Source of the DNA: Candidatus Uhrbacteria bacterium
GTDB lineage: Bacteria; Patescibacteriota; Patescibacteriia; UBA9934; GWF2-40-263
DNA length: 64,000 bases
Assembly: GCA_013204385.1 (NCBI GenBank)
Contig: JABMNY010000031.1
Coordinates: forward strand, 1,168 to 65,167
Reading direction: 5' to 3'
Positions 1 through 64,000 of this stretch are shown here, in pieces; positions within the stretch are counted from its first letter, which is position 1; each line of letters begins with the position of its first letter. Both the position numbers and the translations under genes were made by a program. The notes under the pieces are model-generated. The model was not told the origin of the DNA. It did no database searches and saw only the letters and a list, made by a program, of their open reading frames with translations.

Positions 1-544
1 AACTGAATTGAATGAACAATACAGTCATGGTCAGATCTTAAATGGGAACTACTTCTCATCTAGGATCCAACCATGTACTGGAGTGGTTCGATGTTTGCCT
101 CATGACAAGGAGGAGATGTCATAAGTCTTACATCAAACCGCTTCAGAACACGGATCGGCTGTTCCAAAATTTGCGATCTTGGCTTTCATGGGCACCCAGT
201 CATCTCTTCAACGTCCGTTTTAGGACGTCTTCAGAGTTGCCAGCCCATTCAAGCCAACCTCATCAAATTTTGAAACACCCTAACTGGTATGCACAATGTA
301 GATTTCTCTATCACTGTGACGGAGTAATCTATCACAAATAACGAACTTTGTCAAGAGTCATTGGCAAACCCTTTGTTGTTATCCATTGACTCACATTGCA
401 GGTTTTGATACCCTTCTGCCAGTTAGAATGTAACAAAAAGAGCCCATTTTGAGGGCCCTCTTACAGCGCTCAACACGCCTCCTCCTCGTGTTGAATCGCC
501 AGTGAGAAGGTTCTCACAATGGGTTTTTTGATTGTTTATAAGGA

Positions 545-572
545 AAAACGGGCCATAAGCCCGTTTTTAAAA
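545..572. terminator. GC hairpin (aaacgggc-cataa-gcccgttt) flanked by A and T runs; bidirectional rho-independent terminator at the 3' end of the 567..1211 gene
   Basis: Inverted repeat read directly; a T-run follows on the minus strand. Confidence 0.55.
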
Positions 573-1211
573 GTCTTCATGCACAAGTTGATGTCTTCGA
601 CGAATCCTCTCTGTTTGTAATATTGTAAAGATAATCCCGACAAATGCCCCCAAAACGAACCCTGAAAGGATATTTACTAAAATGTTTGGTTTTACAGGCC
701 AATTCGAGTTCAACGGCTCATCCACAAGACGAACGGAAACATCTCCACCTGACGTATACTCCCCTACTCTATCTGTTAAAACGAAGGCAATCGCGCGAAC
801 AAGTTGTTCTGCTTGCTCAATATCCTGATGATATGTCGTGATACTTAGAAGCCCTGATCCTCTCGAAACAGTTGCTTTCACCGTCTTCCCCCAGACCTTT
901 CTTTGTCTAGACGCATCGTCTGGAAAGATTGATTCATCAATACTGAAACCCGCATCCATCACTTGATCAAAGAAGGTACTGGTATAAATGAGCGTAGAAA
1001 GATTATCTGCAATGCGTTCTTCTGAACGTGACGCGGTATATGCATCCACTCCTGAACCCACATCCTGCAAAATCAACATACGTGTCGTTGAAGAATACTT
1101 GAGTGGTTGAACAAATGAGATAATGAGTGCGAGGACAAGACCCAAAAGTCCAAACATCGCGACCCCATGCCAGTTGTTAAAAATATCGCGCAAGTAATTT
1201 GGTTGAGACAT
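567..1211 (-). CDS. Wzz-like polysaccharide chain-length determinant, N-terminal domain type; bitopic membrane protein with TM segments at both ends
   Basis: 214-aa ORF with an N-terminal TM (GLLGLVLALIISFV), a C-terminal TM (ILVNILSGFVLGAFVGIIF) and a soluble middle; architecture and composition match the Wzz/Cap chain-length regulator family. Confidence 0.4.
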   Translation of the reverse strand: MSQPNYLRDIFNNWHGVAMFGLLGLVLALIISFVQPLKYSSTTRMLILQDVGSGVDAYTASRSEERIADNLSTLIYTSTFFDQVMDAGFSIDESIFPDDASRQRKVWGKTVKATVSRGSGLLSITTYHQDIEQAEQLVRAIAFVLTDRVGEYTSGGDVSVRLVDEPLNSNWPVKPNILVNILSGFVLGAFVGIIFTILQTERIRRRHQLVHEDF

Positions 1212-1228
1212 AGTACGTATAGTATATC

Positions 1229-2314
1229 TTAAAGTGTCAGTTCGCCCAATGTCACCACCACCTCTTGTGTCGATCCACCTCGATCAATCTCGATTCGAAT
1301 CTGATCCCCTGCGCCATAGTACGCAATCAAATCATCAAGCGTCTTTGTTTTATTAACTGGAACTCCTTCCACAGAAAGCAGTATGTCTCCTTCTAACAAT
1401 CCTGCGTTACTTCCCGCTCCCCCACGCTCAACAGCACGTACTCCATACAACACAAATCCTGTGTGATGGCCTCGTGCAAGATCTTCGGAAACACCAATGG
1501 CATGCGCAAGATCAATTCCTCGTACACCAAGTGCGGGATACGTAATGACAGAGACAGCTTCAAGGACTTGTGTGAACGCTCCTGAGAAGTGTTCAAATGG
1601 AATCACCTCAGTCCCTTCAACAGAGACTCTCGTAATCCCGACAAGCTCTCCATACACATTAAACACCGCGGAACCAGAAACAACTGATTCAGTCTGAGCG
1701 AGAATGATCCGACGCGAAGGAAGATCACTTACGCGCACAGCTTCTCCAAATTCAACCGAGCGCACGCGTGTAAACAAAAGGTCAGACTGCGAATTGACCA
1801 CAAAGACCTGATCTCCCGCCTGCACACCGTACCCCCCAGCAATATCAATCACAGGAACATTTGATGTTGCACAGTGAATGAACTCAAATCCAAACATCGG
1901 TTCACTCATCACTTCATCTACTTCGCACGAAAGCCCATTCCAACTGACCACGTCCCCCACTCGACCGGCTGAAGAGAGTGCCCATCCGTCCGACGTAAGA
2001 GCGATCACAGGAGTCGACAGCGCAAAAACAGACACACCCGATTCAACAAGCAACGACTGTTTCACAAGTGATCCGATCGTTGGGAGTGCTCGTTCTTCAA
2101 TACGATCAAGCGCATCTGCATAATCTTTTGGAAGGGCTCGAGGTCGTTCTTGCGTTAAGCGCAACGGCTCCGTGAGATCATTGAGTTCAAGCGCGTACTC
2201 AGAAAGATACGACGTTGTCAGCGCCGTTGTAATCACTCCTGCCGCTCCCCCAATCAAACAGGAGAATAGAATAATGCGAATTGTGTGTGGCCAAGTTGAT
2301 TTCTTCATACCCAT
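1229..2314 (-). CDS. HtrA-like trypsin-fold protease with a C-terminal PDZ domain; the active-site motif looks degenerate
   Basis: N-terminal TM, a chymotrypsin-fold core and a clear PDZ (LLEGDILLSVEGVPV...). The canonical GNSGGP around the Ser is replaced by SGSAVF. Confidence 0.5.
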   Translation of the reverse strand: MGMKKSTWPHTIRIILFSCLIGGAAGVITTALTTSYLSEYALELNDLTEPLRLTQERPRALPKDYADALDRIEERALPTIGSLVKQSLLVESGVSVFALSTPVIALTSDGWALSSAGRVGDVVSWNGLSCEVDEVMSEPMFGFEFIHCATSNVPVIDIAGGYGVQAGDQVFVVNSQSDLLFTRVRSVEFGEAVRVSDLPSRRIILAQTESVVSGSAVFNVYGELVGITRVSVEGTEVIPFEHFSGAFTQVLEAVSVITYPALGVRGIDLAHAIGVSEDLARGHHTGFVLYGVRAVERGGAGSNAGLLEGDILLSVEGVPVNKTKTLDDLIAYYGAGDQIRIEIDRGGSTQEVVVTLGELTL

Positions 2315-3069
2315 TGAGACGTTAAAGTGATCACAAAAGTCAGGACGACGAATACACTGATGTAGCGTCGCAGTACCTCTTTAGAAAGTTTATGGAGCGC
2401 ATGTGCACGTGAAAGCCCGAGGAACACATAGACTCCAAGCGCTAAGAACGCTGCATTCGTATAGAAGCCCGTTGGAAGAAACGAGAGTGCGGCAAACAGT
2501 TCTGTTGTGAGAAGGGCCCCTGCAAATGCATACGGTCGTGCGCGTATTGGATCAACCTTTCCAACCCATAACGTTCCATACACGATGAAAAAGAGAATTA
2601 AGAAAAACAACAACGAAAGAAACCAGAGTGGCGTTTGAAGAAACAAGGAGAGTCCGAAGCCAAGAATCGAAACGAAGAAGACGGAAAGAATATGGAGAAG
2701 TTGTGAAAGATATTCGAGTGTAAATGGCTGATAGTTAATGGGAAGATGTGTGAAGCTAAAAACATGTTCTACAAAAAAGAACAGGAGACCTACAACAATT
2801 AATGAAAGCAAGATTTTTGAAAGATTATTCTCGAGCAAGAAGAATGGACCAAAACTAGAGACAAGAAATAACAACGGGGTTCCCAACAAATGCCAAAATT
2901 GAAATGTCTTTACATGCCACCCAAGCAGTCGACCCAAAATAAGACCGACACAAAGCACGGTCAGAACAATGGTTACATAGGGATGCACCCATCCCAGAAA
3001 AAAAGAGGCAAATCCTAATCCGGACAAGAGCGCAACGGCAAAAGAGGATAATCGATAAAATAGAATCAT
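2305..3069 (-). CDS. polytopic integral membrane protein of unknown function
   Basis: 254 aa and almost entirely hydrophobic helices; overlaps upstream and downstream genes by a few nt, consistent with an operon. Confidence 0.45.
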   Translation of the reverse strand: MILFYRLSSFAVALLSGLGFASFFLGWVHPYVTIVLTVLCVGLILGRLLGWHVKTFQFWHLLGTPLLFLVSSFGPFFLLENNLSKILLSLIVVGLLFFFVEHVFSFTHLPINYQPFTLEYLSQLLHILSVFFVSILGFGLSLFLQTPLWFLSLLFFLILFFIVYGTLWVGKVDPIRARPYAFAGALLTTELFAALSFLPTGFYTNAAFLALGVYVFLGLSRAHALHKLSKEVLRRYISVFVVLTFVITLTSQWV

Positions 3070-3077
3070 AAGAAACC

Positions 3078-3830
3078 TTATTGGCCCTCGATCTCAACCA
3101 CCAGTTCTCCATCCACAACCAGCTCACCTGAAAGAACTTCAATAGATGAAATCTTCGCATAGCCAACCATAACCGCATTCACTCTGGCAAGCTCTTGTTC
3201 AAAAAATGGAAGGAAGGTTCGAAGAAACAGATGAGGTATTTCTAGCGAGCCCACAAACACCTGTTCTGGAGTCAGAACGAGTAATCCGTCCTGACTTGTA
3301 GCAGAGAATTGAATCGTGACTGCGGTCTGCTGTTTGGATCCATCAAGTGGTGTAAAAATCTCTATTCCAACGACTGGATCAATGACCGCTTGCGCACGCG
3401 AGACATCAATCATTCCCGTACTGTGCCCTTCAATCCACGAACGCAGAGAGGTTGTAAGCGATGCTTCTGTGAGCGCAACTTGAATAGATCGATCATTGAG
3501 AACCCCTCCCCCCTCATATAAGCGACGTGTAAGTGTTGTGGTAAACGTTTCTTGCAAAATTGTCTCTGCAGAAACACCTGGTTCAACAACGCGTGTAGGG
3601 TAAGGGACCTCATACGCATACTTGCTGAGTACTGGCACAACGACGATACCCATTTTTGCGATATTCCAAGCACCAAATAAAAGAAGACTTAGGAAAATCG
3701 TTAATAGAAGAAGCCCGATCTTCATTCCTATAGAACTCGGATTCCTTCGACGTCGCACTTCCGCGACAACATCTCCTTTTACATCGCTCACTTGTTTTTC
3801 AAGTGCGGCATTTTTTTCAACACGAGCCAT
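3078..3830 (-). CDS. membrane-anchored hypothetical protein with a single N-terminal TM
   Basis: 250-aa ORF in the same minus-strand operon; TM at GLLLLTIFLSLLLFGAW. Confidence 0.45.
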   Translation of the reverse strand: MARVEKNAALEKQVSDVKGDVVAEVRRRRNPSSIGMKIGLLLLTIFLSLLLFGAWNIAKMGIVVVPVLSKYAYEVPYPTRVVEPGVSAETILQETFTTTLTRRLYEGGGVLNDRSIQVALTEASLTTSLRSWIEGHSTGMIDVSRAQAVIDPVVGIEIFTPLDGSKQQTAVTIQFSATSQDGLLVLTPEQVFVGSLEIPHLFLRTFLPFFEQELARVNAVMVGYAKISSIEVLSGELVVDGELVVEIEGQ

Positions 3831-3833
3831 ACC

Positions 3834-4253
3834 CTACTTTCCCAACCATGAATACTCGGTCTTCAGAGTCTCAATAGACTGAATCGGTCCTTGTGTATCC
3901 CGATCTTCTGCTTTTAATCCTGATTGAAGTTGATTGAACGCAACAGCCAATCCGATATGTAAATCTTTGTATTGAGTAGGAACTCGCAAGGACAATACTC
4001 CTGCCAATGCTGTCTCTGTCGCAATGAGTTTATCTAAATCATCTGTCGCCGCAAAAAATCTCTCCTCAAATGTCGCAAGGATTTTTGATAGGTCAGATTG
4101 ATACGCATCAGCGTCCACTGGCACTACTTCTTCCATCTGGATAGTTGAACTCGATGGTTCATTTTGAAGAGTTTGATACATAAACCCTGCCAACCCTAAT
4201 GACAGAAGAATAACCGCGATCGGAAAGAGTGAGTGACGATGATAGTAACGCAT
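3834..4253 (-). CDS. membrane-anchored hypothetical protein
   Basis: 139-aa ORF with an N-terminal TM (PIAVILLSLGLAGFMY). Confidence 0.4.
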   Translation of the reverse strand: MRYYHRHSLFPIAVILLSLGLAGFMYQTLQNEPSSSTIQMEEVVPVDADAYQSDLSKILATFEERFFAATDDLDKLIATETALAGVLSLRVPTQYKDLHIGLAVAFNQLQSGLKAEDRDTQGPIQSIETLKTEYSWLGK

Positions 4254-4255
4254 AA

Positions 4256-5344
4256 TTATTCGGTTATATCTCTAAAAAGATCTTCTAATAAAACAACACT
4301 CATCATGGCAAGCGGAATGGCGAGAATCGCTCCGGCAAGTCCACCTGCTTTCAATCCAACAAGCAGAGCAAGAATACTGATAATGGGATTGAGTCCCGTT
4401 ACCTTCTGCATAATTTTAGGAACCAGCACATTATTTTCAATCTGCTGAATAACTAAATACAGAGCCACAACGGCAAACCCAATGAATGGCGCTTGCGCAA
4501 AGCCAATGATAAGTGCTGGGATGAGAGAGATGATTGGACCGACATACGGCACGACCTCAAGCAATCCTGCGATCAACGCAAGAAGAAGCGCATACTTCAC
4601 TCCTAAAAATGACAATCCAATAAATACGGCAATTCCTACAACGAACCCAAGAATAATTTGTCCCCGTAACCATTCCCCCATCTTACGAGACATCTTACTC
4701 ATGAGATGTGCCACATAAGGTTGATATTCAACCGGTGCAAGATTACGAAAATACTTCCGCATGCTCTCTTCCTCAACGACCATATAAAACGCGAGCACAA
4801 GCACGATAAACGTTGCTACCACACCTGCAACAACCCCTTTCACTGTTGAAAACGCTGTCCCCACCGTTCCAAAACTTCCTTGAAACGACGTAAGATAAGA
4901 GATGACATCATTGAGAATATCCGCATCTCCTGTAAACGGCGCAATTTGCGAAATCGAATCGACAATTTGTGTGTAATAAGAAGAAGAGTTCTCAATCAAC
5001 TGTGCACTTTGCTCAGTGATGATTGGAACAAATAGAAAGAGAAAAATCGTCGATAACGAAATCAGACACGTGTAGACAATTAACACTGCCAACCCACGTG
5101 GAATCTTTCGCTGTGCGAACCAAGACGCAAATGGTTCGATAAGCGCAGCTAGAAGTAATGAAGCGACAAAGATTGCTACGATATCGCGGACAAACCAGAG
5201 AAACCAAAGTCCAAGTACAATAAGCACCGCTTTCAAGAATGTAGACGTTGAAATACTCACGGACTGTGGAGGTAACATAGTATAAAAATTATACCATAGA
5301 TGCATTGACAAAACCCCATTTTTCGCGTACCATCGCTCAGACAA
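4256..5344 (-). CDS. AI-2E family transporter (PerM/YhhT, UPF0118)
   Basis: 362 aa, about 8 TM segments, with the family-typical C-terminal GxxxGP-containing helices (LLEVVPYVGPIISLIP). Confidence 0.7.
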   Translation of the reverse strand: MSERWYAKNGVLSMHLWYNFYTMLPPQSVSISTSTFLKAVLIVLGLWFLWFVRDIVAIFVASLLLAALIEPFASWFAQRKIPRGLAVLIVYTCLISLSTIFLFLFVPIITEQSAQLIENSSSYYTQIVDSISQIAPFTGDADILNDVISYLTSFQGSFGTVGTAFSTVKGVVAGVVATFIVLVLAFYMVVEEESMRKYFRNLAPVEYQPYVAHLMSKMSRKMGEWLRGQIILGFVVGIAVFIGLSFLGVKYALLLALIAGLLEVVPYVGPIISLIPALIIGFAQAPFIGFAVVALYLVIQQIENNVLVPKIMQKVTGLNPIISILALLVGLKAGGLAGAILAIPLAMMSVVLLEDLFRDITE

Positions 5345-5476
5345 GGATGTTCCTTTCTCATCGAAGAATCTGTTTTACAGATTCCACGTGATTCCGAGTC
5401 CCCATTTGATAAAAATGGATGCCTGGCAAAAGCAGAACGCCAATTTCCTCCCGAGTCCCGCTTTGTTAAAATAGAT

Positions 5477-5506
5477 GCCCGGCGGAGCCGGGTCCGGCTC
5501 CGCCGG
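5477..5506. repeat. near-perfect 13-bp-arm GC hairpin (ccggcggagccgg / ccggctccgccgg); its first 20 nt duplicate an internal tmRNA segment at 5886-5905
   Basis: Exact 20-nt match (cccggcggagccgggtccgg) between 5478-5497 and 5886-5905, read directly. Confidence 0.6.
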
Positions 5507-5561
5507 AAGATACGAATGAGCTGTGAACCGAAGCTCGAACAGATCGCTATTTTTACAAAGT

Positions 5562-5982
5562 GGGGCTGATCGGTATCGACGGGAGATCCTTCCAACCTGA
5601 TCAAGCCGTGTGGGTACGACTGCACGTAAATAAACTCGTACAAGACGACAACTGCAAACAACGTCATGGCAATGATCAAGAACGCTTTCAGTGTTCCTTC
5701 ATTCGCCCCTGTTCTCGCCTAAGGGTAAGAGAACCATTCGCCTTAGCTCGTCTGGGTGTTAAGTGTCGGGTGTTATAAATCCAGACTGGAGTGTGAGGTC
5801 ATCGATCTCTCACATTCGAGATTTGCGATCGATCCCTTGTTACGTATTACGCTACGTCTTAAGCGTAACATTGTAATCAGATGTACCCGGCGGAGCCGGG
5901 TCCGGTTAGCCGGAGATGTGCTTGGAAACGTCATGTTGCAAAGCCTTACCGCACGGGAGTTCGATTCTCCCCAGCTCCACCA
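5562..5982 (+). ncRNA. ssrA: tmRNA (ssrA), about 421 nt; candidate tag reading frame 5654-5719 (ANNVMAMIKNAFSVPSFAPVLA) with TAA stop at 5720-5722
   Basis: The 5' end GGGGCTGATCGGTATCGACGGG matches the canonical tmRNA start (GGGGCUGAUUCUGGAUUCGACGGG). The 3' end GGGAGTTCGATTCTCCCCAGCTCCACCA is a T-arm plus acceptor stem plus CCA. The divergently adjacent gene is smpB. Confidence 0.85.
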
Positions 5983-6020
5983 AGAAACGGCCGTCATTCA
6001 AATGACGGCCGTTTCTTATT
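5983..6020 (+). terminator. rho-independent terminator of ssrA
   Basis: Hairpin aacggccgtcatt-caa-aatgacggccgtt followed by tcttatt. Confidence 0.6.
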
Positions 6021-6059
6021 GGACTTGTGGGGATGAGAACTCCCGTATGGAGTTCGATG

Positions 6060-6300
6060 CGTGAGAGAGTGAGGGAGTAAATAAAAAGTCACCTGTGTTT
6101 GTGACTCTTTATTTACTCCCGAGCGAACGAACGCAATATTGGATTTGAAAAATCCAATATTCTCCCCAGCTCCAACAAAAACACGCCACCAATAGGTGAC
6201 GTGTTTTTGAGTTGCTCAGTACCAGTGTACTGAGCCGTGATGCATCGCTTATCAGCGATACAGGTCAAGGTGATGACCTAATGACCATCACCTCGCGTGA
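6060..6300. repeat. array of at least five consecutive strong hairpins/palindromes; includes a 19/20-bp stem at 6073-6120 and a partial copy of the tmRNA 3' end (ttctccccagctccaaca, 6157-6174)
   Basis: Inverted repeats read directly: gggagtaaataaaaagtcac/gtgactctttatttactccc; aatattggattt/aaatccaatatt; aacacgccac/gtgacgtgtt plus T5; gctcagtac/gtactgagc; atcgct/agcgat; ggtgatg/catcacc. Confidence 0.5.
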
Positions 6301-6308
6301 GACCTTGC

Positions 6309-6575
6309 CTACTCGATACCGTCCGCACGACGCCGAGCAGACTCGACGGATTGAGGATCCCAGCCTTGGTCAGGACCATCAGGATCAGACATGGCTAAGA
6401 TGCGGTCGGACAGATTGGAGCATGCCCGCTTGTACGCATAGCCCCCAAAGACAATGAAGAAGAGGATGAGTGACCCAAGACTGATCAATTCGACCAAGAC
6501 TGGATGAGAGTAGCTCACCAGGCGCAAGACGAGAATCCAACTGAGTACAAAGATCACCAAGAACGCACGATTCAT
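6309..6575 (-). CDS. small high-GC membrane protein (possible); start taken at the internal Met MNRAFLVIFVL
   Basis: ORF with two hydrophobic helices, downstream of the smpB terminator; could equally be a spurious ORF in GC-rich DNA. Confidence 0.2.
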   Translation of the reverse strand: MNRAFLVIFVLSWILVLRLVSYSHPVLVELISLGSLILFFIVFGGYAYKRACSNLSDRILAMSDPDGPDQGWDPQSVESARRRADGIE

Positions 6576-6635
6576 GTGTACCTCCACTCGTTTGAACATG
6601 CAGGGATTGCACGAAACAAAGAGAGCTGATGCTAC

Positions 6636-6663
6636 CCTCCACACATAAAAAAATCAAGGGAAC
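6636..6663 (-). terminator. smpB terminator (hairpin gggaacctagttccc then a T-run on the minus strand)
   Basis: Read directly; immediately 3' of the smpB stop codon. Confidence 0.55.
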
Positions 6664-7110
6664 CTAGTTCCCTTTCATTCTTTCTCTCATCTCTCTTTGA
6701 ACATCACGCTTCTTTACGGACTCGCGCTTCTCGTACTGTTTCTTTCCGCGCGCGACGGAGAACTCCAGTTTGACGATTCCCCCCTTTGTGTACAGGGAGA
6801 GTGGAATGAGTGTCAGTCCGTCTACTTGGCGTTTACCCACAAGTCGATTCAACTCCCGTTTATGCACAAGGATCTTTCTATCTTGATACGGGTCATACCC
6901 GTCTTGTGTCCCAGCTGGTTTATACGGGGCAATGTACGCTCCTTTCAACCAAAGTTCTCCCTTGTGGATATGTAGAAATGCCCCTTTAAGTTGGACTTGC
7001 CCTGCTTTTGCGGACTTCACTTCAGCCCCGGACAACTTCAAACCACCCTCGAGTGTTTCAAGGATTTCGTAATCGAATCGGGCTTTTTTGTTTATCGCTA
7101 AGGATGACAT
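6664..7110 (-). CDS. smpB: SsrA-binding protein SmpB
   Basis: 148 aa; the N-terminal KKARFDYEILE motif and basic C-terminal tail are typical of SmpB; adjacent to the tmRNA. Confidence 0.9.
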   Translation of the reverse strand: MSSLAINKKARFDYEILETLEGGLKLSGAEVKSAKAGQVQLKGAFLHIHKGELWLKGAYIAPYKPAGTQDGYDPYQDRKILVHKRELNRLVGKRQVDGLTLIPLSLYTKGGIVKLEFSVARGKKQYEKRESVKKRDVQREMRERMKGN

Positions 7111-7172
7111 AACTTGTAGTATAGCTGATCACTTGATTTTTTCCAGCTTTTTAGCTAGACTGAGGCACATCT

Positions 7173-7724
7173 ATGCGTATTCATCGTCACAGAAGTCGAA
7201 AACCACGACTTGATATCCCAGTCTACAAAGTGAACGGCCGTATTAAATCTGAAGAAGTTCGGCTTTTTGGAGCTGAAGGAGAATCTTTAGGGGTCGTAAA
7301 AACAGAGGACGCCATTAAAATGGCGGAGTTAAAAGAACTCGATCTTGTAGAGGTCTCTCCAAAGGCTGTTCCTCCAGTCTGCAAGATCCTTGATTACGGT
7401 CAATTTAAGTATCAGAAAGAAAAGGAGGCAAAGAAACGTAAGGCTCAATCTGCAGAAGTTGAAATCAAAGGAATTCGACTCTCTGTCCGTATTGGTCCTG
7501 GAGACTTTGAAGTGCGAGTGAATCAAGCCCTTAAATTTCTTGAAAAAGGAAACAAGGTAAAGCCAGAGCTTCCACTCCGTGGACGTGAAAAAGCCCATAG
7601 GGAGGTCGCTCAAAAAGTCATGGTTCAGTTTCTTGAAAAAATCAAAGAAACCTACCCAATTCGTGTTGAACAAGAGATCAAATACCAAAGTGGGCGTCTC
7701 ACCATGATTCTCGCTCGATCCTAA
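7173..7724 (+). CDS. infC: translation initiation factor IF-3
   Basis: 183 aa with IF-3 N and C domains (EVRLFGAEGESLGVV...; KGIRLSVRIGPGDFEV); followed by rpmI-rplT as in most bacteria. Confidence 0.9.
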   Translation: MRIHRHRSRKPRLDIPVYKVNGRIKSEEVRLFGAEGESLGVVKTEDAIKMAELKELDLVEVSPKAVPPVCKILDYGQFKYQKEKEAKKRKAQSAEVEIKGIRLSVRIGPGDFEVRVNQALKFLEKGNKVKPELPLRGREKAHREVAQKVMVQFLEKIKETYPIRVEQEIKYQSGRLTMILARS

Positions 7725-7747
7725 GTCTTTGGGTGTATATCATTTTC

Positions 7748-7776
7748 TTGACATAAAACCCACTCATCGCTATACT
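7748..7776 (+). promoter_or_regulatory. sigma70-like promoter: TTGACA - 17 nt - TATACT, upstream of rpmI
   Basis: Hexamers read directly (ttgaca 7748-7753; tatact 7771-7776). Confidence 0.5.
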
Positions 7777-7797
7777 CAGCCCGAAATTAGACACTGT

Positions 7798-7995
7798 ATG
7801 CCTAAGCTAAAAACACACAAAGCCTTCTCTTCCCGAGTCACTGTCACTGGTTCCGGCAAGGTTCTCAAGCAGACCGCTGGTAAAGGACATTTCAATGGAC
7901 GAGAATCAGGAAAGACCACTCGCAACAAACGCCAAGACCAAACTATGTCAAAAGCGCACAAGCGAGCTGTTAAGACTCTAATGCCAAACCTCTAA
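7798..7995 (+). CDS. rpmI: 50S ribosomal protein L35
   Basis: MPKLKTHKAFSSRV... about 65 aa and basic; the ORF-track start at 7729 is an over-extension and the ATG is at 7798. Confidence 0.85.
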   Translation: MPKLKTHKAFSSRVTVTGSGKVLKQTAGKGHFNGRESGKTTRNKRQDQTMSKAHKRAVKTLMPNL

Positions 7996-7996
7996 T

Positions 7997-8341
7997 ATGC
8001 CTCGAGTAAAACGCGGGACGCAACACGTCAAACGACGTAAGAGTCTCTTGGAAAAAACAAAGGGGATGATGTGGGGACGCAAGTCAAAAATCCGTCTCGC
8101 ACGCCCTGCCATGCTCAAAGCCGGTGTAAACGCTTATCGCGATCGTCGCAATTACAAGCGTGCTATGCGCCGACTCTGGCAAATCCGATTAAACGCCGCT
8201 GTTCGTCCACTTGGACTCAACTACAGCCGTTTCATGGATGGTCTGAAAAAAGCAGGAATCGGATTGGACCGAAAAGTTCTCTCTGATATCGCAAAAGACC
8301 ACGAAGCCGTATTCAAAAACATTGTCGAAAAAACAAAGTAA
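7997..8341 (+). CDS. rplT: 50S ribosomal protein L20
   Basis: MPRVKRGTQHVKRRK...; 114 aa; conserved L20 N-terminus. Confidence 0.9.
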   Translation: MPRVKRGTQHVKRRKSLLEKTKGMMWGRKSKIRLARPAMLKAGVNAYRDRRNYKRAMRRLWQIRLNAAVRPLGLNYSRFMDGLKKAGIGLDRKVLSDIAKDHEAVFKNIVEKTK

Positions 8342-8342
8342 C

Positions 8343-8372
8343 AAAAAGAGCGCCGATCTGGCGTTCTTTTTG
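8343..8372 (+). terminator. rplT terminator (aaaagagcgcc-gatc-tggcgttcttttt)
   Basis: Hairpin plus T-run, read directly. Confidence 0.65.
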
Positions 8373-8378
8373 TTTGTA

Positions 8379-8406
8379 TTGACATTTCTTTAAAATTGGT
8401 TATAGT
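8379..8406 (+). promoter_or_regulatory. near-consensus promoter: TTGACA - 16 nt - TATAGT, upstream of the high-GC gene at 8462
   Basis: Read directly; the SD-like aggaaga sits 6 nt before the ATG at 8462. Confidence 0.45.
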
Positions 8407-8461
8407 TCTCCGTCGGAACACGTTCCGTCATCCGTAAACGAGAACAAGATTAGGAAGAGTC

Positions 8462-9217
8462 ATGACCTGCATGCATCATCCATATCCATATATTGTAGAG
8501 GATTTGGAAGCGCCAGATCCAGGAATGGCGCGTGGCGTATGGCCAATCATGCAGTCCTCAAAGACTGCAGGCGAACGTCCGGCAAGACCTTGGACCACAA
8601 CAACCACTCCTCTTCATGAGGGGCTTGGGGATATTCCTGAGCCCAAGCAAATTTCAGAAGACAACCCGCAACACGGAACACCGATGCCAACCAATGAACA
8701 AGACCCTCCTACTCCTCCCCAGCCTCCGGCAAACGAGGTGCTCGTGTCTGACGACGACTCCGAGGAGTCCAGCCTTCCAGAGAGATCTGGAAGGAGACTG
8801 CTGGTCATCGCACTCGGTGTGCTCAGCCCGATCCTCTTGATCGTCGGTTCCGTCTTCTTCCTTACACGGGACAGTCAACCTGCTGTGATGCCGTCGACGA
8901 CAGAATCTGCACCCGAGGGGATCGCACAGCCGGTGGAAGAATCACCACCTGTCGTCGAAGCTGATGCGGAGGCAGAAGAAGTCGCTGAAGCCTCAACGCC
9001 ATCGCCCGCACCCGAGACTCCTCCCTCTCCCCCCGTCGCGGAGGCCGCCCCCGCGACTTCGGACCCCACAAACTGCACGTTCGTGAACGGGTCCTGGCCC
9101 ATGGTGGGCGACAAGTACATCGTCAAGTGCGATGGCGATGAGCTCTTCACTGCCACGAAGGGAGAGTACCTGATGAGAGGGCGCTACGCCTTCTCGGACT
9201 TCACCTCCTACCCCTGA
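8462..9217 (+). CDS. high-GC, proline/acidic-rich membrane-anchored hypothetical protein
   Basis: 251 aa with a PTPPQPP-rich N-terminal half, a single TM (LLVIALGVLSPILLIVGSVFFL), an acidic APE-rich stretch and a small Cys-containing C-terminal domain; local GC is clearly above the backbone. Confidence 0.45.
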   Translation: MTCMHHPYPYIVEDLEAPDPGMARGVWPIMQSSKTAGERPARPWTTTTTPLHEGLGDIPEPKQISEDNPQHGTPMPTNEQDPPTPPQPPANEVLVSDDDSEESSLPERSGRRLLVIALGVLSPILLIVGSVFFLTRDSQPAVMPSTTESAPEGIAQPVEESPPVVEADAEAEEVAEASTPSPAPETPPSPPVAEAAPATSDPTNCTFVNGSWPMVGDKYIVKCDGDELFTATKGEYLMRGRYAFSDFTSYP

Positions 9218-9261
9218 CCTCCTCGAGGTCCTTGCTCTCGCTGGCATTGCTAGCGAGATTT

Positions 9262-9612
9262 TTAATTTGTTTTTTTGAAGTTCACTTTAAACACGGGATA
9301 CCAAGTTTGATCGTATTCGTCCTTAATCTCAACGGTCTCATTTTTGACATACATGTTCAATGCCATGTCTGCGAGAAGCTCCTGATCCGTTGCGATCTCA
9401 ATCTTGATTTCATCGAGATCCGACGCATCAGAATTACCTGCCCGCACGTTTTGCTCAATCCCCTTTTTCTCTTCACGCAAAGTCTGCATCTCCTCCACAA
9501 TCTCTTGATACCGGGAACTGTGCGTAAGTTCATCTTTAAGCATTTTGTTAATCTCTTTTCGGCGTTTTTTGTTCGCCTCTAACCTATGATAAATTTCTTC
9601 AAGTTTTGGCAT
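9262..9612 (-). CDS. hypothetical coiled-coil protein
   Basis: 116-aa charged K/E-rich ORF with no recognisable motif. Confidence 0.35.
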   Translation of the reverse strand: MPKLEEIYHRLEANKKRRKEINKMLKDELTHSSRYQEIVEEMQTLREEKKGIEQNVRAGNSDASDLDEIKIEIATDQELLADMALNMYVKNETVEIKDEYDQTWYPVFKVNFKKTN

Positions 9613-9632
9613 ACCCGGTAAGTCTACTTTGA

Positions 9633-9911
9633 TTACGAACGTCTGAAACGCACTAAGCGTTTGGCTAAAAACCGACGTCCAGCTGTTGATTTAAAATACT
9701 TCTCCCGTGCTCGTGCATCTCCTTCATCAAGACACGCTTCATAATACTCCAGATTAAATAGTCTTCGATATTTTGTAGAGATCACTCGACCATCTTGATG
9801 TTCCTGAAACCTTTTTTTTAAATCCCCAGTAAAACCGACATAGCGTAACCCATCCTTCTGACTTTTTAGGACGTACATATACCAAAAGGTCAAAGTAGTC
9901 TTACCGGGCAT
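9633..9911 (-). CDS. GIY-YIG nuclease-domain protein (YhbQ/UPF0213-like)
   Basis: YMYVLKSQKDGLRYVGFTGDLKKRFQEHQ ... REKYFKSTAGRRF is the GIY-YIG / URI-domain signature; start taken at MPGKTT. Confidence 0.65.
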   Translation of the reverse strand: MPGKTTLTFWYMYVLKSQKDGLRYVGFTGDLKKRFQEHQDGRVISTKYRRLFNLEYYEACLDEGDARAREKYFKSTAGRRFLAKRLVRFRRS

Positions 9912-10044
9912 AGAACAATATGATATCACAGCGAGCAGGATGGACCTGTTGACAAAATCGGGTTTTTTGCATACGATGGCGCGTCCGTCTCACAAACCAA
10001 CGGATTCTGGTCCTCTTGATCAGGAACACCCAAAGGAGTGCCTC

Positions 10045-10683
10045 ATGGCCCGTAATCTCAGTCACAGTGGGAACCGAGTAGGTTCCAAAATCGAAGTGAA
10101 GCTCACGCTCAACGGAGCCGACCTCGTCCCTGGCGAGAAGTGGAATGTGACCATCACTGGCCTCGCACTCAACGGTGGAGAGCAAGAAGTCCCTGCCGGA
10201 GCCACTGGTTCGCACGAGATGACTTGGACAAGCAGTGCACCGCTGACTGCCGGAGCCACCTCGATCCAGGTGAAGTTGTGGAAGGTGGGTCCGCCGGACA
10301 CCAACCTGGGAACCACCCAGATCGACATCCTTCCTGTGGCGAGCCCCCCAGCTCTCCCGTCGACCACCCCACCACCGGCGACGACTGCTCCCCCCGCAGG
10401 CTCCTCTGTGCCCCTGCAGGTGCAGGTGGTCGGTTCGCCCTCCAAGTTCCTCTCCTGGGCACCGATCCTCACTCTCATCGCCTCCATCATGGGAGTCTTT
10501 CTCTGTCTGGGATTCGTCTGCTACCTGCTCTGGCTGTTCGCCGGACAGGTCGCTGGGACTTCCGCAGGCGTGAGCGTCGACAAGAAGGACTCAGTCCACA
10601 TCTCGGTCGAGATGGACGTGAACAGCAACGACCCCGCAGTCCATGCTGAGGCTGTAAAAGCCGTAGGATCCATCACTCACTGA
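10045..10683 (+). CDS. high-GC Pro/Thr-rich surface protein with a C-terminal TM anchor; hypothetical
   Basis: Strong SD (aaggag) 6 nt before the ATG at 10045; the ORF track starts it at 9940. PSTTPPPATTAPP linker, TM at ILTLIASIMGVFLCLGFVCYLLWLF; GC well above backbone. Confidence 0.45.
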   Translation: MARNLSHSGNRVGSKIEVKLTLNGADLVPGEKWNVTITGLALNGGEQEVPAGATGSHEMTWTSSAPLTAGATSIQVKLWKVGPPDTNLGTTQIDILPVASPPALPSTTPPPATTAPPAGSSVPLQVQVVGSPSKFLSWAPILTLIASIMGVFLCLGFVCYLLWLFAGQVAGTSAGVSVDKKDSVHISVEMDVNSNDPAVHAEAVKAVGSITH

Positions 10684-10696
10684 ATTCACCCACGAC

Positions 10697-10766
10697 TGAC
10701 GCAAGTGATCCGATCGGATCACTTGCGTCACGCTTCTGCCTCACCTCGCAGAAGCGTTTTCATTTA
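10697..10766 (+). terminator. perfect 34-nt palindrome (10697-10730) followed by a second hairpin plus T-run (gcttctgc...gcagaagc gtttt); tandem terminators after the high-GC gene
   Basis: tgacgcaagtgatccgatcggatcacttgcgtca equals its own reverse complement. Confidence 0.55.
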
Positions 10767-10805
10767 CAGCATCTTCGGACTCCTATAAGCTACAAACTAC
10801 TTTCT

Positions 10806-11558
10806 ATGAATACCCCTGAACGCATCAACAAATACCTTTCTACCCATGGATACTGCTCCAGGCGCGAAGCAGATCGTTTGATTGAGCTTGGAAGAGTGTT
10901 TATTAATGGTGAGGAGGCACGTCTTGGAGATCAGGTTCAGCCTGATGATACCGTTCGCGTTGAGGGACGAGATAGAAAAGAGCGAAAAGAAAAAGTCTAT
11001 ATCCTCGTCAATAAGCCAAACGGCATCATCACCTCCCCTGACATCAATAAACGAAACAACATTACCTCCTTTGTCGATTACCCAGAACGGATTTATCCTG
11101 TAGGACATCTGGACCTCGAAGACTCAGGACTCGTCCTCCTGACAAACGACGAGATCTTGGCAAAGCGTCTCATTCATGAAGAGCATGCCCCCGACGAGGA
11201 ATATGTGGTCGAGCTGGATCAACCCCTTTCAAAACTAGATCTCGTCGCCATGCAAAACGGAATCGAACTTGAGCATGGCAAAACCCCAAAAACAAAAGTT
11301 CGTCTCATGAATCCAGACAGGTTTGCGATCATCATTCCAAACAACCGAGAGAATCACATTCGCGAAATGTGCGACTTCCTTGGATACGATGTTCCTTACC
11401 TTATTCGTACACGCATTGGAACGCTCAAAATCCCAACAAGCTATCCAGAAGGAAATATTCGCCACCTCACAGAAAAAGAAGTGCGAGACCTGAAAAAACT
11501 CGTCGGCCTCAAAGTCCGCCCCGCCCGACCAGAAAAAGCAAAGAAACAAAAAAGATAA
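10806..11558 (+). CDS. rRNA pseudouridine synthase (RsuA/RluB/RluF family) with an N-terminal S4 domain
   Basis: S4 motif RINKYLSTHGYCSRREADRLI; catalytic core ...VGHLDLEDSGLVLLTNDE (the conserved Asp in the HLD/RLD motif). Confidence 0.85.
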   Translation: MNTPERINKYLSTHGYCSRREADRLIELGRVFINGEEARLGDQVQPDDTVRVEGRDRKERKEKVYILVNKPNGIITSPDINKRNNITSFVDYPERIYPVGHLDLEDSGLVLLTNDEILAKRLIHEEHAPDEEYVVELDQPLSKLDLVAMQNGIELEHGKTPKTKVRLMNPDRFAIIIPNNRENHIREMCDFLGYDVPYLIRTRIGTLKIPTSYPEGNIRHLTEKEVRDLKKLVGLKVRPARPEKAKKQKR

Positions 11559-11594
11559 TCCGAATGGATTATCTTTTTTTATGCATCACATTGA

Positions 11595-12086
11595 TTGACA
11601 GGGAGGTCGTTGCGTGATATCTTCCTGCGTTCACCTTCTCGCAACCCAAAAACACCCCAGGAGCACTCAGTGGCGAAAAATTGGATTGATGCCATCTCGC
11701 ATTTCAACGACCAGACACTCGAAAAGGATGAGTGGACCCATGAAGCACATCTCGTCGTTGGGCTCTGGCATTTGCTGACGTATGAAGACGTCTACAAAGC
11801 GTTGTGCTTCCTGAAACCGAAAATCATCCTCCGTAACCACCGAGTCGGCGTAGAAAATACCGCTTCGCGCGGATATCACGAAACCATCACCCTCTTCTGG
11901 CTACAGGAGATCGATACGTTTGTCCGTTCACAGGCGGGCTCGAAGGACATCTTCACACTCATCGATGCACTCCTCCAGGAAAGAATCTTCCGGAGAAAAG
12001 ACTACATCTTTCAGTTCTACTCCAAAGATGAACTAATGAGTCCTCGTGCTCGAGCCATGTTCATCCCCCGCCCTCCCCAACTCTAG
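11595..12086 (+). CDS. hypothetical protein
   Basis: 163-aa ORF with no recognisable motif; real start possibly downstream. Confidence 0.35.
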   Translation: MTGRSLRDIFLRSPSRNPKTPQEHSVAKNWIDAISHFNDQTLEKDEWTHEAHLVVGLWHLLTYEDVYKALCFLKPKIILRNHRVGVENTASRGYHETITLFWLQEIDTFVRSQAGSKDIFTLIDALLQERIFRRKDYIFQFYSKDELMSPRARAMFIPRPPQL

Positions 12087-12141
12087 TCCTCCATCTCGCA
12101 CCCAACGCACGGGTGCTTTTATGTTTCAGGAACATGATTTT

Positions 12142-12606
12142 TTATTCTTCACTCTCAAGAACATCATGCCTTGGAACAAAATGATAGTTCCCGAATAAAA
12201 TCTCTTTGATGTCTTGCTCATGCGTTTTGTAATAGACAAACGAATGAGGTGAGACATTCAGCTTAAGGAGTTCTTCAAGCGTGAACCATCCAATCCTTTG
12301 CCCCTCATTTCCAAGACGAATTTGCGGAAATTCTTCTTCTGTTACGGGGACATAATATCGATGCACCAGACTCCCATCCGTGTACGTCGTTGTTCCAAGA
12401 TTGATCACGGAAGAAGGCGTCATACAAATTTCTTCTTGCAGTTCTCGCACTAACGCCTCTTCAGGCGATTCCCCTTCTTCAATTCCCCCACCAGGCGTAT
12501 TCCACGTATTTGGATACGCAATGGCTGGATTATCATCTCGAAGCACAAGCAGTATTTTATCTTGATACACAACAATCGCTTTTGCTCCTGGTTTTCTTAG
12601 GGTCAT
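12142..12606 (-). CDS. NUDIX hydrolase
   Basis: Nudix box GGGIEEGESPEEALVRELQEEI (Gx5Ex7REUxEExGU). Confidence 0.8.
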   Translation of the reverse strand: MTLRKPGAKAIVVYQDKILLVLRDDNPAIAYPNTWNTPGGGIEEGESPEEALVRELQEEICMTPSSVINLGTTTYTDGSLVHRYYVPVTEEEFPQIRLGNEGQRIGWFTLEELLKLNVSPHSFVYYKTHEQDIKEILFGNYHFVPRHDVLESEE

Positions 12607-12607
12607 A

Positions 12608-13201
12608 TTATTTCTGTAAGTCGCTTAGATTTTTCAATTCCTTATATCGAAAACAATCGACTGTATGGTCATTCACCATTCCGCAGGCTTGCATGTGCGC
12701 GTAGACGGTTGTGGGGCCGAGGAACTTGAACCCACGTTTTTTCAAATCTTTTGCGAACGCTGTTGACTCAGGAGTAATCGCAGGAATCTGACTCATGGAT
12801 TTCCATGCGTTCACTTTTGGTTTTCCGCCAACGAACTCCCATTGATACTGCGCGAATGAACCAAACTCTTTTTGGATTGCGAGAAATTGTTTTGCATTAT
12901 TGATCGCCGAATGAATTTTTGCACGATTTCGAATGATCCCTGCGTTCCCCAACAGCACCTCAACCTGTTTCTCTGTAAACCGTGAAACTTTTACGGCATC
13001 AAACTGTTTAAACGCTTTGCGATAATTTTCACGTTTTTTCAAAATCGTAAGCCAACTAAGCCCCGCCTGTGCACTTTCAAGAGTGAGGAACTCGAACAAC
13101 TTCCTATCATCATATAGCGGAACCCCCCATTCGGCGTCATGATACGCACTATATAATGGATCTGATTCAGACCATGTACAACGATGTTTCTGTTGAATCA
13201 T
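12608..13201 (-). CDS. tag: DNA-3-methyladenine glycosylase I
   Basis: 197 aa; the CTWSESDPLYSAYHDAEWGVP N-terminus plus an HhH and the C-terminal Cys/His zinc ligands are typical of Tag. Confidence 0.85.
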   Translation of the reverse strand: MIQQKHRCTWSESDPLYSAYHDAEWGVPLYDDRKLFEFLTLESAQAGLSWLTILKKRENYRKAFKQFDAVKVSRFTEKQVEVLLGNAGIIRNRAKIHSAINNAKQFLAIQKEFGSFAQYQWEFVGGKPKVNAWKSMSQIPAITPESTAFAKDLKKRGFKFLGPTTVYAHMQACGMVNDHTVDCFRYKELKNLSDLQK

Positions 13202-13302
13202 ATCGTTTATGCTAACACATAATGGTCACGCTCAAATAAGAGAACATTGACAACTCTCAACAAAATGAATAATCTCTTGGATCGACAACGTTCAACTGTC
13301 GA

Positions 13303-13767
13303 TTGGAGGAATCGTTGAAACTTCTTCTCATCATCTGTCTTGTTCTATTGGCAAGCGCTCTCATGAACATCCTGATGGAAAAACGCGCACGTGCGCAACA
13401 GCTCCACAAAGCTCCCACACTCCGACAATTGGCCTATTCGGCGGCACAACACGACTTCAAGAATGTCTCGATAGACGAACGCTGGCAAGATCAACCAGCC
13501 ACCTCGTTCCCAGAAGCTCCAACTGCCATGATGCAGTCCCCCTCCCTTCGGTGCTATATCTGGAAGTCGGACGACATGAAGGCGTTGACTCTGATCGCCT
13601 GGTGGACACAAAAACCACTCCCTTGGACGATCACGTTCACGGATGGACACCTGCTACTCGCTTCAGTAGGCAACGCACAAGGCCCGCGCTTCTCAAGAAG
13701 ACAACTCACAAAGGACGAGACCCGCTTCCTCGACCAACTCAGACAGAACATCTTGCGCAGGATGTAA
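13303..13767 (+). CDS. hypothetical secreted/membrane-anchored protein
   Basis: 154 aa with an N-terminal signal anchor (LLLIICLVLLASALM); moderately GC-rich. Confidence 0.35.
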   Translation: MEESLKLLLIICLVLLASALMNILMEKRARAQQLHKAPTLRQLAYSAAQHDFKNVSIDERWQDQPATSFPEAPTAMMQSPSLRCYIWKSDDMKALTLIAWWTQKPLPWTITFTDGHLLLASVGNAQGPRFSRRQLTKDETRFLDQLRQNILRRM

Positions 13768-13989
13768 GCCCACTTGCCGTATCCAATTGAAGCTACCCTT
13801 GGTCGCTTCAACTCACAGGATACGGTTTTTATTTTTTGATAGTTACTAAGGAAGAGATGTCTGAATGAAATCGAACCTCCGTAAAATGTGAAGGTTTTGT
13901 GGCGAGCGTCATAAAATAGGTAAGGACATACTGTTTAGTAACTATGAGTCAGATGGATTGACTTTTCAACATAAAATGAGTAACCTTTC

Positions 13990-14298
13990 ATGTCGACAGC
14001 CTCAGCCCTTTGTCGATTGGAGGAACTCGTGAAGATTGCCCGCATCACACTCATCCTTTTTGGTCTTATATTGGTTGTATTTGCCTTCTGGTCTGTGAAG
14101 ACTCCTGATGAGGAGACACTCAAGACTGTACCGAACGTTCAGCAGACTCCTTCCTGGACAGAGCTTCACAGGACCCCAACAGAGCCGCTCGCAAGCAGTA
14201 GCATCAACGGCGCCGTCTGGATGCCTAAAAGCTGCACTCACCCAGTCATGGAGATCATGATCAAGGACGGTACCGCTCGCATGGGGTCCAACTGTTAG
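13990..14298 (+). CDS. small high-GC membrane protein (possible)
   Basis: 102 aa with a TM (ITLILFGLILVVFAFW). A longer antisense ORF at 14002..14574 (-) has junk-like composition, so the plus strand is preferred. Confidence 0.3.
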   Translation: MSTASALCRLEELVKIARITLILFGLILVVFAFWSVKTPDEETLKTVPNVQQTPSWTELHRTPTEPLASSSINGAVWMPKSCTHPVMEIMIKDGTARMGSNC

Positions 14299-14340
14299 GA
14301 CGGTCAGGATATCCCTGAACAGTTCCGAAACGTCAAAAAC

Positions 14341-14682
14341 GTGGACACCTCTGTCGCAAGCATGGAGGACCGTGGACCATCGTTCGCCATGGTGATCGGC
14401 GAGCCTGATGTCGACAATGATGCCGTTGGAATGCCTCCGGAAAACAAGCAGAGTGTCATGGTGGAGGTGCCAATTGTGAACACCTGCACCCTCGCCGCGG
14501 TTGACGTCGATCTCAGCAACGTCAGCAAAACTACGGTCCGCTACGGCTGTCTCGACATGGGGAGCGCTCCTCACACGACAATCGATGTCAGTCTAAACAT
14601 CGTCACCGGACCGACTCTGAACAAGGATCGCAGTCCTATTGTGGCGATCACCTTCCGTCATCCTGATAAGATAAAGAACTGA
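14341..14682 (+). CDS. small high-GC hypothetical protein (possible), in tandem with the 13990 ORF
   Basis: 113 aa, co-directional and non-overlapping with the upstream ORF. Confidence 0.3.
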   Translation: MDTSVASMEDRGPSFAMVIGEPDVDNDAVGMPPENKQSVMVEVPIVNTCTLAAVDVDLSNVSKTTVRYGCLDMGSAPHTTIDVSLNIVTGPTLNKDRSPIVAITFRHPDKIKN

Positions 14683-15127
14683 CTTCTCAGCACCACGCCG
14701 CACCCACAGTTGATCGCCCTGTGCGCTTCAACACTCTCTGGTGCGGTTTTCTTTTTATTCAAAAAGTCAAAGTCGCTCATTTCCCCTTTTTTTGTTCGAA
14801 CAAAAAATCCTTACGTTTTGTAGGGATTTTTTGGCGGGATGTCGCGAAACAAGTCGGAACGTATTACATACTTGAAAAACAAAGCGAACCGATAAGTGTC
14901 GGATGATGTTGAGTCGTTCTCTTAGTGGGTCTTTTGAGAGAAATATGGCAAGTCTGTAAAACCCTAGGTGGGGGAGAAAAATGTGGGTGACTTATAATGC
15001 GTTATGAGTCTGACAAAATAAAAACGCCCACCAGAGATGAGCGGCCTGTACGGCGACTCTTGGTGGGCGGCAAGAGAGTTGATTTGGTAGACGAAGGTAA
15101 CTCTATCCGTACCCCAAAGATCTCGAT

Positions 15128-15895
15128 CTACCCACCAGTTCGAACAGAACCACGCGCAATCTCGATCATCGATGGACGAAGTGTCTCGAAAGTTCGACGA
15201 AGGTCACCTGCGTAGACATACCCGCAATAATCACCTCGTTTACCGCCGTTTGTTCCACGGACGTTCATACCGATCAGCCGAAGCTCGTCATCCCAGATTG
15301 GGCTACCTGAGAATCCTGGACGGGTATGCATGTGCATGTAGCCATGCTCGAGATACCCACGATCAAGGAGACCGGGGAGTTCGACCGTGTCAGTCTCTGG
15401 CAACATGTGTGCCATGTGAACATCGCTCAAACTGATCCAGGCACGATGAGTTGGATTCCTCGGTGGACCGATCGTCTGCTTCGCAACGAAGAGTTGTGTG
15501 TCTTCTTGATCTCCAATCGCGTTCCGACAGTTGTAGAGAATACCCCCGCCTTCTGCATGCCACTTGTCGAATGCTCGCGTATCAAAGGCCCGCAGTTTCT
15601 TCGCCTTGGTGACGCGGCGCGCGATGATGAACGCGATGTCGCGATCGTCCGGCGCATACAACGGAAGTGGATGCAGAGGAATGTACTGCTCTTCACGATT
15701 GAAGCCACCAAGAAGGATAAATTCCGAAAGATCGTTAACCTCAAGAAAGTGATGTCGACAGGTACAGATTACGACTTGTCCCAAAGGAAGAACCTCGTAA
15801 ACGAATCCCATAGCTCGAGAGAGAGCTCTGTCCTGACGCTGTCGTGTAATGGTCACCAATATGCTGTTACTGCGCAACCATTCGTTCATGTCCAC
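15128..15895 (-). CDS. stand-alone trypsin-fold (S1 family) serine peptidase
   Basis: Catalytic-triad-like motifs in order: TCRHH (His), DRDIAFI (Asp, like DIALL), GFSGSPIW (Ser, like GDSGGP). No signal peptide seen. GC-rich gene flanked by AT-rich DNA. Confidence 0.55.
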   Translation of the reverse strand: MDMNEWLRSNSILVTITRQRQDRALSRAMGFVYEVLPLGQVVICTCRHHFLEVNDLSEFILLGGFNREEQYIPLHPLPLYAPDDRDIAFIIARRVTKAKKLRAFDTRAFDKWHAEGGGILYNCRNAIGDQEDTQLFVAKQTIGPPRNPTHRAWISLSDVHMAHMLPETDTVELPGLLDRGYLEHGYMHMHTRPGFSGSPIWDDELRLIGMNVRGTNGGKRGDYCGYVYAGDLRRTFETLRPSMIEIARGSVRTGG

Positions 15896-16155
15896 AGTTG
15901 AATCAACCGAAGACCTATTCTTCTTTTTACCTAAGGAACACTCTCCTAGATAGGATTGTTGAGGACTTTTATCGCAATCAAGCGATGCTAAAGATTATAC
16001 TAAATAGTAAAAAAGTCAAGAGTTAGCTCATCTAATCGACTCATTTCTAAATCACCAACTTACAATCTATTACTGGATAGTGGATATCAACTTTCTTATC
16101 TCACAAATACTTATACCCACAACTCTTCAATGTCTCAGACAATTGAACCTTCATC

Positions 16156-16372
16156 TAGGCACGCCCCTTCCCTCCCTTTAGATATTTCTCACGACTCTTT
16201 GCCTCTTGTTCTGAAAGATACGCCTCGAAGTACATAAGTCTGAAAGGCAATCTATTTTTTGTCGCTGGAACGCTTCCAGTTTCATGTTGTGAAAATCTTT
16301 TATTACATCCTGAGAGTATCCAATATAAAGTTTTCTATCAAAAAGACTAAATAAAACGTATACGTAATACAT
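16156..16372 (-). pseudogene. frameshifted GIY-YIG (YhbQ-like) gene fragment
   Basis: Frame A gives MYYVYVLFSLFDRKLYIGYSQDVIKDFHN, the GIY-YIG N-terminus. After about HN the homologous C-terminus (KNRLPFRLMYFEAYLSEQEAKSREKYLKGGKGRA, compare SKRGPWKVIYYEAYLNQKDALGREKFLKSGSG of the 63477 copy) continues in the +2 frame to the stop at 16156. Confidence 0.6.
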
Positions 16373-16591
16373 AGATAATTAGCATAACAAAACAAGTCGC
16401 TTTCGCGACTTGTTTTGGCTACCGATATGAGCTCGGAACGAATGCTGTCGAGCTCAGCTCGACGACCTTCGCTTCTGTACTTGAGCGCGGATGATGTCGA
16501 GCATAGCGCGATCACCTTCGCTTCCATACTTCGGTTGAATCTCGGCAAAGCTGAGCTTTGCCTTCTGCACATTCAACCGAGCTCAGCTCGG

Positions 16592-16669
16592 TGGCGGACC
16601 GGAAGGGATTCGAACCCTCGATCTTCTCCGTGACAGGGAGACGTGTTAACCGGGCTACACCACCGGTCC
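16592..16669 (-). tRNA. tRNA-Asp (anticodon GTC), CCA encoded
   Basis: Manually folded: acceptor GGACCGG/CCGGTCC, D-stem GTGT/ACAC, anticodon stem TCTCC/GGAGA with loop CTGTCAC, T-arm GAGGG-TTCGAAT-CCCTT, discriminator G, CCA. Confidence 0.85.
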
Positions 16670-17164
16670 AGGTGGGAAATCATCCAAAATTGAATGCGTT
16701 CTTGTGCAGCGGGAAAACAATATCATATCGTTTAGATCCTCGCAAGACTTAAGATTATCATGCTAAAACCATTGACTTATTAATCAATCTCCTCTACGCT
16801 CATGAAGCTGTCCGGCTGTAATGGCTTTTGAGTGGTGGTATGTGGACGAGGAGTTACAGAAATTACCAGACTTTCTACCCTCCGGCTCCTTAATCGCCCA
16901 CAATGCTCTAACCAAGGGGTTTCTCATGCGCCCCCCGTTGTTCCCCAAGTATCTGGTACTTCCTCCAAGAAGTCGCTCGGGGAACATTCGCCATGACCAG
17001 GTAAAGCGAGCGCCTGTCGCGAATAGGTAATGAGGAATTGCCCTCATGCTCAGAATGGTGAACAACGTCATGTACTTCACCTCGGACTTCCCTTTCTCCC
17101 CGCATTGTCCTCCACGTGGACAGGCGGTTTTTTTATTAAAAAACTGGCTGAATAGTTCAACCAG

Positions 17165-17746
17165 TTAGAAACGTGCAATGTAGAGCACAGCATCTCCGCG
17201 CTCAAAATTGCAGATTGAGTCCCACCAAGTCTGCACCTGTCCATCTCGATTGATTGGCTGTTCACCGTAAAGGGGTCCGCCATAGAATCCCTTTTGAATC
17301 ACGTTCGTCATGCCAAGCGACACAGCGAGTTGTGCGCGAATCGACTCCGCTTGAGCGCTCTCATGACAACCCTCTGGGTTTGGAAGTACCTCGGACGCAA
17401 TCGCCCGGACCGATGACCACACGATTGGTGACTGCGTGCGCCCCGCAAACCAACTCAGGTCAGAGCGCGCGTTGAAGATCTCCTTTGTTGCCTGCGCTTT
17501 AATCCCATGCCCCTGATACGCAGGAAGCACGAGGGTTCCAGCAATGTAGAGCACGCCAGGAATCGGCAGTTTGCACAGCATGCATGCAACGAGCAGATCG
17601 TCGTCGTACACACTCAGACAGAAGTCTGTATCCTCCAAGTGGTTTTCCACATCAATCCTCAACTCAGGAGTGACCCGCTGACAAAATCCTTCTGAAGCCA
17701 GAAGGACCAATTCATCGAGAGTGGGATTCTTTTTCACATATCGCAT
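17165..17746 (-). CDS. putative GNAT-type acetyltransferase (weak)
   Basis: 193 aa; LPAYQGHGIKAQATKEI resembles GNAT motif A (Q/RxxGxG/A); no other evidence. Confidence 0.3.
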   Translation of the reverse strand: MRYVKKNPTLDELVLLASEGFCQRVTPELRIDVENHLEDTDFCLSVYDDDLLVACMLCKLPIPGVLYIAGTLVLPAYQGHGIKAQATKEIFNARSDLSWFAGRTQSPIVWSSVRAIASEVLPNPEGCHESAQAESIRAQLAVSLGMTNVIQKGFYGGPLYGEQPINRDGQVQTWWDSICNFERGDAVLYIARF

Positions 17747-17990
17747 AGATTCTCCCTGTCTAGACGTTATTGTCTAGGGAAGAGCGTGAAAGCCACCACC
17801 CAAAACAAAAACGACCCTGGAAGGCCATGGATCGTTTTTAAGAAAACAAACGTAGACCTTCCTAAGAGAGGTCGCGCCACCAAGTGGATTGAACGTTTGT
17901 ATCATTCATAGTACGTTCAGCGTATCTGGATCCCTCTCACCTGTCAATCACTTGATTCATCTACCCATATCTATGCTAAGCTTTACTCAT

Positions 17991-18407
17991 ATGAAATACA
18001 TTCTCGCTATTGTCCTTCTCCTGTTTATAGGAGTTCTCGGATACACTCTTTGGCCTCAGACTCCACCAGACGCTGTTTCTGGTACATGGGATGCGCAAAT
18101 GGAAATATTTCCATTTGAACGTGCTCCCACCACACAACTCACTCTTCATTGGAAGGCTCCGGAACAAAGCTATAATCACTTTGTTTTGAGTATCTCAGAC
18201 GAACAAGGTCAGCTCCTGAGAAAAGAGTCTGGTGAGCATGACCGTCTGAGTCTTGACCCAGATGCCCTCGAACCTAATACAACCTACCTATTTTCACTCC
18301 AGGCCTGTTTGGATCCAAACTGCACCACCTGGCTGGTTTCAAGCGAGGAAGTCAGAGGAACGACAGCTTCAACATCAGAAGAAGAAGTAGAAGCACGGCA
18401 AGAATAG
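17991..18407 (+). CDS. secreted hypothetical protein with a signal peptide
   Basis: Start taken at MKYILAIVLLLFIGVLG (track start 17889); a beta-rich domain with NxT sites, then an acidic tail. Confidence 0.4.
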   Translation: MKYILAIVLLLFIGVLGYTLWPQTPPDAVSGTWDAQMEIFPFERAPTTQLTLHWKAPEQSYNHFVLSISDEQGQLLRKESGEHDRLSLDPDALEPNTTYLFSLQACLDPNCTTWLVSSEEVRGTTASTSEEEVEARQE

Positions 18408-18425
18408 TAATTCTTGGAAAATAGT

Positions 18426-18455
18426 AAAAAAAGAGGCTCTGTGCCTCTTTTTTTA
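18426..18455. terminator. bidirectional terminator (A7-gaggctctgtgcctc-T8)
   Basis: Hairpin with flanking A and T runs, read directly. Confidence 0.6.
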
Positions 18456-18485
18456 TTGACAAATACCATCACTTTTAGGTAGTAT
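18456..18485 (+). promoter_or_regulatory. promoter-like TTGACA - 18 nt - TAGTAT, upstream of 18545
   Basis: Hexamers read directly. Confidence 0.35.
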
Positions 18486-18544
18486 CCAGCTATCTTGGCT
18501 AGAAAAAGAGGGCTGGCCAGATACTTCCTCCCACCCATACCCTC

Positions 18545-18985
18545 ATGTTGGAGCTGAACGTGCAGATTCTGTCCCCCCTCGCTGGCTTGGCCTCTGCCAC
18601 TGCCACCACCTCCTCACAGGCCTCCCCGGCCAATCTCGAACATCTCCCCCGTCTGCAGACCGCGGCTGATACGCGGTTCATCCAGGAGGACAGCCCTACC
18701 TGGAACACGACCCTTCTGGGCAGGCTCGTGGTCCTGGAGATCTACCCGATCGAATGGAACGATCCTGAAACCGAAGAACGCCTCGAGACGAACGTCGCAC
18801 AAATGCGCCACTGGCAGAAGTACGAGCTCGATGGCGTCGACATGGTCACCCTCGGTCGTGCCGCTCAGACCCTCGAGCGTAACAGCATCAACTGGCGCCA
18901 GGCCCGCGATCACGCACAGGTCCTCACCTGGGCCAACATGGTTGCTCCCGACAGCTCCACCCAGGTCAAGGAAGAAGTCCACTAG
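18545..18985 (+). CDS. high-GC hypothetical protein
   Basis: 146-aa ORF in a GC-rich islet; an antisense ORF of similar length exists, so coding-strand assignment is uncertain. Confidence 0.3.
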   Translation: MLELNVQILSPLAGLASATATTSSQASPANLEHLPRLQTAADTRFIQEDSPTWNTTLLGRLVVLEIYPIEWNDPETEERLETNVAQMRHWQKYELDGVDMVTLGRAAQTLERNSINWRQARDHAQVLTWANMVAPDSSTQVKEEVH

Positions 18986-19028
18986 TACCAGCTCTCCACA
19001 TCACAAACTTCAAACTGGTCTTGAACCA

Positions 19029-19049
19029 GAAAAACCAGCGTTCGCTGGT
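19029..19049 (-). terminator. pyk terminator (ccagcgttcgctgg hairpin with a T-run on the minus strand)
   Basis: Read directly. Confidence 0.45.
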
Positions 19050-19055
19050 CTCTCC

Positions 19056-19085
19056 CCCGCCTGAGTACGCTCGGCGGGTTTTATA
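19056..19085 (+). terminator. terminator for the 18545 gene (cccgcc-tgagtacgctc-ggcggg tttt)
   Basis: Read directly. Confidence 0.55.
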
Positions 19086-20484
19086 TTACATCTACAAGGT
19101 CAAACCCTTCTCCATGCTGTTCTCCCAAGACCACAGCAAGACGTGTTCCTTTTTTTACAAGACGTTCTTTCTTCAATTTTGCAAGTGCGGTGCGAACAAA
19201 TGTTCGCTCATTCTGCACCTTCATCACAAACGGCTCTGCTCCCCACCGAATAGACAATTGACGTGCCTGTCGATCTGAACCCACAGCAATGAACAATGGA
19301 AGTTCTGGGCGAGATTTTAAAATTGTTTCAGACCAAGGAGCAAGCTGATGTGCCACAAGGACTCCGCCAATGGATCCACGAAGAGCTAAGAGTTTCACCG
19401 CCAAAGAGGATGCGCTGACAAGGTCATGATCATGATCGAGCGTGAGTCGTACATCATCATACTTTGAAGCCTCTGCTTCCATGGCAATCTTTGTCATGAT
19501 CTTCACGGCCTGCAGCGGATACTTTCCACTTGCGGATTCTCCCGAGAGCATGACAGCGTCCGTGTGATCGAATACCGCGTTTGCGACATCCGAGACCTCT
19601 GCGCGTGTTGGTCGAGGATTACGAATCATTGAGTCAAGCATCTGAGTTGCAACCACCACAGGCTTTCCTGCTTGCCGACACAGTTCAATCAACTCCTTTT
19701 GTCGGACAGGAACCTCCTCGGCATTGATCTCAACCCCCAAATCACCACGCGCGATCATTACCGCATCGGTCACCGCAAGAATTTCATCAAACGCTTCTAT
19801 CGCCTCATGCTTTTCAATTTTCACAATAATACGAGCCGGAACCATTCCTTTTGGAGTATGCTTCTTAATCAGACGTTTCATTGTAAGAATTGGAGCGGGT
19901 CCCGTCACAAACGAAAGGGCAATCCACTCGACTCCTTCTTCTATCCCAAAAATGGCGTCCGCTGTATCTTTTGCTGTGATCGCAGAAACTTGAAGGTTTG
20001 AATCTGGAAAGTTCATTCCTTTGTGCGAAGAGACGATTCCTCCGTTTACCACTTTCGCTTGAATCACTCTTCCTGTAATCCCTGTGATCTTTAGTTCTAA
20101 AATACCATCATCAATAAGCATCCGGTCTCCCTTTTGAACATCTTTATGCAAGTTTTTATAGGTCACGGGTAAAATCCCAGGCTTATAGGTATCGGTTGCT
20201 GTTGTGAAGCACATCACCTCTCCTTGAGAAAGACGCACTCCTGCTTCGGGAAGCTCCCCTAATCGGATCTTAGGTCCTTGTAAATCTCCGATGATCGCAA
20301 CATGTTTCCCAGCTTTTTTTGACGCCGTACGAACAGACCGAATAAGTCGTTTGTGGTCAGCATGAGTTGCATGTGAAAAATTAAGACGAGCAACATCCAT
20401 TCCTGCTCGCATCATTTTTTCGAGCAGAACAGAACTTGAACTTGATGGACCTACTGTACAGACTATTTTCGTTCTCTTTTTCAT
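19081..20484 (-). CDS. pyk: pyruvate kinase
   Basis: MKKRTKIVCTVGPSS... through the C-terminal allosteric domain; start moved to the ATG at 20484 (the track's 20508 is a TTG extension). Confidence 0.9.
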   Translation of the reverse strand: MKKRTKIVCTVGPSSSSSVLLEKMMRAGMDVARLNFSHATHADHKRLIRSVRTASKKAGKHVAIIGDLQGPKIRLGELPEAGVRLSQGEVMCFTTATDTYKPGILPVTYKNLHKDVQKGDRMLIDDGILELKITGITGRVIQAKVVNGGIVSSHKGMNFPDSNLQVSAITAKDTADAIFGIEEGVEWIALSFVTGPAPILTMKRLIKKHTPKGMVPARIIVKIEKHEAIEAFDEILAVTDAVMIARGDLGVEINAEEVPVRQKELIELCRQAGKPVVVATQMLDSMIRNPRPTRAEVSDVANAVFDHTDAVMLSGESASGKYPLQAVKIMTKIAMEAEASKYDDVRLTLDHDHDLVSASSLAVKLLALRGSIGGVLVAHQLAPWSETILKSRPELPLFIAVGSDRQARQLSIRWGAEPFVMKVQNERTFVRTALAKLKKERLVKKGTRLAVVLGEQHGEGFDLVDVI

Positions 20485-20488
20485 AGGA

Positions 20489-21712
20489 CTAATCGCCGTA
20501 CTCGGCAAGGGTTACTTCAACATCGATTTTTTGATCCAGACGAAGAACTGTAAGACGAATGACTTCTCCAGGTCGATAGACAGAAATCAGTTCTGCAAGT
20601 GCGTGATCTTCTGAAAGAGGTAGTTCATTCACCGCAATAATAATATCATCCTCCTGAATTCCAGCGAGATCAGCTGGGGATCCTGAGAACACCCCAACTT
20701 CCCCTGGTTGATCTCCTGCCACGACAAGGGCACCAACTTCATACTCCTCTACTGAATTTTCATCCTGTGAAGGAGTAACGAGAACGTATCGCACCCCAAG
20801 CCACGGACGCACAATCCGTCCATAAAGTTGCACATCCTCTACCGCCCGTTTTGCCTCGTTAATCGGAATAGCGAATGCGACAGACTCTCCTTGAAAACTG
20901 ACGGCTGTATTAATTCCAATCACCTCTCCCAACAAATTGATCAATGGTCCTCCAGAGTTTCCAGGATTAATGGCTGCATCTGTCTGAATAGCCTGCTCAA
21001 TGACTTCCGCATCATAGGAGTCTCCTGCTGTGACGCGTCGATTGATTCCAGAAACGACTCCTTTTGTAACGGTATTACGAAACTCAGAAAGAGTGTTTCC
21101 AATCGCAATCACTGTTTGTCCAATGCGAATTGTGTCTGAGTCACTCAGTGTCACGATCGGAAAGTCTTCTCCCTCCACACGCAAAACAGCAATATCGCGG
21201 AGCGGATCAATATCAATCAATTCTGCTGGAAGTTCTTCTCCATCATTTGTCACGACAAAGAATGTCACCCCCTCCTCATCAACCACATGTCGATTTGTCA
21301 GCAGATACCCATCCTTCGTGACAAAAAACCCTGTTCCACTACTCACCTCAACGAGCTCATTCCTATTAGCTTCGGTGGAGGGTTCTGTGAAGTAAAATTG
21401 ATTTCCTAAAAAATAAGAGGACTCACTCTCAAGAACTCCTCGTTCTTTTTTTACAACGATACTTACAACCGCAGGAGTGACACGCTCAACAACAGCAATA
21501 CTCGCACTTTCATCTTCAATTAATTCAACTATTCTTGATTCAACGGCTGCGGGACTCATGGACGTAGAAGCATCTCCAAATAAATGCAAAGACCCAAATT
21601 GAGACGTGAGAAGAAGTGTGGTCGTCGCACCCGCAAGAGATCCAACGATCGAGGAGACCGCTACAATAATCACAATGAACGTTTGTGAGAAAGAAGGAGT
21701 TGTTTCATTCAT
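20489..21712 (-). CDS. htrA: HtrA/DegP-family serine protease with a PDZ domain
   Basis: Motifs TNRHVV (His), DIAVL (Asp), GNSGGPLIN (Ser) and a C-terminal PDZ; start taken at MNETT (ATG). Confidence 0.85.
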   Translation of the reverse strand: MNETTPSFSQTFIVIIVAVSSIVGSLAGATTTLLLTSQFGSLHLFGDASTSMSPAAVESRIVELIEDESASIAVVERVTPAVVSIVVKKERGVLESESSYFLGNQFYFTEPSTEANRNELVEVSSGTGFFVTKDGYLLTNRHVVDEEGVTFFVVTNDGEELPAELIDIDPLRDIAVLRVEGEDFPIVTLSDSDTIRIGQTVIAIGNTLSEFRNTVTKGVVSGINRRVTAGDSYDAEVIEQAIQTDAAINPGNSGGPLINLLGEVIGINTAVSFQGESVAFAIPINEAKRAVEDVQLYGRIVRPWLGVRYVLVTPSQDENSVEEYEVGALVVAGDQPGEVGVFSGSPADLAGIQEDDIIIAVNELPLSEDHALAELISVYRPGEVIRLTVLRLDQKIDVEVTLAEYGD

Positions 21713-21716
21713 AAGA

Positions 21717-22202
21717 TTATTTTTTTGCGCGCACACTCTTGAGAGGCATCTTACGACGTTTAAGTTTTTTTAACTCTGACTCAAATGTTTCTACATCCTC
21801 GAAAGACCGATACACAGAAGCAAAACGAATATACGCCACTTTATCAAACGTCTTGAGATGCTTCATTAAAATCTCTCCAAGCTCTTGCGTTGTCAGTTGA
21901 CCGCGTCGCTTTTTTTGTACATCCCGCTCAATCTTGTGAACAAGTTTCTGAAACGCTTGATCGGTAAACGGCCGTTTCTCAAGAGATCTTGCAAGCCCCT
22001 TCGTCATCTTCTCTCGTGAGTAGGCTTCTCGGCGACCATCTCGCTTTACAACAGTGAGATCTAATAACTCGACCTCCTCCAATGTAGAAAACCGGAACCC
22101 ACATTTCTCACATTCTCGTCGACGTCGAACACTCGCCCCATCTGTTGAAATGCGGGAATCAATCACTTTTGTGTCTTTATGATTACAAACGGCACAATAC
22201 AT
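21717..22202 (-). CDS. nrdR: transcriptional repressor NrdR
   Basis: MYCAVCNHKDTKVIDSR...CEKCGFRFST zinc ribbon plus an ATP-cone. Confidence 0.9.
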   Translation of the reverse strand: MYCAVCNHKDTKVIDSRISTDGASVRRRRECEKCGFRFSTLEEVELLDLTVVKRDGRREAYSREKMTKGLARSLEKRPFTDQAFQKLVHKIERDVQKKRRGQLTTQELGEILMKHLKTFDKVAYIRFASVYRSFEDVETFESELKKLKRRKMPLKSVRAKK

Positions 22203-22286
22203 ATACTCTATCGTCTAATTCGATAAATCGTTGCTTCTAGTATATCAAAAAATGGCCGATCATGGACCATTTTTTGGACAGACTCC

Positions 22287-23504
22287 TTACATCATCTTTT
22301 TGCGGATAAAGGCTGGAATCTCAATTTCATCTTCTTCTTTTTGTTGCTGAGGGACTTGATGCGAAATAACCGGTCTTGGCGCTTCAACCCTTGGAGGGGC
22401 AGGACGCTCTGGAATCGGTGCCTGGAAGTTTACGCGTGGCTTCTGTTGCGCAGGTTCATCTTCCCGCACACGCAAGAAATTATTTGCAGGGGGCGCCCAT
22501 GTTCCTTGTGCCTGGACTTCAACCGTTCCTGGGGCTTTTGTCCGACGCTCACGGGAGTCAAATCCCGTTGCCACAACCGTAATGCGAACCTCATCTCCCA
22601 TACTGTCGTCAATCGTGGCTCCAAAGATGACGCGCGCGTCTTCATCCGCTGAACTGGTAATAACTTTTGCGGCTTCCGCTACCTCATGCATTCCAAGATC
22701 CGATCCACCTGTAATGGTAAAGAGGATGCCTTTTGCCCCATCAATCGACAGTTCAAGAAGTGGGCTGGCAATCGCTTGCTTTGCAGATTCCACCGCACGG
22801 TTTTCACCACTTGCTCGACCGATTCCCATAAGGGCTGAACCCGAGCTTTCCATAATCGCTTTCACGTCGGCATAGTCGACGTTAATAAGCCCTGGAACGG
22901 TAATAAGCTCCGCAATCCCCTGCACACCTTGTCGAAGCACATCATCTACCACATTAAACGCATCCATGAGCGACGTCTTCTTATCAATGATTTGAAGTAC
23001 GCGATCGTTTGGAATCGTGATGATCGCATCAACATGTTGCAATAGTCGTTCGAACCCATCGTCTGCAATCCGACGTCGTTGAGCGCCCTCAAAGGTAAAT
23101 GGCTTTGTGACAACTGCCACTGTGAGTGCTCCAATATCTTTTGCAAGTTTTGCGACTTCTGGAATAGCTCCAGTTCCAGTTCCTCCTCCAAGCCCACAGG
23201 TCAAAAAGACCATATCTGCTCCTGAGAGTGCTTCACGAATCTCATTTTGATTTTCTTCTGCTGCACGAGACCCAATATCAGGATTCATCCCAGCTCCCAG
23301 TCCACGTGTGAGTGTTTTTCCAATTGGAATTTTTCGAGGAGCGAGGTTCTGATTCAATGCTTGTACATCCGTATTTACAACCATGAACTCCACCCCTTTG
23401 ATGTTGTCACTGATCATGCGATTTACGGCTGCACCACCGCCCCCACCAATACCAACAACTTTAATCTTGGCATAGGTTTCAATATCTGGTTTTACTTGGG
23501 CCAT
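22287..23504 (-). CDS. ftsZ: cell division protein FtsZ
   Basis: [17 protein letters not shown] and the GGGTGTG tubulin signature. Confidence 0.95.
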
Positions 23505-23620
23505 AAAGAGTGTTTGAACAAATTAGATCTTCACGAATAAGAGCCTCCTAGAGAGAAAGAACTTGCTTGAACAAATCATGTGCTCAAAAATCGCTACACT
23601 GAGCACTAAAATCACTCAAC

Positions 23621-23648
23621 ACTTTAACATCGACACTTCACCTGTCAA
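23621..23648 (-). promoter_or_regulatory. candidate ftsZ promoter (minus strand: TTGACA - 16 nt - TAAAGT with a TGn extension)
   Basis: Read from the reverse complement; lies between the ftsA terminator and ftsZ. Confidence 0.3.
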
Positions 23649-23650
23649 GA

Positions 23651-23686
23651 AAATAAAAAAAGAAGATGTGTATATCTTCTTTTTTC
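23651..23686 (-). terminator. ftsA terminator (agaagat-gtgtat-atcttct with A and T runs)
   Basis: Read directly. Confidence 0.55.
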
Positions 23687-23694
23687 TCTCTTGA

Positions 23695-24954
23695 CTATGG
23701 TTTGAGTGATTTGAATATTTTTTTGAATCCTGAGGTGATCTTATCCATATCTCCAAAGTGTGACATGAGGTTTCCAAACCCACCTTTTCCTCCTGTGCCA
23801 CGTATATGATGTCCCCATAGGACAAGCCCCATTGCCGTACTCATTGCTGGATCGTTTACTCGGTCAATCACACTCGTCACTCCAATCGGAGTCCCAAGCG
23901 ATACAGGAAGTCTAAACGCTGATTTTGCCGCTTCAAGAATTCCACTTAATTTTGCTCCCCCTCCTGTTAGAATAACTCCGGCAGGAAGCATTCCAGAACG
24001 ATCGATCTTTTTGAGTTCTCGATCGACGTGTTCAAAGATCTCCTGAACACGTGCCTCTGTAATATCTGCAACAAACCGTCTTCCGACAAACTCCTCTTCA
24101 GGCGCTCCTAATTCTCCTAAATTTATTTCGTCTTTCTTATTAACCTCATCAGGTAAACAAGTCGCATAATGCAACTTTACTTGCTCAGCAACATCTATAG
24201 AGGTTCTCAGTCCAATGGCGATATCTGAGGTCACGTGATCTGACCCAATAGGGAGAACAGCAGTATGCAACACATCTCCTTCCTCATACACCACTAAACT
24301 TGTGGTAGATGCTCCGATATTCACGACACAAACCCCCAGCTCCTTTTGTCGATCAGAAACCACTGCTTCTGCCGTTGCAAGAATTGAAAACACCAAATCC
24401 TCAATATCAAGCCCAGTACGATATACGGCCTTCGTGAGGTTTTTAATTTGGGACCCAAGCCCTTGAATAATGATTGCATCGACTTCTAATCGGATTCCAT
24501 TCATTCCAACAGGATCCTTTACTCCACGTTGACCATCAACCGTAAAACTTTTTGGAATGACATGAATAATTTCATAGTTTGTCGGTGTTGCCACAGTACG
24601 CGCAGCTTCAATTGAACGTTCAACATCCTCATCGCGAATCTCCCCATCGCTTCTTCCAACACCAATAACTCCACGAGATTCTTGAGAGATAATGTGGTTT
24701 CCATTAATCCCTACCCATGCTTTGCTCAATGGAACACCTGTAATACGCTCTGCTTGTTCAAGTGCTCTTGAAACTGACGACACGGCGTCTTCAAGGTTTG
24801 TGATGGTTCCTTTGCTTACCCCAGACGAAGGTACCTCAACAGCTCCAATAATATGGATCTGTTCTCCTCCTTCTGGTGAAGGCACAAGCTTTCCGACCGC
24901 AACACGGATCGCATAGGTGCCAACATCAAGCCCTGTAAATATCTCATCAGACAT
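23695..24954 (-). CDS. ftsA: cell division protein FtsA
   Basis: Actin-fold ATPase; N-terminus FTGLDVGTYAIRVAVG; immediately upstream of ftsZ. Confidence 0.9.
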   Translation of the reverse strand: MSDEIFTGLDVGTYAIRVAVGKLVPSPEGGEQIHIIGAVEVPSSGVSKGTITNLEDAVSSVSRALEQAERITGVPLSKAWVGINGNHIISQESRGVIGVGRSDGEIRDEDVERSIEAARTVATPTNYEIIHVIPKSFTVDGQRGVKDPVGMNGIRLEVDAIIIQGLGSQIKNLTKAVYRTGLDIEDLVFSILATAEAVVSDRQKELGVCVVNIGASTTSLVVYEEGDVLHTAVLPIGSDHVTSDIAIGLRTSIDVAEQVKLHYATCLPDEVNKKDEINLGELGAPEEEFVGRRFVADITEARVQEIFEHVDRELKKIDRSGMLPAGVILTGGGAKLSGILEAAKSAFRLPVSLGTPIGVTSVIDRVNDPAMSTAMGLVLWGHHIRGTGGKGGFGNLMSHFGDMDKITSGFKKIFKSLKP

Positions 24955-24973
24955 AACTTCTATCAGTATATCG

Positions 24974-25351
24974 TTAACCCACCGAGCTCACAAGCTCCTG
25001 CAGATAAGGATAGAAGATAACTATCCCCACAATCGCTGCAACAATTGAGGCAATGAGAACGGCCCCTGCCATAATATCTTTAATATCCTTAACGATTGGG
25101 TGAATTCTTGGCTTGAACGCATCGACAATCCGCTCAAAAATGCTGTTGATGAGCTCTAGAACAAGCACAGAGCCAATCAAGAGGATAAGAACGATCCATT
25201 GATATGCCTGAACTTGTACAAAGGCTCCTAGGAGAAGAACAGCAATACTGGCAAGTAGTTGAATACGGAAACTTTGCTCAGAGACAAACACGACACGAAT
25301 CCCCCCTATCGCATGCCTCATACTTTTCAAAAATCGTCCAAAATGAATCAT
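24974..25351 (-). CDS. dgkA: diacylglycerol kinase / undecaprenol kinase (DgkA family)
   Basis: 125 aa, three TM segments, FKSMRHAIGGIRVVF N-terminus. Confidence 0.8.
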   Translation of the reverse strand: MIHFGRFLKSMRHAIGGIRVVFVSEQSFRIQLLASIAVLLLGAFVQVQAYQWIVLILLIGSVLVLELINSIFERIVDAFKPRIHPIVKDIKDIMAGAVLIASIVAAIVGIVIFYPYLQELVSSVG

Positions 25352-25785
25352 AATCGACTATCAATATCTAAGGCGGTTAATATCTGCTCCTGAAGGAAAA
25401 ACATCTTTTGGGCGTCGGTCTTTTTTTCATGATCGTGCCCATACAAATGAAGCACTCCATGCACAATGAGAAAACAAATTTCATCTCGAACACGATGGTT
25501 CATTTCTTGTGCTTGCCGTTTTGCTTGAGCATAATTCAAGAGTACCTCCCCCTTCATCTGTGTCCCATCAAGCTGAAAAGAGAGGACGTCTGTTATGCGA
25601 TCTTTTCCTCTCCACTCACGATTTAGTCTCTTCATCTGCACTGAAGAGATAAATCCAATTGAGATAGACTCGCTCTTTCGAACGTTTAGTACACGAGAAC
25701 ACTCTTTAAGAACCTGTTGAAGCAATCTAAGAGGTACTCTCTGTCCTCCTCGCAAGAGAGACTGATTCAATTCAGCCACAATCAT
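25348..25785 (-). CDS. ybeY: rRNA maturation endoribonuclease YbeY
   Basis: HGVLHLYGHDHE metal-binding motif (HxxxHxxxxxH). Confidence 0.9.
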   Translation of the reverse strand: MIVAELNQSLLRGGQRVPLRLLQQVLKECSRVLNVRKSESISIGFISSVQMKRLNREWRGKDRITDVLSFQLDGTQMKGEVLLNYAQAKRQAQEMNHRVRDEICFLIVHGVLHLYGHDHEKKTDAQKMFFLQEQILTALDIDSRL

Positions 25786-26834
25786 AGTGCTTCTTCGCTT
25801 ACATCTATTTGCTCAGATACCTCTTCCACGCTCACAACTTGAACACTATTAATCATCATTTGAAATGTTTGAAGATAATCAACACGTGTCTTGATACCTG
25901 TATCGTATTCAAACACCATCACTTGGGAACCAAGATCAATATACGCACTTAATTGATCTTCACCTTGAATAAGATCGAGACCATTTTTTGTTGTTCCAAT
26001 AATAGAACGATCTAATGCCAGTTGGACATCTGCCCAGTCTGGTAAGGTTTGCGCTGGACTCTTTTTAATAAATGAAATACGAAATCCCTCTCCTGTCTGA
26101 GCATCTAACACAAGCTCTTCCTCTGTTTCATCTACATCCCAACCTTCTGGATAATAGAATTCATAGGTCACATCTGAAATCGTACTGCTCATTGCTTTGA
26201 CCAATCCTGATTCAAAAAGCGTCCCAAGCGCACCTGGGTTATAACGATGAAACACCTCATTCCCATCTAAAAATCCATCTGAGTCCGTATCTGGTAAACG
26301 TGGATCTGTCCCGTACACTAATTTTTCTTCTGTATCTGTTAACCCATCTGAATCAGAATCTGTTCCTGGAAGAACTTCCACTGGAAATACCTCTACGGCT
26401 TCTGTTGGTTTCTCTACAGGTTTTGTCGTTGACTCTTCTGGGTCCGTCGACGTCTCTGTTGTTGGTGCAGGTCGAGTTGTTGTTGTCACAACAGGAGTTT
26501 CAGAGACTTGTGGGTTCAAACGAATTAAAACGTAACCACCAATTCCTAAAGCCAATAACACCACCACACCGATCACCATGATTTTTTTTGTTGCGGATGA
26601 TTTCCGAAGAGTTGAAGCTGGAGCTTTTGGTGGCGCCTTTGGTGGAAGTGGAACCCCTGGAGTTTTTACTTCAACAGGAGGTTGTGAGCTTCTTTTGTCC
26701 TCAGGCTGGTGCATAACACCTTGCGCTCCATGACGATATCGTTCAGGCATCACAAACACACGAGCGTCCACGCCTGGCGAGGAACTCTGCGCAATAGGTG
26801 GCTGTTCAAGTGATTGTGTTGTTTCCTGAGACAT
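25782..26834 (-). CDS. bitopic membrane protein with thrombospondin-type-3-like (DxDxDG) Ca-binding repeats, paralog 3
   Basis: Pro-rich cytoplasmic N-terminus, TM (IMVIGVVVLLALGIGGYVLI), extracellular TDSDSDGLTDTEEKLVYGTDPRLPDTDSDGFLDGNEVFHRYNPG, then a C-terminal domain; the 4-nt overlap with ybeY implies cotranscription. Confidence 0.6.
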   Translation of the reverse strand: MSQETTQSLEQPPIAQSSSPGVDARVFVMPERYRHGAQGVMHQPEDKRSSQPPVEVKTPGVPLPPKAPPKAPASTLRKSSATKKIMVIGVVVLLALGIGGYVLIRLNPQVSETPVVTTTTRPAPTTETSTDPEESTTKPVEKPTEAVEVFPVEVLPGTDSDSDGLTDTEEKLVYGTDPRLPDTDSDGFLDGNEVFHRYNPGALGTLFESGLVKAMSSTISDVTYEFYYPEGWDVDETEEELVLDAQTGEGFRISFIKKSPAQTLPDWADVQLALDRSIIGTTKNGLDLIQGEDQLSAYIDLGSQVMVFEYDTGIKTRVDYLQTFQMMINSVQVVSVEEVSEQIDVSEEAL

Positions 26835-26845
26835 ACGAAAGCGGA

Positions 26846-27463
26846 TTAACTTGATTCAGAAGGGGCTTCGCGCAACAAACCATCTCCATTTGGATCATAT
26901 CCCCCCTTTACTTCAGCTCCATCTAAGTATCCATCTCCATCCGTATCAGGATTAAGCGGATCTGTTTCCCATGTATAGACTTCTTCACGATCAAAAAGCC
27001 CATCACCATCTGTATCAGCCGCACGGGAACTCGTTCCGAGCTCCTTTTCCTCTTCGTCTGTGAGACCATCCTTATCTGTATCTAACGCAACAGCAGGCTC
27101 TTCAGGAACTTCCTCAACAATATCTTCTTCTACCACCGTTGTTGAAGTATCCTCTTGCGTTTGCACAGCAGATGACGCAGGTGGCTCTGGTGTAAGGGTT
27201 GATTTTGATCCCAAAATCTTCATAGACAAGAAGAAGGAAGCGGTAACCGCTACAAGGATTCCAACAACAAGTACAATTATCTTCCAAGAAAATCCCCCTC
27301 CTCCAGAAGCACTTTGACTCATCATCTGCGCTGCTTTCATCGCAGGACCTGTTGTTGAAACAGGGGCTTGTTCAGGGAGATCTGTCGGAGCTGTAACTTG
27401 GGGAGCAACTTTATCCGTTTGCTCAAACATGTCTTCAGGGTCCTTTTTTACATCATCAAACAT
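26846..27463 (-). CDS. bitopic membrane protein with TSP3-like Ca-binding repeats, paralog 2
   Basis: TM (IIVLVVGILVAVTASFFL), then DTDKDGLTDEEEKELG...DTDGDGLFDREEV...TDPLNPDTDGDGYLDGAEVKGGYDPNGDGLL. Confidence 0.6.
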   Translation of the reverse strand: MFDDVKKDPEDMFEQTDKVAPQVTAPTDLPEQAPVSTTGPAMKAAQMMSQSASGGGGFSWKIIVLVVGILVAVTASFFLSMKILGSKSTLTPEPPASSAVQTQEDTSTTVVEEDIVEEVPEEPAVALDTDKDGLTDEEEKELGTSSRAADTDGDGLFDREEVYTWETDPLNPDTDGDGYLDGAEVKGGYDPNGDGLLREAPSESS

Positions 27464-27489
27464 AGATTCAATATTAGTTCGTCAATAGA

Positions 27490-28305
27490 TTATTCAAGAA
27501 GACCTGGACCGTTTGGATTATACCCCGAAGCAACTTCATCACCGTCAGAATAGCCATCTCCATCTGTATCTGGATTCAATGGATCCGTTCCGTACTGAGC
27601 CTCCTGTGCGGTCGTCAGACCATCCGCATCCTCATCGGCCTCCTCATTAACTGAAGAATCTTCTTCTGGAACAGCTTGATCTTGTTGAGAGAGAGCGCTT
27701 AACACTAATTCGAGACAGTTCCCTTGAGCTTGTTCATCTATCATTTGATCACAATAGGATCGATCAAGTGTTTCTAAAGCAAGTTGCTGTAAAGGATCTG
27801 TAACAGCATCATCGATAAATTGCATCTGACAACTTCTCTTACTTGAGGTGAGAGAAATTAAGTCGCAATAGGAATGATCTTGCTTGTTAACTGCCAAGAG
27901 TCCATACACATCATCTAAACAATCCCTCATCCATTCCTCATCAGCAATGACCTTACAGTACGTATCCTCTACAACTGTACGAGCTAATGCCCAATGACAA
28001 TTATCCTGTTCTGTTTGTGAATCAAGAAGTAGACAAAGTTCGGACGATGCATGTGAAACAGCAAGATCCAAGATCTTTCCATTCTGACACGATTCAACAT
28101 TTTCAACCCCCTCGCATGCGTTCGAGGCATTCGTTGTAAGCTGTGAGACAGTCTCTTCCATCAAGAAGAATGACTGCTGACGCCCGTAAAATACACGAAA
28201 TAAAACGAACACCAAGACGATGAGAACAAGAACAATCCCGACACCAATCGCAATAGGCTTCCAGGGAATACTCCGTTCTTGCTGGGGATAATCATTCAAA
28301 TCCAT
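27490..28305 (-). CDS. bitopic membrane protein with Cys-containing repeats and a C-terminal TSP3-like motif, paralog 1
   Basis: TM (IAIGVGIVLVLIVLVFVLF), about six periodic Cys motifs (SYCDxxxxxxC), C-terminus DEDADGLTTAQEAQYGTDPLNPDTDGDGYSDGDEVASGYNPNGPGLL. Confidence 0.6.
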   Translation of the reverse strand: MDLNDYPQQERSIPWKPIAIGVGIVLVLIVLVFVLFRVFYGRQQSFFLMEETVSQLTTNASNACEGVENVESCQNGKILDLAVSHASSELCLLLDSQTEQDNCHWALARTVVEDTYCKVIADEEWMRDCLDDVYGLLAVNKQDHSYCDLISLTSSKRSCQMQFIDDAVTDPLQQLALETLDRSYCDQMIDEQAQGNCLELVLSALSQQDQAVPEEDSSVNEEADEDADGLTTAQEAQYGTDPLNPDTDGDGYSDGDEVASGYNPNGPGLLE

Positions 28306-28311
28306 AACTCA

Positions 28312-31300
28312 TTATTCGTAAGGACAGTACGTTATATTGAAGTCGCTGAATTCCATTGTTCCAGTTCCATAAAATGCATTTCTGAGTGGAATCACCTGTT
28401 CCGTTGACTGACAGGCAAACGCTGTTGGAAATGGAAGTTCGACATTTGAACCTGATTGAACTTCACTTGTTGTAGTATAGGTTCCATCGTCATCCGTTGT
28501 CGTAAATGTTACCCGTGTCCCAAGAATGGAATCCACAATCGCGGCATACATCTCAGCAATTTCGTCTGAGCTGGATGCTGAAAACGCATAATCTCCCTCA
28601 CAATCTCCAGTGGACGTCACGCTACTCCACGCACATTCATTACTAGACATATGTGCCATATATCCCTTTAGATCACTGTCTGTTGTGACCGCTGCTGAGT
28701 AAATGAGGATGTCACTTCTTGGCACACCTTCCGTAGATCCATCAATAAGTACATCGGAGATCTCAGCTACACACGCAGGAACATCCGCATAATATGATGT
28801 CGATGGATAATTAGACCATGCATATCCAGAACATCCGGTAGACGAACCAACATTGAAAGTGCTATTGAGACCTGGATCTCCATCAGATAAGAGAACTACA
28901 ATTTTTACTTCGGCTGTAGATGCGCTCAGGATAGAAATAGCTTCACTCAATCCGTTATACGTAGGTGTTCCATTTACTACAGAATCGGCATAATCATCAA
29001 GGATACTCATCATGCTTGACTCCGACGAATATAAACTCAATCCAATATCAATTTCCGCTCCATCATCTACAGAACAATCTTCATCTTCACAATCAGCATT
29101 ATACTGACAGACATTGCCATCATCTGACCCCCCACTACAAAGTCCTGTTGATCCAGAGAAGGAGACGAGGGAAATCTGCATGGTCGCATCCAGTGAACCG
29201 TACGCATCAAAAAGATCTGAAACAGCATCTCGCGTTGCTTCAACCACATAGTCAATTCTTCGAATTCCAACAGGAGCTCCAGAAGCTTCACATGTCGACC
29301 CATCACATGATGAAGAACTTGTACACGCATCTCCGTCATTGGTTCCCCCATTACAATACTGATTCGTGTCCACATCCCAATCCATACTTCCTGAAAGATC
29401 CGTGACGAATACAATATCAACATCTGGATGCTCCACATCTTCATCATTAATATCTGCTGTAATCGATGTTGCAACACTGCAGGCTGGAATATAGAGCGCT
29501 GCATTATCAGGAGAATCGCCTTCATCATTCAGATAACTATAAAGCCTAATGGACTCTCCAGGAGTAGCTCCTAACGATTCACTCACAACAAATAATCCTG
29601 TCGTCTCATAAGATGTCGGACATGATGATCCGCAATTATCAGCGCAAATTGGTGCCACACAATCTCCTCCACTACAGGAATTGACGTCATTTCCTGATGT
29701 AAGCTCAGAAACCGTTCCACTACTTGCGTACGTTGTGTAGTTGAGTGTGCAATATTCTCCATTTTCCGTTCCCCCATTACAAACTCCAAGCCATCTACAG
29801 GTATAGCCATCTGAATCTGTTGTGTCATATTCCTCTGAAGCACAGGAGCCCGTTATGCTTCCTGATGTTGAATCATAATTCTTAAACGCGGTTGAATACG
29901 TTCCGTCACACACTTCAGAACCATTCACAACCCCATCTCCACAATAGGCTCCAGAGGTCGTCTTATACTGACAGATTGTGTTGCAATAATTACATGTACT
30001 GCCATAGTCGGCTTCACATAGCACTCCATTTCCTCCATGACTATCAACTTCCCCATCATCACAAGACTCGACGCCAACATAGACATAATCATCTCCACAG
30101 ACGTTTTCTTCACAGGTATTCAAACACGAATCATTGTTTGAGGAGTTTCCATCGTCGCACGCTTCATCTCCTTCCACTGTTCCGTTTCCACAAGTCTGAT
30201 CTCCTCCAACAGGACCCGTCCAAGTTGTTGGCCATTCACAAGATGAAGAGCAGGTTCGATAGCGATAAAGGTCGTATGTATTTGTAGAACATGCTCCACC
30301 ATTATCTTCACAATCTTCATTTGTATCTGTTGAATCACACGTATCTCCCGCATCATCCCCACCAATACAAATCGTTCCTGAACCCGCTGCTTCATATCCT
30401 GTCCCACCACAGGTATCCGTTCCATCACAATCACTGGTGGTCGTACAAGTTGTCACTCCATCAGAACAGAGTTTTCCTTCCCAGGATTCATAATCCCCGT
30501 CACAAGATTCACTTCCATTTACAATTCCATCTCCGCAAGAGAGCCCAGGAAGCGTGCAATTATACGCACAGTTATCTCCACCCGCATCATACTGTCCGTT
30601 TGAAGTTGCGCACCATGGAGAAGCAGTTGTTCCTGTTGCATCTGGACCTATTGTTGCCCAACTACTTGATTCTAAAATCACACTTGCATACGTGCTCGTT
30701 GTTCCACAATCACATTGCTCAGAACCAGCTAAATATCCATCTCCACAGGAGAATGAACCTGTGGCAGTACAAGTGTCTCCACAATGTCCGTAGGTTCCGT
30801 TCAATGAGCCATCATCACAATCCTCACCTGTTTCCACGACACCATTTCCACAATCATAAGGGATGCATTCTGCTCCTGCAAATTCTGCTTCTGTTTGATC
30901 TTGAAAATCTGAACAATCTGATAAACAGGAAACGGCAATCACTCCACCAGAAGCAGTGCAAGCAATGGTCATTGTATCTCCAATCTCACAACCTTCTAAC
31001 GCTCCTTGTGTTCCATCTCCACATAACGCTGAGTCTCCCCAAGTGCTTCCATCACAGAAGACCGGTGTCAATGAAAATCCGCTCATGACAGAACTTGGCG
31101 CGTTTCCTGTTGGATACTCAACTGTAATCGTTCCCTCGTCTGTAGAATCCGCATCTATATCTTCGGTCCATTCATATTCTCCAGAAAGTTCAAGGGTTGC
31201 ATAAAGTTTGTACGCCTCGCCTCCGACACTCTGATAGCCATACACATGTGAATTCTCTGGACACATAAACGTTCCAGATTCTCCGTTCCAACAAGAAGCA

Positions 31301-34300
31301 GAATCGTATCCGTCTTCTGAGCAGTTAAAAAATTCGTTTATTGGATCCGTTGGAAGTGTCGTTCCAAGTTCATTTGCAAGTGAGGCATTCCAAGAGCTCC
31401 AGATAGAGTTTGAGATTGCAGGAATAAACGTCCCAGATTGCACATCAGGAAACCCTACAACACAGACCTCTGTTCCAGGACAATCCTCATCTGCGTCACA
31501 AGATTGACCTTGTGTTACGGCACAATGTCCATTCTCCTCTCCGTAGGAATCGAGTGATGAAGCAAGGGCAGTCACGTCAATAAGTCGTTGCATGTCGCGT
31601 GTCAATTTTGCTTTTTGTCCATCACAGACAATAGTCTCTTCCTCAAACTCTTCATAACAATCCCCATCCCATTCACAGCTCACATACTCCTCATCCTCAT
31701 TCAGCGCATACGTTCCATCAGATTCATCCTGACACAAATTGATATTTGTCACTTCAAGATTATTCGCGTTAAACCGCCAATTCGTAAGCAATTGAGAGAA
31801 GATCTCCTCTGATTCTGCACTCGCATTGTCGTTATAGGAAACAACATACATGTTTGGATAGATATCTCCTGACGATTCAATAAGGTTTGCAGCTGCAGCA
31901 TACAGCGTATTTCCAGACTCAACCGCTGAATAGGAATCAAGTTCCGTCTGTGTAAATGCTCCCGTAAACTGTTGTTCCTCCACCCAATCAGCAGGTGAGA
32001 GATAACTTGCATTTGGAAGGACACGTACTCCAATCGCATCACTTGATCCTTCAACTTTAAAGATAATTTCTTGTCGAATCACCGATGAATCAAATGATGT
32101 GACATCGATTGGATCACCGAGCGCAGGAAGATCATCTTCTGTTCCATCTTCTCCTGCATCGCGACAGTAATAAAATGAGAAATAACTTGGGAGTACATCC
32201 TCCACGTATGGAAAACTTAAGGTTTCTGAAGCAAGGGAAGGCCATGGATTCTCACACAAAAGAGCTCTCACTTCTAGCGTTCCGGAAACAGTTCTTGCAG
32301 GAGATGATTCATCTGCATCCGTAGTTTCATCGTCTTCAATCTCAGCAGTAGATGGGTCAAACAACTCATCATCTGTAATGGTTGCAATCGCAAGCACGAT
32401 TTCACTTCCGTCATTTCCACTTGCGGTAAAACTACGAGTTGTGTCTTCTGGCTCCTCTGTCTCTGGGGTTATAACATTTGTTGAAGCAGAGTCTGTAATC
32501 GAAGATGCCCAAGACCAATCCCAATCATAGAGTCCTTCAATTGGAGAGATTTCTTGATATCCTCCAGCGCGATATGTTTGTGGTGTCGCGACAAACGCAT
32601 GCTCTTCTCCTGTTGTACTGAAATACTGAATACTCAAAGATTCATACTCTTCTGCATCCACATCCCCTGTATCCTCAAGAAGCACGCGATCAAGATCACA
32701 AATCTCTTCACCGATCGCAAATTTTTGACTGAAATATTCATCTTCGCAATCATCATCAATACAGAGAGTTACATCGTTTTGACTCAAGACACCTGTCTTT
32801 TCACTATCTGTTGGAGTCTCGTCGCCCACAACAACCAACTTATAGATTGCATTTTCTTGTAATAATTCACTGAAACGAAGATACACACGGGAGGTTCCAT
32901 CACCATTTTGCACGATCGAATAACTCGTGACCGGCACGTAACAGGAAAAAGTACTTGACGCCTGAACCTCACGACCAAACAACCCAAGAACAACTGATTT
33001 TATAAAATGCCAAATCTTTCCTCCGAAGCTCACAGACTCTGAACCAAGAGAACCAATGTACCCGGACGGACAATCTGCAATGTCGCTCACCGTCTCTTGA
33101 GCTCCGTCTCCATCTGAGTCAACGGAAACAAGATCAATGTAGAGATTTGAATCAAATTCATCCTCTTGAATTGTTCCATCCCCATCTAAATCCTCGGACG
33201 TTCCAAAGGTTGTCTCATCCATCGATTCTGAAAATTCAATCCATACAGCACTATTTCGACAGAACCCCTCATCCGTTCCTGCAAGAAATGCCACAGAGTT
33301 ATCTGCGGGAGAAAGTTCTCCAATTGTTGGACGTTCATAACAACAGTTACTTTCCCCACATCCCAAACCAGCCGCTCCACACGAATTATCTGTGGTACAA
33401 GCACACTGTAATCGAAGCGTTGCCTCTCCTTCCACATCCTCATCCACAACAACAGAAATGGTCGAGATAGCGTATCCTGTGTCTTCGTTTACTTCCGTTG
33501 GAGCACCTGTTGCAACTTGCGCAACACCATAATCTCCTGCTGAGAACGAGGCTGTTGAAAGGGCGTCACAATCCTCTGCGGTTCCAACAATGCCGTCGCC
33601 ACAAAAAGATGGTGTCGCATACTCGTACGACGACCCAAGCCAGAGACAACTGCTTGAACATCCCTCGTCTCCGTCACATGCTTCTCCGGTGTCTACATCT
33701 CCATTTCCACAACAGTTTGCTGAATCACTGGTTGGACACACACTGCTTCCTTCGTACAAACACTCAGAAGAACATCCATCGTCTTCCGCAGAATAATCAC
33801 CTGGGTCACAGTCTTCTCCTTCGTCAATGGTGCCGTCTCCACAAATGGCATAGACATCGTCTTCTGAAGCAGATCCTTCTAAGAGGCAATTCCTTGAACA
33901 ACCATCACCACTTGATGTGTTTCCATCATCGCAATCCTCACCTCCAGTATTTACCACCCAATCCTGTGTTCCATCTCCGCAGACTGAACCGATCGACCGA
34001 GCTCCCTCATTTTTACATGAAGAGGAGCATCCATCACCACTCGTAATGTTTCCATCGTCACAATCTTCTCCTCCCGCAGAGGCTGACCAATCTCGTACTC
34101 CATTTCCACAACAACCTGAACCTGAACGTTCACAGCTATCGCCAGAGTAATAAACACACTCACTACTTGCGCCAGAACAAACACCTCCTGAGAGAGAACA
34201 AGCTCCTACACAAGAACCTGAATCACAGACCCCGTCGTTGGAACACGATGTGTCTGCGTCCTCAAAATCTTCACACAAACCAGCTTCCGAACAGCTTCTG

Positions 34301-37300
34301 CTTTCACATCCTTCGTCTCCTACACAGGCATTACCCACATCTGAAGCAGATGTGCACATAGCGCTTGCACACGTCTCATTACAGGATGCGTCGTTTGTAC
34401 ACTCCGCTCCTGAGGAACTACATGTTGCATCACACTGTACTGATCCTTCATTTAAACACACAGCAGAACATCCATCTCCAGCCTCTGTCCCGCCATCATC
34501 ACATTCTTCGGAATCTTCTACTGATCCATTTCCACAAACTCCGTCAGCGATCGTGACAGGAGCCCCCGCATTCAAGCACGCTGCTGTACAGTAACTTGCA
34601 ATATCAGATGTCAGCTCGATCGCTCCATTTGAAATCATGTAGGAAACGACCTCATCTGAATCCGTGGTACTGGTACTCACTCCATTTTGATTTTGCGCGT
34701 CAGTCGAAACCCATGCATCCCAAAGGTAAGATCCTGACTGAAGCGTTTGACCCTGATCTGAACAATCATCAGGGGCTCCTAATGCAAATGCATCAAACTC
34801 TGCGCGATCTCCCACATAGTAGAGCGTTGCGACAGATGGATCGAGTGTAAGCGAATCAACCGCACAACTCACCGCATCATTTTTTGTTCGAAACACCCAT
34901 GAGAACGCATCTTCAAAATACCGGTTATCATCCGTTCCGTAATTGGAACCTGAGTCAGAAAGAGCAACTCCCGTACAAGAATAAATTTCTGTCGCATCAA
35001 CAACTACGCGATACCAGGTATTGGGCTCTAAGGTCTCTCCATCATTAAAATTAATATAGAACTTCTGGGTTGAATCTTCTTCTGTCTCACAGGTATCGCC
35101 TGAAAAACTCACTGAGGCAACTTCTGCAAACTCCGTCAGTTCTGATGTTTCACACAATGAGTTGTCACATTCATATAATGTGACAGCGCCTGCTCCAATC
35201 GTTCCTCCATCCATCTTTGTATTAAATTCAGCCCAAGGCAACGCGTTCACACACGCGGTTGTACATTGTGGAAAGTAATCTTCAATTTCTGGATCGAGAA
35301 AATTAATCGTCAACTCCCCCTCACCCGATGGATCTCCTTCTGCGTCTGTAACGGTTGCGGTAATAATGGCTGGATCATCTGAAGTCGTTTCAGATTGTGC
35401 ATACACTTCATTCACACACACACCAGACCATTCAGATGTTGGAATTAACACATCGTCTGAAACAGAATCCCAATACAAGGTATATCCAGCACAACTCAAC
35501 GCAACACAACTATCGTTTTGTGCGGTCAGCTGAGCTGTGTAGTCAACGTATGCTTGTTCTGTTTGCGTATATTCCCCTGGACGCACATTCACGTCTCCCA
35601 CCTCACATAATTCCGTAGAGCTACTTGTTGTAAACTCCCAATCAAAATCTTCCGCGAGATATCCTCCATCTGCACTTTGGATTTGATCTCCTCCCTGAAG
35701 AGAGACCTGGTAATGTGTCCCCGCTTCAAACAACCCAGACGTAGGTTGCCAGGAAAATCCTGTTTCGTCTGGAGTAGGCATTGTGCCTTCGACAACCTCC
35801 CAAGTCTTACACTCTCCTTCACTTGCCAAGACACAAGACTCGTCCTCGTCTTCACAATCTCCAACATCGTCACACGCATCTCCTGAAAACGAGCAATAGC
35901 GGTCTTCTGCGGTTTCTTCTTCAAGGGTAAATTCTGAACTACAAGAACGAACAATAACCGTCGATGTCGTAAGTGTATCGCCGTTCATCGCCATATTAAA
36001 CTCAGCTTGCACACTTGCATTCAAACAAATATCGTCTGGGTCGCTCCATCCATCCCACGGAGATGGAGAAGTTCCATCTTCATCACAGGCAAGAATGACA
36101 CGCGGGGTATTTGGTGTAATCCCTGTCGTAATTTTAAATGCATAATGTGCTGACACTTCTTCTGTCTCGTCACAGGTTTCTGAACACGAACCATTAGAGC
36201 AACAACTCTCCCCCTCAGAACACAGGTCTGCATCCTCGCGACAATCTCCTACACTAAATGTCACAGAATTAGATGAATACCCACTTTCAGACTCTTCAAT
36301 ATAAACAGGTCCAGTTGCGGCTTCATCTGGAACGATCACAGATGAAATTTCATCATTTGCCCAAACCCCAAAAGTGGTCTCTTGTGTGGAATAAAAGACA
36401 ACCGTTCCATCATCAGACCCAAGATTCTCTCCGTAGAGCGTAATTTCAGATTCCGCTGGTCCAGCAGAAGGATCGATATTACAGATCGATGGTCCGGGCA
36501 CCTCATCAAGAACAACAAAATCCTCTGCTCCTGATGTATTTCCATCCGCGCGCTCAACAGTCAATGCGTGCGTGATTGCCTCAATCGCATCCTCATCTTC
36601 TGTAAGATACGTCTCAGGGACCTTCATGGTAATAGAGGTGTCATGCCAAAAATCTTCACCACAGACATCAGGAAAATCTGTATCTCCTAATGCAGTATAC
36701 CCAAGCGATTCGTTATCAAAGAAAACAGATCCAGTAGACGTTCCAAATCCCGTTCCATAAATCGTAATGTACTGACCTGCTGGCCCCCAATTGTCGGCAT
36801 CATCACATGTGGCCCCTTCACTACAATCATCATCAGATCCACAATGGGTATTATCATCTGAACATGCCTGCCAACCTGAATCAATAAAAGAAATGATTGG
36901 ACTAGAAGAACTTGAAGAGTCAGCTACGGTAAATGTAACTTTATTTGATCCAACACGGACTGATTCACAAGACCCTCCATCATCTCCACAATCGTCGTCA
37001 TCTCCACAGTACTCAAGTGTTTCAGAGCACCAAGACGCAGCACAACTCTCACCTGCATCTGTGTCACAATCTTCATCGTCTGTACAAGTATCTCCTGTAG
37101 CTACGTTATCTGTATCAACACACAGATAGTCCCCCGTAAACACTTGTCCACTATATCTTCCGGAATTCACATTTGGAACGGAAAGATTCAAGAGTGTGTC
37201 GGACCATGAAACATAGGTACTTGCTTCGTAGTTTGTAAAATAAAACGTAGAAGATCCTTGTGAATCTCCAAAACTGTTTCCGTACACTTCGATGGTAGAT

Positions 37301-38976
37301 CCATAGGTGTCTGAATCTGGATCAAGGAGACAAATTCCAGGTCGCGCAATCGCATTTACATCAAAGTCTGAAATGGATGGACCATAATCATCATCTGTTC
37401 GTTCTGTTTCGTCATCACTTGTCACAACAGAGATCGGTCCATCAATTGCCCCAGAAGGGACTTGGACAATAATCTCAGAATCTGACCATTGAATCTCAGA
37501 ATTACATTCGTAGGCAGATGCAGAGGTCTCGTCACTATTTTCTGTTCCCAAGAAATAGAGAACACCTTCCTCATCTCCAAACCCTTCTCCAGAGATTGTA
37601 ATCAGATTTCCTTCAGCTCCATCTCCTGCAGAAACACTCTCAATTTTTGGAATGGTAACGCATTGTCCGTCGACACATTGTCCGCTTGCACAATCGGAAT
37701 CTTCAGAACATGAATCTCCATCGCAAGACCCACAGTAGTAAGCACTTGAAGAATCTCCTCCGCAATCCACTTCTGTTTCACCCAAATCTTCATCGAGCAC
37801 TTCGTTATTACAATTTGCTGCACGCAACACAATTGAAACACGAGATGCCGTATCAGAATTACCGGCACAATCGTATCCTTTTGCCCAAATGTTATACGTT
37901 TCATTTGTGGTATATCCTTCTGTGTCCCATTCCTCAGCTGTATCACTAAAGAATGCATTTTCAACATTTCCTCCTAGCAGTTCACCTGCATTTGAATAAT
38001 CAACTCCTGAGGAATAGATCGCTTCCTCATCATCAATGACATAAAAATCAACGGTTGAAACACCACTATCATCTGATGTCAGAGCTTGTAAAAGTTCAAT
38101 AGAACCCGCATAAAAACTCTCACCGTTTTCAGGAGCATCGATCTCAACGGTTGGATCTGCGATATCCACCTCTGATCCTGTTGTAAAACTAAAGGAGCAT
38201 GGATACGAACTTGAACAGGTCAGCGATGAACCAGCTGATGAATCGATTACCGTTGAATCGAGATCAATCGTATAACTACTGAGGGGATCAAAACAGGACT
38301 CATCTTCATATGGACTGTCACATGCTTGCGAAGGGGTAAACGTTACTGTACGACTCGAAACAATGAACGTTCCCTCAACAGCATCTCCTCCAGCATCTCG
38401 AATAAGGATACCTTCTTCCACAGTGTCCCCATCAATTTTCTTTGAGAAAACAAACTGGAGCTGAAGATTCTGCAATGCCTCTGCGCACTCTGTGTTCACA
38501 GAACTCAAATAAAATGTGGAGCTTCCACTTCCGTCTGTATAGGAACCTGACGAGGACGAGCTTCCAGAAATATCACCACTCGTCGCCCCCACAAGCGCAT
38601 TTAAAATAAACTGTGCGATCGCAAAACTTGAAAATACCAGTATGAGTCCGATCACCGAATTAATGATGATCTTCTTAGCCTTTGCAATCCTCTCAGGACT
38701 TCCTCCTGCCGTCATGTACACAAACCCTCCGTAGAGTATGAACACGACCGTCACAACTCCCACGAGCGTAATTGCCGTTCGAATGAGACGTGCAATGATC
38801 ACAGTGATGCTTGCTGTGGTGGAGAACCCAGCAGTCTCTGCGAATGACTCAAGATTCACATCTTGAGCAAATACTGGCGCGGCAACGAAAATCCCAACAC
38901 ATAATATTAGTGCAAGGAAAACGCCTAAGTAAGTTGCCCGAGTGAATCTACGCATGTCGTTAAAGTTCAGTTTCAC
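28312..38976 (-). CDS. giant (3554 aa) cysteine-rich secreted surface protein: signal peptide, VirB2/TrbC-like two-helix membrane module, Ig-like domains, four IPT/TIG domains, two clusters of Myxococcus-type Cys-rich repeats and a C-terminal vWA domain; putative adhesin
   Basis: One uninterrupted 10.6-kb ORF. N-terminus: signal peptide ending FAQ, then IIARLIRTAITLVGVVTVVFILYGGFVYM...AKAKKIIINSVIGLILVFSSFAIAQFIL. IPT/TIG-like blocks (e.g. PKIESVSAGDGAEGNLITISGEGFG...). Many CGDG/CGNG-x5-8-E-x-CDDGN units. MIDAS motif DIVFVTDLSGSM. Plus-strand His-rich ORFs across this span are antisense artefacts. Confidence 0.85.
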   Translation of the reverse strand: MKLNFNDMRRFTRATYLGVFLALILCVGIFVAAPVFAQDVNLESFAETAGFSTTASITVIIARLIRTAITLVGVVTVVFILYGGFVYMTAGGSPERIAKAKKIIINSVIGLILVFSSFAIAQFILNALVGATSGDISGSSSSSGSYTDGSGSSTFYLSSVNTECAEALQNLQLQFVFSKKIDGDTVEEGILIRDAGGDAVEGTFIVSSRTVTFTPSQACDSPYEDESCFDPLSSYTIDLDSTVIDSSAGSSLTCSSSYPCSFSFTTGSEVDIADPTVEIDAPENGESFYAGSIELLQALTSDDSGVSTVDFYVIDDEEAIYSSGVDYSNAGELLGGNVENAFFSDTAEEWDTEGYTTNETYNIWAKGYDCAGNSDTASRVSIVLRAANCNNEVLDEDLGETEVDCGGDSSSAYYCGSCDGDSCSEDSDCASGQCVDGQCVTIPKIESVSAGDGAEGNLITISGEGFGDEEGVLYFLGTENSDETSASAYECNSEIQWSDSEIIVQVPSGAIDGPISVVTSDDETERTDDDYGPSISDFDVNAIARPGICLLDPDSDTYGSTIEVYGNSFGDSQGSSTFYFTNYEASTYVSWSDTLLNLSVPNVNSGRYSGQVFTGDYLCVDTDNVATGDTCTDDEDCDTDAGESCAASWCSETLEYCGDDDDCGDDGGSCESVRVGSNKVTFTVADSSSSSSPIISFIDSGWQACSDDNTHCGSDDDCSEGATCDDADNWGPAGQYITIYGTGFGTSTGSVFFDNESLGYTALGDTDFPDVCGEDFWHDTSITMKVPETYLTEDEDAIEAITHALTVERADGNTSGAEDFVVLDEVPGPSICNIDPSAGPAESEITLYGENLGSDDGTVVFYSTQETTFGVWANDEISSVIVPDEAATGPVYIEESESGYSSNSVTFSVGDCREDADLCSEGESCCSNGSCSETCDETEEVSAHYAFKITTGITPNTPRVILACDEDGTSPSPWDGWSDPDDICLNASVQAEFNMAMNGDTLTTSTVIVRSCSSEFTLEEETAEDRYCSFSGDACDDVGDCEDEDESCVLASEGECKTWEVVEGTMPTPDETGFSWQPTSGLFEAGTHYQVSLQGGDQIQSADGGYLAEDFDWEFTTSSSTELCEVGDVNVRPGEYTQTEQAYVDYTAQLTAQNDSCVALSCAGYTLYWDSVSDDVLIPTSEWSGVCVNEVYAQSETTSDDPAIITATVTDAEGDPSGEGELTINFLDPEIEDYFPQCTTACVNALPWAEFNTKMDGGTIGAGAVTLYECDNSLCETSELTEFAEVASVSFSGDTCETEEDSTQKFYINFNDGETLEPNTWYRVVVDATEIYSCTGVALSDSGSNYGTDDNRYFEDAFSWVFRTKNDAVSCAVDSLTLDPSVATLYYVGDRAEFDAFALGAPDDCSDQGQTLQSGSYLWDAWVSTDAQNQNGVSTSTTDSDEVVSYMISNGAIELTSDIASYCTAACLNAGAPVTIADGVCGNGSVEDSEECDDGGTEAGDGCSAVCLNEGSVQCDATCSSSGAECTNDASCNETCASAMCTSASDVGNACVGDEGCESRSCSEAGLCEDFEDADTSCSNDGVCDSGSCVGACSLSGGVCSGASSECVYYSGDSCERSGSGCCGNGVRDWSASAGGEDCDDGNITSGDGCSSSCKNEGARSIGSVCGDGTQDWVVNTGGEDCDDGNTSSGDGCSRNCLLEGSASEDDVYAICGDGTIDEGEDCDPGDYSAEDDGCSSECLYEGSSVCPTSDSANCCGNGDVDTGEACDGDEGCSSSCLWLGSSYEYATPSFCGDGIVGTAEDCDALSTASFSAGDYGVAQVATGAPTEVNEDTGYAISTISVVVDEDVEGEATLRLQCACTTDNSCGAAGLGCGESNCCYERPTIGELSPADNSVAFLAGTDEGFCRNSAVWIEFSESMDETTFGTSEDLDGDGTIQEDEFDSNLYIDLVSVDSDGDGAQETVSDIADCPSGYIGSLGSESVSFGGKIWHFIKSVVLGLFGREVQASSTFSCYVPVTSYSIVQNGDGTSRVYLRFSELLQENAIYKLVVVGDETPTDSEKTGVLSQNDVTLCIDDDCEDEYFSQKFAIGEEICDLDRVLLEDTGDVDAEEYESLSIQYFSTTGEEHAFVATPQTYRAGGYQEISPIEGLYDWDWSWASSITDSASTNVITPETEEPEDTTRSFTASGNDGSEIVLAIATITDDELFDPSTAEIEDDETTDADESSPARTVSGTLEVRALLCENPWPSLASETLSFPYVEDVLPSYFSFYYCRDAGEDGTEDDLPALGDPIDVTSFDSSVIRQEIIFKVEGSSDAIGVRVLPNASYLSPADWVEEQQFTGAFTQTELDSYSAVESGNTLYAAAANLIESSGDIYPNMYVVSYNDNASAESEEIFSQLLTNWRFNANNLEVTNINLCQDESDGTYALNEDEEYVSCEWDGDCYEEFEEETIVCDGQKAKLTRDMQRLIDVTALASSLDSYGEENGHCAVTQGQSCDADEDCPGTEVCVVGFPDVQSGTFIPAISNSIWSSWNASLANELGTTLPTDPINEFFNCSEDGYDSASCWNGESGTFMCPENSHVYGYQSVGGEAYKLYATLELSGEYEWTEDIDADSTDEGTITVEYPTGNAPSSVMSGFSLTPVFCDGSTWGDSALCGDGTQGALEGCEIGDTMTIACTASGGVIAVSCLSDCSDFQDQTEAEFAGAECIPYDCGNGVVETGEDCDDGSLNGTYGHCGDTCTATGSFSCGDGYLAGSEQCDCGTTSTYASVILESSSWATIGPDATGTTASPWCATSNGQYDAGGDNCAYNCTLPGLSCGDGIVNGSESCDGDYESWEGKLCSDGVTTCTTTSDCDGTDTCGGTGYEAAGSGTICIGGDDAGDTCDSTDTNEDCEDNGGACSTNTYDLYRYRTCSSSCEWPTTWTGPVGGDQTCGNGTVEGDEACDDGNSSNNDSCLNTCEENVCGDDYVYVGVESCDDGEVDSHGGNGVLCEADYGSTCNYCNTICQYKTTSGAYCGDGVVNGSEVCDGTYSTAFKNYDSTSGSITGSCASEEYDTTDSDGYTCRWLGVCNGGTENGEYCTLNYTTYASSGTVSELTSGNDVNSCSGGDCVAPICADNCGSSCPTSYETTGLFVVSESLGATPGESIRLYSYLNDEGDSPDNAALYIPACSVATSITADINDEDVEHPDVDIVFVTDLSGSMDWDVDTNQYCNGGTNDGDACTSSSSCDGSTCEASGAPVGIRRIDYVVEATRDAVSDLFDAYGSLDATMQISLVSFSGSTGLCSGGSDDGNVCQYNADCEDEDCSVDDGAEIDIGLSLYSSESSMMSILDDYADSVVNGTPTYNGLSEAISILSASTAEVKIVVLLSDGDPGLNSTFNVGSSTGCSGYAWSNYPSTSYYADVPACVAEISDVLIDGSTEGVPRSDILIYSAAVTTDSDLKGYMAHMSSNECAWSSVTSTGDCEGDYAFSASSSDEIAEMYAAIVDSILGTRVTFTTTDDDGTYTTTSEVQSGSNVELPFPTAFACQSTEQVIPLRNAFYGTGTMEFSDFNITYCPYE
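28777..29439 (-). other. von Willebrand factor type A domain of the giant protein (about aa 3180-3400)
   Basis: DIVFVTDLSGSM MIDAS motif (DxSxS) followed by the alternating beta/alpha pattern (...IVVLLSDGDPG...). Confidence 0.6.
29887..31029 (-). other. Cys-rich repeat cluster 2 of the giant protein (about aa 2650-3030)
   Basis: CGNGVVETGEDCDDGSLNG; CGDGIVNGSESCDGD; CGNGTVEGDEACDDGNSSNNDSCLNTCEEN; CGDGVVNGSEVCDG. Confidence 0.5.
33577..34545 (-). other. Cys-rich repeat cluster 1 of the giant protein (about aa 1478-1800)
   Basis: Units such as CGNGSVEDSEECDDGGTEAGDGCSAVCLNEG and CGNGVRDWSASAGGEDCDDGNITSGDGCSSSCKNEG resemble the Myxococcus cysteine-rich repeat (established family, recalled from memory). 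Confidence 0.5.
36247..37650 (-). other. region encoding four IPT/TIG-like domains of the giant protein (about aa 443-910)
   Basis: Positions derived by counting residues; motif pattern P.I.S..P..G..GT.ITI.G.GFG......V.F...... repeated four times. Confidence 0.5.
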
Positions 38977-40840
38977 TATTATTTGGAAGAACGTAATCGC
39001 TAGGAGCTGGACTCACGCTTTGTTCTGCTTCAACCGTTTCCTGCCACCCTGTCTGACATGCAGATCGAGATGCAATCCCGTTACAACAATAAGGTTTTTC
39101 TTCATCTCTTCCCTCCGTACACGTTGATCCAGGTCCTATGGCTGGATACATACAGATCTGGTAGGCACTCTTAATGTCATTTGTAAGAACAGGCCAGTAG
39201 TCCCATCCTCCCTCATCTGTACTTACAAAGCTTGGATGTTCAATAAGCACGGTCGTTCGTTCGGTTTCATCATTATTTTCCTTCCGAACAGCAAACCACG
39301 ATTCATAATACGGATCGGGCCACAATGACACACTATGCGTTTTGACTGTTGAAGACTTGAGGTACGTATTAAACGTGATTTCCACATCGTTTGTCTGACT
39401 AATCTCATCTTCTTCAACTCCAGGATCTAATCCTTCTTCTATAATCTGTGGAACTGTGTCTTCAATTTCATCGGTTGTTGTAAAATTCCATTCCTTATTA
39501 TCCGTCTCATCCCCGTCAGAGCACTCAATCGTATCAGAGGCGGAACCACAGGCTTCTCCATCATGATCCCCATCTAATGAGTTTGCAGCGGCGTCAACCA
39601 GACCATCAAACGTAAACCCGGTGGACTCTGCTTGAGGCGCTTCATCTTCATTGATGGTAGCAGCCTTAGCAACCACATCAACAAGTTGATTTGAAGGAAG
39701 ACAGTAAATTGTGTCTCCACAAGGATCTTCTCCACACGCATCCGTTGTCGTGAAACTGAGTGTGCGATAAGCATTACTAATCTCGAAGGTTCCCTCTACC
39801 ACCTCACCAGCCTCGTTATAGACTAAAATATTTGTAAACAAATCCTCATCCCCAATATACGATCCTGTACTTGCCACAGGATCCATCGCCTCAGAGAAGT
39901 TAATTTCAATGGTGATATTTCGAGGTTCTTGTGCATCTTGCTGAGGAACAACAGATGTCACATATGGAGGGGTCAAATCAATTTCTGTTGAAACTTCAAA
40001 TGTCCAACTATATCCACTCGCATATGCTCCAGAAAATGCAGATGAGCCTGATTCTTTTTCAATATTCGTCGTCAGCGTAACCGTATAATTCGTATCCTCT
40101 TCTGCTGAACCAAGATACTCAACAGGATCAAAGACGAACACTTCAAGATCTTCATCATACGTCACGACCACAGCCTCTGACTCCAATGCTTCACCTGCTC
40201 CCTGTTCTGTTGGATAGATGATAATACTATCCGCATTCAAATAATCATCTGTTGAATCGTCCCCATCATAATTACTCACAATTGATTCTGGATTGATTGC
40301 TTCTTTGAAACTGACAAAAATCCGTGTATTTCGAGCAATGTCCCGCGCATCACGCTCAGGATAATGGTCATCTAAGACACCTCCTCCTAAGGAACCAGAC
40401 AAAGGTTCAGAATACGCGTCAGCGACCGCTGAGGCTGTCCCTGTGAATGCCGCCTCAAGCAAACGACTTAAAATGAATGAAGCGATGCTATAGGCAGAAA
40501 AAATAATGAAGAGCCCAATGATAGACTGCTGAAGAACCTTCTTAGCTTTTTTAATTGGTTCTACTTCCCCACGAGCAAGGAGATAGAGAAATCCAGCATA
40601 AATAACCAGGCAAACAAAGATGATTCCAACAACCGTCAACGCGACACGAATGACGCGCGCAATAATAATCGCAATGTTGTCTGTCGGAAGCGTTGAAGCT
40701 GTTCCGAATTGTTCAAATGCCGTTTGCTGAGCAAACGTCGGATGAACATTCACAAGAAAAAATAAAACAGAAAACGCTACGACTCCAAGAAGGAGCGCGC
40801 GCAATGTGGGTGCTTCAAATTTCATAAAGGGACGGTCCAT
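38960..40840 (-). CDS. 626-aa secreted protein with the same VirB2/TrbC-like two-helix N-terminal module followed by Ig-like (Big_5/SbsA-type) domains; partner of the giant protein
   Basis: Signal peptide ending FAQ; IIIARVIRVALTVVGIIFVCLVIYAGFLYLL...KKAKKVLQQSIIGLFIIFSAYSIASFIL aligns with the giant's N-terminus; TPPYVTSVVPQQ...INFSEAMD Ig-like block; 17-nt overlap with the giant gene. Confidence 0.7.
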   Translation of the reverse strand: MDRPFMKFEAPTLRALLLGVVAFSVLFFLVNVHPTFAQQTAFEQFGTASTLPTDNIAIIIARVIRVALTVVGIIFVCLVIYAGFLYLLARGEVEPIKKAKKVLQQSIIGLFIIFSAYSIASFILSRLLEAAFTGTASAVADAYSEPLSGSLGGGVLDDHYPERDARDIARNTRIFVSFKEAINPESIVSNYDGDDSTDDYLNADSIIIYPTEQGAGEALESEAVVVTYDEDLEVFVFDPVEYLGSAEEDTNYTVTLTTNIEKESGSSAFSGAYASGYSWTFEVSTEIDLTPPYVTSVVPQQDAQEPRNITIEINFSEAMDPVASTGSYIGDEDLFTNILVYNEAGEVVEGTFEISNAYRTLSFTTTDACGEDPCGDTIYCLPSNQLVDVVAKAATINEDEAPQAESTGFTFDGLVDAAANSLDGDHDGEACGSASDTIECSDGDETDNKEWNFTTTDEIEDTVPQIIEEGLDPGVEEDEISQTNDVEITFNTYLKSSTVKTHSVSLWPDPYYESWFAVRKENNDETERTTVLIEHPSFVSTDEGGWDYWPVLTNDIKSAYQICMYPAIGPGSTCTEGRDEEKPYCCNGIASRSACQTGWQETVEAEQSVSPAPSDYVLPNNSETEL

Positions 40841-40937
40841 GGCGATTACTTCAGGATCAATTGGATACCATTGATCATGTGTAAATCTATTGTATCTTAT
40901 TTAGACCGTTCTGACAGATAAAGATTGTGGATAGAAA

Positions 40938-40967
40938 CAAAAAAACGGGCAAGCCCCGTTTTTTTGT
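40938..40967. terminator. bidirectional terminator (A7-acgggcaagccccgt-T7) between the yqeY fusion and the 626-aa gene
   Basis: Read directly. Confidence 0.55.
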
Positions 40968-40987
40968 TTGATGAACTGTTGTAGATG

Positions 40988-41752
40988 TTAACTTATTTGT
41001 TGTAAGGCAATCGTACAAAATGCAAAAAGCGCCGCAACAATCATGGTAGAAAAAACACCGATGGTAATTTTACTAATGGCTCCATCATGTTCTTTATCTC
41101 GATAAGAAGCCGTCATGTATTGGAAACCCCCATTCAAGATAAGTGTGATTGCCACGATCCCTAACCAGAGAGTGAGCACTCGGAACATCCGTAAAAGGAA
41201 TTCTGTGTACGACACTCCATTTGCAAAGTTTTCAACTAACGGAATTGCCGCCTGCGCCTCATGAGCAACAAGACTCATCGCAAACATGACTGGAATAAAT
41301 GCTCCAAGGAGTGTCCCAACAATCTGCTTCACACGAGTACCGTCTGCGCGTCCTGCCACCGCCTTCATGGCGACACCCATCGCGCGTCCCATCTCCTCCT
41401 TACTTGTCACCCCACTTGCTTCAATCGCCTCTTTTACAATGACCATCAATTCCTCGTCAGGCATCTGTGCAGGAAGATACTGTTCAAGCACAACGACTTC
41501 CACCTGTGAACTCACTGCCATATCTTCACGTCCACCTGTCACAAAAGATTCAATAGAATCTTTTAATTGTTTGACCTGCGACTTAATAACATCTTGAACT
41601 TCTGCATCTGAAAGTTCATGCTGAAGATCTATTTGTTTATTCTTAATCGCAGATAGCAACAAACGCAACGTAGATAACGTTGCGTTGTCTTTGGCTTTCA
41701 TGGCCAATTTCATGTTCTGTGTAATCGTCTCTATCAAAGACATACGACTCAA
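40988..41752 (-). CDS. yqeY: GatB/YqeY-domain protein fused to a C-terminal VirB2/TrbC-like two-helix membrane module
   Basis: N-terminal 150 aa (TQNMKLAMKAKDNATLSTLRLLLSAIKNKQIDLQ...) is a typical YqeY. The C-terminal 100 aa (FLLRMFRVLTLWLGIVAITLILNGGFQYM...AISKITIGVFSTMIVAALFAF) has the same architecture as the N-termini of the two downstream surface proteins. Directly follows rpsU as in Firmicutes. Confidence 0.7.
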   Translation of the reverse strand: MSRMSLIETITQNMKLAMKAKDNATLSTLRLLLSAIKNKQIDLQHELSDAEVQDVIKSQVKQLKDSIESFVTGGREDMAVSSQVEVVVLEQYLPAQMPDEELMVIVKEAIEASGVTSKEEMGRAMGVAMKAVAGRADGTRVKQIVGTLLGAFIPVMFAMSLVAHEAQAAIPLVENFANGVSYTEFLLRMFRVLTLWLGIVAITLILNGGFQYMTASYRDKEHDGAISKITIGVFSTMIVAALFAFCTIALQQIS

Positions 41753-41754
41753 TT

Positions 41755-42003
41755 TTATCGACCTCTTCGGTTTGTTCCTCGAGTTGTTTCATCGAGTTGT
41801 CCAATACGAATGAGATATTGTCGTTTTGCTCCGGTGATAATTCGACGAAGGGCACTTTTCTTCATCTTGGCTTTATTCGGCTTGTCTTCGCGAAAGCGGA
41901 TCTTTCTTGTCTGAAGCATGTTTCCACTTTGCTGAACACGACGACTAAAACGTCGATAGATTCCTTCAAAACTCTCACCTTTACGGCGTTTTACGTTAAC
42001 CAC
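41755..42003 (-). CDS. rpsU: 30S ribosomal protein S21
   Basis: MVNVKRRKGESFEGIYRRFSRRVQQSGNMLQTRKIRFREDKPNKAKMKKSALRR; basic, S21-like. Confidence 0.75.
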   Translation of the reverse strand: MVNVKRRKGESFEGIYRRFSRRVQQSGNMLQTRKIRFREDKPNKAKMKKSALRRIITGAKRQYLIRIGQLDETTRGTNRRGR

Positions 42004-42043
42004 ACGTTTTTCCTTTACTTAGCGAATTATTAAATACCCAGAG

Positions 42044-42072
42044 ATTATGCAAAAAAACCCCTCTTTTGTCAA
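42044..42072 (-). promoter_or_regulatory. promoter upstream of rpsU (minus strand: TTGACA - 17 nt - CATAAT)
   Basis: Hexamers read from the reverse complement. Confidence 0.45.
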
Positions 42073-42080
42073 GCCTTCTA

Positions 42081-43499
42081 TTAAGCAGTTTCAACAGGAG
42101 ACTGCATAATAGGATCGACCCCCTCTTCATGACGAAGTTTCTTTTTCACAAGTCCCACAACTTTCTTTACATCAACAATTTCCTGAGCTCCTGATTCCAT
42201 GTCACGAATAATAATCGTTTCATCAAGAACCTCCTTTTGACCTAGGATCAAAGTAAACTGAACCCCAAGCTTATTAGCAACATCCAACTGTGCCTTTAAT
42301 GAGTTTTTTCCAAACGCTTCAGCAATAGGCACACCCGCATTTCGGAAATCCTCAAACAACTTTAACCCTACACGTCGAGAAGCATCACCGAGTTGTGCAA
42401 AAAAGACATGTGGTTTCGGTCTCTCAAGTGGATTAATTCCTTTTGCTTCAAGAGCTCGAGAAATGCGTTCCATTCCAAGCGCAAATCCACAGGCGGGAGT
42501 TGGGCGTCCTCCAAGGAGTTCAACGAGCCCATCGTAGCGACCTCCCCCTCCAAGAGCAGATTGCGCCTTTGTTCCCTCATCATCTGCAAGAACGAACTCA
42601 AAGACGGTGTGCGTGTAATAATCTAATCCGCGCACAAGATAGGGATTAAGAACGAACGGAACCTCGACTTCCTCCAAAAACTCAAGCACCTTCATGAAAT
42701 GTTCTTTTGACTTATCATCAAGCCAGTCAAGGATCTGAGGAGCTCCATCAAGAAGTTCTCGCGTGACTTCCTCTTTACTATCCAAAATGCGAAGCGGATT
42801 CTTTTGCAGTCGACGCTTATCATCATCTGAAAGTTTACTTCGGTGTTGACGAAAATAGGCAACAAGCTCAGCAAGATACGCCTGTCGACATTCGGTTGTT
42901 CCGATGGAATTGATTTGAACTTTTACATCCAATCCAAGATCTTTGAAAATTTTATATCCAATCACGATCAATTGCGCATCAACGATCGGCTCATCGACAC
43001 CAAAACTTTCAAAGCCCACCTGATAAAACTGACGGTATCGTCCGGCTTGCGGTCGATCGTGTCGAAACATTGGCCCTGTGTACCACATCTTTACAGGTTG
43101 CGGACGGTCAAGCATCCCATGACCAATATAGGCTCGTGCTGCGCTCGCAGTTGCTTCAGGACGCATTGCAACAGAACGGTTAGATGGATCTGTAAACGTA
43201 TACATCTCCTTATCGATAATATCTGTTCCTTTTCCAATCGTTCGATTAAACAATTCTGAACGTTCTAGAATAGGAAGGTCAACACGATCGAAACTGTACG
43301 CCTCTGCAATAGATCGCACCGTATCGCGAATCAAATTCCATCGGCCTTGATCTTCAGAAAGAATATCACGAAATCCTCGCAAAAGATCATAGGACTTAGA
43401 TAATTTTGGTTCGTCGCTCTCATCTTTTTTTACTTCTACAGGCTTTGACGGAGGTTTAGAAACGACCGCCTTTGGAGCCACCTTCTTTTTTCCAGGCAT
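42081..43499 (-). CDS. hisS: histidine--tRNA ligase with a Lys-rich N-terminal extension of about 35 aa
   Basis: Class II aaRS motifs (RPEATASAARAYI; YTGPMFRHDRPQAGRYRQFYQVG) and an anticodon-binding domain; the extension is MPGKKKVAPKAVVSKPPSKPVEVKKDESDEPK. Confidence 0.9.
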   Translation of the reverse strand: MPGKKKVAPKAVVSKPPSKPVEVKKDESDEPKLSKSYDLLRGFRDILSEDQGRWNLIRDTVRSIAEAYSFDRVDLPILERSELFNRTIGKGTDIIDKEMYTFTDPSNRSVAMRPEATASAARAYIGHGMLDRPQPVKMWYTGPMFRHDRPQAGRYRQFYQVGFESFGVDEPIVDAQLIVIGYKIFKDLGLDVKVQINSIGTTECRQAYLAELVAYFRQHRSKLSDDDKRRLQKNPLRILDSKEEVTRELLDGAPQILDWLDDKSKEHFMKVLEFLEEVEVPFVLNPYLVRGLDYYTHTVFEFVLADDEGTKAQSALGGGGRYDGLVELLGGRPTPACGFALGMERISRALEAKGINPLERPKPHVFFAQLGDASRRVGLKLFEDFRNAGVPIAEAFGKNSLKAQLDVANKLGVQFTLILGQKEVLDETIIIRDMESGAQEIVDVKKVVGLVKKKLRHEEGVDPIMQSPVETA

Positions 43500-43520
43500 A
43501 GAGTTATAGATAATCAGGTA

Positions 43521-44129
43521 TTAAAGGTTGTATTCAGGAACATCAAACGTTCCGATGCGTGAGAGTGGAAGCCCCCGTACCCACACCCGGCCAATCACAT
43601 CATCTCGATGAATTGGGCCAAAACTTCTTGAATCGAGTGAGGCGTCTCTATTGTCACCAAACACATAGTATTCATCTTCGCCGAGGGTCACTCTTACTTT
43701 TCCAGTCGTTTGTTCTCCCCCAAGGTACGTTTCCTCTAGGACAAATCCGTTTGGATGCTCTGTATTGTAAACAGTAATGTTTCCTCCTGTTACCTCGATC
43801 GTCTCCCCGGGAAGGCCGATAATGCGCTTGATAAAAAACTGACTCGGATCACGTGGATATCGGAAGACGAGAATTTCTCCACGGAATGGATCACGAAATC
43901 GATAGGAAAGCTCATCAATAATAAGGTATTCGTGATCATAGAAATTTGGTTCCATGGATGCCCCCTTTACATAAAAAGGTTGAATCAAAAAATACCGAAT
44001 CGGAATAATAATGGCACTTGAAATCAAAACGATTTGAACCACTTCAAACAAAAATGAAGCAACAGATCCCCCTACTGGCCCAAAACGTTGATAAAATTTC
44101 TCTTCAATAGATGGAAGTCGAATGTGCAT
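43521..44129 (-). CDS. lepB: signal peptidase I
   Basis: VKGASMEPNF (Ser box), ...FIKRIIGLPGETIEV (Lys box), and a GDNRDAS box. Confidence 0.9.
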   Translation of the reverse strand: MHIRLPSIEEKFYQRFGPVGGSVASFLFEVVQIVLISSAIIIPIRYFLIQPFYVKGASMEPNFYDHEYLIIDELSYRFRDPFRGEILVFRYPRDPSQFFIKRIIGLPGETIEVTGGNITVYNTEHPNGFVLEETYLGGEQTTGKVRVTLGEDEYYVFGDNRDASLDSRSFGPIHRDDVIGRVWVRGLPLSRIGTFDVPEYNL

Positions 44130-44234
44130 AAAGTTACAGGCGGGACAGTAAAATCGTTACAACCCTATCAAAAAAATGGGGTCAAAGCAAGGGAGTACCC
44201 TTCCATGACTCTTTTATGAACTCAGTCGCTTGAA

Positions 44235-45914
44235 GTGTTTAGAAAAAATCGCTACACTAGGACGCGAGGAGTTATGGAAAAACATAAAGTTGACCTACTT
44301 CAAGATCATCCCCGCCAGCGTGTGCCAAAGCGATCGCCGGTTCTTTTTTTTGGACGTACGCTTGTAGTCCTTTTAATCATGCTTGCCACGGCCGGAGCTG
44401 TCTTTTCCTATCAAGTCAATTCAACTTCTGAAAGTACTGGGACGTTTCCTTCAATCTCATTTTTTTCCACATTAAAACATCTCGTCTCATCAGACGACAA
44501 AGCACTGGAAGGAGAAGAACTTGATCGAGTAAATTTCCTTCTCATGGGAATTGGAGGAGAAGGTCATGATGGTCCACAGCTTACAGACACGATCATTTTT
44601 ACAAGTTACAAACCCTCAGACGGATCCGTTGCCATGATGTCGCTTCCGCGTGACATGACCGTACCTATTCCGGGATATGGCTATCGAAAAGTAAACCACG
44701 CGAACGCATACGGAGAAATGGATGAAACAGGCACAGGACCGCTCCTTGCTTCACAAGTCATTGGAGAAGTTCTTGATGAAGACATTCAATACTATTTGCG
44801 AGTTGATTTCGATGGATTTGCAGAATTTATTGATGCGATCGGTGGAGTGGATGTGTATGTAGATAATGCCTTCACAGATGCAAGTTACCCAAGTCATGGA
44901 AAAGAGTACGCAACATGTGGATATGCCACACAAGTAGAAGAACCAGAAGTTGTAGATGAAGAACCAAGTGAACTTGCCTTGATACTCGCAATTGATACAG
45001 AAGAACAAGGAATCCTAGAAGAGGCTGTCCTTGAACAAAATACTCCAGAGGTGGTTCCAAACTATTCTTGTCGCTACGAAACGCTCACCTTCTACGAAGG
45101 ATGGACACACATGGATGGACAGACTGCACTCAAGTTTGCACGATCACGCCACGGAAATAACGGAGAGGGTTCAGACTTCGCTCGATCAGAACGTCAACAG
45201 AAGATCATCCTTGCCGCAAAGGACAAAGTCCTTTCTGCCTCTACCTTCTTGAATCCTTCTCGCATCACCAAAATGCTTGATGCACTCAAAGATAACATCG
45301 CAACAAACTTAGACGTTTGGGAGATTGTCCGATTGGCAAAAGAGTTAAAAGACGTGAACGCAAGCGAGATCACGCATCATGTCATCGATGCATCCAATGA
45401 ATCTCCTCTCTACGCCACAGTACTCAATGGAGCCTATGTCCTTCTTCCAAAAAATGATGATTGGTCTCCCCTTCAAAACATTGCTGAAAATATCTTTACT
45501 CCAGACGAAGAACTCAGCACAATCTTTGCAGAAGCTCCAGAACAAAAACCAAAGTTTGTCCGTGTAGAAATCCAAAATGGGACAAACATCAGCGGACTTG
45601 CCTTTACTGCCTCTCAATTATTGGATGGTCAAGGATTTGATGTGATCAAAATTGGAAACGCAGAAACAAGAGGCTACGAGCATACTGTGATCTACGATCT
45701 TACCAACGGCCAACGATCAGAAGAACTGAAAGCGTTGAGAGATTTTCTACAGGCAGACGTCACCCTCTCAGCCACAGGATGGCTCATTAGTGGGGATATT
45801 GTGCCAAAAGAGATCACATTTACCTCTGAGGACTCAGAAAAACTAACAACACAAGACGACGTTGATTTCCTCATTATTCTTGGAGAGAGTGCCTCAACCC
45901 TTGCCAGAAACTAA
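44235..45914 (+). CDS. LytR-CpsA-Psr (LCP) family protein with a C-terminal LytR_C-like extension
   Basis: TM anchor, then VNFLLMGIGGEGHDGPQLTDTIIFTSY...SLPRDMTVPIPGYGYRKVNHANAYGE (LCP core). Confidence 0.8.
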   Translation: MFRKNRYTRTRGVMEKHKVDLLQDHPRQRVPKRSPVLFFGRTLVVLLIMLATAGAVFSYQVNSTSESTGTFPSISFFSTLKHLVSSDDKALEGEELDRVNFLLMGIGGEGHDGPQLTDTIIFTSYKPSDGSVAMMSLPRDMTVPIPGYGYRKVNHANAYGEMDETGTGPLLASQVIGEVLDEDIQYYLRVDFDGFAEFIDAIGGVDVYVDNAFTDASYPSHGKEYATCGYATQVEEPEVVDEEPSELALILAIDTEEQGILEEAVLEQNTPEVVPNYSCRYETLTFYEGWTHMDGQTALKFARSRHGNNGEGSDFARSERQQKIILAAKDKVLSASTFLNPSRITKMLDALKDNIATNLDVWEIVRLAKELKDVNASEITHHVIDASNESPLYATVLNGAYVLLPKNDDWSPLQNIAENIFTPDEELSTIFAEAPEQKPKFVRVEIQNGTNISGLAFTASQLLDGQGFDVIKIGNAETRGYEHTVIYDLTNGQRSEELKALRDFLQADVTLSATGWLISGDIVPKEITFTSEDSEKLTTQDDVDFLIILGESASTLARN

Positions 45915-45924
45915 AAAATAGCCC

Positions 45925-45950
45925 AGAATCCCGGCACAGAGTCGGGTTTT
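45925..45950 (+). terminator. terminator after the LCP gene (cccggcacagagtcggg tttttt)
   Basis: Read directly. Confidence 0.5.
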
Positions 45951-45961
45951 TTGTCTGAAAG

Positions 45962-47350
45962 ATGAAACCCCTTTACAATACCTCTATGGCTCAACACCCT
46001 CCCGTGGTCGCCTTGATAGGACGAACCAACGTTGGAAAATCTACAATCTTCAACCGACTTCTGGAAACACAGAAGGCGCTTGTTTCTGATGTTGCTGGAA
46101 CAACTCGTGACCGCAACGAAGGAGACTGTCTTTGGAGAGGACGTATCATTCGCCTTGTTGATACAGGTGGGATGGACGTCGACATGAAAAACGAGATGGA
46201 AGTAAGCATCTTGAAGCAGTCCCAATTTGCGATTGATCGTGCAGACATCCTTTTATTTGTTGTCGATGCAAAGTCTGGTGCCATGCCACAAGAACGTGCA
46301 CTTGCGGACCATATTCGAGAATCAGGAAAGCCTGTCATTGTTGTTGCAAACAAAGCGGAAAAAGTAGCAGAGCGATTAAGTGTCTCAAATGCAGAGTGGC
46401 AATTTCCAGGTCTTACGGAACCTCTCCCTATTTCGGCTGCGCGTGGAAACGGTCTTGGTGATTTGTTAGACCAAGTCTATGACAAACTGGAAGAAATCGG
46501 AAAACCCGCTGTTGACCCTTTTGAAACGGATGCGATTAAAGTTGCGGTGATCGGAAAACCAAACGTTGGAAAATCGACGCTCCTCAACGCAATTCTTGGA
46601 GAAGAACGTTTCATCACTTCACCTATCTCGCACACAACCCGCGAACCAAATGACATGCTCATCACCCTTGATGACAAGCGGTACCTATTTATCGACACCG
46701 CAGGAATGCGCAAACAAGGAAAAGTTCGTAAAGCAGGAGGCTTAGAAGAAGCCGCTGTTCGACGTAACGAACATATTGTTAAAATGGCAGACGTCACCAT
46801 TCTCGTCATGGATGCAAGTCAGCCGATCGGAAATCAAGAAAAAACACTTGCTGGATTTTTGAAAAACTCTGGATCAGCTGTGATTATTGTGGCAAATAAA
46901 TGGGATCTTGTAGAAGATAAAAACACCACAACCATGAACCGCTTCCGCGAATACTTTTCTGGAATGCTTCCATTTCTCAACTGGGCCCCTGTGATGTTTC
47001 TTTCTGCGCTTACGAAGCAACGGGTCAATACATTGTTTCAACAAATTGATCTTGTCTACAAGAATCGTGCGATCGAAATTTCAAATAAGGACTTGGCTGA
47101 ATTTCTCAAAGAAGTTCAAACTCGACATAAACCAATGATCGGGAAAGGGAAAACTGTGCCAAAACTTCTTGGATTCAAACAGATGAAAAATGAACCTCCT
47201 CGTTTTGATCTGATTCTCAAAGCAAGACGAACAGACGCGCTTTCTGTCGCGTATGTCCGATTTTTAGAAAATCGACTCCGAGAAAAATTTAATCTAACTG
47301 GAACACCTCTGAGAATCAATATCCGTATTGCACGAGCTGTCTCAAAATAG
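45962..47350 (+). CDS. der: ribosome biogenesis GTPase Der (EngA)
   Basis: Two tandem GTPase domains (GRTNVGKST; GKPNVGKST) plus a KH-like C-terminus. Confidence 0.9.
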   Translation: MKPLYNTSMAQHPPVVALIGRTNVGKSTIFNRLLETQKALVSDVAGTTRDRNEGDCLWRGRIIRLVDTGGMDVDMKNEMEVSILKQSQFAIDRADILLFVVDAKSGAMPQERALADHIRESGKPVIVVANKAEKVAERLSVSNAEWQFPGLTEPLPISAARGNGLGDLLDQVYDKLEEIGKPAVDPFETDAIKVAVIGKPNVGKSTLLNAILGEERFITSPISHTTREPNDMLITLDDKRYLFIDTAGMRKQGKVRKAGGLEEAAVRRNEHIVKMADVTILVMDASQPIGNQEKTLAGFLKNSGSAVIIVANKWDLVEDKNTTTMNRFREYFSGMLPFLNWAPVMFLSALTKQRVNTLFQQIDLVYKNRAIEISNKDLAEFLKEVQTRHKPMIGKGKTVPKLLGFKQMKNEPPRFDLILKARRTDALSVAYVRFLENRLREKFNLTGTPLRINIRIARAVSK

Positions 47351-47356
47351 TTCACT

Positions 47357-47896
47357 ATGATCGTACTTTTAGGACTTGGAAACCCTGGATCAGAATATGA
47401 ACGCACGCGTCATAATGTGGGATTTCTTGTATTAGAACATCTCGCACATGCGCAAGAAAGTTCATTTACGTCAAAACGATCTCTGGAAGCAGAGATTACG
47501 GAAATTGAATGGGAAAAAGAACGTATTCTCCTTGCAAAACCGCAGACGTTTATGAACGCAAGTGGACGAACACTCTCTGCGATTCTTTCAAAGTATCCTG
47601 TCACTCCAGAGCAGGTCTGTGTGATCTACGACGACGCAGATCTTCCATTTGGAGATGTGCGTTTGCGAATCAGTGGAGGAAGTGCAGGACACAGAGGCAT
47701 GGAATCTCTTCTCGCTTCCCTCCCGAAAGGAACCTCTCTCACACGTATCCGTGTAGGAATTGGAAGACCCCCTCATGCAGATATCCCTTTAGATGCCTTT
47801 GTCTTAGGGAGATGGACCCAAGCAGAAGAAGCCCAACTTCCAGATATTTTTGCATCAATCACAAAACTCATTAAAGAACACATTCAGACCGTATGA
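47357..47896 (+). CDS. pth: peptidyl-tRNA hydrolase
   Basis: MIVLLGLGNPGSEYERTRHNVGF. Confidence 0.9.
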   Translation: MIVLLGLGNPGSEYERTRHNVGFLVLEHLAHAQESSFTSKRSLEAEITEIEWEKERILLAKPQTFMNASGRTLSAILSKYPVTPEQVCVIYDDADLPFGDVRLRISGGSAGHRGMESLLASLPKGTSLTRIRVGIGRPPHADIPLDAFVLGRWTQAEEAQLPDIFASITKLIKEHIQTV

Positions 47897-48975
47897 TGGA
47901 GCAAGACCATCTTTTTTGGGTGGCTCTTACCGCCTTTCGCCCTTTTGGACCTGTACGACTTTCACGTCTTGCAAAACGGTTTCCAACAATGGAGCGTGCA
48001 TTCAATGCAAGCGCACTGGAATTGACTGAAGCTGGAATCGAACCACATGTTGCGAGTCGTTTTCTCCAAGAGCGTATCCATATCGACCCAGAAGCACTCA
48101 TGCGAGAATGTTCTGTTCAGGGAGTGCAGGTTGTCACTATCAAAGACGAGATCTATCCGACACTTCTGAAAGAGATTTATGACCCTCCTGCAGTCCTCTT
48201 TATCCGAGGAACCCTTCCAGATCCCAGTCGTAAACATCTGGCCGTTGTAGGAAGTCGCAAGGCCAGCCAATATGGATTGCGGGTGACAGAACGCCTCATC
48301 GAACCTGCAGCGCGAGCAGGTGTGGTCATTGTGAGTGGTCTGGCATACGGAATTGATGCACACGCCCACGATGCTGCGCTACGCGCTCAGGGCTGTACAA
48401 TCGCCGTGCTCGGGTCGGGAGTCGATCAACAAAGTATTTACCCAAGTGCCCATCGCGCCCTCGCCTCGCGCATTTTAGCCGAAGGCGGTGCCCTTATTTC
48501 TGAGTTCCCTCTTGGAACACCTCCTCTCAAACAAAACTTCCCGTTTCGCAATCGCATCATCGCAGGACTGTGCCACGGAACACTGGTCATCGAAGCCACC
48601 GTCAAATCAGGAACACTCATCACTGCACGAAGTGCCACAGACAGTAATCGAGAGGTCTATGCCGTTCCCGGCCCCATTGACTCTCCCCTTTCAGAGGGAC
48701 CAAACGAACTGATCAAAAACGGAGCTACTCCTGTCACAGATGTACGAGATCTTTTCGGAATCGAGTCTGTGCCAGAACCGACTCCAACCTATCAACCAAC
48801 CAATGCGGAAGAGACGCTCATCTATTCCCGTCTCTCACACATCCCCACCCATCTTGATGAACTTGTCCGATCGACCCAGTTGCCGACTCCGGCCGTAATG
48901 AGTACTCTTACCCTCATGGAAATGAAGGGGGCAATCAAAAATGAAGGCGGACAATTTTATACCCGTCACACTTGA
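47893..48975 (+). CDS. dprA: DNA processing protein DprA (Smf)
   Basis: Rossmann-like core VSGLAYGIDAHAHDAAL...GTLVIEA; 4-nt overlap with pth; followed by topA. Confidence 0.85.
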   Translation: MMEQDHLFWVALTAFRPFGPVRLSRLAKRFPTMERAFNASALELTEAGIEPHVASRFLQERIHIDPEALMRECSVQGVQVVTIKDEIYPTLLKEIYDPPAVLFIRGTLPDPSRKHLAVVGSRKASQYGLRVTERLIEPAARAGVVIVSGLAYGIDAHAHDAALRAQGCTIAVLGSGVDQQSIYPSAHRALASRILAEGGALISEFPLGTPPLKQNFPFRNRIIAGLCHGTLVIEATVKSGTLITARSATDSNREVYAVPGPIDSPLSEGPNELIKNGATPVTDVRDLFGIESVPEPTPTYQPTNAEETLIYSRLSHIPTHLDELVRSTQLPTPAVMSTLTLMEMKGAIKNEGGQFYTRHT

Positions 48976-49008
48976 CGAATCAATTCAATTCTTTCGTAAT
49001 ACTCAAAC

Positions 49009-51348
49009 ATGTCTAAACTTCTTATCGTCGAGTCACCGACGAAGGCGAAAACAATTTCAAAATATTTAGGGAAAGACTACATCGTTCTTTCCTCTTTTGG
49101 TCATATTCGAGACTTACCAAAAAGTCAGCTTGGAGTCGATCTCGAACATGATTTTGCGCCGACCTACACCGTTCCCACAAAAAGCAAAAAGGCGGTTGCA
49201 GAACTCAAGCGTGCCGCAAAAATTGCAGACACGATTTACCTGGCGACCGACGAAGATCGTGAAGGAGAAGCCATTGCCTGGCATGTGGCGGAAGCCTTGA
49301 ACCTCGACGCATCAAAACGCAAGCGGATTACCTTTCACGAAATTACAAAAGCCGCGGTCGAAGAAGCCGTAAAGGAACCTCGAGAAATTGATTTGAATCT
49401 TGTGAACGCGCAACAAGCGCGTCGTATTCTTGACCGTCTCGTTGGATACGAACTTTCTCCATTTCTTTGGCAGAAGATTCGCTACGGGCTTTCTGCTGGA
49501 CGTGTCCAGTCTGTCGCGACACGACTCATTGTGGATCGTGAACGTGAACGACGTGCATTTGACGTTGAAGAATTCTGGACCATTGATGCAGAGTTTAAAA
49601 AAGATGAGCTCAACTTTCCTGCAAAACTCACGACAATCCAGGGCAAGAAAGTTGATAAGCTCGACATCAAAACAGAAGAAGACGCACAAAAAATTGTACA
49701 AGATCTTGCGGGAGCAGAGGCTCGTGTTGAAACCGTAGAGAAAAAACTTGTTAAAAAGACCCCTCCTACCCCATACGCCACTTCCACTCTTCAAATTGAT
49801 GCAAATACAAAGCTTGGATTCAGCGCCAAGCAAACGATGCGTCTTGCGCAAGAACTCTATGAGACAGGTCGCATTACCTACATGCGAACAGACTCCATGA
49901 ACATGGCTGAAAAGTTTCTCGATGAAGCTCAAGTGTTTATCAAAGCAACCTACGGAGAACGATACGCAGAAGGGGCAAAGCGTTATAAGACAAAAAAGAA
50001 AGGAGCTCAAGAAGCCCATGAAGCCATTCGTCCAACAGATGCTTCTGTTACCCCAGAGTCGCTCCAAGGAACACTTGAACCTAGAACCGTTAAACTCTAC
50101 AAACTCATTTGGAGTCGCACCATTGCTTCTCAACTTCCTTCTGCGGAACTCAACCGCACAAGCGTCGACATTACCGTTAAGGATTACCGCTTCCGCGCAA
50201 ATGGCTCTTCTGTTGCATTTGATGGATTCATGAAGGTCTATCAATCTGCAAAAGAAAAACTTCTTCCTGATCTCACAGAGGGAACCATCCTTGAGACAAC
50301 ATCCATTCTTCCCACACAACACTTCACAGAACCTCCTGCGCGTTTTTCAGACGCAAGCCTTGTGAAGGTACTTGAAGAGCACGGGATTGGTCGTCCGTCT
50401 ACCTATGCACCTACCATCAGCACCATTATTGATCGAGGCTACGTAGAACGGGATGATCACAAAAAACTTGCACCAACAGACATTGCTCTGATTGTCAGCG
50501 ATATGCTCGTAGAGCATTTTCCCCAGATCGTTGATTACGAGTTTACTGCCACAATGGAAAATACACTCGACGAAGTGGCCGAAGGAAAGGTTGAATGGGT
50601 CCCGATGATGGAGGCGTTCTATGGTCCATTCCATCAAAACCTCATGGCAAAAACGAAGGAACTTGTTCGAGAAGACATCATGCCTGATCGCCTATTAGGC
50701 AACGATCCAGAATCGGGTCTGCCTGTGATTGTGAAGACAGGACGCTTCGGCGGTTTTGTCCAGGTTGGAGAATATACCAAAGAAGACAAAGAAGAAGGAA
50801 AACCAAAACCAAAAAGTGCATCTCTCTTGAAAGGGATGTACATGGAGTCTGTAACGCTTGAACAAGCGCTCGACTGTCTATCTCTTCCACGTGAAGTTGG
50901 GAAAACAGAGGAAGGAGACGTCATCATGGCAGCTGTTGGACGCTTTGGACCGTATCTCAAAGCTGGAGAGGTTACATCAAGCCTGAAAGAGCCACATGAA
51001 CCACTCACGATTGATGAGGCAACTGCACGGATCATCTTAAAAGAATCAGCGGAGCTGAAAAAGAAGATGGCTACACCGATTGCTGAGTACGGAGAAGATC
51101 CAACAACGAAAGGTCAAATCCTTTTGAAGCATGGGCGATTCGGACCGTATCTCACAGACGGAGAGACAAATGCTTCACTTGGAAAAACACGAGACCCCGC
51201 AGACATCACGCGCGAAATTGCCATTGAGATTTTGGTGAAGAAACGTGCCCAAGGCCCAAGCAGGTTTGGAAAAGGAAAAACAGCAACGAAGAAACCTCCT
51301 GCAAAAAAGAAACCAAAACCAAAGACAAAGAAACCAAAGGAATCATAA
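49009..51348 (+). CDS. topA: DNA topoisomerase I with a Lys-rich C-terminal tail
   Basis: Toprim (LIVESPTKAKTI; LATDEDREGEAIAWH), catalytic Tyr region (GRITYMRTDS), C-terminal basic repeats. Confidence 0.95.
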   Translation: MSKLLIVESPTKAKTISKYLGKDYIVLSSFGHIRDLPKSQLGVDLEHDFAPTYTVPTKSKKAVAELKRAAKIADTIYLATDEDREGEAIAWHVAEALNLDASKRKRITFHEITKAAVEEAVKEPREIDLNLVNAQQARRILDRLVGYELSPFLWQKIRYGLSAGRVQSVATRLIVDRERERRAFDVEEFWTIDAEFKKDELNFPAKLTTIQGKKVDKLDIKTEEDAQKIVQDLAGAEARVETVEKKLVKKTPPTPYATSTLQIDANTKLGFSAKQTMRLAQELYETGRITYMRTDSMNMAEKFLDEAQVFIKATYGERYAEGAKRYKTKKKGAQEAHEAIRPTDASVTPESLQGTLEPRTVKLYKLIWSRTIASQLPSAELNRTSVDITVKDYRFRANGSSVAFDGFMKVYQSAKEKLLPDLTEGTILETTSILPTQHFTEPPARFSDASLVKVLEEHGIGRPSTYAPTISTIIDRGYVERDDHKKLAPTDIALIVSDMLVEHFPQIVDYEFTATMENTLDEVAEGKVEWVPMMEAFYGPFHQNLMAKTKELVREDIMPDRLLGNDPESGLPVIVKTGRFGGFVQVGEYTKEDKEEGKPKPKSASLLKGMYMESVTLEQALDCLSLPREVGKTEEGDVIMAAVGRFGPYLKAGEVTSSLKEPHEPLTIDEATARIILKESAELKKKMATPIAEYGEDPTTKGQILLKHGRFGPYLTDGETNASLGKTRDPADITREIAIEILVKKRAQGPSRFGKGKTATKKPPAKKKPKPKTKKPKES

Positions 51349-51370
51349 AACGGGCATCTGCCCGTTTTAT
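51345..51370. terminator. bidirectional terminator (aaaacgggc-atct-gcccgtttt)
   Basis: Read directly; lies between convergent topA and the 51382 gene. Confidence 0.6.
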
Positions 51371-51381
51371 CATTATCTTTT

Positions 51382-52188
51382 TTATGCAGCCGCAGCCGTA
51401 GGTTCTGCAGGTGCAGCAGGTTCATCCTTCTTTGCCGCATCATCAAGCTCTTCTCCAAGGAGCTTTGCGACATCATCTCCAAACTTTTCTTTAAGCACGG
51501 TTTGACGCTTTGTTTTCTTCGCAGCCGCATCAAGGCCCTTATAATACTTTTTCTCATTCGCTAAAAATTCTTTGTGCAATTTATCGACTAATTTTTTCCG
51601 CGCTTCCTTATTTGCTTTGATGTATTGATACAGAGACTTATCAAGCCCTAGAAATTTCGCAGATGAATCTAAGAGCGATACAAGTGGATTCAGGACATAT
51701 TTGAGGAGAGGAATGTTTTTATCAATCAATTTATTCCCAATCTTATCTAATCCTCGACCAAGCCAATCCATTCCGTACAAGATGCTTCTTACTCCAAATC
51801 CAACTGTCTTTGCTCCCACGTACGTAAGCGCCGCCGCTGATCCAACTGCGACACTCACACCAGTCTTTCCTTTTTCCGCTGAATAAGAACCAGCTCTTTT
51901 TGCGTAGTCCTTCAAAAAGATAAGCTTCCCTTCTGGAGCATCAGCCAGATCGACTATTGAAATCTCCGTAAGTTCTCCGGATTCTGTGCCAGAAGCTTCT
52001 GCACTCATACGTGCCTGTTCTCGCGCCGCAGCAATTGCCGCGGCATCCATAGCCGTATCTGGTGTACGCGTGGGACGGACAACATCTGGAATCTTTGGAC
52101 CTGTGTCTCTTGTTCTCGAGCCTGGTGCAGAACCTTCACGCGAAGTATCAGGTTGACGTCTTAAAGACTCACGACGGTTTGTTGCCAT
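51382..52188 (-). CDS. hypothetical protein, Lys/Ala-rich
   Basis: Start set at MATNRRESL (ATG 52188). The track's 52293 start would overlap the divergent relA start. No recognisable domain. Confidence 0.4.
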   Translation of the reverse strand: MATNRRESLRRQPDTSREGSAPGSRTRDTGPKIPDVVRPTRTPDTAMDAAAIAAAREQARMSAEASGTESGELTEISIVDLADAPEGKLIFLKDYAKRAGSYSAEKGKTGVSVAVGSAAALTYVGAKTVGFGVRSILYGMDWLGRGLDKIGNKLIDKNIPLLKYVLNPLVSLLDSSAKFLGLDKSLYQYIKANKEARKKLVDKLHKEFLANEKKYYKGLDAAAKKTKRQTVLKEKFGDDVAKLLGEELDDAAKKDEPAAPAEPTAAAA

Positions 52189-52287
52189 AGGTTGATATTT
52201 AATTGTCCTTAATATAGCACAAAAACGCAGTTTTGTCAACGGAACTCTGTCTTTACGGAAGCTTCTGCTCCATGTATCGTACAAGGT

Positions 52288-53787
52288 ATGCATGAGACGA
52301 TTCGCATCTATGACGACCTGGAACGGCTCGTCAAAAAAACATACGCAGCACCGGACTTAGAAACACTCCGGCGCGCTTTTGCGCTCGCAGATTCTGCCCA
52401 CGCGGGAGAAGTACGTCTCACAGGACATCCTGTCATCTCGCATCCCATCGCTGTTGCCTATCGTTTGGCCGAAATGGGGCTTCATCTTAATGTGATTGTT
52501 GCAGGACTTCTTCACGATGTTGTTGAGGATTCAGATGTAACTATCGAAGACTTAAAAACGCAGTTTGGGGACGATGTCGCATCTTTGGTGGAAAGCGTCA
52601 CAAAACTCAAGCACGGCATTAAATACCGAGGAACAGAACGTTACGCTGAAAACATGCGTAAGATGTTTCTTGCGATGGCAAGTGATGTCCGCGTCGTCTT
52701 CATGAAATTTGCCGACCGTCTTCATAATCTTGAGACGCTTTACGGTCAACCAAAAAACAAACAAGAACGCATTGCACGTGAGTCTCTTGAGATCTATGCA
52801 CCAATCGCGGGACGACTCGGGATGAGTGAGTTTAAGGGAGAACTTGAAGACGGATCGTTTGCCTACCTCCAACCAAAGGAATACGAGCGGATGAAAAATA
52901 TCATGGACATTAAGGTTCGTGAGAAAGGAGCGTACGTGAGTCGTATTATCGATCAAGTAGAAAAACTTCTTGGCTCTACAAGCGTCACAGATTTTCAAGT
53001 TCATGGACGCATCAAGCGTCTCTTTAGCCTCTCTAAGAAGTTAAAGAAGTACCAGGGAGATTTAAGTAAGATTTATGACCTTATCGCTATTCGGATTATT
53101 GTGAGTGATGTCGAAGAGTGCTACATGGCGCTGGGACTCCTCCATCAAAAGTGGCGACCGGTACCGGGACGCATTAAGGACTACATTGCCCAACCAAAGC
53201 CAAATGGCTATCAATCCCTTCACACAACCGTTTTTACAGAAAATGGAGAGATCATCGAGTTTCAAATTCGAACCCTCGAGATGCATGAACTTGCTGAATA
53301 CGGAGTCGCCGCTCACTGGCGCTATAAAGAGGGTTCACGCAAGGCAGTAAAGAATACCCGCTGGATGGAAGAGCTTGCGCAAATTCAGAAAGAACTCCAA
53401 ACAAAAAAAGACTTCATGGAGCAGTTAGAAGTCATGAAGATCGATGTTTTTCGAGATCGTATATTCGTCTTTACTCCTCAAGGAGACGTGATAGATCTTC
53501 CAGAAGGCGCCACTCCGATTGATTTTGCCTACGCCATCCACACAGAAGTAGGAAACAAGTGTACGGCGTCGCGCATTAATGAAGTCATGCGAAACCTTGA
53601 TACCCCTCTAAAGTCAGGAGACATTGTGGAAGTCATTACAGACAAGAACCGTCGTGGTCCAAATCCAGACTGGCTCAAATTCGCTAAAACGCGCCACGCC
53701 CGAACAAAAATTAAAGACTCAACAAAAAGCACGGTCAAAGGCTGGTTCGCAGAAGTACTCAAAGGACGCGAGCGAGCAAAGAAATAG
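52288..53787 (+). CDS. short bifunctional (p)ppGpp synthetase/hydrolase (RelA/SpoT homolog; HD + synthetase + TGS, no ACT/RRM region)
   Basis: HD motif (HPIAVA...LLHDVVED), synthetase motif (DLIAIRIIV...YQSLHTTV), TGS (VFTPQGDVIDLPEGATPIDFAYAIHTEVG); ends about 230 aa earlier than long Rel proteins. Confidence 0.85.
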   Translation: MHETIRIYDDLERLVKKTYAAPDLETLRRAFALADSAHAGEVRLTGHPVISHPIAVAYRLAEMGLHLNVIVAGLLHDVVEDSDVTIEDLKTQFGDDVASLVESVTKLKHGIKYRGTERYAENMRKMFLAMASDVRVVFMKFADRLHNLETLYGQPKNKQERIARESLEIYAPIAGRLGMSEFKGELEDGSFAYLQPKEYERMKNIMDIKVREKGAYVSRIIDQVEKLLGSTSVTDFQVHGRIKRLFSLSKKLKKYQGDLSKIYDLIAIRIIVSDVEECYMALGLLHQKWRPVPGRIKDYIAQPKPNGYQSLHTTVFTENGEIIEFQIRTLEMHELAEYGVAAHWRYKEGSRKAVKNTRWMEELAQIQKELQTKKDFMEQLEVMKIDVFRDRIFVFTPQGDVIDLPEGATPIDFAYAIHTEVGNKCTASRINEVMRNLDTPLKSGDIVEVITDKNRRGPNPDWLKFAKTRHARTKIKDSTKSTVKGWFAEVLKGRERAKK

Positions 53788-53852
53788 TGTATATTTGTCT
53801 ACACCCCCGAAAAAAGATATATTATATTTGTTATTACTAAGTATTACTCATT

Positions 53853-54089
53853 ATGGCGAGACAAACAAAAATACTTTCTATTTCTCTTCCTGTTGGACTC
53901 ACAAAAGCCATGGATATTCTTTCAAAACAGACCGAGCAAACACGGAGTGAACTCGTTCGAAGCGCATTGCACGAATACATCATGGATACAGCAGAGGATC
54001 GGGAAAGATTTTTAGAAGCGTACAAAACCACTCGAGAAGAAAAGACTATCTCTATGGAAGCATTAAGAAAGAAATACGATCTTGTTTAA
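53853..54089 (+). CDS. ribbon-helix-helix antitoxin (type II TA)
   Basis: 78 aa; the N-terminal beta-strand then two helices is RHH-like; 8-nt overlap with the downstream toxin; direct repeat tattact-N4-attact just upstream (53832-53849). Confidence 0.6.
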   Translation: MARQTKILSISLPVGLTKAMDILSKQTEQTRSELVRSALHEYIMDTAEDRERFLEAYKTTREEKTISMEALRKKYDLV

Positions 54090-54363
54090 TATGTACAAGA
54101 TCGTTTTTACTTCTCGCTTTGAACGAACGTTTAAAAAGCTCGACAAAAAAACACAACGCCTACTTCTTGAGGCAATTGAACAGCTCGCTCAAGATCCTTT
54201 TAACCAGCCTCATATCAGAAAAATCATTGGAATTAAACAAAACGGTTTCCGTTTACGAGTTGGACGTTGGAGAATTCTGTATATTCTCTTGACCAAAGAG
54301 GAGGTCTTAGAGGTTATCGATTTATTCATGCGAAAAGAACAAGGAGATTATCGACGAATGTAG
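54082..54363 (+). CDS. RelE/ParE-family toxin (type II TA)
   Basis: 93 aa; KIVFTSRFERTFKKLDKKTQRLL...GFRLRVGRWRILYIL..EVLEVIDLFMRKE matches the RelE/ParE fold pattern. Confidence 0.7.
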   Translation: MFNMYKIVFTSRFERTFKKLDKKTQRLLLEAIEQLAQDPFNQPHIRKIIGIKQNGFRLRVGRWRILYILLTKEEVLEVIDLFMRKEQGDYRRM

Positions 54364-54409
54364 AATTTTGTGAAAGTTTGAGTTTAGGCGAAGTGGACGA
54401 TTCATTTTT

Positions 54410-54462
54410 AAAAAAACACCCCACCGACAGCAAGCCACCGGAAGGGTGAATCTTGCTGAGGG
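54410..54462 (-). terminator. compound hairpin terminator of the high-GC cassette (T-run on the minus strand)
   Basis: cagcaag...cttgctg with inner cacc/ggtg; A7 on the plus strand immediately 5'. Confidence 0.45.
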
Positions 54463-54467
54463 CGGGG

Positions 54468-54704
54468 TCAGTTACGTCTCGTGTCTTCGTATTCGAGAGT
54501 GATGAAGGCCTTGTAGAGCATCAGACCGAAGGGAACTACGATGCTAATCATGCTCAACAGGCCAATGAACCAGTCGGGCGAACCCTTCTCGTACCAGTCA
54601 AGGCCGAAGATCAGCAGACCCAGGACGCCCATCGACCAGATGACGAGACATGCAAGTGCGTCCCCTTGACCGAATACGTGTGGTTCTGGTAGTTGGAGTT
54701 TCAT
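54468..54704 (-). CDS. small two-TM membrane protein (high-GC cassette, gene 3)
   Basis: 78 aa; ATGA overlap with the upstream gene. Confidence 0.5.
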   Translation of the reverse strand: MKLQLPEPHVFGQGDALACLVIWSMGVLGLLIFGLDWYEKGSPDWFIGLLSMISIVVPFGLMLYKAFITLEYEDTRRN

Positions 54705-55030
54705 GGAGTGCTCCTATCAGTTGGGAAAGGTGTAGGTTTCGATCGCATCTTCCTGCCCAGCCAGCTACCGACCATACTGGCGCTCACTATGATCGTTCCT
54801 GGAATGGCGAGGAATAGAGCGAACATCTGTGGCATGGTGTGAACCTCCAGCTTCATCATCAAAAGGCAGGTGCCTCCACCAAGACTGCACACCGAGATAA
54901 TGCTGATGATGTTCATCATCCCTCGCTGTAGGGCAGTAGTGTCAGACCAGCGATTGCCGTAAAGCCAGCAACAATACACCAGGAGCAGTAGGGTACCCAC
55001 AGTTAAGAGGAGAGCGATGTAAAGAGTCAT
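54701..55030 (-). CDS. three-TM membrane protein (high-GC cassette, gene 2)
   Basis: 109 aa, hydrophobic. Confidence 0.5.
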   Translation of the reverse strand: MTLYIALLLTVGTLLLLVYCCWLYGNRWSDTTALQRGMMNIISIISVCSLGGGTCLLMMKLEVHTMPQMFALFLAIPGTIIVSASMVGSWLGRKMRSKPTPFPTDRSTP

Positions 55031-55041
55031 GGTTTTCTCCG

Positions 55042-55647
55042 TTAAACGAAGCGGTCAGTGGGGGGGTTGGTGGGTAGAGTGGTCGAAGATACATCGTCGA
55101 TGGTCTGTGGTGTTTCCTTTTTGAAGGTCTTTGAGGCACTTAAGACCTCGAGGACCACATGGACACCAGTCACTCCGGGGAGGCCCTTCTTGGCCAGCGA
55201 AGCTCCGAGAGCCTCAAGGTAGCGCTGGTAGGCGTAGACCTGCTGACGTCGAAGATTGCGCGTCCCGGGGTAGATCGAGAACCAATAGCGTGGTGCGCTG
55301 TTGGGCATCCCGTTCTGTGGGATCGGATCGCCGTGGATGTAGAAGATGCTGTCCGCGTTGGCATCCGGGTGCAGGTGGTCATCGACCCAGGGTTGCTGTG
55401 CATCGACCTCGAGGATTGCTACCCGAAGGAAGTCGATGTCCTCGATGCCGTATGCGTGGAAGACGACTTGACCACGAATGGTGTAGGGACGATCCTTCGA
55501 CCATTGAAGCATCGACAGGAGCGCCTCGCCCCATCTTTCTATGAGGGTACTCATCGAGATACCTCTTTCTTTGAAGCTTCGCCAACGGGGCGATGACCGG
55601 TCACATACCTTTGCAGTAACGGGAAAGAGTACCTTTTTTTCAATCAT
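55042..55647 (-). CDS. hypothetical soluble protein (high-GC cassette, gene 1)
   Basis: 201 aa with no recognised motif; strong SD (ggaggagg) before the ATG at 55647; an alternative start is the ATG at 55554. Confidence 0.5.
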   Translation of the reverse strand: MIEKKVLFPVTAKVCDRSSPRWRSFKERGISMSTLIERWGEALLSMLQWSKDRPYTIRGQVVFHAYGIEDIDFLRVAILEVDAQQPWVDDHLHPDANADSIFYIHGDPIPQNGMPNSAPRYWFSIYPGTRNLRRQQVYAYQRYLEALGASLAKKGLPGVTGVHVVLEVLSASKTFKKETPQTIDDVSSTTLPTNPPTDRFV

Positions 55648-55687
55648 TTGTCAATCGTTCCTCCTCCAAAATTAAACACACACAATC

Positions 55688-55718
55688 AAAAACACTCCTG
55701 TTTTGCGGGGGTGTTTTG
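55688..55718 (-). terminator. parB terminator
   Basis: Hairpin acactcc...ggggtgt then a T-run on the minus strand. Confidence 0.4.
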
Positions 55719-55728
55719 TATGACTGTT

Positions 55729-56592
55729 TTAAAATCCTGAGAGTCGGTCGAGTAAATCTATAAGTTCTTCTCGGGAGTAAAAGGCGATGGAGATGGCTCC
55801 CTTTCCTGCAGACTCCTTGATATCTACTTTCGTTCCGAGAATCTCTCGAAGACGTTTTTCATGCGCGAGCAGGTTTGGATCTTTGCGCGACGTTCCTTTT
55901 GAGGATGTGCTCCGTGACGTTCCACCCACACGAGCTTCTGCTTCACGGACACTCACTCCCCCACCTAACATCGCTTCAAAAAGGTCTGTACGCTTCACTG
56001 CGTCGGGTTCCGCAAGAAGGGTGCGCGCGTGCGACTTTGAGATCTTTCCTTCGCGTAGAGCCATGAGCATCGCCTCGGGAAGCTCAAGAAGTCTGAGTGT
56101 GTTTGCGACGTTCGAACGACTCTTTCCAACACGTTTTCCAACTTCTTCTTGTGTGAGATTAAACTCATCCACAAGTGCCTTGTACGCAATTGCTTCTTCA
56201 AACGCATTCAAATCCTGACGTTGAATATTTTCAATAAGCGCCAGTTCAAGTTTCAATTGTTCAGATGCTTCGCGCACAATCACAGGAACGGTCTTCAGTC
56301 CCAGTGCCCTGGACGCACGCAAACGTCGCTCTCCTGCGATCAACTCATACCCCTTCTGGGCGCGAGTAGCGACAAGAGGCTGGAGAATGCCGTGTTCTTT
56401 AATGGACGCAATAAGGTCTTCAAGGTCTGAGGGGGAAAAATGATGACGAGGTTGGTGTGGATTCTCGACAATCTCATCAACCGAAACTTCCAAGACAATT
56501 GTTTTTGCCTCTGGGAGAATCTGTTCTGTGATCGTTTGTTTTTGAGGAATCAAGGAACCAAGTCCTCTTCCTAATGCAGATTTTGTACTCAT
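55729..56592 (-). CDS. parB: chromosome partitioning protein ParB
   Basis: LGRGLGSLIP N-terminus, ParB box, HTH. Confidence 0.9.
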   Translation of the reverse strand: MSTKSALGRGLGSLIPQKQTITEQILPEAKTIVLEVSVDEIVENPHQPRHHFSPSDLEDLIASIKEHGILQPLVATRAQKGYELIAGERRLRASRALGLKTVPVIVREASEQLKLELALIENIQRQDLNAFEEAIAYKALVDEFNLTQEEVGKRVGKSRSNVANTLRLLELPEAMLMALREGKISKSHARTLLAEPDAVKRTDLFEAMLGGGVSVREAEARVGGTSRSTSSKGTSRKDPNLLAHEKRLREILGTKVDIKESAGKGAISIAFYSREELIDLLDRLSGF

Positions 56593-56595
56593 AGG

Positions 56596-57369
56596 CTAAA
56601 GTCGACCTTCTTCACGTAACATAAATTCTCGAGCAAGACGTTCGTAGGCTTTCGCTGCTTTTGACGTAGGATCATACCCGAGAATCGTCTTCCCAAATGA
56701 CGGAGCCTCAGCGAGGCGAATCGAACGAGGAATGACACTGCGAAAAATCTTATCTGGAAAATAACGATACAACTCTTCTAATACCTCTTTTGAGAGTCGT
56801 GTACGACCGTCGTACATCGTAATGACAGCCCCCATGACATCAAGGCTGGGCTTAATGTTCTCTCGCACAAGATTTACGGTATTCAGAAGCTGTGTAAGCC
56901 CTTCAAGCGCGTAATACTCTGCTTGCACGGGGATAAGAACGGAATCTGCTGCCACAAGCCCATTGAGCGTCAGCATTCCGAGTGAAGGAGGATTGTCGAT
57001 GAAAATATAGTCGTAATCATTTCGAACTTCTAAAAGTGCCTTACGCAGAAAGTGCTCGCGCTCGTCCGCATTCACAAGTTCTACACTCGCTCCTGCCAAT
57101 GCTTGCGTTGCAGGGAGAATACTGAGCCCTTGATGCGCTGTCGCGTGAATGAGATTGCGCACAGAATGCGATCCGATAAGGCCTTCATACACACCTGCTG
57201 GGAGATTTTTATGATCTATCCCTACTCCTGAGGTGGCATTCGCCTGAGGATCTAAATCAACTAAAAGCACGAACTTTCCTGCATCAGCCAAATACGCAGC
57301 CAAATTTAACGTGGTGGTTGTCTTCCCCACCCCTCCCTTTTGATTCACGACCGAAATTATATGTGCCAT
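56596..57369 (-). CDS. parA: chromosome partitioning ATPase ParA (Soj)
   Basis: MAHIISVVNQKGGVGKTTTT deviant Walker A; the track ORF is over-extended to 57597, and the ATG at 57369 gives a 258-aa ParA. Confidence 0.9.
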   Translation of the reverse strand: MAHIISVVNQKGGVGKTTTTLNLAAYLADAGKFVLLVDLDPQANATSGVGIDHKNLPAGVYEGLIGSHSVRNLIHATAHQGLSILPATQALAGASVELVNADEREHFLRKALLEVRNDYDYIFIDNPPSLGMLTLNGLVAADSVLIPVQAEYYALEGLTQLLNTVNLVRENIKPSLDVMGAVITMYDGRTRLSKEVLEELYRYFPDKIFRSVIPRSIRLAEAPSFGKTILGYDPTSKAAKAYERLAREFMLREEGRL

Positions 57370-57447
57370 AACAGTAGCGCAATTATACCTAAATTTGGGT
57401 TCAAGCGAAAGTTGACGTATGATGAATCTATAAACGTAAACAATCAT

Positions 57448-57678
57448 ATGCCAAAACAGGAAAATGATTTTCTCAATATGCTTCGTGACGCCGTCGGTGG
57501 AGCGGTTGCAGGACTGATCACAGGACTCGTCTTGGGGATCGCGATCCAGTTCATCAGTTATATCGTGCTTCCAATAGAGTTTCGTGATGGACCTCAAGTC
57601 ATTGCTCCATTCCTAGGAATGGGATTCGGAACCCTCGTAGGAGCTATTTTAGGAGGAATGGTGAGTTTAAAGAAATAG
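57448..57678 (+). CDS. small two-TM glycine-zipper membrane protein
   Basis: MPKQENDFLNMLRDAVGGAVAGLITGLVLGIAIQF...GMGFGTLVGAILGG. Confidence 0.4.
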   Translation: MPKQENDFLNMLRDAVGGAVAGLITGLVLGIAIQFISYIVLPIEFRDGPQVIAPFLGMGFGTLVGAILGGMVSLKK

Positions 57679-57688
57679 AATCCCTCAC

Positions 57689-57722
57689 AAAAAAGACTCC
57701 AGTTTCCTGGAGTCTTTTTTGT
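57689..57722. terminator. bidirectional terminator (A5-agactccag-tttc-ctggagtct-T6)
   Basis: Read directly. Confidence 0.6.
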
Positions 57723-57746
57723 TTGAAATACCTGCTTTCAGAAAAC

Positions 57747-58415
57747 CTATACCATTGAAGCAGGTGAAACTGATTGAGGAGGACTGTTCTTCATCGGTGA
57801 AAGGTGTCGGTACAATCCCATAACTGCAATCATTGCAACTGGAATCGACACAACCACTCCAACGAAGAACACAAGATATCCAATTATGACAACCGTTCCG
57901 ATTACCTGTTGGAATCCCAAAAGGTCCCATTTAAGTCCATCTGTCATGAGCGCACTCGCACGCATGGCATCCATCGGCTTCATCCCCCCATCAAGAACAA
58001 GCATCGGAGCAAACAGATACTTCAATGACCAAATCACACCAGGAATAATGAAGAGACATAAACCAACCATCACAACGAACGCGTACAAAATGCAGACAAG
58101 CGCATAAGGAAACGCTCGCTTCCACTCTGAAAAAAGAATACCTACAGAAACTTCTTTTCCATCAATCGCATTTAAAAATAGTCTCATAGACCCTGCCCCC
58201 ATGACGGCACCCATGACCAAATAGGAGATGAACGCTAGAAACAGAAAAAATTCGATTTGCCCTATTCCTCCTCCAATCACCATTAAAATGCTTGCTGGAA
58301 CAAATACAGCTAACCCCGAAACAAACAGTGCGGCAATGTACGTTCCAATATGTTCCTTTGCTTTTACCCACCCCATGCGCACAAGTGCTCCGTCACTAAA
58401 TAGTCTATCCGTCAT
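57747..58415 (-). CDS. polytopic membrane protein (DUF975-like)
   Basis: 222 aa, about 6 TM segments. Confidence 0.45.
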   Translation of the reverse strand: MTDRLFSDGALVRMGWVKAKEHIGTYIAALFVSGLAVFVPASILMVIGGGIGQIEFFLFLAFISYLVMGAVMGAGSMRLFLNAIDGKEVSVGILFSEWKRAFPYALVCILYAFVVMVGLCLFIIPGVIWSLKYLFAPMLVLDGGMKPMDAMRASALMTDGLKWDLLGFQQVIGTVVIIGYLVFFVGVVVSIPVAMIAVMGLYRHLSPMKNSPPQSVSPASMV

Positions 58416-58492
58416 AAAAAAGAATTATCTATATTATCAATCTAGTATGATTTAAGCATGCTCATGTTGTCTATACGAGACGTGGATAACAC

Positions 58493-58545
58493 ACAAAAAA
58501 ACACCCAAGCTTTGCTTGGGTGTTTTTGGTGCCGCGGGCGGGAAT
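58493..58545. repeat. 52-nt direct repeat copy A: a duplicate of the tRNA-Leu 3' end (18 nt) plus its downstream terminator hairpin; copy B is at 58681-58732
   Basis: aaaaaacacccaagctttgcttgggtgtttttggtgccgcgggcgggaat occurs twice (one A-run differs by 1 nt); the copies are about 135 bp apart. Confidence 0.8.
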
Positions 58546-58714
58546 ATGGGATTTTAACAAATCCCATATTGCACTCGTTCGTTCGGTACAAAAAATAAGG
58601 TTATAAATATTACTTATTTTTTGCACACTCACTCTCTCCTGCATCGAACCCGGGTGCGGATTCTCATCCTGCACCGCGGAACAAAAAACACCCAAGCTTT
58701 GCTTGGGTGTTTTT

Positions 58715-58800
58715 GGTGCCGCGGGCGGGAATCGAACCCGCACATGGTTACCCATACAGGATTTTGAGTCCTGCGCGTCTACCGGTTCCGCCACCGCGGC
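58715..58800 (-). tRNA. tRNA-Leu (anticodon CAA), class II with a long variable arm, CCA encoded
   Basis: Manually folded: acceptor GCCGCGG/CCGCGGC, anticodon stem CAGGA/TCCTG with loop CTCAAAA, T-arm GCGGG-TTCGATT-CCCGC, discriminator A. Confidence 0.8.
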
Positions 58801-58811
58801 ATTGTTCGCAC

Positions 58812-58937
58812 AAGCTGTCTTTAAAAAAGATGAGATACGCCGTGCTGGAAGGCGGAAAGCTCGTGAAATGTAGGTAATCCTACATTGAGCGAGTTTCCAA
58901 CTGAAGCACAAATAGATCGCTTTTTTAAAGACAGCTT
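58812..58937 (-). repeat. 125-nt inter-tRNA element bounded by a perfect 18-bp inverted repeat (aagctgtctttaaaaaag / cttttttaaagacagctt)
   Basis: Arms at 58812-58829 and 58920-58937, read directly; the second arm abuts the tRNA-Met 3' end. Confidence 0.6.
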
Positions 58938-59013
58938 GGTAGCTGGAGGGGGATTCGAACCCCCGACCTCGGGCTTATGAGTCCCACGCTCTAACCAACT
59001 GAGCTATCCAGCT
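58937..59013 (-). tRNA. tRNA with anticodon CAT (Met; initiator or elongator, or a tRNA-Ile2 lysidine precursor), CCA encoded
   Basis: Acceptor AGCTGGA/TCCAGCT, D-arm TAGCTCAGTTGGTTAGAGC, anticodon loop CTCATAA, T-arm GGGGG-TTCGAAT-CCCCC. One A-G mismatch closes the anticodon stem. Confidence 0.8.
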
Positions 59014-59074
59014 ATAAGGCACAGAGAATATAACGAATCAAAACTCTTTTGACAAGTGTCGCTCTGAAAATTTA

Positions 59075-62000
59075 TCACAAAAGAACAAGATCTAAACGCC
59101 TTTTTAAGATAGTTTTATCAACCTGATCTGAAGGTAAGAAGGTTTCTCCGCTACTAAATCTACCCATCAATGTTGGAGGAAGATCTATCACATACTCAGC
59201 CCAACTCCCCCCATAAAGAGTTTGAGCCATATCTTCAGATGAAATCCATCTCAATAATTGTCGATTTTCATCCTCCTCATCAGCCTCCACTGCGTATACA
59301 CGTGGATCGCTTTGAATCTTTACAAGCACAACTCCTGGTTTTGGAAGCATGGGTGCTCCTAACGTAAGTGCACTCAAAGTTGCATCCGACACCGTCCTTA
59401 CAGCTGAAAAATCATCTTGCCATGTAAAGAAAATTGTATGATTTTGAAATGGACGACGGGTTCCTGTGGAGGAGATTTGATAGACCACAGGATATGAAAC
59501 ACCTCGAATGTAATCTCCGACAAAAACAGCATCGATAGGTTCGATTTCACCATTGAACGGAGAACGTCCTGATTGTGTTCCATCTAATACAACAGATGAT
59601 GATTCTTCTGTGAGATCTGCGTCCTGCACACCTTCCGTTTCTGTTGTGGTATTCTCTTCAGTTGAGACTGAAGATGTTTTTATTGTGAAAACTTTGTTCG
59701 ATGTGTCTGAAACAGTATACGTGCTCTCTGAACGAGTAATCTTCACAAGACCGTTTGTTGTTTCGACTGCAGGAACCGTCCAACTATATTCTGACGTTCC
59801 TCCATTATAGTAGTCCTTTATCAAGGTATAAGAAGTTCCTCCATCGAAGGAATAGTAGATCTGTGTACGAGCTCCATTAGTTCCACTTGTCCATGTCCAG
59901 TCAATAACAATAGTAGCACCTATCGTTAGCATCTCTCCCCCATTTGGAGAAAGTACTTGAACAGTTCCTAAGACCTCACCAGAATACCCGCCTCCAAATC
60001 CCCAGTTAAGATTATTACCAAGATCTTCAGATCGAGATGAAGAAACATCATGTGTAACGGCACTTCCACTACTAGCATCTGAATCTTGGACAGATACGTA
60101 ATCCACAGAGATTGTTCCAGATAATTGGAGATTCCAAGCCGTGTCCGCGCTTGTGCTTGTAAGACTTATAAGCTGACCTGAAGCACCTGTCATCGTAAAA
60201 ATATTCGTGACGGTTTGCGTCGTCCCAGCGGTAAACTGAATTGCTTTTGACGCTGTTGTAGAAGAAAGATTATAGAACGTTGTGGAACCGGAAACAGTAG
60301 AGGTTGTTCCAGAGGTATCAAATGTCACGGTTCCAGATCGAGGAGTAAATGTCCCCCCCCCTTCCCCAGTCTCCACCAACCGTTATGGCATAATTTGATG
60401 CGCTTACATCTAACGTTCCGCTTGAAATTGTAACATCATCATCTACTTCTAGATTTGCCCCAAGCGTGACTACCCCTGCAGAATTGACGATAAAATCATT
60501 AAACGCTTCGTTCGCATTCACGGTTCCTGTTCCATCGAAGGTGACAGTTCCTGCTTGCTCAGCGAAGATTCCTGCCCCGGTGTCGGTCCAAGATCCGGCA
60601 ACAGTCATACCAAAGTTAGAGCCAGAAACATCGAGTGTTCCAGCAGTGAGGATGATGTTTCCGTTTATATCGAGTGCTCCATCCAACACATAGGTACTTC
60701 CAGATGAATTCACTGTGAGATTGTTGTATGGAGAGAGTGCTGAAAGAACCTCTTGTGAAATTGTCGTAGCTGCTTTGTAGATAATCGTTCCCCCAGAATT
60801 CGTCCATGTTCCGGCATTTTTGATGATGTCAACGGTTGGATCGTCCGATTCAATTTCTAAACTTCCATTTGAAATAGTCACTGTATCCGGAGCTCCATCC
60901 CCAAATGTATTTGTATTCGTCCCCGTTTTCATGATTCCTCCATTAATGGAAGAATTTCCAGCAATCGTCATGGTCTGATCATTCACATCAAACACTCCTG
61001 TTGTAAGCGTAAGATTCCCCACAATACTTTCAGCGACTCCCAAATTGAATGTGCCACCAGGACCATTAAACGTTAGGTGATGGTAGGAATAATCTTTCAC
61101 TGTATAGGGCCCCGATGTTCCATCATAGGTCACAGTTGAACCTGAGTTGAGTGTCGGTGTCGTAATAGTTTCTCCTCCCTGTAATCGAAAGGTTCCTCCG
61201 TCCTCAACCACAAATACTGAACCCGACCCATTCACCGTAAGCGCATAGCTACTTACGTCAAAACTTCCTTCTGTGATTGTGAGATCCTGATTTGTCGCGT
61301 TTAACGTCAACGCAGAACCTAATTCCACAGATCCTGAACTTTTATTAATCACAATATCTCCATCACAAGATGCCTCAACTCCAGTCAAGGTAAACGTCTG
61401 TGTTCCCGTTCCATTAAATGTTATTGGAACTGAACCACAACTCGTTGCGACTGTCATGTTTCCTCCAACCTGTACCACCGCTCCTCCTCCAGCTGTATTA
61501 AAATTACTACCCGACCCCGGGGAAAAATTCAGATCACTTTCAATAATAATGACATCACCTGACGATACTGAGAGTGCCCAGCCACCTGTTTTTGCAAAAG
61601 AAAAATTATAAAAAGTCTCTGACGTATTTACATCAAGAGTCCCCGCGAAACTACTTCCAAATTCAACCAATCCATTATTATGCACGAATGTACCACCTGC
61701 GGTATGGGTCCAATTTTTTGCAATTGCCATTGTTTCAGAAGTTGCATTGAATGTCCCCCCACTTTGAACAAAATAATATAAATTCACTGAACCAGAACCA
61801 CCAATAAAGGTTCCACCAGACTGAGTAAACAGCGCCGTTCCATTATTATTGATAGTCAATCCAAAACCATTCAAGTCAACCGTTCCGTTCGTAAGTGTAA
61901 AATCTTGATTTGAAACGTTCATTATTATTGAAGAAAGAAACTGGAGTGTTCCAGAAGATTTATTAACCGTGAGATCACCATCAAATTCACCTTCAATACC

Positions 62001-62798
62001 TGTTAAATCCCAGGTTTGAGTCCCAGTCCCATTGATCCTCATTGGGACGTTTGAAAAAGCCGTTGTTGCACTGATATTTCCTCCAACTATTATGAGTGCA
62101 GAAATTCCATTTAATACACTTCCTGCTCCAGATGTAGAGATAAGATCGTTGAGAACAACCATTGTGTCTCCGGACGTAATTGTAAGATCCCATCCACCTG
62201 TCTTTGAAAAGAGGACATTATAAAATGTCTCTGTGACATTAATATTCATCACTGCCCCCGCATTCGCATCAAAATTCACTGTGCCGTTATTATGTGCGAA
62301 TGTCCCACCGGAATTCGTAAAGTTTGTAGAAATAGTCATGGTTCCTGACGTGGCTGTAAATGTTCCACCTACAAGAGTCATTGATCCGTTCAAATCTATC
62401 GTCGAACTTCCTCCATTAAAAGAACCAACGTCTTGAACGAAATTTCCATTTCCAATTGTCAGTGTTGATCGAGTAACACTTATCGCTGAGGTATACCCAA
62501 TGTTAATATCAATCCCAGAAACAGCTCCTCCAAAACTTCCACCTGCATCAATATTTGATGCAGTATCCGATGTTCCATCGAATGTCGCCACATCCCCAGA
62601 ACCAGGACAGACGTCTCCACTCCAGTTTGTGCAAGTACTCCATAACCCGTCCCCTCCTTCACCATCCCATGTGCGAACAGCTGCATGAACCTGGTCTACA
62701 GACAAAAAAAGACTGATGCAGACAAAACCAAAGACACACCCGAATGTTACGGCTTTTCTAAACACGTACTCCATCATAAAATCGATCAATAAAAACAC
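59075..62798 (-). CDS. large repetitive beta-helix-like secreted surface protein (about 1255 aa if contiguous), split into 826-aa and 434-aa ORFs by a frameshift at a G9 homopolymer
   Basis: Signal peptide, then tandem repeat units of about 170 aa (SGGTFxHNNGxVxF...ETFYNxxFxKTGGW...NGTGTQTxxLTG...NKSSGxL...). The repeat pattern continues unbroken across the junction, and deleting one G fuses the frames. Confidence 0.7.
60353..60361 (-). repeat. homopolymeric tract (C9 on plus, G9 on the coding strand) at the frameshift point
   Basis: Read directly (gt ccccccccc tt cccc). Confidence 0.9.
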
Positions 62799-63004
62799 AT
62801 CAATTATAGCACATTTTCAATTCTGCGAACGAACAAAAACACTCCGTCTGAAGACGAAGTGTTTTTGGTTGCCCAAGCAGAACGGTTTTGGAACGGTTCT
62901 GGGAAATTGATTGGCAGGAACTGTTTCCTGAACCATCTATCACCTTAGCCAAATTTGGCTTTCTAACAATCTAAATTTCTACTTACTGCAAAAATAGAGC
63001 AGAA

Positions 63005-63376
63005 CTATTTCAAAAACTTGAAACTCGAAACAAGATCGTTAAAATATGGGATGTCAAAATTTTCCCAAGATCGAAAGATAACCTCATTATTTTTTACACC
63101 AATAGTCATGTCTGGTACTGGCTGCGGATTATCGTCTGTTGGAGAAATTAACATACAATCATCACTATTAACTCCACATGACACTCTCACGGTATCTGGG
63201 ACAATAAGTGAAAATGCTCCATCAGAACTTACAAAAGTTTGTGTACCAGGTTCTGCCTGAACAACTGATGAATCAGACACTTCACTTACGTCCGTCATGT
63301 TTAGGAAAAAAATTACACCACAAACACCAATGAGTACCCCAACCAGAAAAACGATTATTAATCTAGTTTGTTTCAT
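63005..63376 (-). CDS. small secreted/membrane-anchored hypothetical protein
   Basis: Start taken at MKQTRLIIVFLVGVLIGVCGVIFF (ATG 63376). Confidence 0.4.
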   Translation of the reverse strand: MKQTRLIIVFLVGVLIGVCGVIFFLNMTDVSEVSDSSVVQAEPGTQTFVSSDGAFSLIVPDTVRVSCGVNSDDCMLISPTDDNPQPVPDMTIGVKNNEVIFRSWENFDIPYFNDLVSSFKFLK

Positions 63377-63476
63377 ATATTTTAACAAGTTACTTACATT
63401 TTCAGATTTAATTAACCTATCAATCAATTAATTCAATTAAAACATTTAGATCAAAGAACACAAAATCCTAGGAAAC

Positions 63477-63743
63477 TCAAGTGTTTAATTGTTTTTGTAA
63501 ATAATGCCTCACCTGTTTTTTTAAGTATCTCCAACCTGATCCACTTTTTAAAAACTTCTCGCGACCAAGAGCGTCTTTTTGATTAAGGTACGCTTCATAA
63601 TAGATTACTTTCCAAGGTCCTCGTTTTGATGTTGAAGTGTTTCCATCTCGATTATGTTTAGCAACACGTTCTTTAAGATCAGCAGAATATCCAATATACC
63701 ATTTTCCACTCGACATACTTTCAATGACATATACATAGTACAT
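63477..63743 (-). CDS. GIY-YIG nuclease-domain protein (YhbQ/UPF0213-like), second intact copy
   Basis: MYYVYVIESMSSGKWYIGYSADLKERVAKHN...REKFLKSGSGWRY; start taken at the ATG at 63743. Confidence 0.65.
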   Translation of the reverse strand: MYYVYVIESMSSGKWYIGYSADLKERVAKHNRDGNTSTSKRGPWKVIYYEAYLNQKDALGREKFLKSGSGWRYLKKQVRHYLQKQLNT

Positions 63744-63766
63744 ATATTTTACATAGTAACGAATTT

Positions 63767-63874
63767 GGCTTGCCACGTGAATAGATAGTATCTACGGGGC
63801 TTGCCACGTGAACACCTACGTTGAATATGATACAGCCACGTAAAATCGACATACAAACGTTGTCGATCACGTGG
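63767..63874. repeat. 15-nt direct repeat ggcttgccacgtgaa (63767-63781 and 63798-63812) and four CACGTG palindromic hexamers upstream of the GIY-YIG gene
   Basis: Read directly. Confidence 0.6.
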
Positions 63875-63876
63875 CA

Positions 63877-63910
63877 CGTAAAAACACCAACCGAAGTTGG
63901 TGTTTTTACG
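63877..63910 (-). terminator. perfect 34-nt palindrome (cgtaaaaacaccaaccgaagttggtgtttttacg) abutting the tRNA 3' end; tRNA terminator
   Basis: The sequence equals its own reverse complement; T5 run on the minus strand. Confidence 0.6.
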
Positions 63911-63987
63911 TGGTTGCGGGGATCGGATTTGAACCGATGACCTCTTGGTTATGAGCCAAGCGAGCTGCCAGGCTGCTCTACCCCGCA
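63911..63987 (-). tRNA. second tRNA with anticodon CAT (Met/fMet/Ile2), CCA encoded
   Basis: Acceptor TGCGGGG/CCCCGCA, D-arm GAGC-AGCCTGGCA-GCTC, anticodon stem CTTGG/CCAAG with loop CTCATAA, T-arm ATCGG-TTCAAAT-CCGAT. Confidence 0.8.
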
Positions 63988-64000
63988 GGCCAGTTATATA

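Follow-up and report, generated by a model that had tools for sequence, protein, structure and literature searches.

The window analyzed here is a 64,000-nt stretch of DNA from a Candidatus Uhrbacteria (Patescibacteria/CPR) genome. It carries a one-piece tmRNA gene (ssrA) that converges with smpB (Table 1). ARAGORN and the RF00023 covariance model agreed on the ends of the tmRNA, and Pfam recognized SmpB, in line with the original prediction of a tmRNA with canonical ends and a nearby smpB. Read from the sequence, the tRNA-like domain is complete, with a 7-bp acceptor stem (GGGGCUG paired with CAGCUCC, including G3-U70) and a T-arm of GGGAG-TTCGATT-CTCCC that is followed by the discriminator A and CCA (ACCA). 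The nearest relatives of the SmpB protein are from Uhrbacteria. The small membrane protein gene downstream of smpB is missing from the related loci L006, L008, L179, and L180, and its product matched no Pfam or PHROG family. The ssrA-smpB locus is a working one, and its odd look comes from colonization by small noncoding insertions.

Table 1. Features of the ssrA-smpB locus and of the tRNA-Leu locus (positions in the window; a dot marks features without a strand)
Feature	Coordinates	Strand	Basis or remark
Promoter-like site TTGACA-17-TACCAT, upstream of tmRNA leader	5305..5333	+	sigma-70-type pattern
Long 5' leader, about 228 nt, promoter to mature tmRNA 5' end	5334..5561	+	transcription as a leader inferred
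Leader motif CCGAGTCCCnnTTTGnTAAAA(T)rGATGCC, two copies (5394-5423, 5451-5480)	5394..5480	+	repeat comparison
GC-rich leader palindrome, perfect 13-bp stem (5479-5506)	5478..5507	.	hairpin scan, repeat comparison
tmRNA (ssrA), one-piece, 421 nt	5562..5982	+	ARAGORN; Rfam RF00023, 98.5 bits, full length
Tag reading frame, 22 codons plus stop, ANNVMAMIKNAFSVPSFAPVLA	5654..5722	+	ARAGORN and covariance model
30-nt GC palindromic insertion in tmRNA body, between PK4 3' strand and closing helix	5886..5915	+	insertion versus Rfam model
Direct repeat copy 1: T-loop 3' part, T-stem 3' strand, acceptor 3' strand, CCA of live gene	5964..5982	+	
17-bp terminator hairpin, present end of tmRNA	5983..6018	+	hairpin scan
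Module copy A	6019..6177	+	covariance model matches of 172 and 158 bits; homologues in L001, L007, L177, L179
Copy A, acceptor-5'-like segment	6019-6028	+	
Copy A, inverted T-arm copy	6029-6044	+	overlooked in the original prediction
Copy A, T-arm 5' half, direct copy (T5' plus TTCGAT)	6049-6058	+	overlooked in the original prediction
Copy A, constant core with hairpins	6059-6158	+	stems 6073-6120 and 6135-6161
Copy A, displaced original tmRNA 3' end	6159-6177	+	
Ancestral bidirectional terminator, common to tmRNA and convergent smpB operon	6176..6209	.	motif ACAAAAACACGCCAC
153-nt hairpin-array segment: terminator, three hairpins, last 15 nt of small membrane protein gene	6172..6324	.	L172, L174, L176
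Small membrane protein gene, 88 aa from ATG, downstream of smpB	6309..6575	-	orthologues in L001, L003, L004, L005, L097
smpB, convergent with tmRNA	6664..7110	-	Pfam SmpB; NCBI name 'SsrA-binding protein SmpB [Candidatus Uhrbacteria bacterium]'
Module copy B (58681-58527) with a perfect 50-nt direct repeat on each side	58496..58732	-	covariance model, 102 and 136 bits, full length
Copy B 50-nt direct repeats	58732-58683 and 58545-58496	-	spacing 187 nt
tRNA-Leu(CAA), host gene of copy B, T-loop TTCGATT	58714..58800	-	tRNA scans

The tmRNA tag is about twice the usual length, and this had been taken as a sign of integration. ARAGORN and the covariance model both placed the resume codon GCA at position 5654, confirming the 22-codon frame and offering no alternative tag of normal length. 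The 16 distinct orthologous tag DNAs were all 22 codons long, with 8, 4, and 17 variable sites at the three codon positions. Since it is conserved across Uhrbacteria with a coding-type substitution pattern, the 22-residue tag is a trait of the clade rather than an anomaly, unrelated to integration. Gur and Sauer are said to have found in 2008 that the long Mycoplasma tmRNA tags, of about 27 residues, are directed to Lon. Both tags are about twice the length of the E. coli tag and are conserved inside a reduced-genome lineage, but the Uhrbacteria sequence is unrelated to that of Mycoplasma and ends in PVLA. A clade-wide tag of 22 to 27 residues is a separate lead to the protease that reads tmRNA tags in CPR bacteria.

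The promoter-like site upstream of the tmRNA is the only sigma-70-type site between positions 5200 and 6700. A ATTGACAAAAC... box also precedes the tmRNA in relatives, just ~8 to 10 nt upstream in L003, L006, and L180, and the length of the leader ranges across relatives from ~8 nt to ~240 nt. The two imperfect repeats noticed earlier in the leader are real: the copies lie 57 nt apart and share 86% identity over 21 nt. They recur in the leaders of relatives, with two copies in L001 and one copy each in L005, L093, and L097; the motif was not found in L003, L006, and L180. The repeated motif belongs to the variable 5' leader.

The sequence CCCGGCGGAGCCGGGTCCGG occurs identically in the leader (5478-5497) and in the tmRNA body (5886-5905), where shuffled sequences gave an expectation of 0 matches. 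With its flanks, the similarity between the two palindromes extends to a 45-nt alignment with a score of 48, against a null maximum of 27. The original prediction read this 20-nt duplicate as a partial self-duplication of the gene; the exact copy stands, beyond shuffle chance, but the self-duplication does not, since the segment is part of a small palindromic insertion. The 30-nt palindrome is not present in the tmRNA body of six aligned relatives, and the leader palindrome is missing from the orthologous leader of L001. A strain polymorphism, G5893T, gives the 30-nt palindrome one more base pair. The palindrome, with its copy in the leader, is a separate insertion specific to this genome, and the RNA tolerates it. 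Rickettsia palindromic elements (RPE) likewise insert in genes, the tmRNA gene included (PMC1458961), and a short palindrome tolerated within a tmRNA gene parallels both the insertion at 5886-5915 and an independent one in L003. RPEs differ in being 100 to 150 nt long and present in hundreds of copies, whereas the palindrome described here is 30 nt long, has two copies in 64 kb, and has both of them in the same transcript.

Downstream of the present terminator hairpin of the tmRNA lies the unit that we call the module (copy A). At its far end, ATTCTCCCCAGCTCCA(A)CA (6159-6177) is a second copy of 5964-5982 that agrees with it at 21 of 23 positions, so that the near-copy of the tmRNA 3' end pointed out in the original prediction is present; the difference between the two copies is best read, by comparison with relatives, as a 3-nt loss of CCA. 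Four relatives (L005, L006, L008, and L180) have empty sites, in which CCA abuts the counterpart of the terminator found 3' of the downstream copy in the window, and in L005 and L006 the ACAAAAACACGCCAC terminator lies directly 3' of CCA. Sites filled with a homologous module were found in five genomes in all: the window, L001, L007, L177, and, in truncated form, L179. This comparison of flanks bore out the proposal of an insertion at the ssrA 3' end that duplicated that end. The 3'-end direct repeat bounds inserted noncoding DNA of 170 to 210 nt, and the downstream near-copy is the displaced original tmRNA 3' end, which with its terminator now sits ~195 nt further downstream. Because the insertion duplicated the gene end, the 3' end of the live ssrA gene is still intact, and a new terminator now follows it. 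The new terminator hairpin occupies the same position with another sequence in L001, L007, and L179 and has a homologous counterpart in L101.

The interior of the module did not align with the tmRNA beyond what shuffled sequences gave (local alignment, p about 0.1 to 0.3), which excluded a tandem duplicate of the tmRNA body. Hairpins are dense here, as had been noted: 5 of the 21 hairpins with stems of at least 11 bp in the whole 64 kb fall in 5479-6209, and further hairpins lie at 6214-6235, 6244-6259, and 6269-6292. Their reading as signs of integration did not hold for several of them, which are conserved terminators or 3'-untranslated-region hairpins of the convergent smpB operon. The same ssrA site has other fillings in L003, L093, L097, and L098, and different long hairpin structures occupy the same place in L181, L182, and L097.

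A covariance model of the module found a second copy (copy B; 58527-58681, minus strand), with E values of about 1e-25 to 1e-32. It lies 52 kb from the tmRNA, behind tRNA-Leu(CAA), and had been overlooked in the original prediction. Each of its 50-nt flanking repeats spans the T-loop 3' part to CCA plus the whole terminator, and the perfection of this repeat indicates that copy B is recent. Copy B shares the constant core, and its four helix-forming arms are re-matched to tRNA-Leu: an acceptor-5'-like segment, an inverted T-arm copy, the T-stem 5' strand with TTCGAT, and the T-loop 3' part to CCA. The left arm includes CCGCGGTG (tRNA positions 2-9) and CGGGTTCGAT. In reverse complement, the inverted unit of copy B reads GCGGATTC-TCA-TCCTGC against GCGGGTTC-GAT-TCCCGC in its host. 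That of copy A in L001 and L007 reads GGGAGTTC-TCA-TCTCCC against GGGAGTTC-GAT-TCTCCC in the host, and in the window's own copy A the unit is one base shorter (GGGAGTTC-TCA-TCCCC). Core identity was highest between the two copies of the window (0.73), compared with 0.62 to 0.70 to the orthologous tmRNA-linked copies. A search of relatives for an empty tRNA-Leu site yielded none, L184 starting within the tRNA 3' end.

Within the window, the two genes whose T-loop reads TTCGATT are the only ones with a module; it is absent from the three tRNAs that have TTCGAAT or TTCAAAT instead. TTCGAT stands directly 5' of the core in five of six copies (TTCTAT in L179), and the right junction is ambiguous by an AT/GAT overlap. 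The two copies have an identical insertion point and orientation relative to their hosts, and they are oppositely oriented on one replichore, the sign of the GC skew being uniform across the window. Over about 870 kb of related loci, the covariance model found no copy away from the tmRNA. With two copies in 64 kb and none beyond the tmRNA in ~870 kb, the copy number of the module is low.

Copy A has a minimum free energy of −71.4 kcal/mol (z = −9.0), and every module copy, folded singly, gave the same architecture, with an acceptor-like and T-stem-like closing helix and a free CCA tail. In an alignment that had been fitted to the module covariance model, paired cells amounted to 91.8%, and changes on both sides were seen in 13 of 33 pairs. 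None of 500 shuffles matched the observed values, and slid controls gave at most two such pairs. Eight of the compensated pairs lie in core helices, which are not derived from the host gene. The acceptor-like stem of the module in the window has A3-U70, not G3-U70. An E-value scan of 5200-6700 against Rfam returned only the tmRNA and subthreshold chance matches, and a gathering-threshold scan of the whole window returned the tmRNA and four tRNAs and nothing else. A ribozyme or other known RNA was rejected as the identity of the module for want of an Rfam match.

The neighboring genes, within about 5 kb, are housekeeping or orphan genes, with no integrase, transposase, or reverse transcriptase among them. 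Testing of 20 further open reading frames (ORFs) found no recombinase and no Y1_Tnp, and a Pfam summary of 53 ORFs had no recombinase family among the best 25 families listed. The earlier observation that no integrase is present at the locus thus holds for the neighboring genes and the tested ORFs of the window. Searches of viral sequences were no more productive, and no related integrase-bearing element was found. Scans of viral contigs with module patterns gave 0 matches for one pattern and a single match for each of two others. Neither proved to be a viral copy of the module: L185 had no model match, and L186 scored 13 bits within a protein-coding repeat, as expected by chance. A viral attP was sought through the 27-nt tmRNA 3' end, and all 11 matches were phage-encoded permuted tmRNAs that share this conserved end. 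Module DNA had no match among phage records.

We think it quite possible, at a little under an even chance, that the module is a miniature nonautonomous mobile element that targets tRNA-like genes whose T-loop is TTCGATT. The ~160-nt module (6019-6177), preceded by its own terminator hairpin (5983-6018), would insert at the end of a host gene and would rely on an enzyme encoded elsewhere to move it in trans. Each insertion would duplicate the 3' end of the host gene, together with the terminator in the case of the young copy; through this duplication essential host genes would survive. What the data show are empty and filled sites at the tmRNA locus, a covarying fold, two loci in one genome, host-matched arms, and a perfect 50-nt repeat at the young copy; mobility, mobilization in trans, and target specificity are inferred. 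Neither simple cut-and-paste nor Campbell-type integration explains why arms matched to the host stand on both sides and alternate with constant pieces, and this counts against a mobile element, as do the lack of a recombinase gene among the neighboring genes and tested ORFs, the low copy number, the opposite orientation of the two copies on one replichore, and the fitting of the covariation alignment to the model.

The original prediction saw in the locus the scar of an excised or decayed island, that is, an integrase-bearing island in ssrA later deleted to about 180 nt and inert apart from its terminator. The geometry equals that of known ssrA islands (PMC3146451), the module of L179 has been eroded by deletion, and the ssrA site is otherwise filled in four relatives. 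A simple scar is nevertheless improbable in our judgment. The insert is a conserved, covarying structure whose core helices keep their pairing through compensatory changes, unlike neutral scars, and the same core recurs at an unrelated second host with re-matched arms, so that two islands would have had to decay alike. Moreover, the 50-nt tRNA-Leu repeat contains the host's own terminator, which a foreign attP would not. That repeat would fit local duplication with no dedicated element. In this scenario the arms would be partial direct and inverted duplications of the gene end, made when replication slipped or switched templates at the palindromes of the T-arm and the terminator hairpins, and microhomology-mediated copying via GTTCGAT and ATTC would have spread the core between loci. 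Inverted and direct T-arm copies do adjoin strong palindromes, the in-place inversion of the tmRNA cassette between close relatives shows local rearrangement, and the genome encodes DprA, which makes DNA uptake and recombination plausible. Yet a constant 7-nt ATGAGAA and a ~100-nt core are split by host-specific pieces, which would take two or more coordinated template switches that kept the same register at each locus. Both hosts carry the insert at the same point and in the same orientation, and the structure of the core is conserved; we regard such an origin as unlikely.

Conservation of structure could instead reflect a function for the host. As an RNA or cis element, the module would be a tRNA-minihelix mimic: its acceptor-like stem would stack on a T-stem-like helix, a three-way junction would replace the T-loop, and the 3' end would be an NCCA tail. 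Transcription reading through the first terminator would produce it, and its role would lie in processing, termination, or insulation, or in acting as a decoy, between convergent units. The need to imitate the host or to pair with it would explain the matching arms. The closing-helix fold with a free CCA tail shared by all copies, the compensatory changes, the retention of the module across genomes with 70 to 85% SmpB identity, and the different long hairpins at the same place in other relatives are consistent with this idea. But no promoter was detected, and the module is preceded by a strong terminator; it is dispensable, being missing from L005, L006, L008, and L180 and truncated in L179; and the acceptor-like stem in the window lacks G3-U70. 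At tRNA-Leu, the perfect duplication of 50 nt records an event at the DNA level rather than adaptation by convergence. We give a host function only a small chance. That the same insert stands behind tRNA-Leu, re-matched to this second host, suggests a miniature mobile element of an undescribed kind rather than a dead scar.

Islands specific for ssrA are known from Dehalococcoides (ssrA-GIs; McMurdie et al. 2011, PMC3146451), and tmRNA gene fragments arise from island integration (Hudson, Lau and Williams 2014, PMC4131195); both papers discuss elements that lack their own recombinase but are flanked by att repeats. Like the module, ssrA-GIs have a direct repeat of the last 19 to 20 nt of ssrA, a restored live gene with the original end displaced, and a site that is hypervariable among relatives. 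They differ in that the insert here is 170 to 210 nt, noncoding, strongly structured, and without an integrase module; its core also occurs at tRNA-Leu; its arms change with the host, including an inverted T-arm and an acceptor-5'-like segment; and the repeat of the young copy takes in the host terminator. The direct repeat of the gene end and the empty sites in relatives are as in an integrase-mediated ssrA or tRNA island, but such an island carries a tyrosine or serine integrase gene inside it, next to one att site, and the insert is noncoding and measures 176 to 193 nt. The module does resemble a cis-mobilizable element (CIME), which keeps att-type repeats without recombination or transfer genes, in that a 50-nt repeat bounds copy B.

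Transposon-like classes fit less well. A MITE has terminal inverted repeats and a short target site duplication, but the ends of the core (GCGTGAGAG... and ...AAATCCAATAT) do not form inverted repeats, and the flanking repeats are 19 to 50 nt of the host gene end. IS110-type elements, in which a structured bridge RNA adjoins a DEDD recombinase gene, do not apply, as there is no coding capacity in or beside the module. Miniature derivatives of IS200/IS605 elements (PATEs) have no terminal inverted repeats and two conserved hairpins, and IS200/IS605 derivatives insert directly 3' of a fixed short sequence, e.g., TTGAT for ISDra2. The module is similar in its lack of terminal inverted repeats, its two hairpins, what may be insertion 3' of a short sequence (TTCGAT), and a conserved structure, as expected for single-strand recognition. 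However, no TnpA or TnpB was found here, nor was a Y1 transposase among the tested ORFs. An IS200/IS605-type strand bias was rejected: the GC skew is uniform in sign, and the copies, lying in opposite orientation on one replichore, do not share a direction relative to replication. Arms that match the host upstream of the insertion point are not known from that family, and the element here is always within a duplicated gene end.

A wider reading, which we hold only tentatively and consider rather unlikely, is that the module represents an undescribed class of CPR miniature elements that homes to the T-loop (TTCGAT|T) and is rebuilt at each site with arms that are direct and inverted copies of the acceptor stem and T-arm of the new host. 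If true, it would imply a templated or folded single-strand mechanism with the tRNA-minihelix-like fold as the recombination substrate, one that safeguards essential genes through duplicated 3' ends; integron attC sites and the CTX phage attP may serve as analogies. The ends of tRNA and tmRNA genes are the classic landing sites of bacterial islands, but the elements known to use them encode integrases with a fixed attP. A structured noncoding unit of ~110 to 130 nt that sits at two different genes of the tRNA-like kind and fits its arms to each host would occupy these sites in a new way and would rank among the few mobile-element types described in reduced Patescibacteria genomes. The module covariance model is a concrete tool for a census, and annotators may note that pseudo-tRNA and tmRNA fragments in such genomes can belong to modules.

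The 4.6 kb between tmRNA and smpB in L007 was considered as an intact island and rejected; it holds pyrE- and pyrF-like ORFs and orphan ORFs, with no integrase seen. In a co-occurring strain that is 99.98% identical, a 993-nt orphan-gene island appears to be flanked by two copies of the 6172-6324 segment (L172, L174, L176). Its ORF, P0001, matched no Pfam or PHROG family and no phage or plasmid, is the sole cluster of its kind among 5.8 billion proteins, and has an AlphaFold model whose pLDDT of 37.6 is too low for use. These strain-level changes adjoin the module, and we take them as continuing plasticity.

The one-piece tmRNA gene was placed at 5562-5982 on the forward strand by both ARAGORN and Rfam (RF00023, 98.5 bits, full length). 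The closest relatives of the neighboring SmpB, named 'SsrA-binding protein SmpB [Candidatus Uhrbacteria bacterium]' by NCBI, come from Candidatus Uhrbacteria MAGs (best identities, 78-85%). Both tools also agreed on the resume codon, GCA at 5654, opening a tag frame (GCA...GCC-TAA) that encodes ANNVMAMIKNAFSVPSFAPVLA. The original prediction of a 22-codon tag was thus confirmed, but not its reading as a sign of rearrangement, since the orthologous tag frame has exactly 22 codons in 18 loci. Among 16 distinct DNA versions of this frame, the variable sites at codon positions 1, 2 and 3 numbered 8, 4 and 17, and the replacements were mostly conservative. Tags of 19 to 27 residues in the same style were found in remoter Uhrbacteria and neighboring CPR groups. 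The conserved frames, the pattern of variation and these related tags together show that the 22-residue tag is a real, translated lineage trait and no symptom of rearrangement. Long tmRNA tags are also known from Mycoplasma.

The tmRNA gene is convergent with smpB in the window clade and co-directional with it, directly downstream, in others. Between close relatives, the gene and its terminator were found inverted in place (L012:6442-6873 versus L013:6488-6922, and likewise L014 versus L103; see also L100, L181 and L182), the inverted piece being 94-97% identical and its flanks collinear.

We then compared the ssrA flanks of related loci, numbered here with the prefix L. In four of them (L005, L006, L008 and L180) the site is empty: a bidirectional terminator, ACAAAAACACGCCAC...GTGGTGTGTTTTTG, lies directly after the tmRNA CCA, and in L005 the hairpin GCTCAGT...ACTGAGC comes next. 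In the window, this terminator (6176-6209) and this hairpin (6214-6235) follow a downstream copy of the gene end, ATTCTCCCCAGCTCCA-ACA (6159-6177), and not the live gene end. This order shows that the downstream copy is the displaced original tmRNA end and that 5983-6158 is inserted DNA, and so the suspicion that the near-copy arose by insertion was well founded. The same filled arrangement was present in L001, which is identical to L092 (repeat GATTCTCCCCAGCTCCACCA, spacing 212 nt), and in L007 (perfect 18-mer repeat, spacing 169 nt). The module of the insert, described below, was also present in L177, adjoining the contig end, and in L179, where it has been truncated by a deletion that fuses it to smpB; the version in L101 is degenerate, and its first terminator shows homology to 5983-6018. 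Other loci have alternative fillings of the same site: an orphan ORF (L003), a GIY-YIG ORF (L098), AGCTCAGCT-type palindromes (L093 and L097) and long inverted repeats (L181 and L182). Dehalococcoides islands carry 20-bp ssrA repeats, which the ssrA-end repeat of the window matches (PMC3146451).

The insert contains a folded module of about 160 nt (copy A, 6019-6177), for which no Rfam family matched. In the window, L001 and L007, the terminator hairpin is followed by common blocks in a fixed order, beginning with GGGAG-ATGAGAA-CTCCC, an inverted T-arm copy with the central GAT replaced. There follow a 3- to 4-nt spacer, GGAGTTCGAT-GC and nGAGnGAGnGAG, a variable AT-rich hairpin, TYCCGAGYGAACGAnnGC, a hairpin that differs in sequence but maintains its pairing, and finally ATT-CTCCC-CAGCTCC-ACCA. 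Copy A folds at -71.4 kcal/mol (z = -9.0), and every module copy, folded alone, takes one common shape, in which an acceptor-like outer stem and a T-stem-like closing helix surround three arms and leave a free NCCA tail. In an alignment of six copies, which was itself fitted to the model, 91.8% of cells were paired and 13 of 33 pairs had changes on both sides, 8 of the compensated pairs lying in core helices that are not host derived. None of 500 shuffles attained any of the five measures, and slid controls gave 33-53% pairing with at most 2 pairs changed on both sides. The module is thus a conserved structure.

Three tmRNA-linked copies served to build a covariance model, which gave a full-length match elsewhere in the window (copy B, 58527-58681, reverse strand; 102 bits, or 136 bits with a second model), directly 3' of tRNA-Leu(CAA). 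The order on that strand is tRNA-Leu ...GCGGGTTCGATTCCCGCCCGCGGCACCA, terminator T1, module, ATTCCCGCCCGCGGCACCA and terminator T1', the direct repeat being a perfect 50 nt that includes the whole terminator, at a spacing of 187 nt. The two copies share the constant pieces ATGAGAA, TTCGAT-GC-nGGAGAGAGTGAG, CCGAACGAACGAnnGCAATATGGGATTT and AAATCCCATAT, while all host-like pieces of copy A are tRNA-Leu-like in copy B. Thus, CCGCGGTG equals tRNA-Leu positions 2-9, the inverted unit reads in reverse complement GCGGATTC-TCA-TCCTGC against GCGGGTTC-GAT-TCCCGC in the host gene, and CGGGTTCGAT and the 3' repeat also match tRNA-Leu. Core identity between copies A and B (0.73) exceeded that between copy A and any orthologous copy (0.62-0.70). 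Among the tRNA-like genes of the window, the module was found only at the two with the T-loop TTCGATT and not at tRNA-Met (TTCGAAT and TTCAAAT) or tRNA-Asp (TTCGAAT) genes. A covariance-model search of about 870 kb of related loci found no further copies.

Coordinates of features in the window
Feature	Position	Strand	Remark
Promoter-like box TTGACA-17-TACCAT	5305-5333		upstream of tmRNA
New terminator	5983-6018		
Module hairpins	6037-6055, 6073-6120, 6135-6161		
Ancestral bidirectional terminator	6176-6209		
smpB-operon 3'-UTR hairpins (three)	6214-6235, 6244-6259, 6269-6292		
Small membrane-protein gene	6309-6575	-	next after smpB
smpB	6664-7110	-	convergent with tmRNA
tRNA-Leu(CAA)	58714-58800	-	host gene; copy B directly 3'

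The data show five features: insertion that preserves the gene by duplicating its end, a conserved fold, two hosts in one genome, arms matched to the host and one young copy. The host-matched arms lie on both sides, interleaved with the constant pieces. A plausible reading, which we hold at slightly less than even confidence, is that the module is a miniature nonautonomous element aimed at TTCGAT|T T-loops. Such an element would insert at the T-loop of a tRNA-like gene and would duplicate the gene end, so that the host gene is preserved. In its geometry the module resembles an ssrA/tRNA island of which only the att sites are left, in other words a cis-mobilizable element, and it has some traits in common with IS200/IS605 miniatures but not others. 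It differs from MITEs in their defining features and also from an integrase-mediated island: neither the surroundings of the two copies nor the window ORFs that were tested yielded a recombinase. That it represents a new class, using its own tRNA-like fold as the recombination substrate, is possible but doubtful.

The locus had been proposed to be the scar of a decayed island. Insertion with duplication of the gene end agrees with that proposal, but the conserved fold and the recurrence of the module at tRNA-Leu speak against a scar, which we regard as improbable. We give equally little credence to a tRNA-minihelix mimic serving a host function and to local duplication independent of any enzyme. 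A miniature element remains our preferred reading.

The 20-nt tmRNA segment reported to recur upstream as a perfect hairpin does so exactly (5478-5497 and 5886-5905; chance expectation, 0), and with its flanks the similarity extends over 45 nt and scores 48, above the shuffle maximum of 27. Upstream, in the 5' leader, the copy forms a perfect 13-bp palindrome, which the L001 leader lacks. Alignment of seven orthologous tmRNAs showed 5886-5915 to be a 30-nt insertion private to the window genome, with the PK4 3' strand on one side and the closing helix on the other; compared with the Rfam model, too, it is an insertion. Over 6.2 kb, the window and the strain contig L174 show only three differences, one of which, G5893T, adds a T-A pair to this internal hairpin. 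The L003 tmRNA has an independent GC-hairpin insertion at another position, a 31-nt double hairpin in the PK2/PK3 region (L003:1775-1805, reverse strand), and those of L010 (6449-6884, 436 nt) and L016 (6444-6911, 468 nt) have insertions of their own. Small hairpin insertions in tmRNA therefore seem to be recurrent in the Uhrbacteria clade. A palindromic element inside the tmRNA gene of Rickettsia bellii provides a precedent (PMC1458961).

The promoter-like box is kept upstream of tmRNA in all relatives, 8-10 nt from the mature 5' end in L003, L006 and L180 versus about 230 nt in the window and L001. Within the extra leader lies the motif CCGAGTCCCnnTTTGnTAAAATrGATG, found twice in the window (5394-5480), where tandem repeats had been noticed, and in L001, once in L005, L093 and L097, and never in L003, L006 and L180. 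The motif resembles the promoter box (ATTGACAAAAC versus TTTGATAAAAA) and has TGnTAAAAT-like strings inside it; the leader repeats might be additional promoters.

The predicted density of hairpins between 6060 and 6300 was also borne out, 5 of the 21 hairpins in the window with a stem of at least 11 bp falling in 5479-6209. The array is a composite of terminators, module hairpins and 3'-UTR hairpins of the smpB operon; the first and third of these 3'-UTR hairpins are conserved among relatives and show compensatory changes.

Contigs from JGI sample 3300032736 and Logan run SRR28106091 were 99.9-100% identical to the window. L174 corresponds to window 1-6241, while L172 runs from 11110 to 6172, continues into a 993-nt segment (L172:4940-5932) and ends in a second copy of 6280-6324. 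A promoter-like box of its own and an orphan ORF (P0001, 227-245 aa) lie on this island; no family and no homologue were found for the ORF. Logan unitig L176 reads [6295-6324], island, [6172-6201]; with the L172 junctions, the 153-nt segment 6172-6324 therefore flanks the island on both sides. Alternatively, the contigs could reflect a 1,146-nt circle or a strain mixture, which the assembly graphs do not separate from a flanked island. Versions with and without the island differ by one SNP (6242), one base beyond the end of L174, and the window is the island-free form.

Independent assemblies break at window positions 5504, 6241 and 6295, at the starts of L004 and L184 and at the end of L177. 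They fall repeatedly on the leader palindrome, hairpin array, module and tRNA-Leu 3' end, a pattern that repeats or strain heterogeneity at just these places could produce.

Other sequences lie 3' of tRNA-like genes. Palindromes based on AGCTCAGCT (CCGAGCTGAGCTCGG ... GGCAAAGCTCAGCTTTGCC; 16520-16594, reverse strand) lie directly behind the tRNA-Asp CCA in the window, and the family also occurs behind the tmRNA CCA in L093 and L097 and behind the pseudo-3' end in L101; it probably represents a second kind of element in such flanks. In L181 (5081-5200) and L182 (4380-4510), an imperfect inverted repeat of about 115-130 nt, unrelated in sequence to the module, starts right after the tmRNA CCA. 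The window encodes a small stand-alone GIY-YIG protein (9633-9929, reverse strand) 2.5 kb from smpB, a homologue of which is inserted directly 3' of tmRNA in L098 (about 300-760 nt 3'), where the tmRNA ends in ...CTCCAGCC and CCA is not encoded. Finally, a single ORF of 3,554 aa (28312-38976, reverse strand), adjoined by large ORFs with bacterial TSP3 repeats, seems to be one of the giant surface proteins that are common in CPR genomes.

Follow-up and report, generated by a model that had tools for sequence, protein, structure and literature searches.

A conserved block of pilin-like hairpin proteins, a giant Cys-rich protein and TSP3 membrane proteins between yqeY and ybeY of Candidatus Uhrbacteria: a putative envelope module

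Within the 64-kb stretch of DNA analysed here (the window), ORF calls place six co-directional genes at positions 25782-41752 of the reverse strand, with rpsU on one side and ybeY-dgkA-ftsA-ftsZ on the other (Table 1). The host is a groundwater 'Uhrbacteria', an ultra-small CPR bacterium (Patescibacteria). At 15,971 bp the block is slightly larger than the ~15.7 kb given in a preliminary description of this DNA, whose count of six co-directional genes stands. From rpsU down to t350, the junctions measure 2 nt (rpsU to the YqeY fusion), 147 nt, a 17-nt overlap (of the giant start with the p626 stop), 6 nt, 26 nt and 11 nt, and t350 and ybeY share positions 25782-25785, which bears out the 4-nt overlap described earlier. 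Judged from this tight spacing, co-transcription of the block with ybeY-dgkA-ftsA would be compatible with the layout; promoter and terminator scans of the locus gave no excess over shuffled sequence. The G+C content is 0.43-0.475 across the locus versus 0.43-0.46 in the immediate flanks, and neither mobile-element genes nor a tRNA were found flanking the block. Upstream, the order lepB-hisS-rpsU-yqeY is kept in relatives.

Table 1. Genes and protein features of the block and its neighbours (window positions; L numbers denote loci of relatives)
Feature	Position	Strand	Basis
lepB, signal peptidase I (Peptidase_S26)	43521..44129	-	PF10502 on orthologous genes in L001-L005; tblastn match in L036
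rpsU, ribosomal protein S21	41755..42003	-	PF01165 E 6.7e-5, below cut-off; position kept in relatives
YqeY-pilin fusion, 254 aa	40988..41752	-	ORF, TTG start
YqeY (GatB/YqeY) domain, aa 8-148 of fusion	41309..41731	-	PF09424, 148.7 bits
VirB2-like small-pilin module, aa 149-254 of fusion	40991..41308	-	hhalign, hydrophobic segments, conservation
p626, 626 aa	38960..40840	-	ORF and Pfam
T4SS_pilin module of p626, aa 60-123	40472..40663	-	PF18895 29.3 bits on N-terminal fragment
Big_5 Ig-like domain of p626, aa 289-367	39740..39976	-	PF13205 E 2.1e-14, 2 stretches
giant, 3554 aa	28312..38976	-	ORF, GTG start
T4SS_pilin module of giant, aa 54-124	38605..38817	-	PF18895 39-46 bits (cut-off 26.6)
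Big_5 (aa 171-266) and Big_7 (aa 275-320) of giant	38017..38466	-	Pfam
IPT/TIG run of giant, aa ~443-908, at least 4 copies, Cys-rich linkers between	36253..37650	-	PF01833 E 4.8e-18
Cys-rich acidic repeats of giant (myxo_disulf_rpt / DUF4215), aa ~1480-1800	33577..34539	-	TIGR02232 63.3 bits
Best-conserved central region of giant, aa 2290-2610	31147..32109	-	no Pfam match
VWA-like domain of giant, C-terminal, aa ~3185-3450	28627..29424	-	MIDAS motif; sub-threshold VWA
t271, 271 aa	27490..28305	-	ORF; PF18884
t205, 205 aa	26846..27463	-	ORF; PF18884
t350, 350 aa	25782..26834	-	ORF; TSP3_bac
PsbP-like domain of t350, aa 205-340	25815-26222	-	AF2 and Foldseek
ybeY	25348-25785	-	clear Pfam match (YbeY) and synteny
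dgkA	24974-25351	-	clear Pfam match (DAGK_prokar) and synteny
ftsA	23695-24954	-	clear Pfam match (FtsA) and synteny
ftsZ	22287-23504	-	clear Pfam match (FtsZ) and synteny

The first gene of the block joins a YqeY domain, predicted to be cytoplasmic, to a pilin-like C-terminus. NCBI starts the protein at an ATG 3 codons after the TTG used here (251 aa), and orthologues of ~250 aa form at least 120 clusters (47-100% identity, named Uhrbacteria). The C-terminal module consists of a signal-peptide-like TM segment ending at a conserved AxA, followed by a 2-TM hairpin with the motif GGF.YmtAS.RD. It gave no match to Pfam pilin models, but hhalign aligned it to the pilin domain of the p626 family over 106 columns with 98.6% probability and an E value of 5.6e-16, as compared with 0.15-0.39 for reversed and column-shuffled controls. 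The YqeY/VirB2-like fusion proposed earlier thus keeps its YqeY half in Pfam, while its pilin half is recovered by profile-profile comparison only. In five relatives (L025, L026, L027, L029 and L030), a separate small pilin gene of 80-160 aa follows a stand-alone yqeY.

The product of the second gene, p626, displays a signal peptide, a VirB2-like hairpin, Big_5 Ig-like domains and a C-terminal region with Cys, and its orthologues (600-655 aa, 44-100% identity) fall into at least 120 clusters. On the whole protein PF18895 scores 26.5 bits against a cut-off of 26.6, and the pilin module also has sub-threshold matches to PF04956 TrbC (E 2.2e-4) and NF045849 (22 bits). Moreover, p626 is paralogous to the N-terminal 433 aa of the giant, residues 2-433 of which match a p626 orthologue at 27% identity (tblastn, E 2.7e-28), and neither A37 nor Q38 varies at the AxA|Q cleavage site of the two modules.

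The giant protein begins at a GTG at 38976, an alternative ATG at 38955 (Met8) being used by some orthologues, and contains 191 Cys (5.4%), 18.5% D+E and 2.4% K+R. A signal peptide (aa 1-37, ...VFA|QD) precedes its pilin module, on which NF045849 reaches a sub-threshold 29.2 bits. Among the domains that follow, Big_7 scores 23.6-26.6 bits against a cut-off of 24.1, and TIGR02232 lies well above its cut-off of 20.8 in 5 stretches; a second Cys-rich zone spans aa ~2700-3100, and the first ~100 aa of the central region have a fold of the Mog1/PsbP/DcrB/DUF1795 type. In the distal VWA-like domain, a Cys-rich insertion accompanies the MIDAS motif DLSGS (3193-3197) and a further motif, LLSDGDP. The VWA call made earlier is sub-threshold in the present giant (VWA_2 22.5 bits versus 27; VWA 18 bits versus 23.8), but orthologues do match PF00092, and the DxSxS motif is kept in 30-35 of the 36 orthologues aligned at this site in a 41-row alignment. 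At the C-terminus no TM segment, LPXTG or sorting signal was found, and RTX repeats were not detected. The stalk is non-repetitive, with no repeat-number variation among orthologues, which are colinear (74% identity over 2405 aa, 65%, and 41-43%); in the 41-sequence alignment identity stays at 0.3-0.5 along nearly the full length, and 756 representative homologues, mostly of 3000-4000 aa, are found at E ≤ 1e-30. Cys is better conserved than any other residue type (0.75 versus 0.36 overall), with 139 of the 191 at least 80% conserved. Since Cys is so well conserved, the MIDAS motif is kept and the orthologues are colinear, the giant is probably extracellular and folded.

The block closes with three small membrane proteins scoring 39.8, 51.0 and 24.5 bits with TSP3_bac (cut-off 25). 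The t271 protein is single-pass, with one hydrophobic segment; its ectodomain contains 10 Cys, and TSP3 repeats (PF18884, 39.8 bits) lie at its C-terminus. The t205 protein is likewise single-pass, with three TSP3 repeats of the calcium-binding type (51 bits, 3 stretches). In t350, which has 631 homologues, the cytoplasmic segment at the N-terminus carries the conserved MPERYRHGA motif (invariant at 4 of 9 positions) and is followed by one TM segment, TSP3 repeats and a PsbP-like domain modelled by AF2 with pLDDT > 90 and matched by Foldseek to CyanoP (E 1.4e-4). Essentially all of the 35 scorable loci retain the three single-TM TSP3 genes, with the t271 orthologue at the same position. Overall, nearly all of the domain calls in the preliminary description hold in HMM searches, except that VWA stays below threshold and the fusion pilin lacks a Pfam match.

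The best matches of the block proteins come from Candidatus Uhrbacteria (GTDB class ABY1). The order rpsU-yqeY-p626-giant-three TSP3 genes-ybeY-dgkA-ftsA-ftsZ occurs in 41/41 species-level genomes with loci long enough to show it, a count that covers giant-bearing genomes, as the giant gene served as the query for these loci, and again in six contexts found independently via YqeY or t350. In all relatives ybeY-dgkA-ftsA-ftsZ directly follows the block, with nrdR, htrA and pyk further on. Between yqeY and p626, relatives differ in having 0-2 extra genes, among them an HflX-like GTPase (identified by eye) in L039, L042, L043 and L047. Median identities are 40% for the giant, 46% for p626, 48% for YbeY and 55% for DgkA, and the lowest are 29% for the giant and 52% for FtsA; by this measure the block proteins change at about the rate of YbeY, unlike fast-varying adhesins. 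The earlier view of the locus as a core part of the organism gains support from its presence in these 41 genomes and six contexts. Relatives were also considered then as possible carriers of the same six genes at this position in an ancient arrangement with known functions; the ancient arrangement is what they show, without the known functions.

The best explanation of the start of the block is that three tandem paralogous VirB2-like (T4SS_pilin) modules open it, because Pfam and NCBIfam matches, hhalign with its controls and the five relatives with a separate small pilin gene all point to it. Each module combines a signal peptide and an AxA cleavage site with two TM helices and a K-rich loop. 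Module 1 is best explained as a small pilin that in the present lineage was joined by fusion to the YqeY protein encoded upstream, at the C-terminal end of the latter. The link of the hairpin modules to VirB2 is suggested by the name of the Pfam family and the sub-threshold TrbC and NF045849 matches; a profile search of PDB sequences with the module found no solved pilin. With somewhat more confidence than doubt, we read the block as a vertically inherited core envelope module of Candidatus Uhrbacteria that would encode a hairpin-anchored surface fibre or adhesion apparatus, core rather than variable because of its housekeeping-like median identities and uniform base composition.

It is extremely unlikely that the block is a recently acquired adhesin island within a housekeeping operon. 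The preliminary description had spoken of an insertion, starting from the Firmicutes gene order, a reasonable premise given that rpsU-yqeY-phoH are adjacent in Listeria (PMC4424878), and the Firmicutes yqeY-ybeY interval holds other genes; the variable yqeY-p626 slot also speaks for this reading. However, the same genes stand at the same place in all 41 giant-bearing genomes and in all six independent contexts, in relatives whose FtsA identity falls to 52%, block divergence tracks that of the housekeeping neighbours, and there is neither a compositional anomaly relative to the flanks nor a flanking mobile-element gene or tRNA. A recent insertion event is contradicted by this invariant order, neighbour-like divergence and flank-like composition; an older event, in which the ancestor of Uhrbacteria underwent an insertion or a replacement here, is possible, given the Listeria adjacency.

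Two further readings concern function. We consider it unlikely that the three hairpin proteins genuinely serve as subunits of a pilus for type IV secretion whose VirB4-type machine is encoded elsewhere, the small pilin being the major subunit and p626 and the giant minor or tip pilins that display their extensions outside the filament. All three proteins do have the T4SS_pilin-type hairpin, and a C-terminal extension on a pilin is topologically possible, since pili display epitopes that have been fused to the C-terminus of F-pilin. The most divergent clade, however, lacks the small pilin yet keeps p626 and the giant, no precedent was found in the literature for a 3400-residue extension on a filament subunit, and no T4SS gene was found in the window or in the 10-kb flanks of those relatives' loci with gene tables. 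In favour of the pilus reading, VirB2-like pilin arrays are known in Patescibacteria and are essential in Southlakia (PMC12102498; PMC12857230; PMC10633639). VirB4 is reported in 3/6 cluster-bearing Uhrbacteria assemblies (PMC12102498, Table S1), the three absences being in draft MAGs of ~1.0-1.1 Mb, and the rows listed in the accessible part of Table S3 of the same work hold no VirB2 entry for the cluster-bearing GCA_000996355.1. Quite unlikely, too, is a structural envelope layer or scaffold (like an S-layer or a wall-fibre coat) serving envelope integrity or division and not partner adhesion. The site beside ftsA and ftsZ in every giant-bearing genome sampled, the YbeY-like rate, the strictly colinear giant, and the Mog1/PsbP/DcrB/LpqN-type domains of the giant and t350, a fold common in envelope-biogenesis proteins, would all suit such a layer. 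On the other side, the distal VWA/MIDAS motif, which is conserved, is of a kind typically seen in tips that bind ligands, and each genome has one membrane-anchored giant gene, not a small self-assembling lattice subunit.

Several known systems resemble the block in part. The VirB2-like arrays of Ca. Southlakia epibionticum ML1 and TM7x (Quinonero-Coronel et al. 2025, PMC12102498; Wang et al. 2023, PMC10633639) are likewise tandem paralogues in CPR bacteria, with a signal peptide and a two-helix hairpin recognised by T4SS_pilin/TrbC-type profiles, but they comprise small, fast-diverging pilins, often near virB4, whereas the Uhrbacteria block has one module fused to YqeY and two with 500- and 3400-residue extensions, slow one-to-one orthologues, no T4SS gene nearby and a site between yqeY and ybeY. 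Giant adhesins such as the RTX/T1SS proteins SiiE and LapA or the sortase-anchored 7651-aa protein of Mobiluncus (PMC10619420) share the long, acidic, Ig-like stalk, the calcium association and a distal ligand-binding domain (VWA in the Uhrbacteria giant). Unlike these, the giant has an N-terminal VirB2-like hairpin anchor in place of a T1SS retention module or LPXTG, and its non-repetitive, Cys-rich stalk is conserved across the candidate phylum, not strain-variable. Myxococcus CglD and MtsD-type proteins (NF033765, NF047639) and TIGR02232 proteins combine TSP3, VWA and disulfide-rich acidic repeats in surface adhesion; nevertheless, only the repeats match the CglD/MtsD models (15-28 bits versus cut-offs of 400-800), and CglD and MtsD are outer-membrane lipoproteins of diderm bacteria without a pilin module. 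Omnitrophota, too, have giant genes (West-Roberts et al. 2023 preprint, 10.1101/2023.11.21.568195), again in bacteria that are ultra-small and probably depend on a partner, and the conserved neighbours of these genes include pilin-type ones. They belong to a different lineage, however, encode far larger proteins (up to tens of thousands of residues), follow a T2SS/T4P-like system with >10 subunits and have no VirB2-type module fused to the giant. Finally, the Firmicutes string rpsU-yqeY ... phoH-(pgpH)-ybeY-dgkA has the same housekeeping genes around the interval, which in Uhrbacteria holds the pilin array and TSP3 genes, with ftsA-ftsZ-nrdR after ybeY-dgkA.

On the observed gene content, domain homology, topology signals and conserved order and sequence, a core envelope module could operate as follows, with processing, assembly, calcium binding, adhesion and co-transcription as its inferred parts. 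The block would be expressed together with ybeY-dgkA-ftsA-ftsZ; Sec would insert the proteins and signal peptidase would cut them, the product of lepB, three genes upstream, being the candidate enzyme for the AxA sites of the pilin-like modules. The hairpins, their positively charged loops presumably cytoplasmic, would keep the C-terminal extensions outside the single-membrane cell and possibly pack together. Module 2 would thus expose about 500 extracellular residues with Ig-like domains, and module 3 about 3400, with Ig/TIG domains, disulfide-rich acidic repeats, a Mog1/PsbP-like domain and the distal VWA/MIDAS domain. The giant may extend outwards as a fibre whose length is probably at least tens of nanometres and whose tip bears a metal-dependent binding domain, and the three single-pass TSP3 proteins may bind calcium and tether or stabilise this very acidic fibre at the membrane. 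A slow, YbeY-like evolution and a non-repetitive stalk would be unusual for a host-specific adhesin, and a structural role would fit them at least as well. For the cell, the likely role of the block would be to attach it to a partner or a surface, or to form a layer of surface fibres.

Between 22.2 and 44.2 kb of the window every gene lies on the minus strand, in the order lepB, hisS, rpsU, a 254-aa YqeY fusion, a 626-aa pilin/Big_5 protein (p626), a 3554-aa protein (the giant), three genes of 271, 205 and 350 aa encoding single-pass TSP3 proteins (t271, t205 and t350), ybeY, dgkA, ftsA, ftsZ, nrdR, an HtrA-like protease and pyruvate kinase. The six genes from the YqeY fusion to t350 form a block of 15,971 bp, and the housekeeping genes around it were confirmed by Pfam. 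The preliminary description had placed a block of genes between yqeY and ybeY, the last of them overlapping ybeY by 4 nt, and both observations are confirmed by the ORFs together with the Pfam matches. In addition, ybeY overlaps dgkA by 4 nt, and the remaining junctions consist of gaps of 2-26 nt or of a 17-nt overlap; only p626 and ftsZ are preceded by wider gaps, of 147 and 190 nt respectively. Judged from this spacing, co-transcription of the block with ybeY-dgkA-ftsA is plausible. Promoter-like sites detected in a consensus scan number 21 versus 33 expected from shuffles, and terminator-like sites 15 versus 14, neither class being enriched. The best sigma-70-like site of the region is located in the ftsA-ftsZ gap, and ftsZ may possess a promoter of its own at this position, bearing in mind that such sites overall are not above shuffles.

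Coordinates of features in the window and of genes upstream of p626 in relatives
Sequence	Positions	Strand	Feature
Window	25782-41752	-	six-gene block
Window	23621-23648	-	sigma-70-like site, TTGACA-16-TAAAGT with upstream TG
Window	43521-44129	-	signal peptidase I gene lepB
Window	31147-32109	-	central conserved region of the giant
Window	25815-26222	-	C-terminus of t350
Window	26724-26750	-	t350 aa 29-37, MPERYRHGA
Window	5562-5982	+	tmRNA gene
Window	55729-57597	-	parA (AAA_31/CbiA) and parB pair
Window	59075-62798	-	two large ORFs (434 aa, 826 aa)
Window	20489-21736	-	trypsin/PDZ (HtrA-like) protease
Window	1229-2314	-	trypsin/PDZ (HtrA-like) protease
Window	15128-15895	-	trypsin/PDZ (HtrA-like) protease
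L003	10908-11660		extra 250-aa gene in slot
502-kb JGI contig			82-aa gene and 212-aa AAA_17/18 gene in slot
L039/L042/L043/L047	~1100-2250		~365-aa HflX-like GTPase ORF (by eye) and 181-aa gene in slot
L038	385-3009		874-aa FG-GAP/VCBS-like repeat protein

Several other features of the window were recorded. The tmRNA gene, found both by Rfam (98.5 bits) and by ARAGORN, encodes the tag peptide ANNVMAMIKNAFSVPSFAPVLA. The parA/parB pair may lie near the replication origin, and GC skew is negative over most of the window. The 434-aa and 826-aa ORFs have overlapping ends, sit beside tRNA-Met and tRNA-Leu genes and match no Pfam family at E <= 0.001. Up to three HtrA-like protease genes are present, two of the matches being sub-threshold (23.2 and 21.3 bits versus a 27.6-bit cut-off); the HtrA-like gene after nrdR is syntenic in relatives.

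The giant and p626 both start with a pilin-like module. In the case of the T4SS_pilin family (PF18895), whose gathering cut-off is 26.6 bits over a hairpin of ~71 residues, the giant passes with 39.0-46.0 bits, and p626 scores 29.3 bits as an N-terminal fragment and 26.5 bits as a whole protein. The p626 N-terminus also matches TrbC/VirB2 (PF04956) at 21.8 bits (E 2.2e-4), below the 27.9-bit cut-off, and precomputed matches to this family are present on some orthologues; a further sub-threshold match connects the hairpin to a pilin-like family of Mycoplasma ICEs. When the pilin-domain alignment was used as a profile against PDB sequences, only chance matches to designed helical repeats and no solved pilin were returned, so that the module has no structural anchor to solved VirB2 or TraA. 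In both proteins the N-terminus consists of a signal peptide ending AxA/Q followed by a two-helix hairpin, and A37 and Q38 are invariant across the p626/giant pilin family. The relationship between the two proteins extends over the first 433 residues of the giant, which are paralogous to p626 (27% identity, E 2.7e-28).

The third module is carried by the YqeY fusion, which matches YqeY (PF09424) at 148.7 bits over profile positions 2-142 of 143. Its C-terminal 106 residues share the layout of the other two modules: a hydrophobic segment leads to a conserved AxA site, and the two helices beyond it carry the motif GGF.YmtAS.RD. Taken alone, this C-terminus gives no PF18895 match in Pfam even at E <= 10, but a profile built from 117 fusion proteins aligns to the p626-family pilin domain in hhalign with 98.6% probability (E 5.6e-16), versus E 0.15-0.39 for reversed or column-shuffled controls. 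In five loci of relatives (L025, L026, L027, L029 and L030) yqeY terminates at its usual point, after 133-147 aa, and the hairpin is encoded by a separate downstream gene of 80-160 aa, that of L025 having its own signal peptide. These five loci indicate that the fusion is specific to the lineage, yqeY having been joined to the leading gene of an array of three pilins. In the most divergent relatives the small pilin was not detected, with p626 and the giant still in place. On the basis of A37/Q38, the AxA site of the fusion and the K-rich loops of the pilin modules, the leaders are predicted to be cleaved at the AxA sites, which would leave mature hairpins in the membrane or in a filament. The signal peptidase I gene lepB is located three genes upstream of the pilin array, and the order lepB-hisS-rpsU-yqeY is kept in relatives' loci L001-L005; its product may be the expected processing enzyme for these sites, or simply a housekeeping enzyme.

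Beyond its pilin head, the giant contains 191 Cys and is strongly acidic, 18.5% of its residues being acidic and 2.4% basic. The TIGR02232 myxo_disulf_rpt model matches it in five stretches at 63.3 bits versus a cut-off of 20.8, DUF4215 matches a slice of it at 31 bits, and Big_7 passes its cut-off on the N-terminal slice only. Cys is the most conserved residue type of the protein (0.75 versus 0.36 overall), in keeping with disulfide-bonded extracellular modules. The VWA_2 and VWA families (PF13519 and PF00092) are reached at 22.5 and 18.0 bits, both under the respective thresholds (27 and 23.8); of the 36 orthologues aligned at the MIDAS motif DLSGS (in an alignment of 41 rows), 30-35 conserve it, an LLSDGDP strand is present in the giant, and PF00092 matches occur on orthologues. 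Across the block, Big_5, TIG, T4SS_pilin, YqeY and TSP3 are found at or above Pfam cut-offs (with TSP3 in t350 just under). The domain calls of the preliminary description are upheld for YqeY, Big_5, TIG, TSP3 and the disulfide repeats by Pfam or TIGR02232 and, for the pilin-like C-terminus of the YqeY fusion, by profile-profile comparison; VWA is below cut-off in the giant.

With regard to the TSP3 proteins, PF18884 (cut-off 25 bits) is matched by t271 at 39.8, by t205 at 51.0 and by t350 at 24.5 bits. In the DSDSDG motif of t350, D159, D161, S162, D163 and G164 are invariant in 87 homologues. The same homologues share the cytoplasmic motif MPERYRHGA ahead of the TM segment, with four of nine positions invariant, and this motif might serve for docking on the cytoplasmic face. 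Essentially all of the 35 scorable loci retain three single-TM TSP3 proteins, of ~270, 210 and 345 aa. The t350 C-terminus and the central conserved region of the giant both adopt Mog1/PsbP/DcrB-type folds, a shared fold class for which homology is not supported, hhalign giving 7% probability between the two domains.

The source contig is ~65 kb long, and the best protein matches are to Candidatus Uhrbacteria, which NCBI treats as a group within Candidatus Uhriibacteriota of the Parcubacteria group and GTDB assigns to class ABY1 (Table S1, PMC12102498). Window proteins had no exact match in the contig index, and gene contexts were recovered through homologues of the YqeY fusion and of t350. 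Fusion homologues at 72%, 68%, 56% and 53% identity lie in the order lepB-hisS-rpsU-yqeY, 0-2 small genes, a ~610-aa pilin/Big_5 protein and a giant of ~3400-3600 aa, and the t350-homologue contexts comprise the giant, two TSP3 genes and the t350 homologue, followed by ybeY-dgkA-ftsA-ftsZ-nrdR-htrA-pyk; both ends of the block are found on a single 502-kb contig. A scan of one genome per species, using the conserved central segment of the giant as query, yielded 41 loci, and by tblastn every sufficiently long one carries rpsU, yqeY, p626, the giant, the TSP3 genes, ybeY, dgkA, ftsA and ftsZ in order and on one strand. Median identities to the window proteins are 40% for the giant, 46% for p626, 38.5% for t350, 48% for YbeY, 55% for DgkA, 60% for YqeY and 80% for FtsA. 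Alignments of the giant with its orthologues extend over the full length, and its N-terminal 1200 residues retrieve at least 756 representative proteins at E <= 1e-30, most of them 3000-4000 aa long. Of the junctions in the block, just one differs among relatives, the slot between yqeY and p626; in the divergent relative L038 the repeat protein, assigned by eye from repeated DLNGDG, lies upstream of p626 and replaces the yqeY-proximal genes. Eleven of the loci (L009, L017, L022, L036, L038-L042, L044 and L046) come from species-representative records titled 'uncultured Gammaproteobacteria bacterium ... binchicken'; they carry an Uhrbacteria-type locus with Uhrbacteria-like FtsA and FtsZ, and their organism names look wrong.

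The preliminary description had regarded the locus as inserted into a conserved housekeeping cluster. In Listeria, rpsU-yqeY is followed by phoH (PMC4424878), and an ancient insertion, in the ancestor of the lineage, is possible. A recent event is not sustained, as the same genes occur in the same order in the 41 loci, and recent horizontal transfer is rejected on this universal synteny and the uniform G+C, the locus resembling its immediate flanks. Conserved order, colinearity and flank-like G+C thus show the block to be long established in the lineage and vertically inherited. This largely corresponds to the outcome that the preliminary description had itself named as refuting it, an ancient arrangement shared by relatives; from the earlier reading, most of the domain content and the view of the locus as core to the lineage stand.

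What kind of surface structure the block might encode can be considered against known types. A sortase-anchored LPXTG adhesin is rejected because the giant ends in ...FSDFNITYCPYE and has no hydrophobic tail, and a DGR-type hypervariable or repeat-expansion adhesin because the protein is colinear, evenly conserved and free of tandem expansion relative to its orthologues. An RTX/T1SS giant adhesin is ruled out by the absence of HemolysinCabind and T1SS matches in the giant and its neighbours; the source organism is a monoderm CPR bacterium. On the other hand, the three pilin modules could be subunits of a pilus built by VirB4. Arrays of VirB2-like pilins occur in Patescibacteria, and in Southlakia they are essential (PMC12102498, PMC12857230, PMC10633639), and VirB4 has been reported in three of six block-bearing Uhrbacteria assemblies, being present in GW2011_GWC2_41_11, GW2011_GWE2_46_68 and CG_4_9_14_3_um_filter_50_9 and absent from CG10_..._48_16, RIFOXYA2_FULL_40_9 and RIFOXYB12_FULL_58_10 (Table S1, PMC12102498); as these are draft MAGs of ~1.0-1.1 Mb, the absences are only suggestive. 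VirB4, the channel components VirB3/PrgI, VirB6 and TrsD, and other T4SS components are lacking in the 64-kb window, and T4SS components are likewise absent from those 10-kb flanks of relatives for which gene tables were obtained. In the part of the survey considered here, the component rows of GCA_000996355.1 list VirB4, TrsD, T4CP and VirB3 without VirB2, and the pilin-headed proteins of the block were apparently not registered (PMC12102498). A literature search on PF18895/T4SS_pilin, large pilin-headed proteins in CPR and Uhrbacteria adhesins retrieved no earlier description.

Judged from its sequence, the block is a conserved and hitherto undescribed form of the pilin array of Patescibacteria: two of its VirB2-like modules stand at the head of surface proteins of 626 and 3554 aa, and one is fused to YqeY. 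As regards function, the simplest interpretation is a surface apparatus anchored by hairpins. After insertion through Sec and cleavage by signal peptidase, the hairpins would stay in the membrane and the C-terminal extensions would lie outside, as the K-rich loops lead one to expect. The giant would extend outwards as a long and very acidic fibre, stabilised by disulfides and carrying a metal-dependent binding domain at its end, and the TSP3 proteins would provide calcium-dependent tethering. The hairpins may be mere anchors, may pack together or may enter a T4SS-built filament. A bolder proposal, which we consider rather unlikely, is that the VirB2-type hairpin has been repurposed without the VirB4 machine as a self-associating membrane module that builds an undescribed surface organelle: the small pilin (YqeY-tethered before cleavage) and the 626-aa and 3554-aa pilin-headed proteins would form one hetero-oligomeric fibre stabilised by the three calcium-binding TSP3 proteins, expressed constitutively along with the genes for ribosome maturation and division, and indispensable for the partner-dependent life of the lineage. 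Returning to the hairpin-anchored apparatus, its slow, housekeeping-like evolution argues for a role central to the lineage rather than strain-specific, which fits either a conserved target of attachment or a structural role at the surface.

The CPR/Patescibacteria constitute a large share of bacterial diversity and are believed to live in attachment to other cells; to our knowledge, hardly anything has been described of their surface structures except in Saccharibacteria. The block takes up ~1.5% of a ~1-Mb genome (genome sizes from Table S1, PMC12102498). It extends the occurrence of the T4SS pilin hairpin to the head of very large surface proteins and to a fusion with a housekeeping protein, and neither such giants nor the fusion are described in the portion of the Patescibacteria T4SS survey considered here (PMC12102498). 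The p626, giant and t350 families offer concrete targets for cryo-ET, metaproteomics and co-culture. Being intact at one locus across the whole candidate phylum, the block is a prime candidate for a lineage-defining surface apparatus.

Follow-up and report, generated by a model that had tools for sequence, protein, structure and literature searches.

The analysed window is a 64,000-nt stretch of a contig of Candidatus Uhrbacteria, an ultra-small groundwater bacterium. It contains three adjacent genes on the reverse strand (25782-28305), called P1, P2 and P3 here, that encode single-pass membrane proteins of 271, 205 and 350 aa. The initial annotation placed these genes in a row between a giant adhesin and ybeY, and the gene structure agrees: P1 starts 6 nt downstream of the 3554-aa giant ORF, and there is a 4-nt overlap between P3 and ybeY. 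The genes of this region are listed below in the order of transcription.

38960..40840, reverse strand: gene of a 626-aa protein with T4SS_pilin and Big_5 domains; first gene of the conserved block
28312..38976, reverse strand: gene of the giant surface protein (3554 aa), 5' of P1
27490..28305, reverse strand: P1 gene (ORF, 271 aa)
26846..27463, reverse strand: P2 gene (ORF, 205 aa)
25782..26834, reverse strand: P3 gene (ORF, 350 aa)
25348-25785, reverse strand: ybeY, 3' of P3; context, outside the surface set
24974-25351, reverse strand: dgkA, 3' of ybeY; context, outside the surface set

The 626-aa gene overlaps the giant gene by 17 nt, and ybeY overlaps dgkA by 4 nt. From the 626-aa gene to ftsA, the spacing is operon-like (overlaps of 17, 4 and 4 nt; gaps of 6-26 nt), and ftsA-ftsZ belong to the same gene string as P1-P3. 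The giant protein contains a VirB2-like T4SS_pilin membrane hairpin, Ig-like domains (Big_5, Big_7 and TIG), DUF4215 Cys repeats and a VWA-like C-terminal region with a MIDAS-type DLSGS at aa 3193. The VWA assignment is below threshold (VWA_2, E 1e-3), and no sequence match to the region was found in PDB.

P1, P2 and P3 have in common a block of about 49 residues, which shows 53-65% identity in pairwise BLASTP (E = 2e-12 to 3e-16). The block consists of two or three repeats of 22-23 residues, each with a 12-residue EF-hand-type loop, DxDxDGxx[D/T]xxE, and all seven loops carry acidic or hydroxyl ligands at EF-hand positions 1, 3, 5, 9 and 12. It belongs to the Pfam family TSP3_bac (PF18884), whose cut-off of 25 bits is exceeded by P1 (39.8 bits, E 3.9e-10) and P2 (51.0 bits, E 1.2e-13) and missed by 0.5 bit by P3 (24.5 bits); the E-values of the three range from 1e-13 to 2e-5. 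Within the window, a six-frame scan finds the pattern D.D.DG...D..E in P1, P2 and P3 only. Elsewhere, the TSP3 pair occurs together with sortase (PF04203), YkuD L,D-transpeptidase (PF03734) and OmpA (PF00691) domains, including CPR sortases. The initial description of the motif as a thrombospondin-type-3-like, OmpA-associated calcium-binding repeat is thus borne out by the family match, the loop pattern and the co-occurrence with OmpA, and we infer from the sequence of the loops that they bind Ca2+.

Since the ectodomains are very acidic, one might suspect a chance or compositional likeness between low-complexity segments of unrelated genes. This can practically be dismissed. The Smith-Waterman scores of the blocks are 130-161, whereas 2000 within-block shuffles reach 28-32 +/- 6 (z = 18-21), and because the shuffles keep the composition, acidity is not the cause of the match. 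Together with the Pfam E-values and the in-register conservation of the block across more than 100 orthologs, the likeness to TSP3 models holds and the compositional explanation is refuted.

Outside the block and the membrane helix, pairwise BLASTP reveals no relatedness among the three proteins. The term "paralogs" used initially is therefore valid for the shared module but misleading for the rest, as P1, P2 and P3 are three distinct, separately conserved orthologous families. Likewise, a "C-terminal motif" is an apt description for P1 and P2 but not for P3, in which the module is internal (aa 158-206) and is followed by a folded domain of about 135 aa. The regular expression originally proposed is not matched exactly: the first loop of P1 reads DEDADGLTTAQE, P3 ends the motif with FHRYNPGA rather than GY[DN]P[NG], and P2 contains three repeats instead of two.

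A single strongly hydrophobic stretch is present in each protein (Kyte-Doolittle means over 19 residues, 2.7-3.4), in agreement with the single transmembrane segment proposed before; in P1 and P3 the stretch is modelled as a helix by AlphaFold2. In P3, five Lys/Arg residues are found in the 15 residues before the helix and one after it, which indicates an N-in orientation; the positive-inside signal is weak for P1 and P2. We infer that in all three proteins the N-terminus is cytoplasmic and the C-terminal part lies outside. The outside location fits the invariant, even-numbered Cys residues of P1, the basic N-terminus of P3 (pI 9.9) and the ectodomain pI of about 4.

P1 consists of a short N-terminus, a membrane helix that is probably a signal anchor, a helical repeat domain with Cys pairs and a C-terminal TSP3_bac pair.

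28192..28260, reverse strand: P1 membrane helix, aa ~16-38 (Kyte-Doolittle 3.42 at aa 18-36)
27670..28128, reverse strand: P1 helical repeat domain, aa ~60-212 (five Cys pairs, AlphaFold2)
27493..27639, reverse strand: P1 TSP3_bac pair and cap, aa 223-271 (Pfam, BLASTP)

In the AlphaFold2 model, a continuous helix spans aa 16-63, and the helical domain (pLDDT 95-98) is an alternation of short and long helices. The repeat has a period of 25-30 aa, and the periodic Cys pairs noted initially are located at 64/73, 91/103, 117/129, 147/159 and 185/197, with a Cys-Cys spacing of mostly 11. They are presumably disulfides. Among 37 full-length Uhrbacteria orthologs (29-53% identity), the Cys columns are invariant or nearly so, and the number of Cys residues is always even (12, 10 or 8). 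This domain has no Pfam or NCBIfam match and no significant Foldseek match in PDB (best E 0.28). In the TSP3_bac pair (pLDDT 92-95), the loops DEDADGLTTAQE at aa 224 and DTDGDGYSDGDE at aa 246 are each followed by a short helix, and the protein ends in GYNPNGPGLLE.

P2 consists of a 59-aa N-terminus, a membrane helix, an acidic linker and three TSP3_bac repeats; it has no further domain and lacks a head.

27419..27463, reverse strand: P2 N-terminal motif MFDDVKKDPEDMFEQ, presumed cytoplasmic (conserved in orthologs)
27215..27286, reverse strand: P2 membrane helix, aa ~60-83 (Kyte-Doolittle 2.76 at aa 62-80)
26870..27085, reverse strand: three TSP3_bac repeats of P2, aa 127-198 (Pfam, three stretches)

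The N-terminal motif is also kept in P2-like genes of Falkowbacteria type, and 45 of 86 loci have TSP3 genes with its PEDIF/PEDMF core. The loops of P2 start at aa 128, 150 and 173, that is, with spacings of 22 and 23 residues. The loop at 173 also fits the PROSITE EF-hand pattern PS00018, EF-hand_6 and EF-hand_1 match below threshold, and the repeats match the EF-hand pair of Bap (PDB 7c7u/7c7r, E 2e-4).

P3 consists of a basic 83-aa N-terminus, a membrane helix, a Thr/Pro-rich linker, a TSP3_bac pair and a PsbP-like C-terminal domain. It is 100% identical to NCBI HQ487_03815 of Candidatus Uhrbacteria and has 631 homologs, mostly of 320-360 aa and from Uhrbacteria wherever named.

26727..26756, reverse strand: P3 cytoplasmic motif FVMPERYRHG, aa 27-36 (ortholog alignment)
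26517..26585, reverse strand: P3 membrane helix, aa ~84-106 (hydrophobic aa 85-103; AlphaFold2 helix aa 81-106)
26217..26363, reverse strand: P3 TSP3_bac pair, aa 158-206 (Pfam 24.5 bits)
25815..26216, reverse strand: P3 PsbP/Mog1/DUF1795-like alpha-beta domain, aa ~207-340 (AlphaFold2 pLDDT 93-97)

In the cytoplasmic motif, all of 70 orthologs keep M29, P30, Y33 and G36; P3-like proteins of Falkowbacteria type have IHTMPEKF or IHIIPKKF in its place. The TSP3_bac loops are DSDSDGLTDTEE at aa 159 and DTDSDGFLDGNE at aa 182, the latter fitting PS00018, and 53 of the 70 orthologs match TSP3_bac (best E 8e-9). In a Foldseek search against PDB, the C-terminal domain matches CyanoP (2lnj, E 1.3e-4; 2xb3, E 4.6e-4), Tsi3 (3wa5_B, E 8.7e-4), BT_1490 and SciW. 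This places it in the PsbP/CyanoP/Mog1/DUF1795 fold (DcrB, Tsi3, Eag chaperone). For these matches, the Foldseek probability is 0.99-1.00, the target-normalised TM score is 0.45-0.54 and the sequence identity is 10-16%; the Pfam PsbP model is touched by one of the 70 orthologs (E 0.007). The relatives CyanoP, Tsi3, BT_1490 and SciW are protein-binding scaffolds. Unlike known PsbP-fold proteins, P3 joins this domain to a TSP3 pair and a membrane anchor; the domain belongs to a small, lineage-restricted family of a single architecture. When the domain was used as the query against 1.84 billion proteins, 231 cluster representatives were found; among the 150 listed, it is C-terminal in nearly all, and the host proteins are mostly of 300-500 aa.

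The gene neighbourhood was surveyed in 80 species-level genomes, of which 61 loci were informative in having enough upstream DNA. A giant homolog lies directly upstream of the TSP3 genes in all 61, followed by three TSP3 genes in 49 loci and two in 12. On the other side, the next gene after the P3 homolog is ybeY in 79 of 80 loci, and 73 loci continue with DAGK-FtsA-FtsZ, so that the TSP3 set lies between the giant surface protein and ybeY-dgkA-ftsA-ftsZ. P1, P2 and P3 are single-copy in each locus and are 1:1 orthologs; no arrays of TSP3-gene variants were seen in the surveyed loci, and no homogenisation or shuffling of TSP3 blocks within genomes. P1 is confined to Uhrbacteria-type genomes; P2 and P3 are distributed more widely, and a block of T4SS_pilin/Big_5 protein, large surface protein, P2-like and P3-like genes recurs in loci of Falkowbacteria type and other Patescibacteria. 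Identity to the closest relative is 95% for FtsA, 71% for the giant, 66% for P3 and 64% for P2, with P2 and P3 about as conserved as YbeY and DAGK. The Cys-helical domain of P1 is the fastest-evolving part of the block (37%), and the PsbP-like domain of P3 is 72% identical to its closest relative.

Several known systems resemble this arrangement. Note that TSP3_bac itself stands for a repeat (22-23 residues, DxDxDGLxDxEE...GTDPLNP, as in P1-P3), which is found in proteins of many architectures, those with OmpA, sortase and YkuD domains among them. It denotes neither a protein family nor a function, and its definition does not cover the single-pass anchor, the head domains of P1 and P3, the GY[ND]PNGxGxL cap or the fixed gene neighbourhood. 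By sequence, the only solved relative is the EF-hand 2/3 pair in region B of S. aureus Bap (7C7R, 7C7U; E 2e-4 with a single sequence, 3e-6 with a profile), which was identified by mutagenesis as the Ca2+ sensor of that protein (PMC7785521). Bap shares with P1-P3 two DxDxDG loops 23 residues apart, acidic residues after each loop, and an extracellular location in a monoderm. However, Bap is itself a giant adhesin, anchored by sortase, with the loops embedded in an extensive folded region of its own, and it forms amyloid when Ca2+ is low, whereas the loops of P1-P3 are on small separate membrane proteins that show no evident amyloid-related region. Eukaryotic thrombospondin/COMP type 3 repeats (TSP_3, PF02412) likewise form tandem DxDxDG Ca2+ loops in an extracellular adhesive system, but contain intra-repeat disulfides and no helices, whereas the repeats of P1-P3 are Cys-free (P2 and P3 contain no Cys at all) with a short helix modelled after each loop; PF02412 does not match P1-P3 at E <= 1.

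Two systems of Myxococcus xanthus are similar in composition. TraB, which anchors TraA complexes 1:1 (PMC12045341), is a TSP3-repeat protein in one operon with TraA, a polymorphic surface receptor with Cys-rich repeats, and the giant here also has Myxococcus-type Cys repeats (DUF4215). In its diderm host, TraB forms a beta-barrel in the outer membrane and also carries an OmpA domain that binds peptidoglycan. Both features are absent from P1-P3, which are three proteins instead of one, each anchored by one helix in the sole membrane. The COMP-like DxDxDG repeats of CglD are proposed to engage the MIDAS site of a VWA domain in a Ca2+-dependent adhesion complex (bioRxiv 10.1101/2023.10.19.562135). 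The CglD repeat region is the best NCBIfam match of P1, P2 and P3, although far below threshold (18-28 bits against a cut-off of 400), and the weakly assigned VWA-like region of the giant, with its DxSxS motif, recalls the partner CglB. CglD is a 1130-aa outer-membrane lipoprotein with 12 repeats and a VWA domain of its own, and the gliding machinery of that system is absent here.

Starting from the observed gene structure, shared module and its family, two predicted folds and gene-block conservation, we tentatively read P1-P3 as Ca2+-dependent, membrane-anchored partner subunits of a surface-adhesin complex of Patescibacteria, their tie to the giant being one of synteny only. This reading is put forward because of the conserved gene order, and it is supported by the published pairs TraA/TraB and CglD/CglB, in which TSP3 or DxDxDG proteins accompany Cys-repeat or VWA proteins. 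P1-P3 would be made together with the two surface proteins anchored by VirB2-like hairpins (626 and 3554 aa), presumably by co-transcription of the block, and would expose tandem EF-hand-type Ca2+ loops on the external side of a monoderm cell's membrane. To these loops P1 adds a fast-evolving helical repeat head and P3 a PsbP-like protein-interaction domain; P2 is a tether with three loops. Ca2+ loading may make the acidic modules rigid, and the three anchors could then use them as contacts to bind the base of the giant, set its position or stiffen it, presumably by direct contact, or to bind each other. The partners could thereby tie the adhesin to the membrane and, via the conserved cytoplasmic peptides, to something intracellular, in parallel to TraB (TSP3 and OmpA) with TraA and to CglD with the VWA adhesin CglB.

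The synteny with ybeY-dgkA (79/80) is as strong as that with the giant, and P1-P3 might instead be general envelope or division-associated housekeeping proteins that share an operon with ybeY-dgkA-ftsA-ftsZ and are unrelated to the giant. We consider this possible but somewhat doubtful. The 4-nt overlap of P3 with ybeY, the DAGK-FtsA-FtsZ order and the YbeY/DAGK-like evolutionary rate of P2 and P3 are in its favour, and the conserved cytoplasmic peptides of P2 and P3 could address housekeeping partners. The presence of the TSP3 pair on wall-acting or wall-binding proteins (CPR sortases, L,D-transpeptidases and OmpA proteins) suggests that it may serve in the envelope at large and not as a docking site specific to the giant; with the same doubt, it could be a generic "wall-zone" module of Patescibacteria, Ca2+-bridged to peptidoglycan or anionic polymers, or a rigid spacer. 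However, the loci in which the neighbourhood is broken side with the surface proteins. In L091, the only locus separating the two associations, P2-like and P3-like genes are directly downstream of large Cys-rich/Ig-like proteins, and ClpP, SecD, SecF, a Wzy-like protein and prepilin peptidase come next in place of ybeY-dgkA. In L087 and L088, ftsA is no longer adjacent but the surface proteins still are, with homologs of the 626-aa protein at the same position. A large surface protein is encoded upstream of the TSP3 genes in each of the 61 informative loci and in each of six further ones, and no known divisome or wall-synthesis family in Pfam or NCBIfam matches P1-P3.

The cytoplasmic peptides could also be taken as part of transmembrane sensors, in which the external loops report Ca2+ or adhesin load and the motifs FxMPERYRHG of P3 and MFDDVKK..PEDMFE of P2 relay it to partners such as the co-encoded FtsA/FtsZ. 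These motifs are invariant amid poorly conserved N-termini, the nearest relative of the loop pair with experimental data, Bap, is a Ca2+ switch, and ftsA-ftsZ are in the same gene string. Nevertheless, both the sensor role and this relay appear improbable, as Pfam and NCBIfam recognise no signalling domain in P1-P3, neither motif has a known partner, and the adjacency of ftsA is lost in L087, L088 and L091. The suggestion in the initial annotation of diversified receptor-binding modules, taken here to mean variable ectodomains, above all the P1 head, that bind host-cell or environmental ligands on a common TSP3 stalk, finds little support as a description of the set and is also unlikely: P2 is headless, P2 and P3 evolve at a rate like that of YbeY and DAGK, the PsbP-like domain belongs to a narrow family, and the single-copy genes show neither variant arrays nor exchange of TSP3 blocks. 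For P1 alone, the rapid evolution of the Cys-helical domain would suit a recognition role, given its restriction to Uhrbacteria-type genomes and a Cys framework that is invariant despite this rate, as is typical of exposed recognition scaffolds.

P1, P2 and P3, the three adjacent genes that follow the gene of the giant surface protein, share a conserved block of about 49 residues. Together with their two upstream neighbours, they are arranged as follows:

38960-40840, minus strand, gene of the 626-aa protein, which starts with T4SS_pilin and Big_5 domains as the giant does; 17-nt overlap with the giant gene
28312-38976, minus strand, giant of 3554 aa, with a VirB2-like T4SS_pilin domain at aa 54-124
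27490-28305, minus strand, P1, ORF of 271 aa
26846-27463, minus strand, P2, ORF of 205 aa
25782-26834, minus strand, P3, ORF of 350 aa

P1 starts 6 nt downstream of the giant ORF, the intergenic gaps inside the set are 26 and 11 nt, and P3 overlaps by 4 nt the gene of YbeY (identified by Pfam), which is followed by DAGK, FtsA and FtsZ. The place directly downstream of the giant and upstream of ybeY, as given in the initial annotation, is therefore accurate. A scan for promoter-like sites found 21 where 34.5 were expected, and one for terminator-like sites found 14 where 13.9 were expected.

The block is the sole significant pairwise similarity among P1-P3 (53-65% identity, BLASTP E = 2e-12 to 3e-16); for the two pairs that involve P3, the identity is 53-55%. 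To keep the extreme acidity of the region, shuffling was confined to the block residues, with 2000 shuffles per pair; the observed local alignment scores were 130-161, against 28-32 +/- 6 for the shuffled sequences (z = 18-21). In addition, a six-frame scan of the 64-kb window found no occurrence of the motif beyond P1-P3. The shared motif is thus genuine and non-random, and chance resemblance is excluded by the within-block shuffles, the kind of control that the initial annotation had called for. Its claim of a conserved motif in three consecutive genes stands, although four details have to be modified. The repeats number three in P2. The term "paralogs" is justified for the block common to all three proteins; in the remaining sequence, the membrane helix excepted, no relatedness is detectable. 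The motif is not C-terminal in P3, where the block occupies aa 158-206 and a further domain follows. Finally, the regular expression as written does not match exactly in the first loop of P1 (DEDADGLTTAQE) or at the end of the P3 block.

Each protein contains exactly one strongly hydrophobic stretch, at aa 18-36 in P1, aa 62-80 in P2 and aa 85-103 in P3, in agreement with the single membrane span proposed earlier; AlphaFold2 models the stretches of P1 and P3 as a long helix. An N-in/C-out topology is supported for the set by the basic N-terminus of P3 (pI 9.9) and its charge asymmetry (five Lys/Arg directly preceding the helix, one following), by the acidic post-helix regions of P1, P2 and P3 (pI about 4), and by the paired Cys residues of P1 described below. 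Taken by itself, the charge rule gives no clear orientation for P1 or P2.

The assignment to a thrombospondin type 3-like family was right, the family being Pfam TSP3_bac (PF18884). A whole protein belongs to the family if its HMM score reaches 25 bits, the curated gathering cut-off; P1 (39.8) and P2 (51.0) lie above this value and P3 (24.5) lies 0.5 bit under it; among 70 P3 orthologs, 53 match the family at E <= 0.01 (best 8e-9). Loop starts are spaced by 22 residues in P1, 22 and 23 in P2, and 23 in P3, a tandem periodicity as in TSP3_bac, and the number of repeats in P2 is corrected to three. The eukaryotic-type repeat (TSP_3, PF02412) was rejected: it has no match at E <= 1 in P1-P3, and the repeats here are Cys-free, whereas that type has Cys that form disulfides inside the repeat; indeed, P2 and P3 contain no Cys at all.

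All seven loops have the form DxDxDGxx[D/T]xxE, that is, the EF-hand ligand positions 1, 3, 5, 9 and 12 with Gly at 6, and two of the seven also match the stricter PROSITE pattern PS00018. The Pfam EF-hand models score just under threshold (EF-hand_6, 20.9 vs 25; EF-hand_1, 19.5 vs 25.4), and the AlphaFold2 secondary structure has a short helix after each loop and no entering helix before it. The repeats are therefore modelled as carrying EF-hand-type loops, yet outside a canonical helix-loop-helix. The only solved structure reached by sequence is Bap of S. aureus (7C7R, 7C7U; E 2e-4 with a single sequence, 3e-6 with a profile), and the segment aligned is a pair of DxDxDG loops, DYDKDGLLDRYE...DTDGDGKNDGDE. 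In Bap, point mutations at positions 1, 3 and 12 of both loops abolish Ca2+ control of biofilm (review, PMC7785521). From the ligand pattern and this mutagenesis-tested pair, we infer that P1-P3 are probable Ca2+ binders. Type I dockerins have a similar two-loop, two-helix layout, and the TSP3 pair may for this reason act in a dockerin-like mode; as an identification, dockerin was rejected, with no PF00404 match at E <= 1 in P1-P3 and no cohesin domain in the giant or the 626-aa protein.

Apart from the block, the three proteins differ in what they carry. P2 consists of a 59-residue N-terminus, the membrane helix, an acidic linker and the three loops, with no other part; no database record has exactly its sequence. 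Its first 15 residues (27419-27463, minus strand), MFDDVKKDPEDMFE, are conserved around a PEDIF/PEDMF core, and the same start and PEDIF core recur in distant P2-like proteins of two Falkowbacteria-type loci (L087:8001-8909, L088:8001-8825). P3 has a comparable peptide, F-x-M-P-E-R-Y-R-H-G, at aa 27-36 (26727-26756, minus strand), with four positions invariant among 70 orthologs and an otherwise variable N-terminus around it; the homologs in L087 and L088 have IHTMPEKF or IHIIPKKF. Both peptides presumably lie in the cytoplasm, and no partner could be assigned to either.

P3 has 631 detectable homologs, mostly of 320-360 aa, and shows 100% identity to a protein from a Candidatus Uhrbacteria MAG. 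Its C-terminal domain, modelled at pLDDT 93-97, matches cyanobacterial PsbP (2lnj, E 1.3e-4; 2xb3, E 4.6e-4) in a Foldseek search of the PDB, and also Tsi3 (3wa5_B, E 8.7e-4), BT_1490 and the Eag chaperone SciW; the probability for the 2lnj, 2xb3 and 3wa5_B matches is 0.99-1.00. On this modelled structure, the domain is predicted to have the PsbP/Mog1/DUF1795 fold, which is generally a protein-binding scaffold. The Pfam PsbP sequence family (PF01789) has no match in the window P3 and one among the 70 orthologs (E 0.007). Searched alone, the domain gave 231 cluster representatives in 1.84 billion proteins (exhaustive HMMER search), and among the 150 listed it is C-terminal in nearly all, mostly in proteins of 300-500 residues; it thus appears to be a small family with essentially one architecture. 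Two other identities were considered for P3 and rejected. RodZ, the name given by one source to the homolog P0084, has an N-terminal cytoplasmic helix-turn-helix and has only the bitopic layout in common with P3; no HTH family matches P3 or the 70 orthologs. FtsQ/DivIB was considered for the place upstream of ftsA, but there is no POTRA/FtsQ match and the predicted fold is PsbP-like.

In P1, the domain between the membrane helix and the TSP3 pair contains Cys pairs every 25-30 residues, with a Cys-Cys spacing of mostly 11, and of 8 in the first pair. The periodic Cys pairs noticed in the initial annotation were confirmed: five pairs, predicted to form the disulfides 64-73, 91-103, 117-129, 147-159 and 185-197, in columns kept among 37 full-length orthologs (29-53% identity). 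These columns show little or no variation, and every sequence has an even number of Cys (12 in 28 of the 37 sequences, 10 in eight and 8 in one); this fits disulfides, which in turn would place the domain outside the cytoplasm. The window P1 (27670-28128, minus strand, aa 60-212) has 10 Cys in its five pairs, the fifth of the usual six being deleted. AlphaFold2 models the domain as alternating short and long helices (pLDDT 95-98), in which each Cys pair would bridge a short helix to the next long one. The domain has no Pfam or NCBIfam match and no significant PDB match by Foldseek (best E 0.28, to designed repeat proteins). Sel1-like or Helicobacter Hcp repeats were rejected, since there is no Pfam match and no Hcp among the top Foldseek PDB matches, and the Hcp Cys pair is 7 residues apart, unlike the spacing in P1. 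Note that the Cys domain alone, used as a homolog query, returned only P1 itself in a word-index search, which is blind to such fast-evolving sequence; the P1 orthologs were recovered solely via TSP3 words.

The proteins of the region differ in their identity to the closest relative, which is 95% for FtsA and 93% for FtsZ.

Identity to the closest relative for the other proteins compared:
DAGK, 73%
giant, 71%
YbeY, 68%
P3, 66%
P2, 64%
P1, 49% (Cys domain alone, 37%)

With the lowest identity among the compared proteins, the P1 head is the fastest-changing element, while its Cys framework is fixed. We found no gene conversion of the TSP3 block: the identity between families is 0.40 both within a genome and between genomes, in an ungapped and noisy extraction. 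Family-specific signatures, such as LPDTDxDGFLDGNEVFHxYNP in P3, are kept. This lack of within-genome homogenisation, together with the signature of each family, indicates that the three TSP3 modules diverged long ago.

The giant continues after its T4SS_pilin domain with Big_5, Big_7 and TIG Ig-like domains and DUF4215 (Myxococcus-type) Cys repeats. In its C-terminal region there are a sub-threshold VWA_2 match and a MIDAS-type DxSxS motif, DIVFVTDLSGSM, at aa 3193, and a sequence search with the C-terminal 425 aa found no PDB match, so that the VWA assignment is a weak one. VirB2-like pilin domains are reportedly widespread in Patescibacteria (bioRxiv 10.1101/2025.01.22.634366). The window contains no T4SS ATPase, VirB4 or other VirB component, for which reason the block was no longer considered as part of a conjugation system or T4SS. 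The remaining genes of the window are housekeeping.

For the comparison of gene order, one genome per species was scanned, which gave 80 loci with a P3 relative, and the ORFs were labelled by phmmer with the window proteins. YbeY follows the P3 homolog in 79 of the 80 loci, and DAGK-FtsA-FtsZ come next in 73. A giant homolog lies directly upstream in all 61 loci that have enough upstream DNA; between it and ybeY there are three genes in 49 of these and two in 12, the first gene of the set typically having 12 Cys. Some deeper branches have proteins of about 200 aa with four loops, about 300 aa, and about 470 aa with a PsbP-like domain, and in others the set includes two genes of the PsbP type; throughout, single-helix proteins bearing TSP3 loops are retained as the principle. 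Many MAG records with the Uhrbacteria-type block (L011, L013, L014, L016, L021 and others) are titled "uncultured Gammaproteobacteria bacterium" and are probably mislabelled.

Three matches to TSP3 only, the first of them in a Falkowbacteria genome, map to the same block, in the order T4SS_pilin/Big_5 protein, large surface protein, P2-like, P3-like, YbeY and DAGK; two of these loci have lost the adjacent ftsA. Six more informative loci came from a metagenome scan for which the Falkowbacteria-type P3 served as query, and all six have a large Cys-rich protein upstream. In one of the six, the metagenomic Patescibacteria locus L091 (L091:1-11599, L091:11651-17694), P2-like and P3-like genes follow four genes of Cys-rich or Ig-like surface proteins. 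The genes after them encode ClpP, SecD, SecF, a Wzy-like protein and prepilin peptidase; ybeY and dgkA are both absent from the locus. This is the only split of the block found. Among the informative loci, none with TSP3 genes lacks a large upstream surface protein, and one, L091, lacks ybeY; association with the adhesin and association with ybeY are thus separated only by this single case. Outside Patescibacteria, TSP3-only matches lie in unrelated neighbourhoods, e.g., near TonB receptors or metabolic genes; the TSP3 module alone does not predict its neighbourhood.

Our preferred interpretation, to which we give slightly less than an even chance, is that P1-P3 are Ca2+-dependent, membrane-anchored partners of a surface complex formed by the two VirB2-like-anchored proteins. 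The idea of accessory subunits in the initial annotation is thus a reasonable candidate explanation. By analogy, the closest functional precedents would be two pairs from Myxococcus. TraB, which has TSP3 repeats, is encoded together with TraA, a receptor with Cys repeats, and the two bind 1:1 (PMC12045341). For CglD, it has been proposed that the DxDxDG repeats engage CglB, a VWA/MIDAS adhesin, in an adhesion that depends on Ca2+ (bioRxiv 10.1101/2023.10.19.562135). The claim is that P1-P3 may work like these proteins, not that they are members of the same families. In TraB, an outer-membrane beta-barrel and an OmpA_C peptidoglycan-binding domain flank the repeats; P1-P3 have neither an OmpA (PF00691) nor a barrel match, each being one helix and an ectodomain. 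The likeness to OmpA-associated repeats seen by the initial annotation accordingly holds for the TSP3 pair, which also occurs on OmpA proteins, but not for the domain composition. The CglD and MtsD models (NF033765, NF047639) have equivalog cut-offs of 400 and 800 bits, whereas the scores here are 18-28 bits and come from the repeat region alone.

In the main alternative, the TSP3 pair would belong to the Patescibacteria envelope in general, and P1-P3 would be housekeeping proteins linked to the envelope or division that merely share an operon. The pair is indeed found on OmpA proteins, and in metagenomic proteins, with 52-67% identity over the block, it is fused to sortase (P0161, P0177, P0180, P0181 and P0193) or to YkuD (L,D-transpeptidase; P0239). 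These fusions suggest that the module is a mobile envelope element not specific to the P1-P3 locus. In L091, however, the TSP3 genes stay with surface proteins where ybeY is absent, and we regard the housekeeping alternative as somewhat less likely than the partnership. A role in host or ligand recognition, which was put forward earlier as receptor-binding modules, fits P1, with its fast-changing head on a fixed Cys framework, but not P2 or P3. Only the cytoplasmic peptides and the precedent of Bap point to a possible role as sensors.

The partnership with the giant can be extended into a more specific proposal, which we consider a long shot: the block would encode a Patescibacteria-specific attachment organelle, by which an ultra-small monoderm cell would attach in a manner similar to integrin/thrombospondin systems. 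Here, the giant adhesin would be kept in the membrane by its VirB2-like hairpin, and the Ca2+-loaded TSP3 modules of the three anchors would dock onto its MIDAS-bearing VWA-like end or its Ig-like stalk. The disulfide-framed, rapidly evolving helical head of P1 would give host specificity, and P2 and P3, through their invariant cytoplasmic peptides, would link attachment to the inside of the cell, where FtsA/FtsZ, encoded nearby, are possible partners.

Apart from the type IV pili of Saccharibacteria, little is known of how Patescibacteria (CPR) attach to a host or a surface. The compact, strongly conserved block, which all informative genomes examined of the Uhrbacteria type have and which also occurs in the Falkowbacteria type, is a candidate attachment apparatus made of two VirB2-like-anchored Ig-rich proteins and two or three single-pass proteins with EF-hand-type loops. 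It offers in P2 a predicted minimal membrane-tethered Ca2+ module, in P1 a Cys-pair helical repeat without a solved counterpart, in P3 a lineage-restricted PsbP-like ectodomain, and two invariant cytoplasmic peptides without a known partner. If the partnership with the giant is true, the logic of TraA/TraB and CglB/CglD, in which an adhesin works with a TSP3 partner, extends beyond diderm myxobacteria and into ultra-small bacteria that are monoderm; otherwise, P1-P3 are ordinary envelope proteins with a known repeat. The TSP3_bac repeat itself is already catalogued. In the literature searched on PF18884-type repeats, bacterial TSP3 and Patescibacteria thrombospondin, we found no description of a fixed two- or three-gene single-pass TSP3 set, the P1 and P3 head domains, the invariant cytoplasmic peptides or the obligatory place beside a VirB2-like-anchored giant.

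Elsewhere in the window, a tmRNA gene lies at 5562-5982 on the plus strand (Rfam, 98.5 bits; tag peptide ANNVMAMIKNAFSVPSFAPVLA), and the mechanically called ORF at 5257-5679 on the minus strand, which overlaps it, is probably no gene. The following ORFs have no Pfam match (E <= 0.001):

60318-62798, minus strand, 826 aa
59075-60379, minus strand, 434 aa
51382-52293, minus strand, 303 aa
55042-55647, minus strand, 201 aa
18545-18985, plus strand, 146 aa

The 826-aa and 434-aa ORFs overlap by 62 nt and could be a second uncharacterised large-protein pair. GC skew is negative over nearly all of the window (1-64000; cumulative -3.7) and the minus strand carries most genes, which is consistent with the window being part of one replichore with the minus strand leading.
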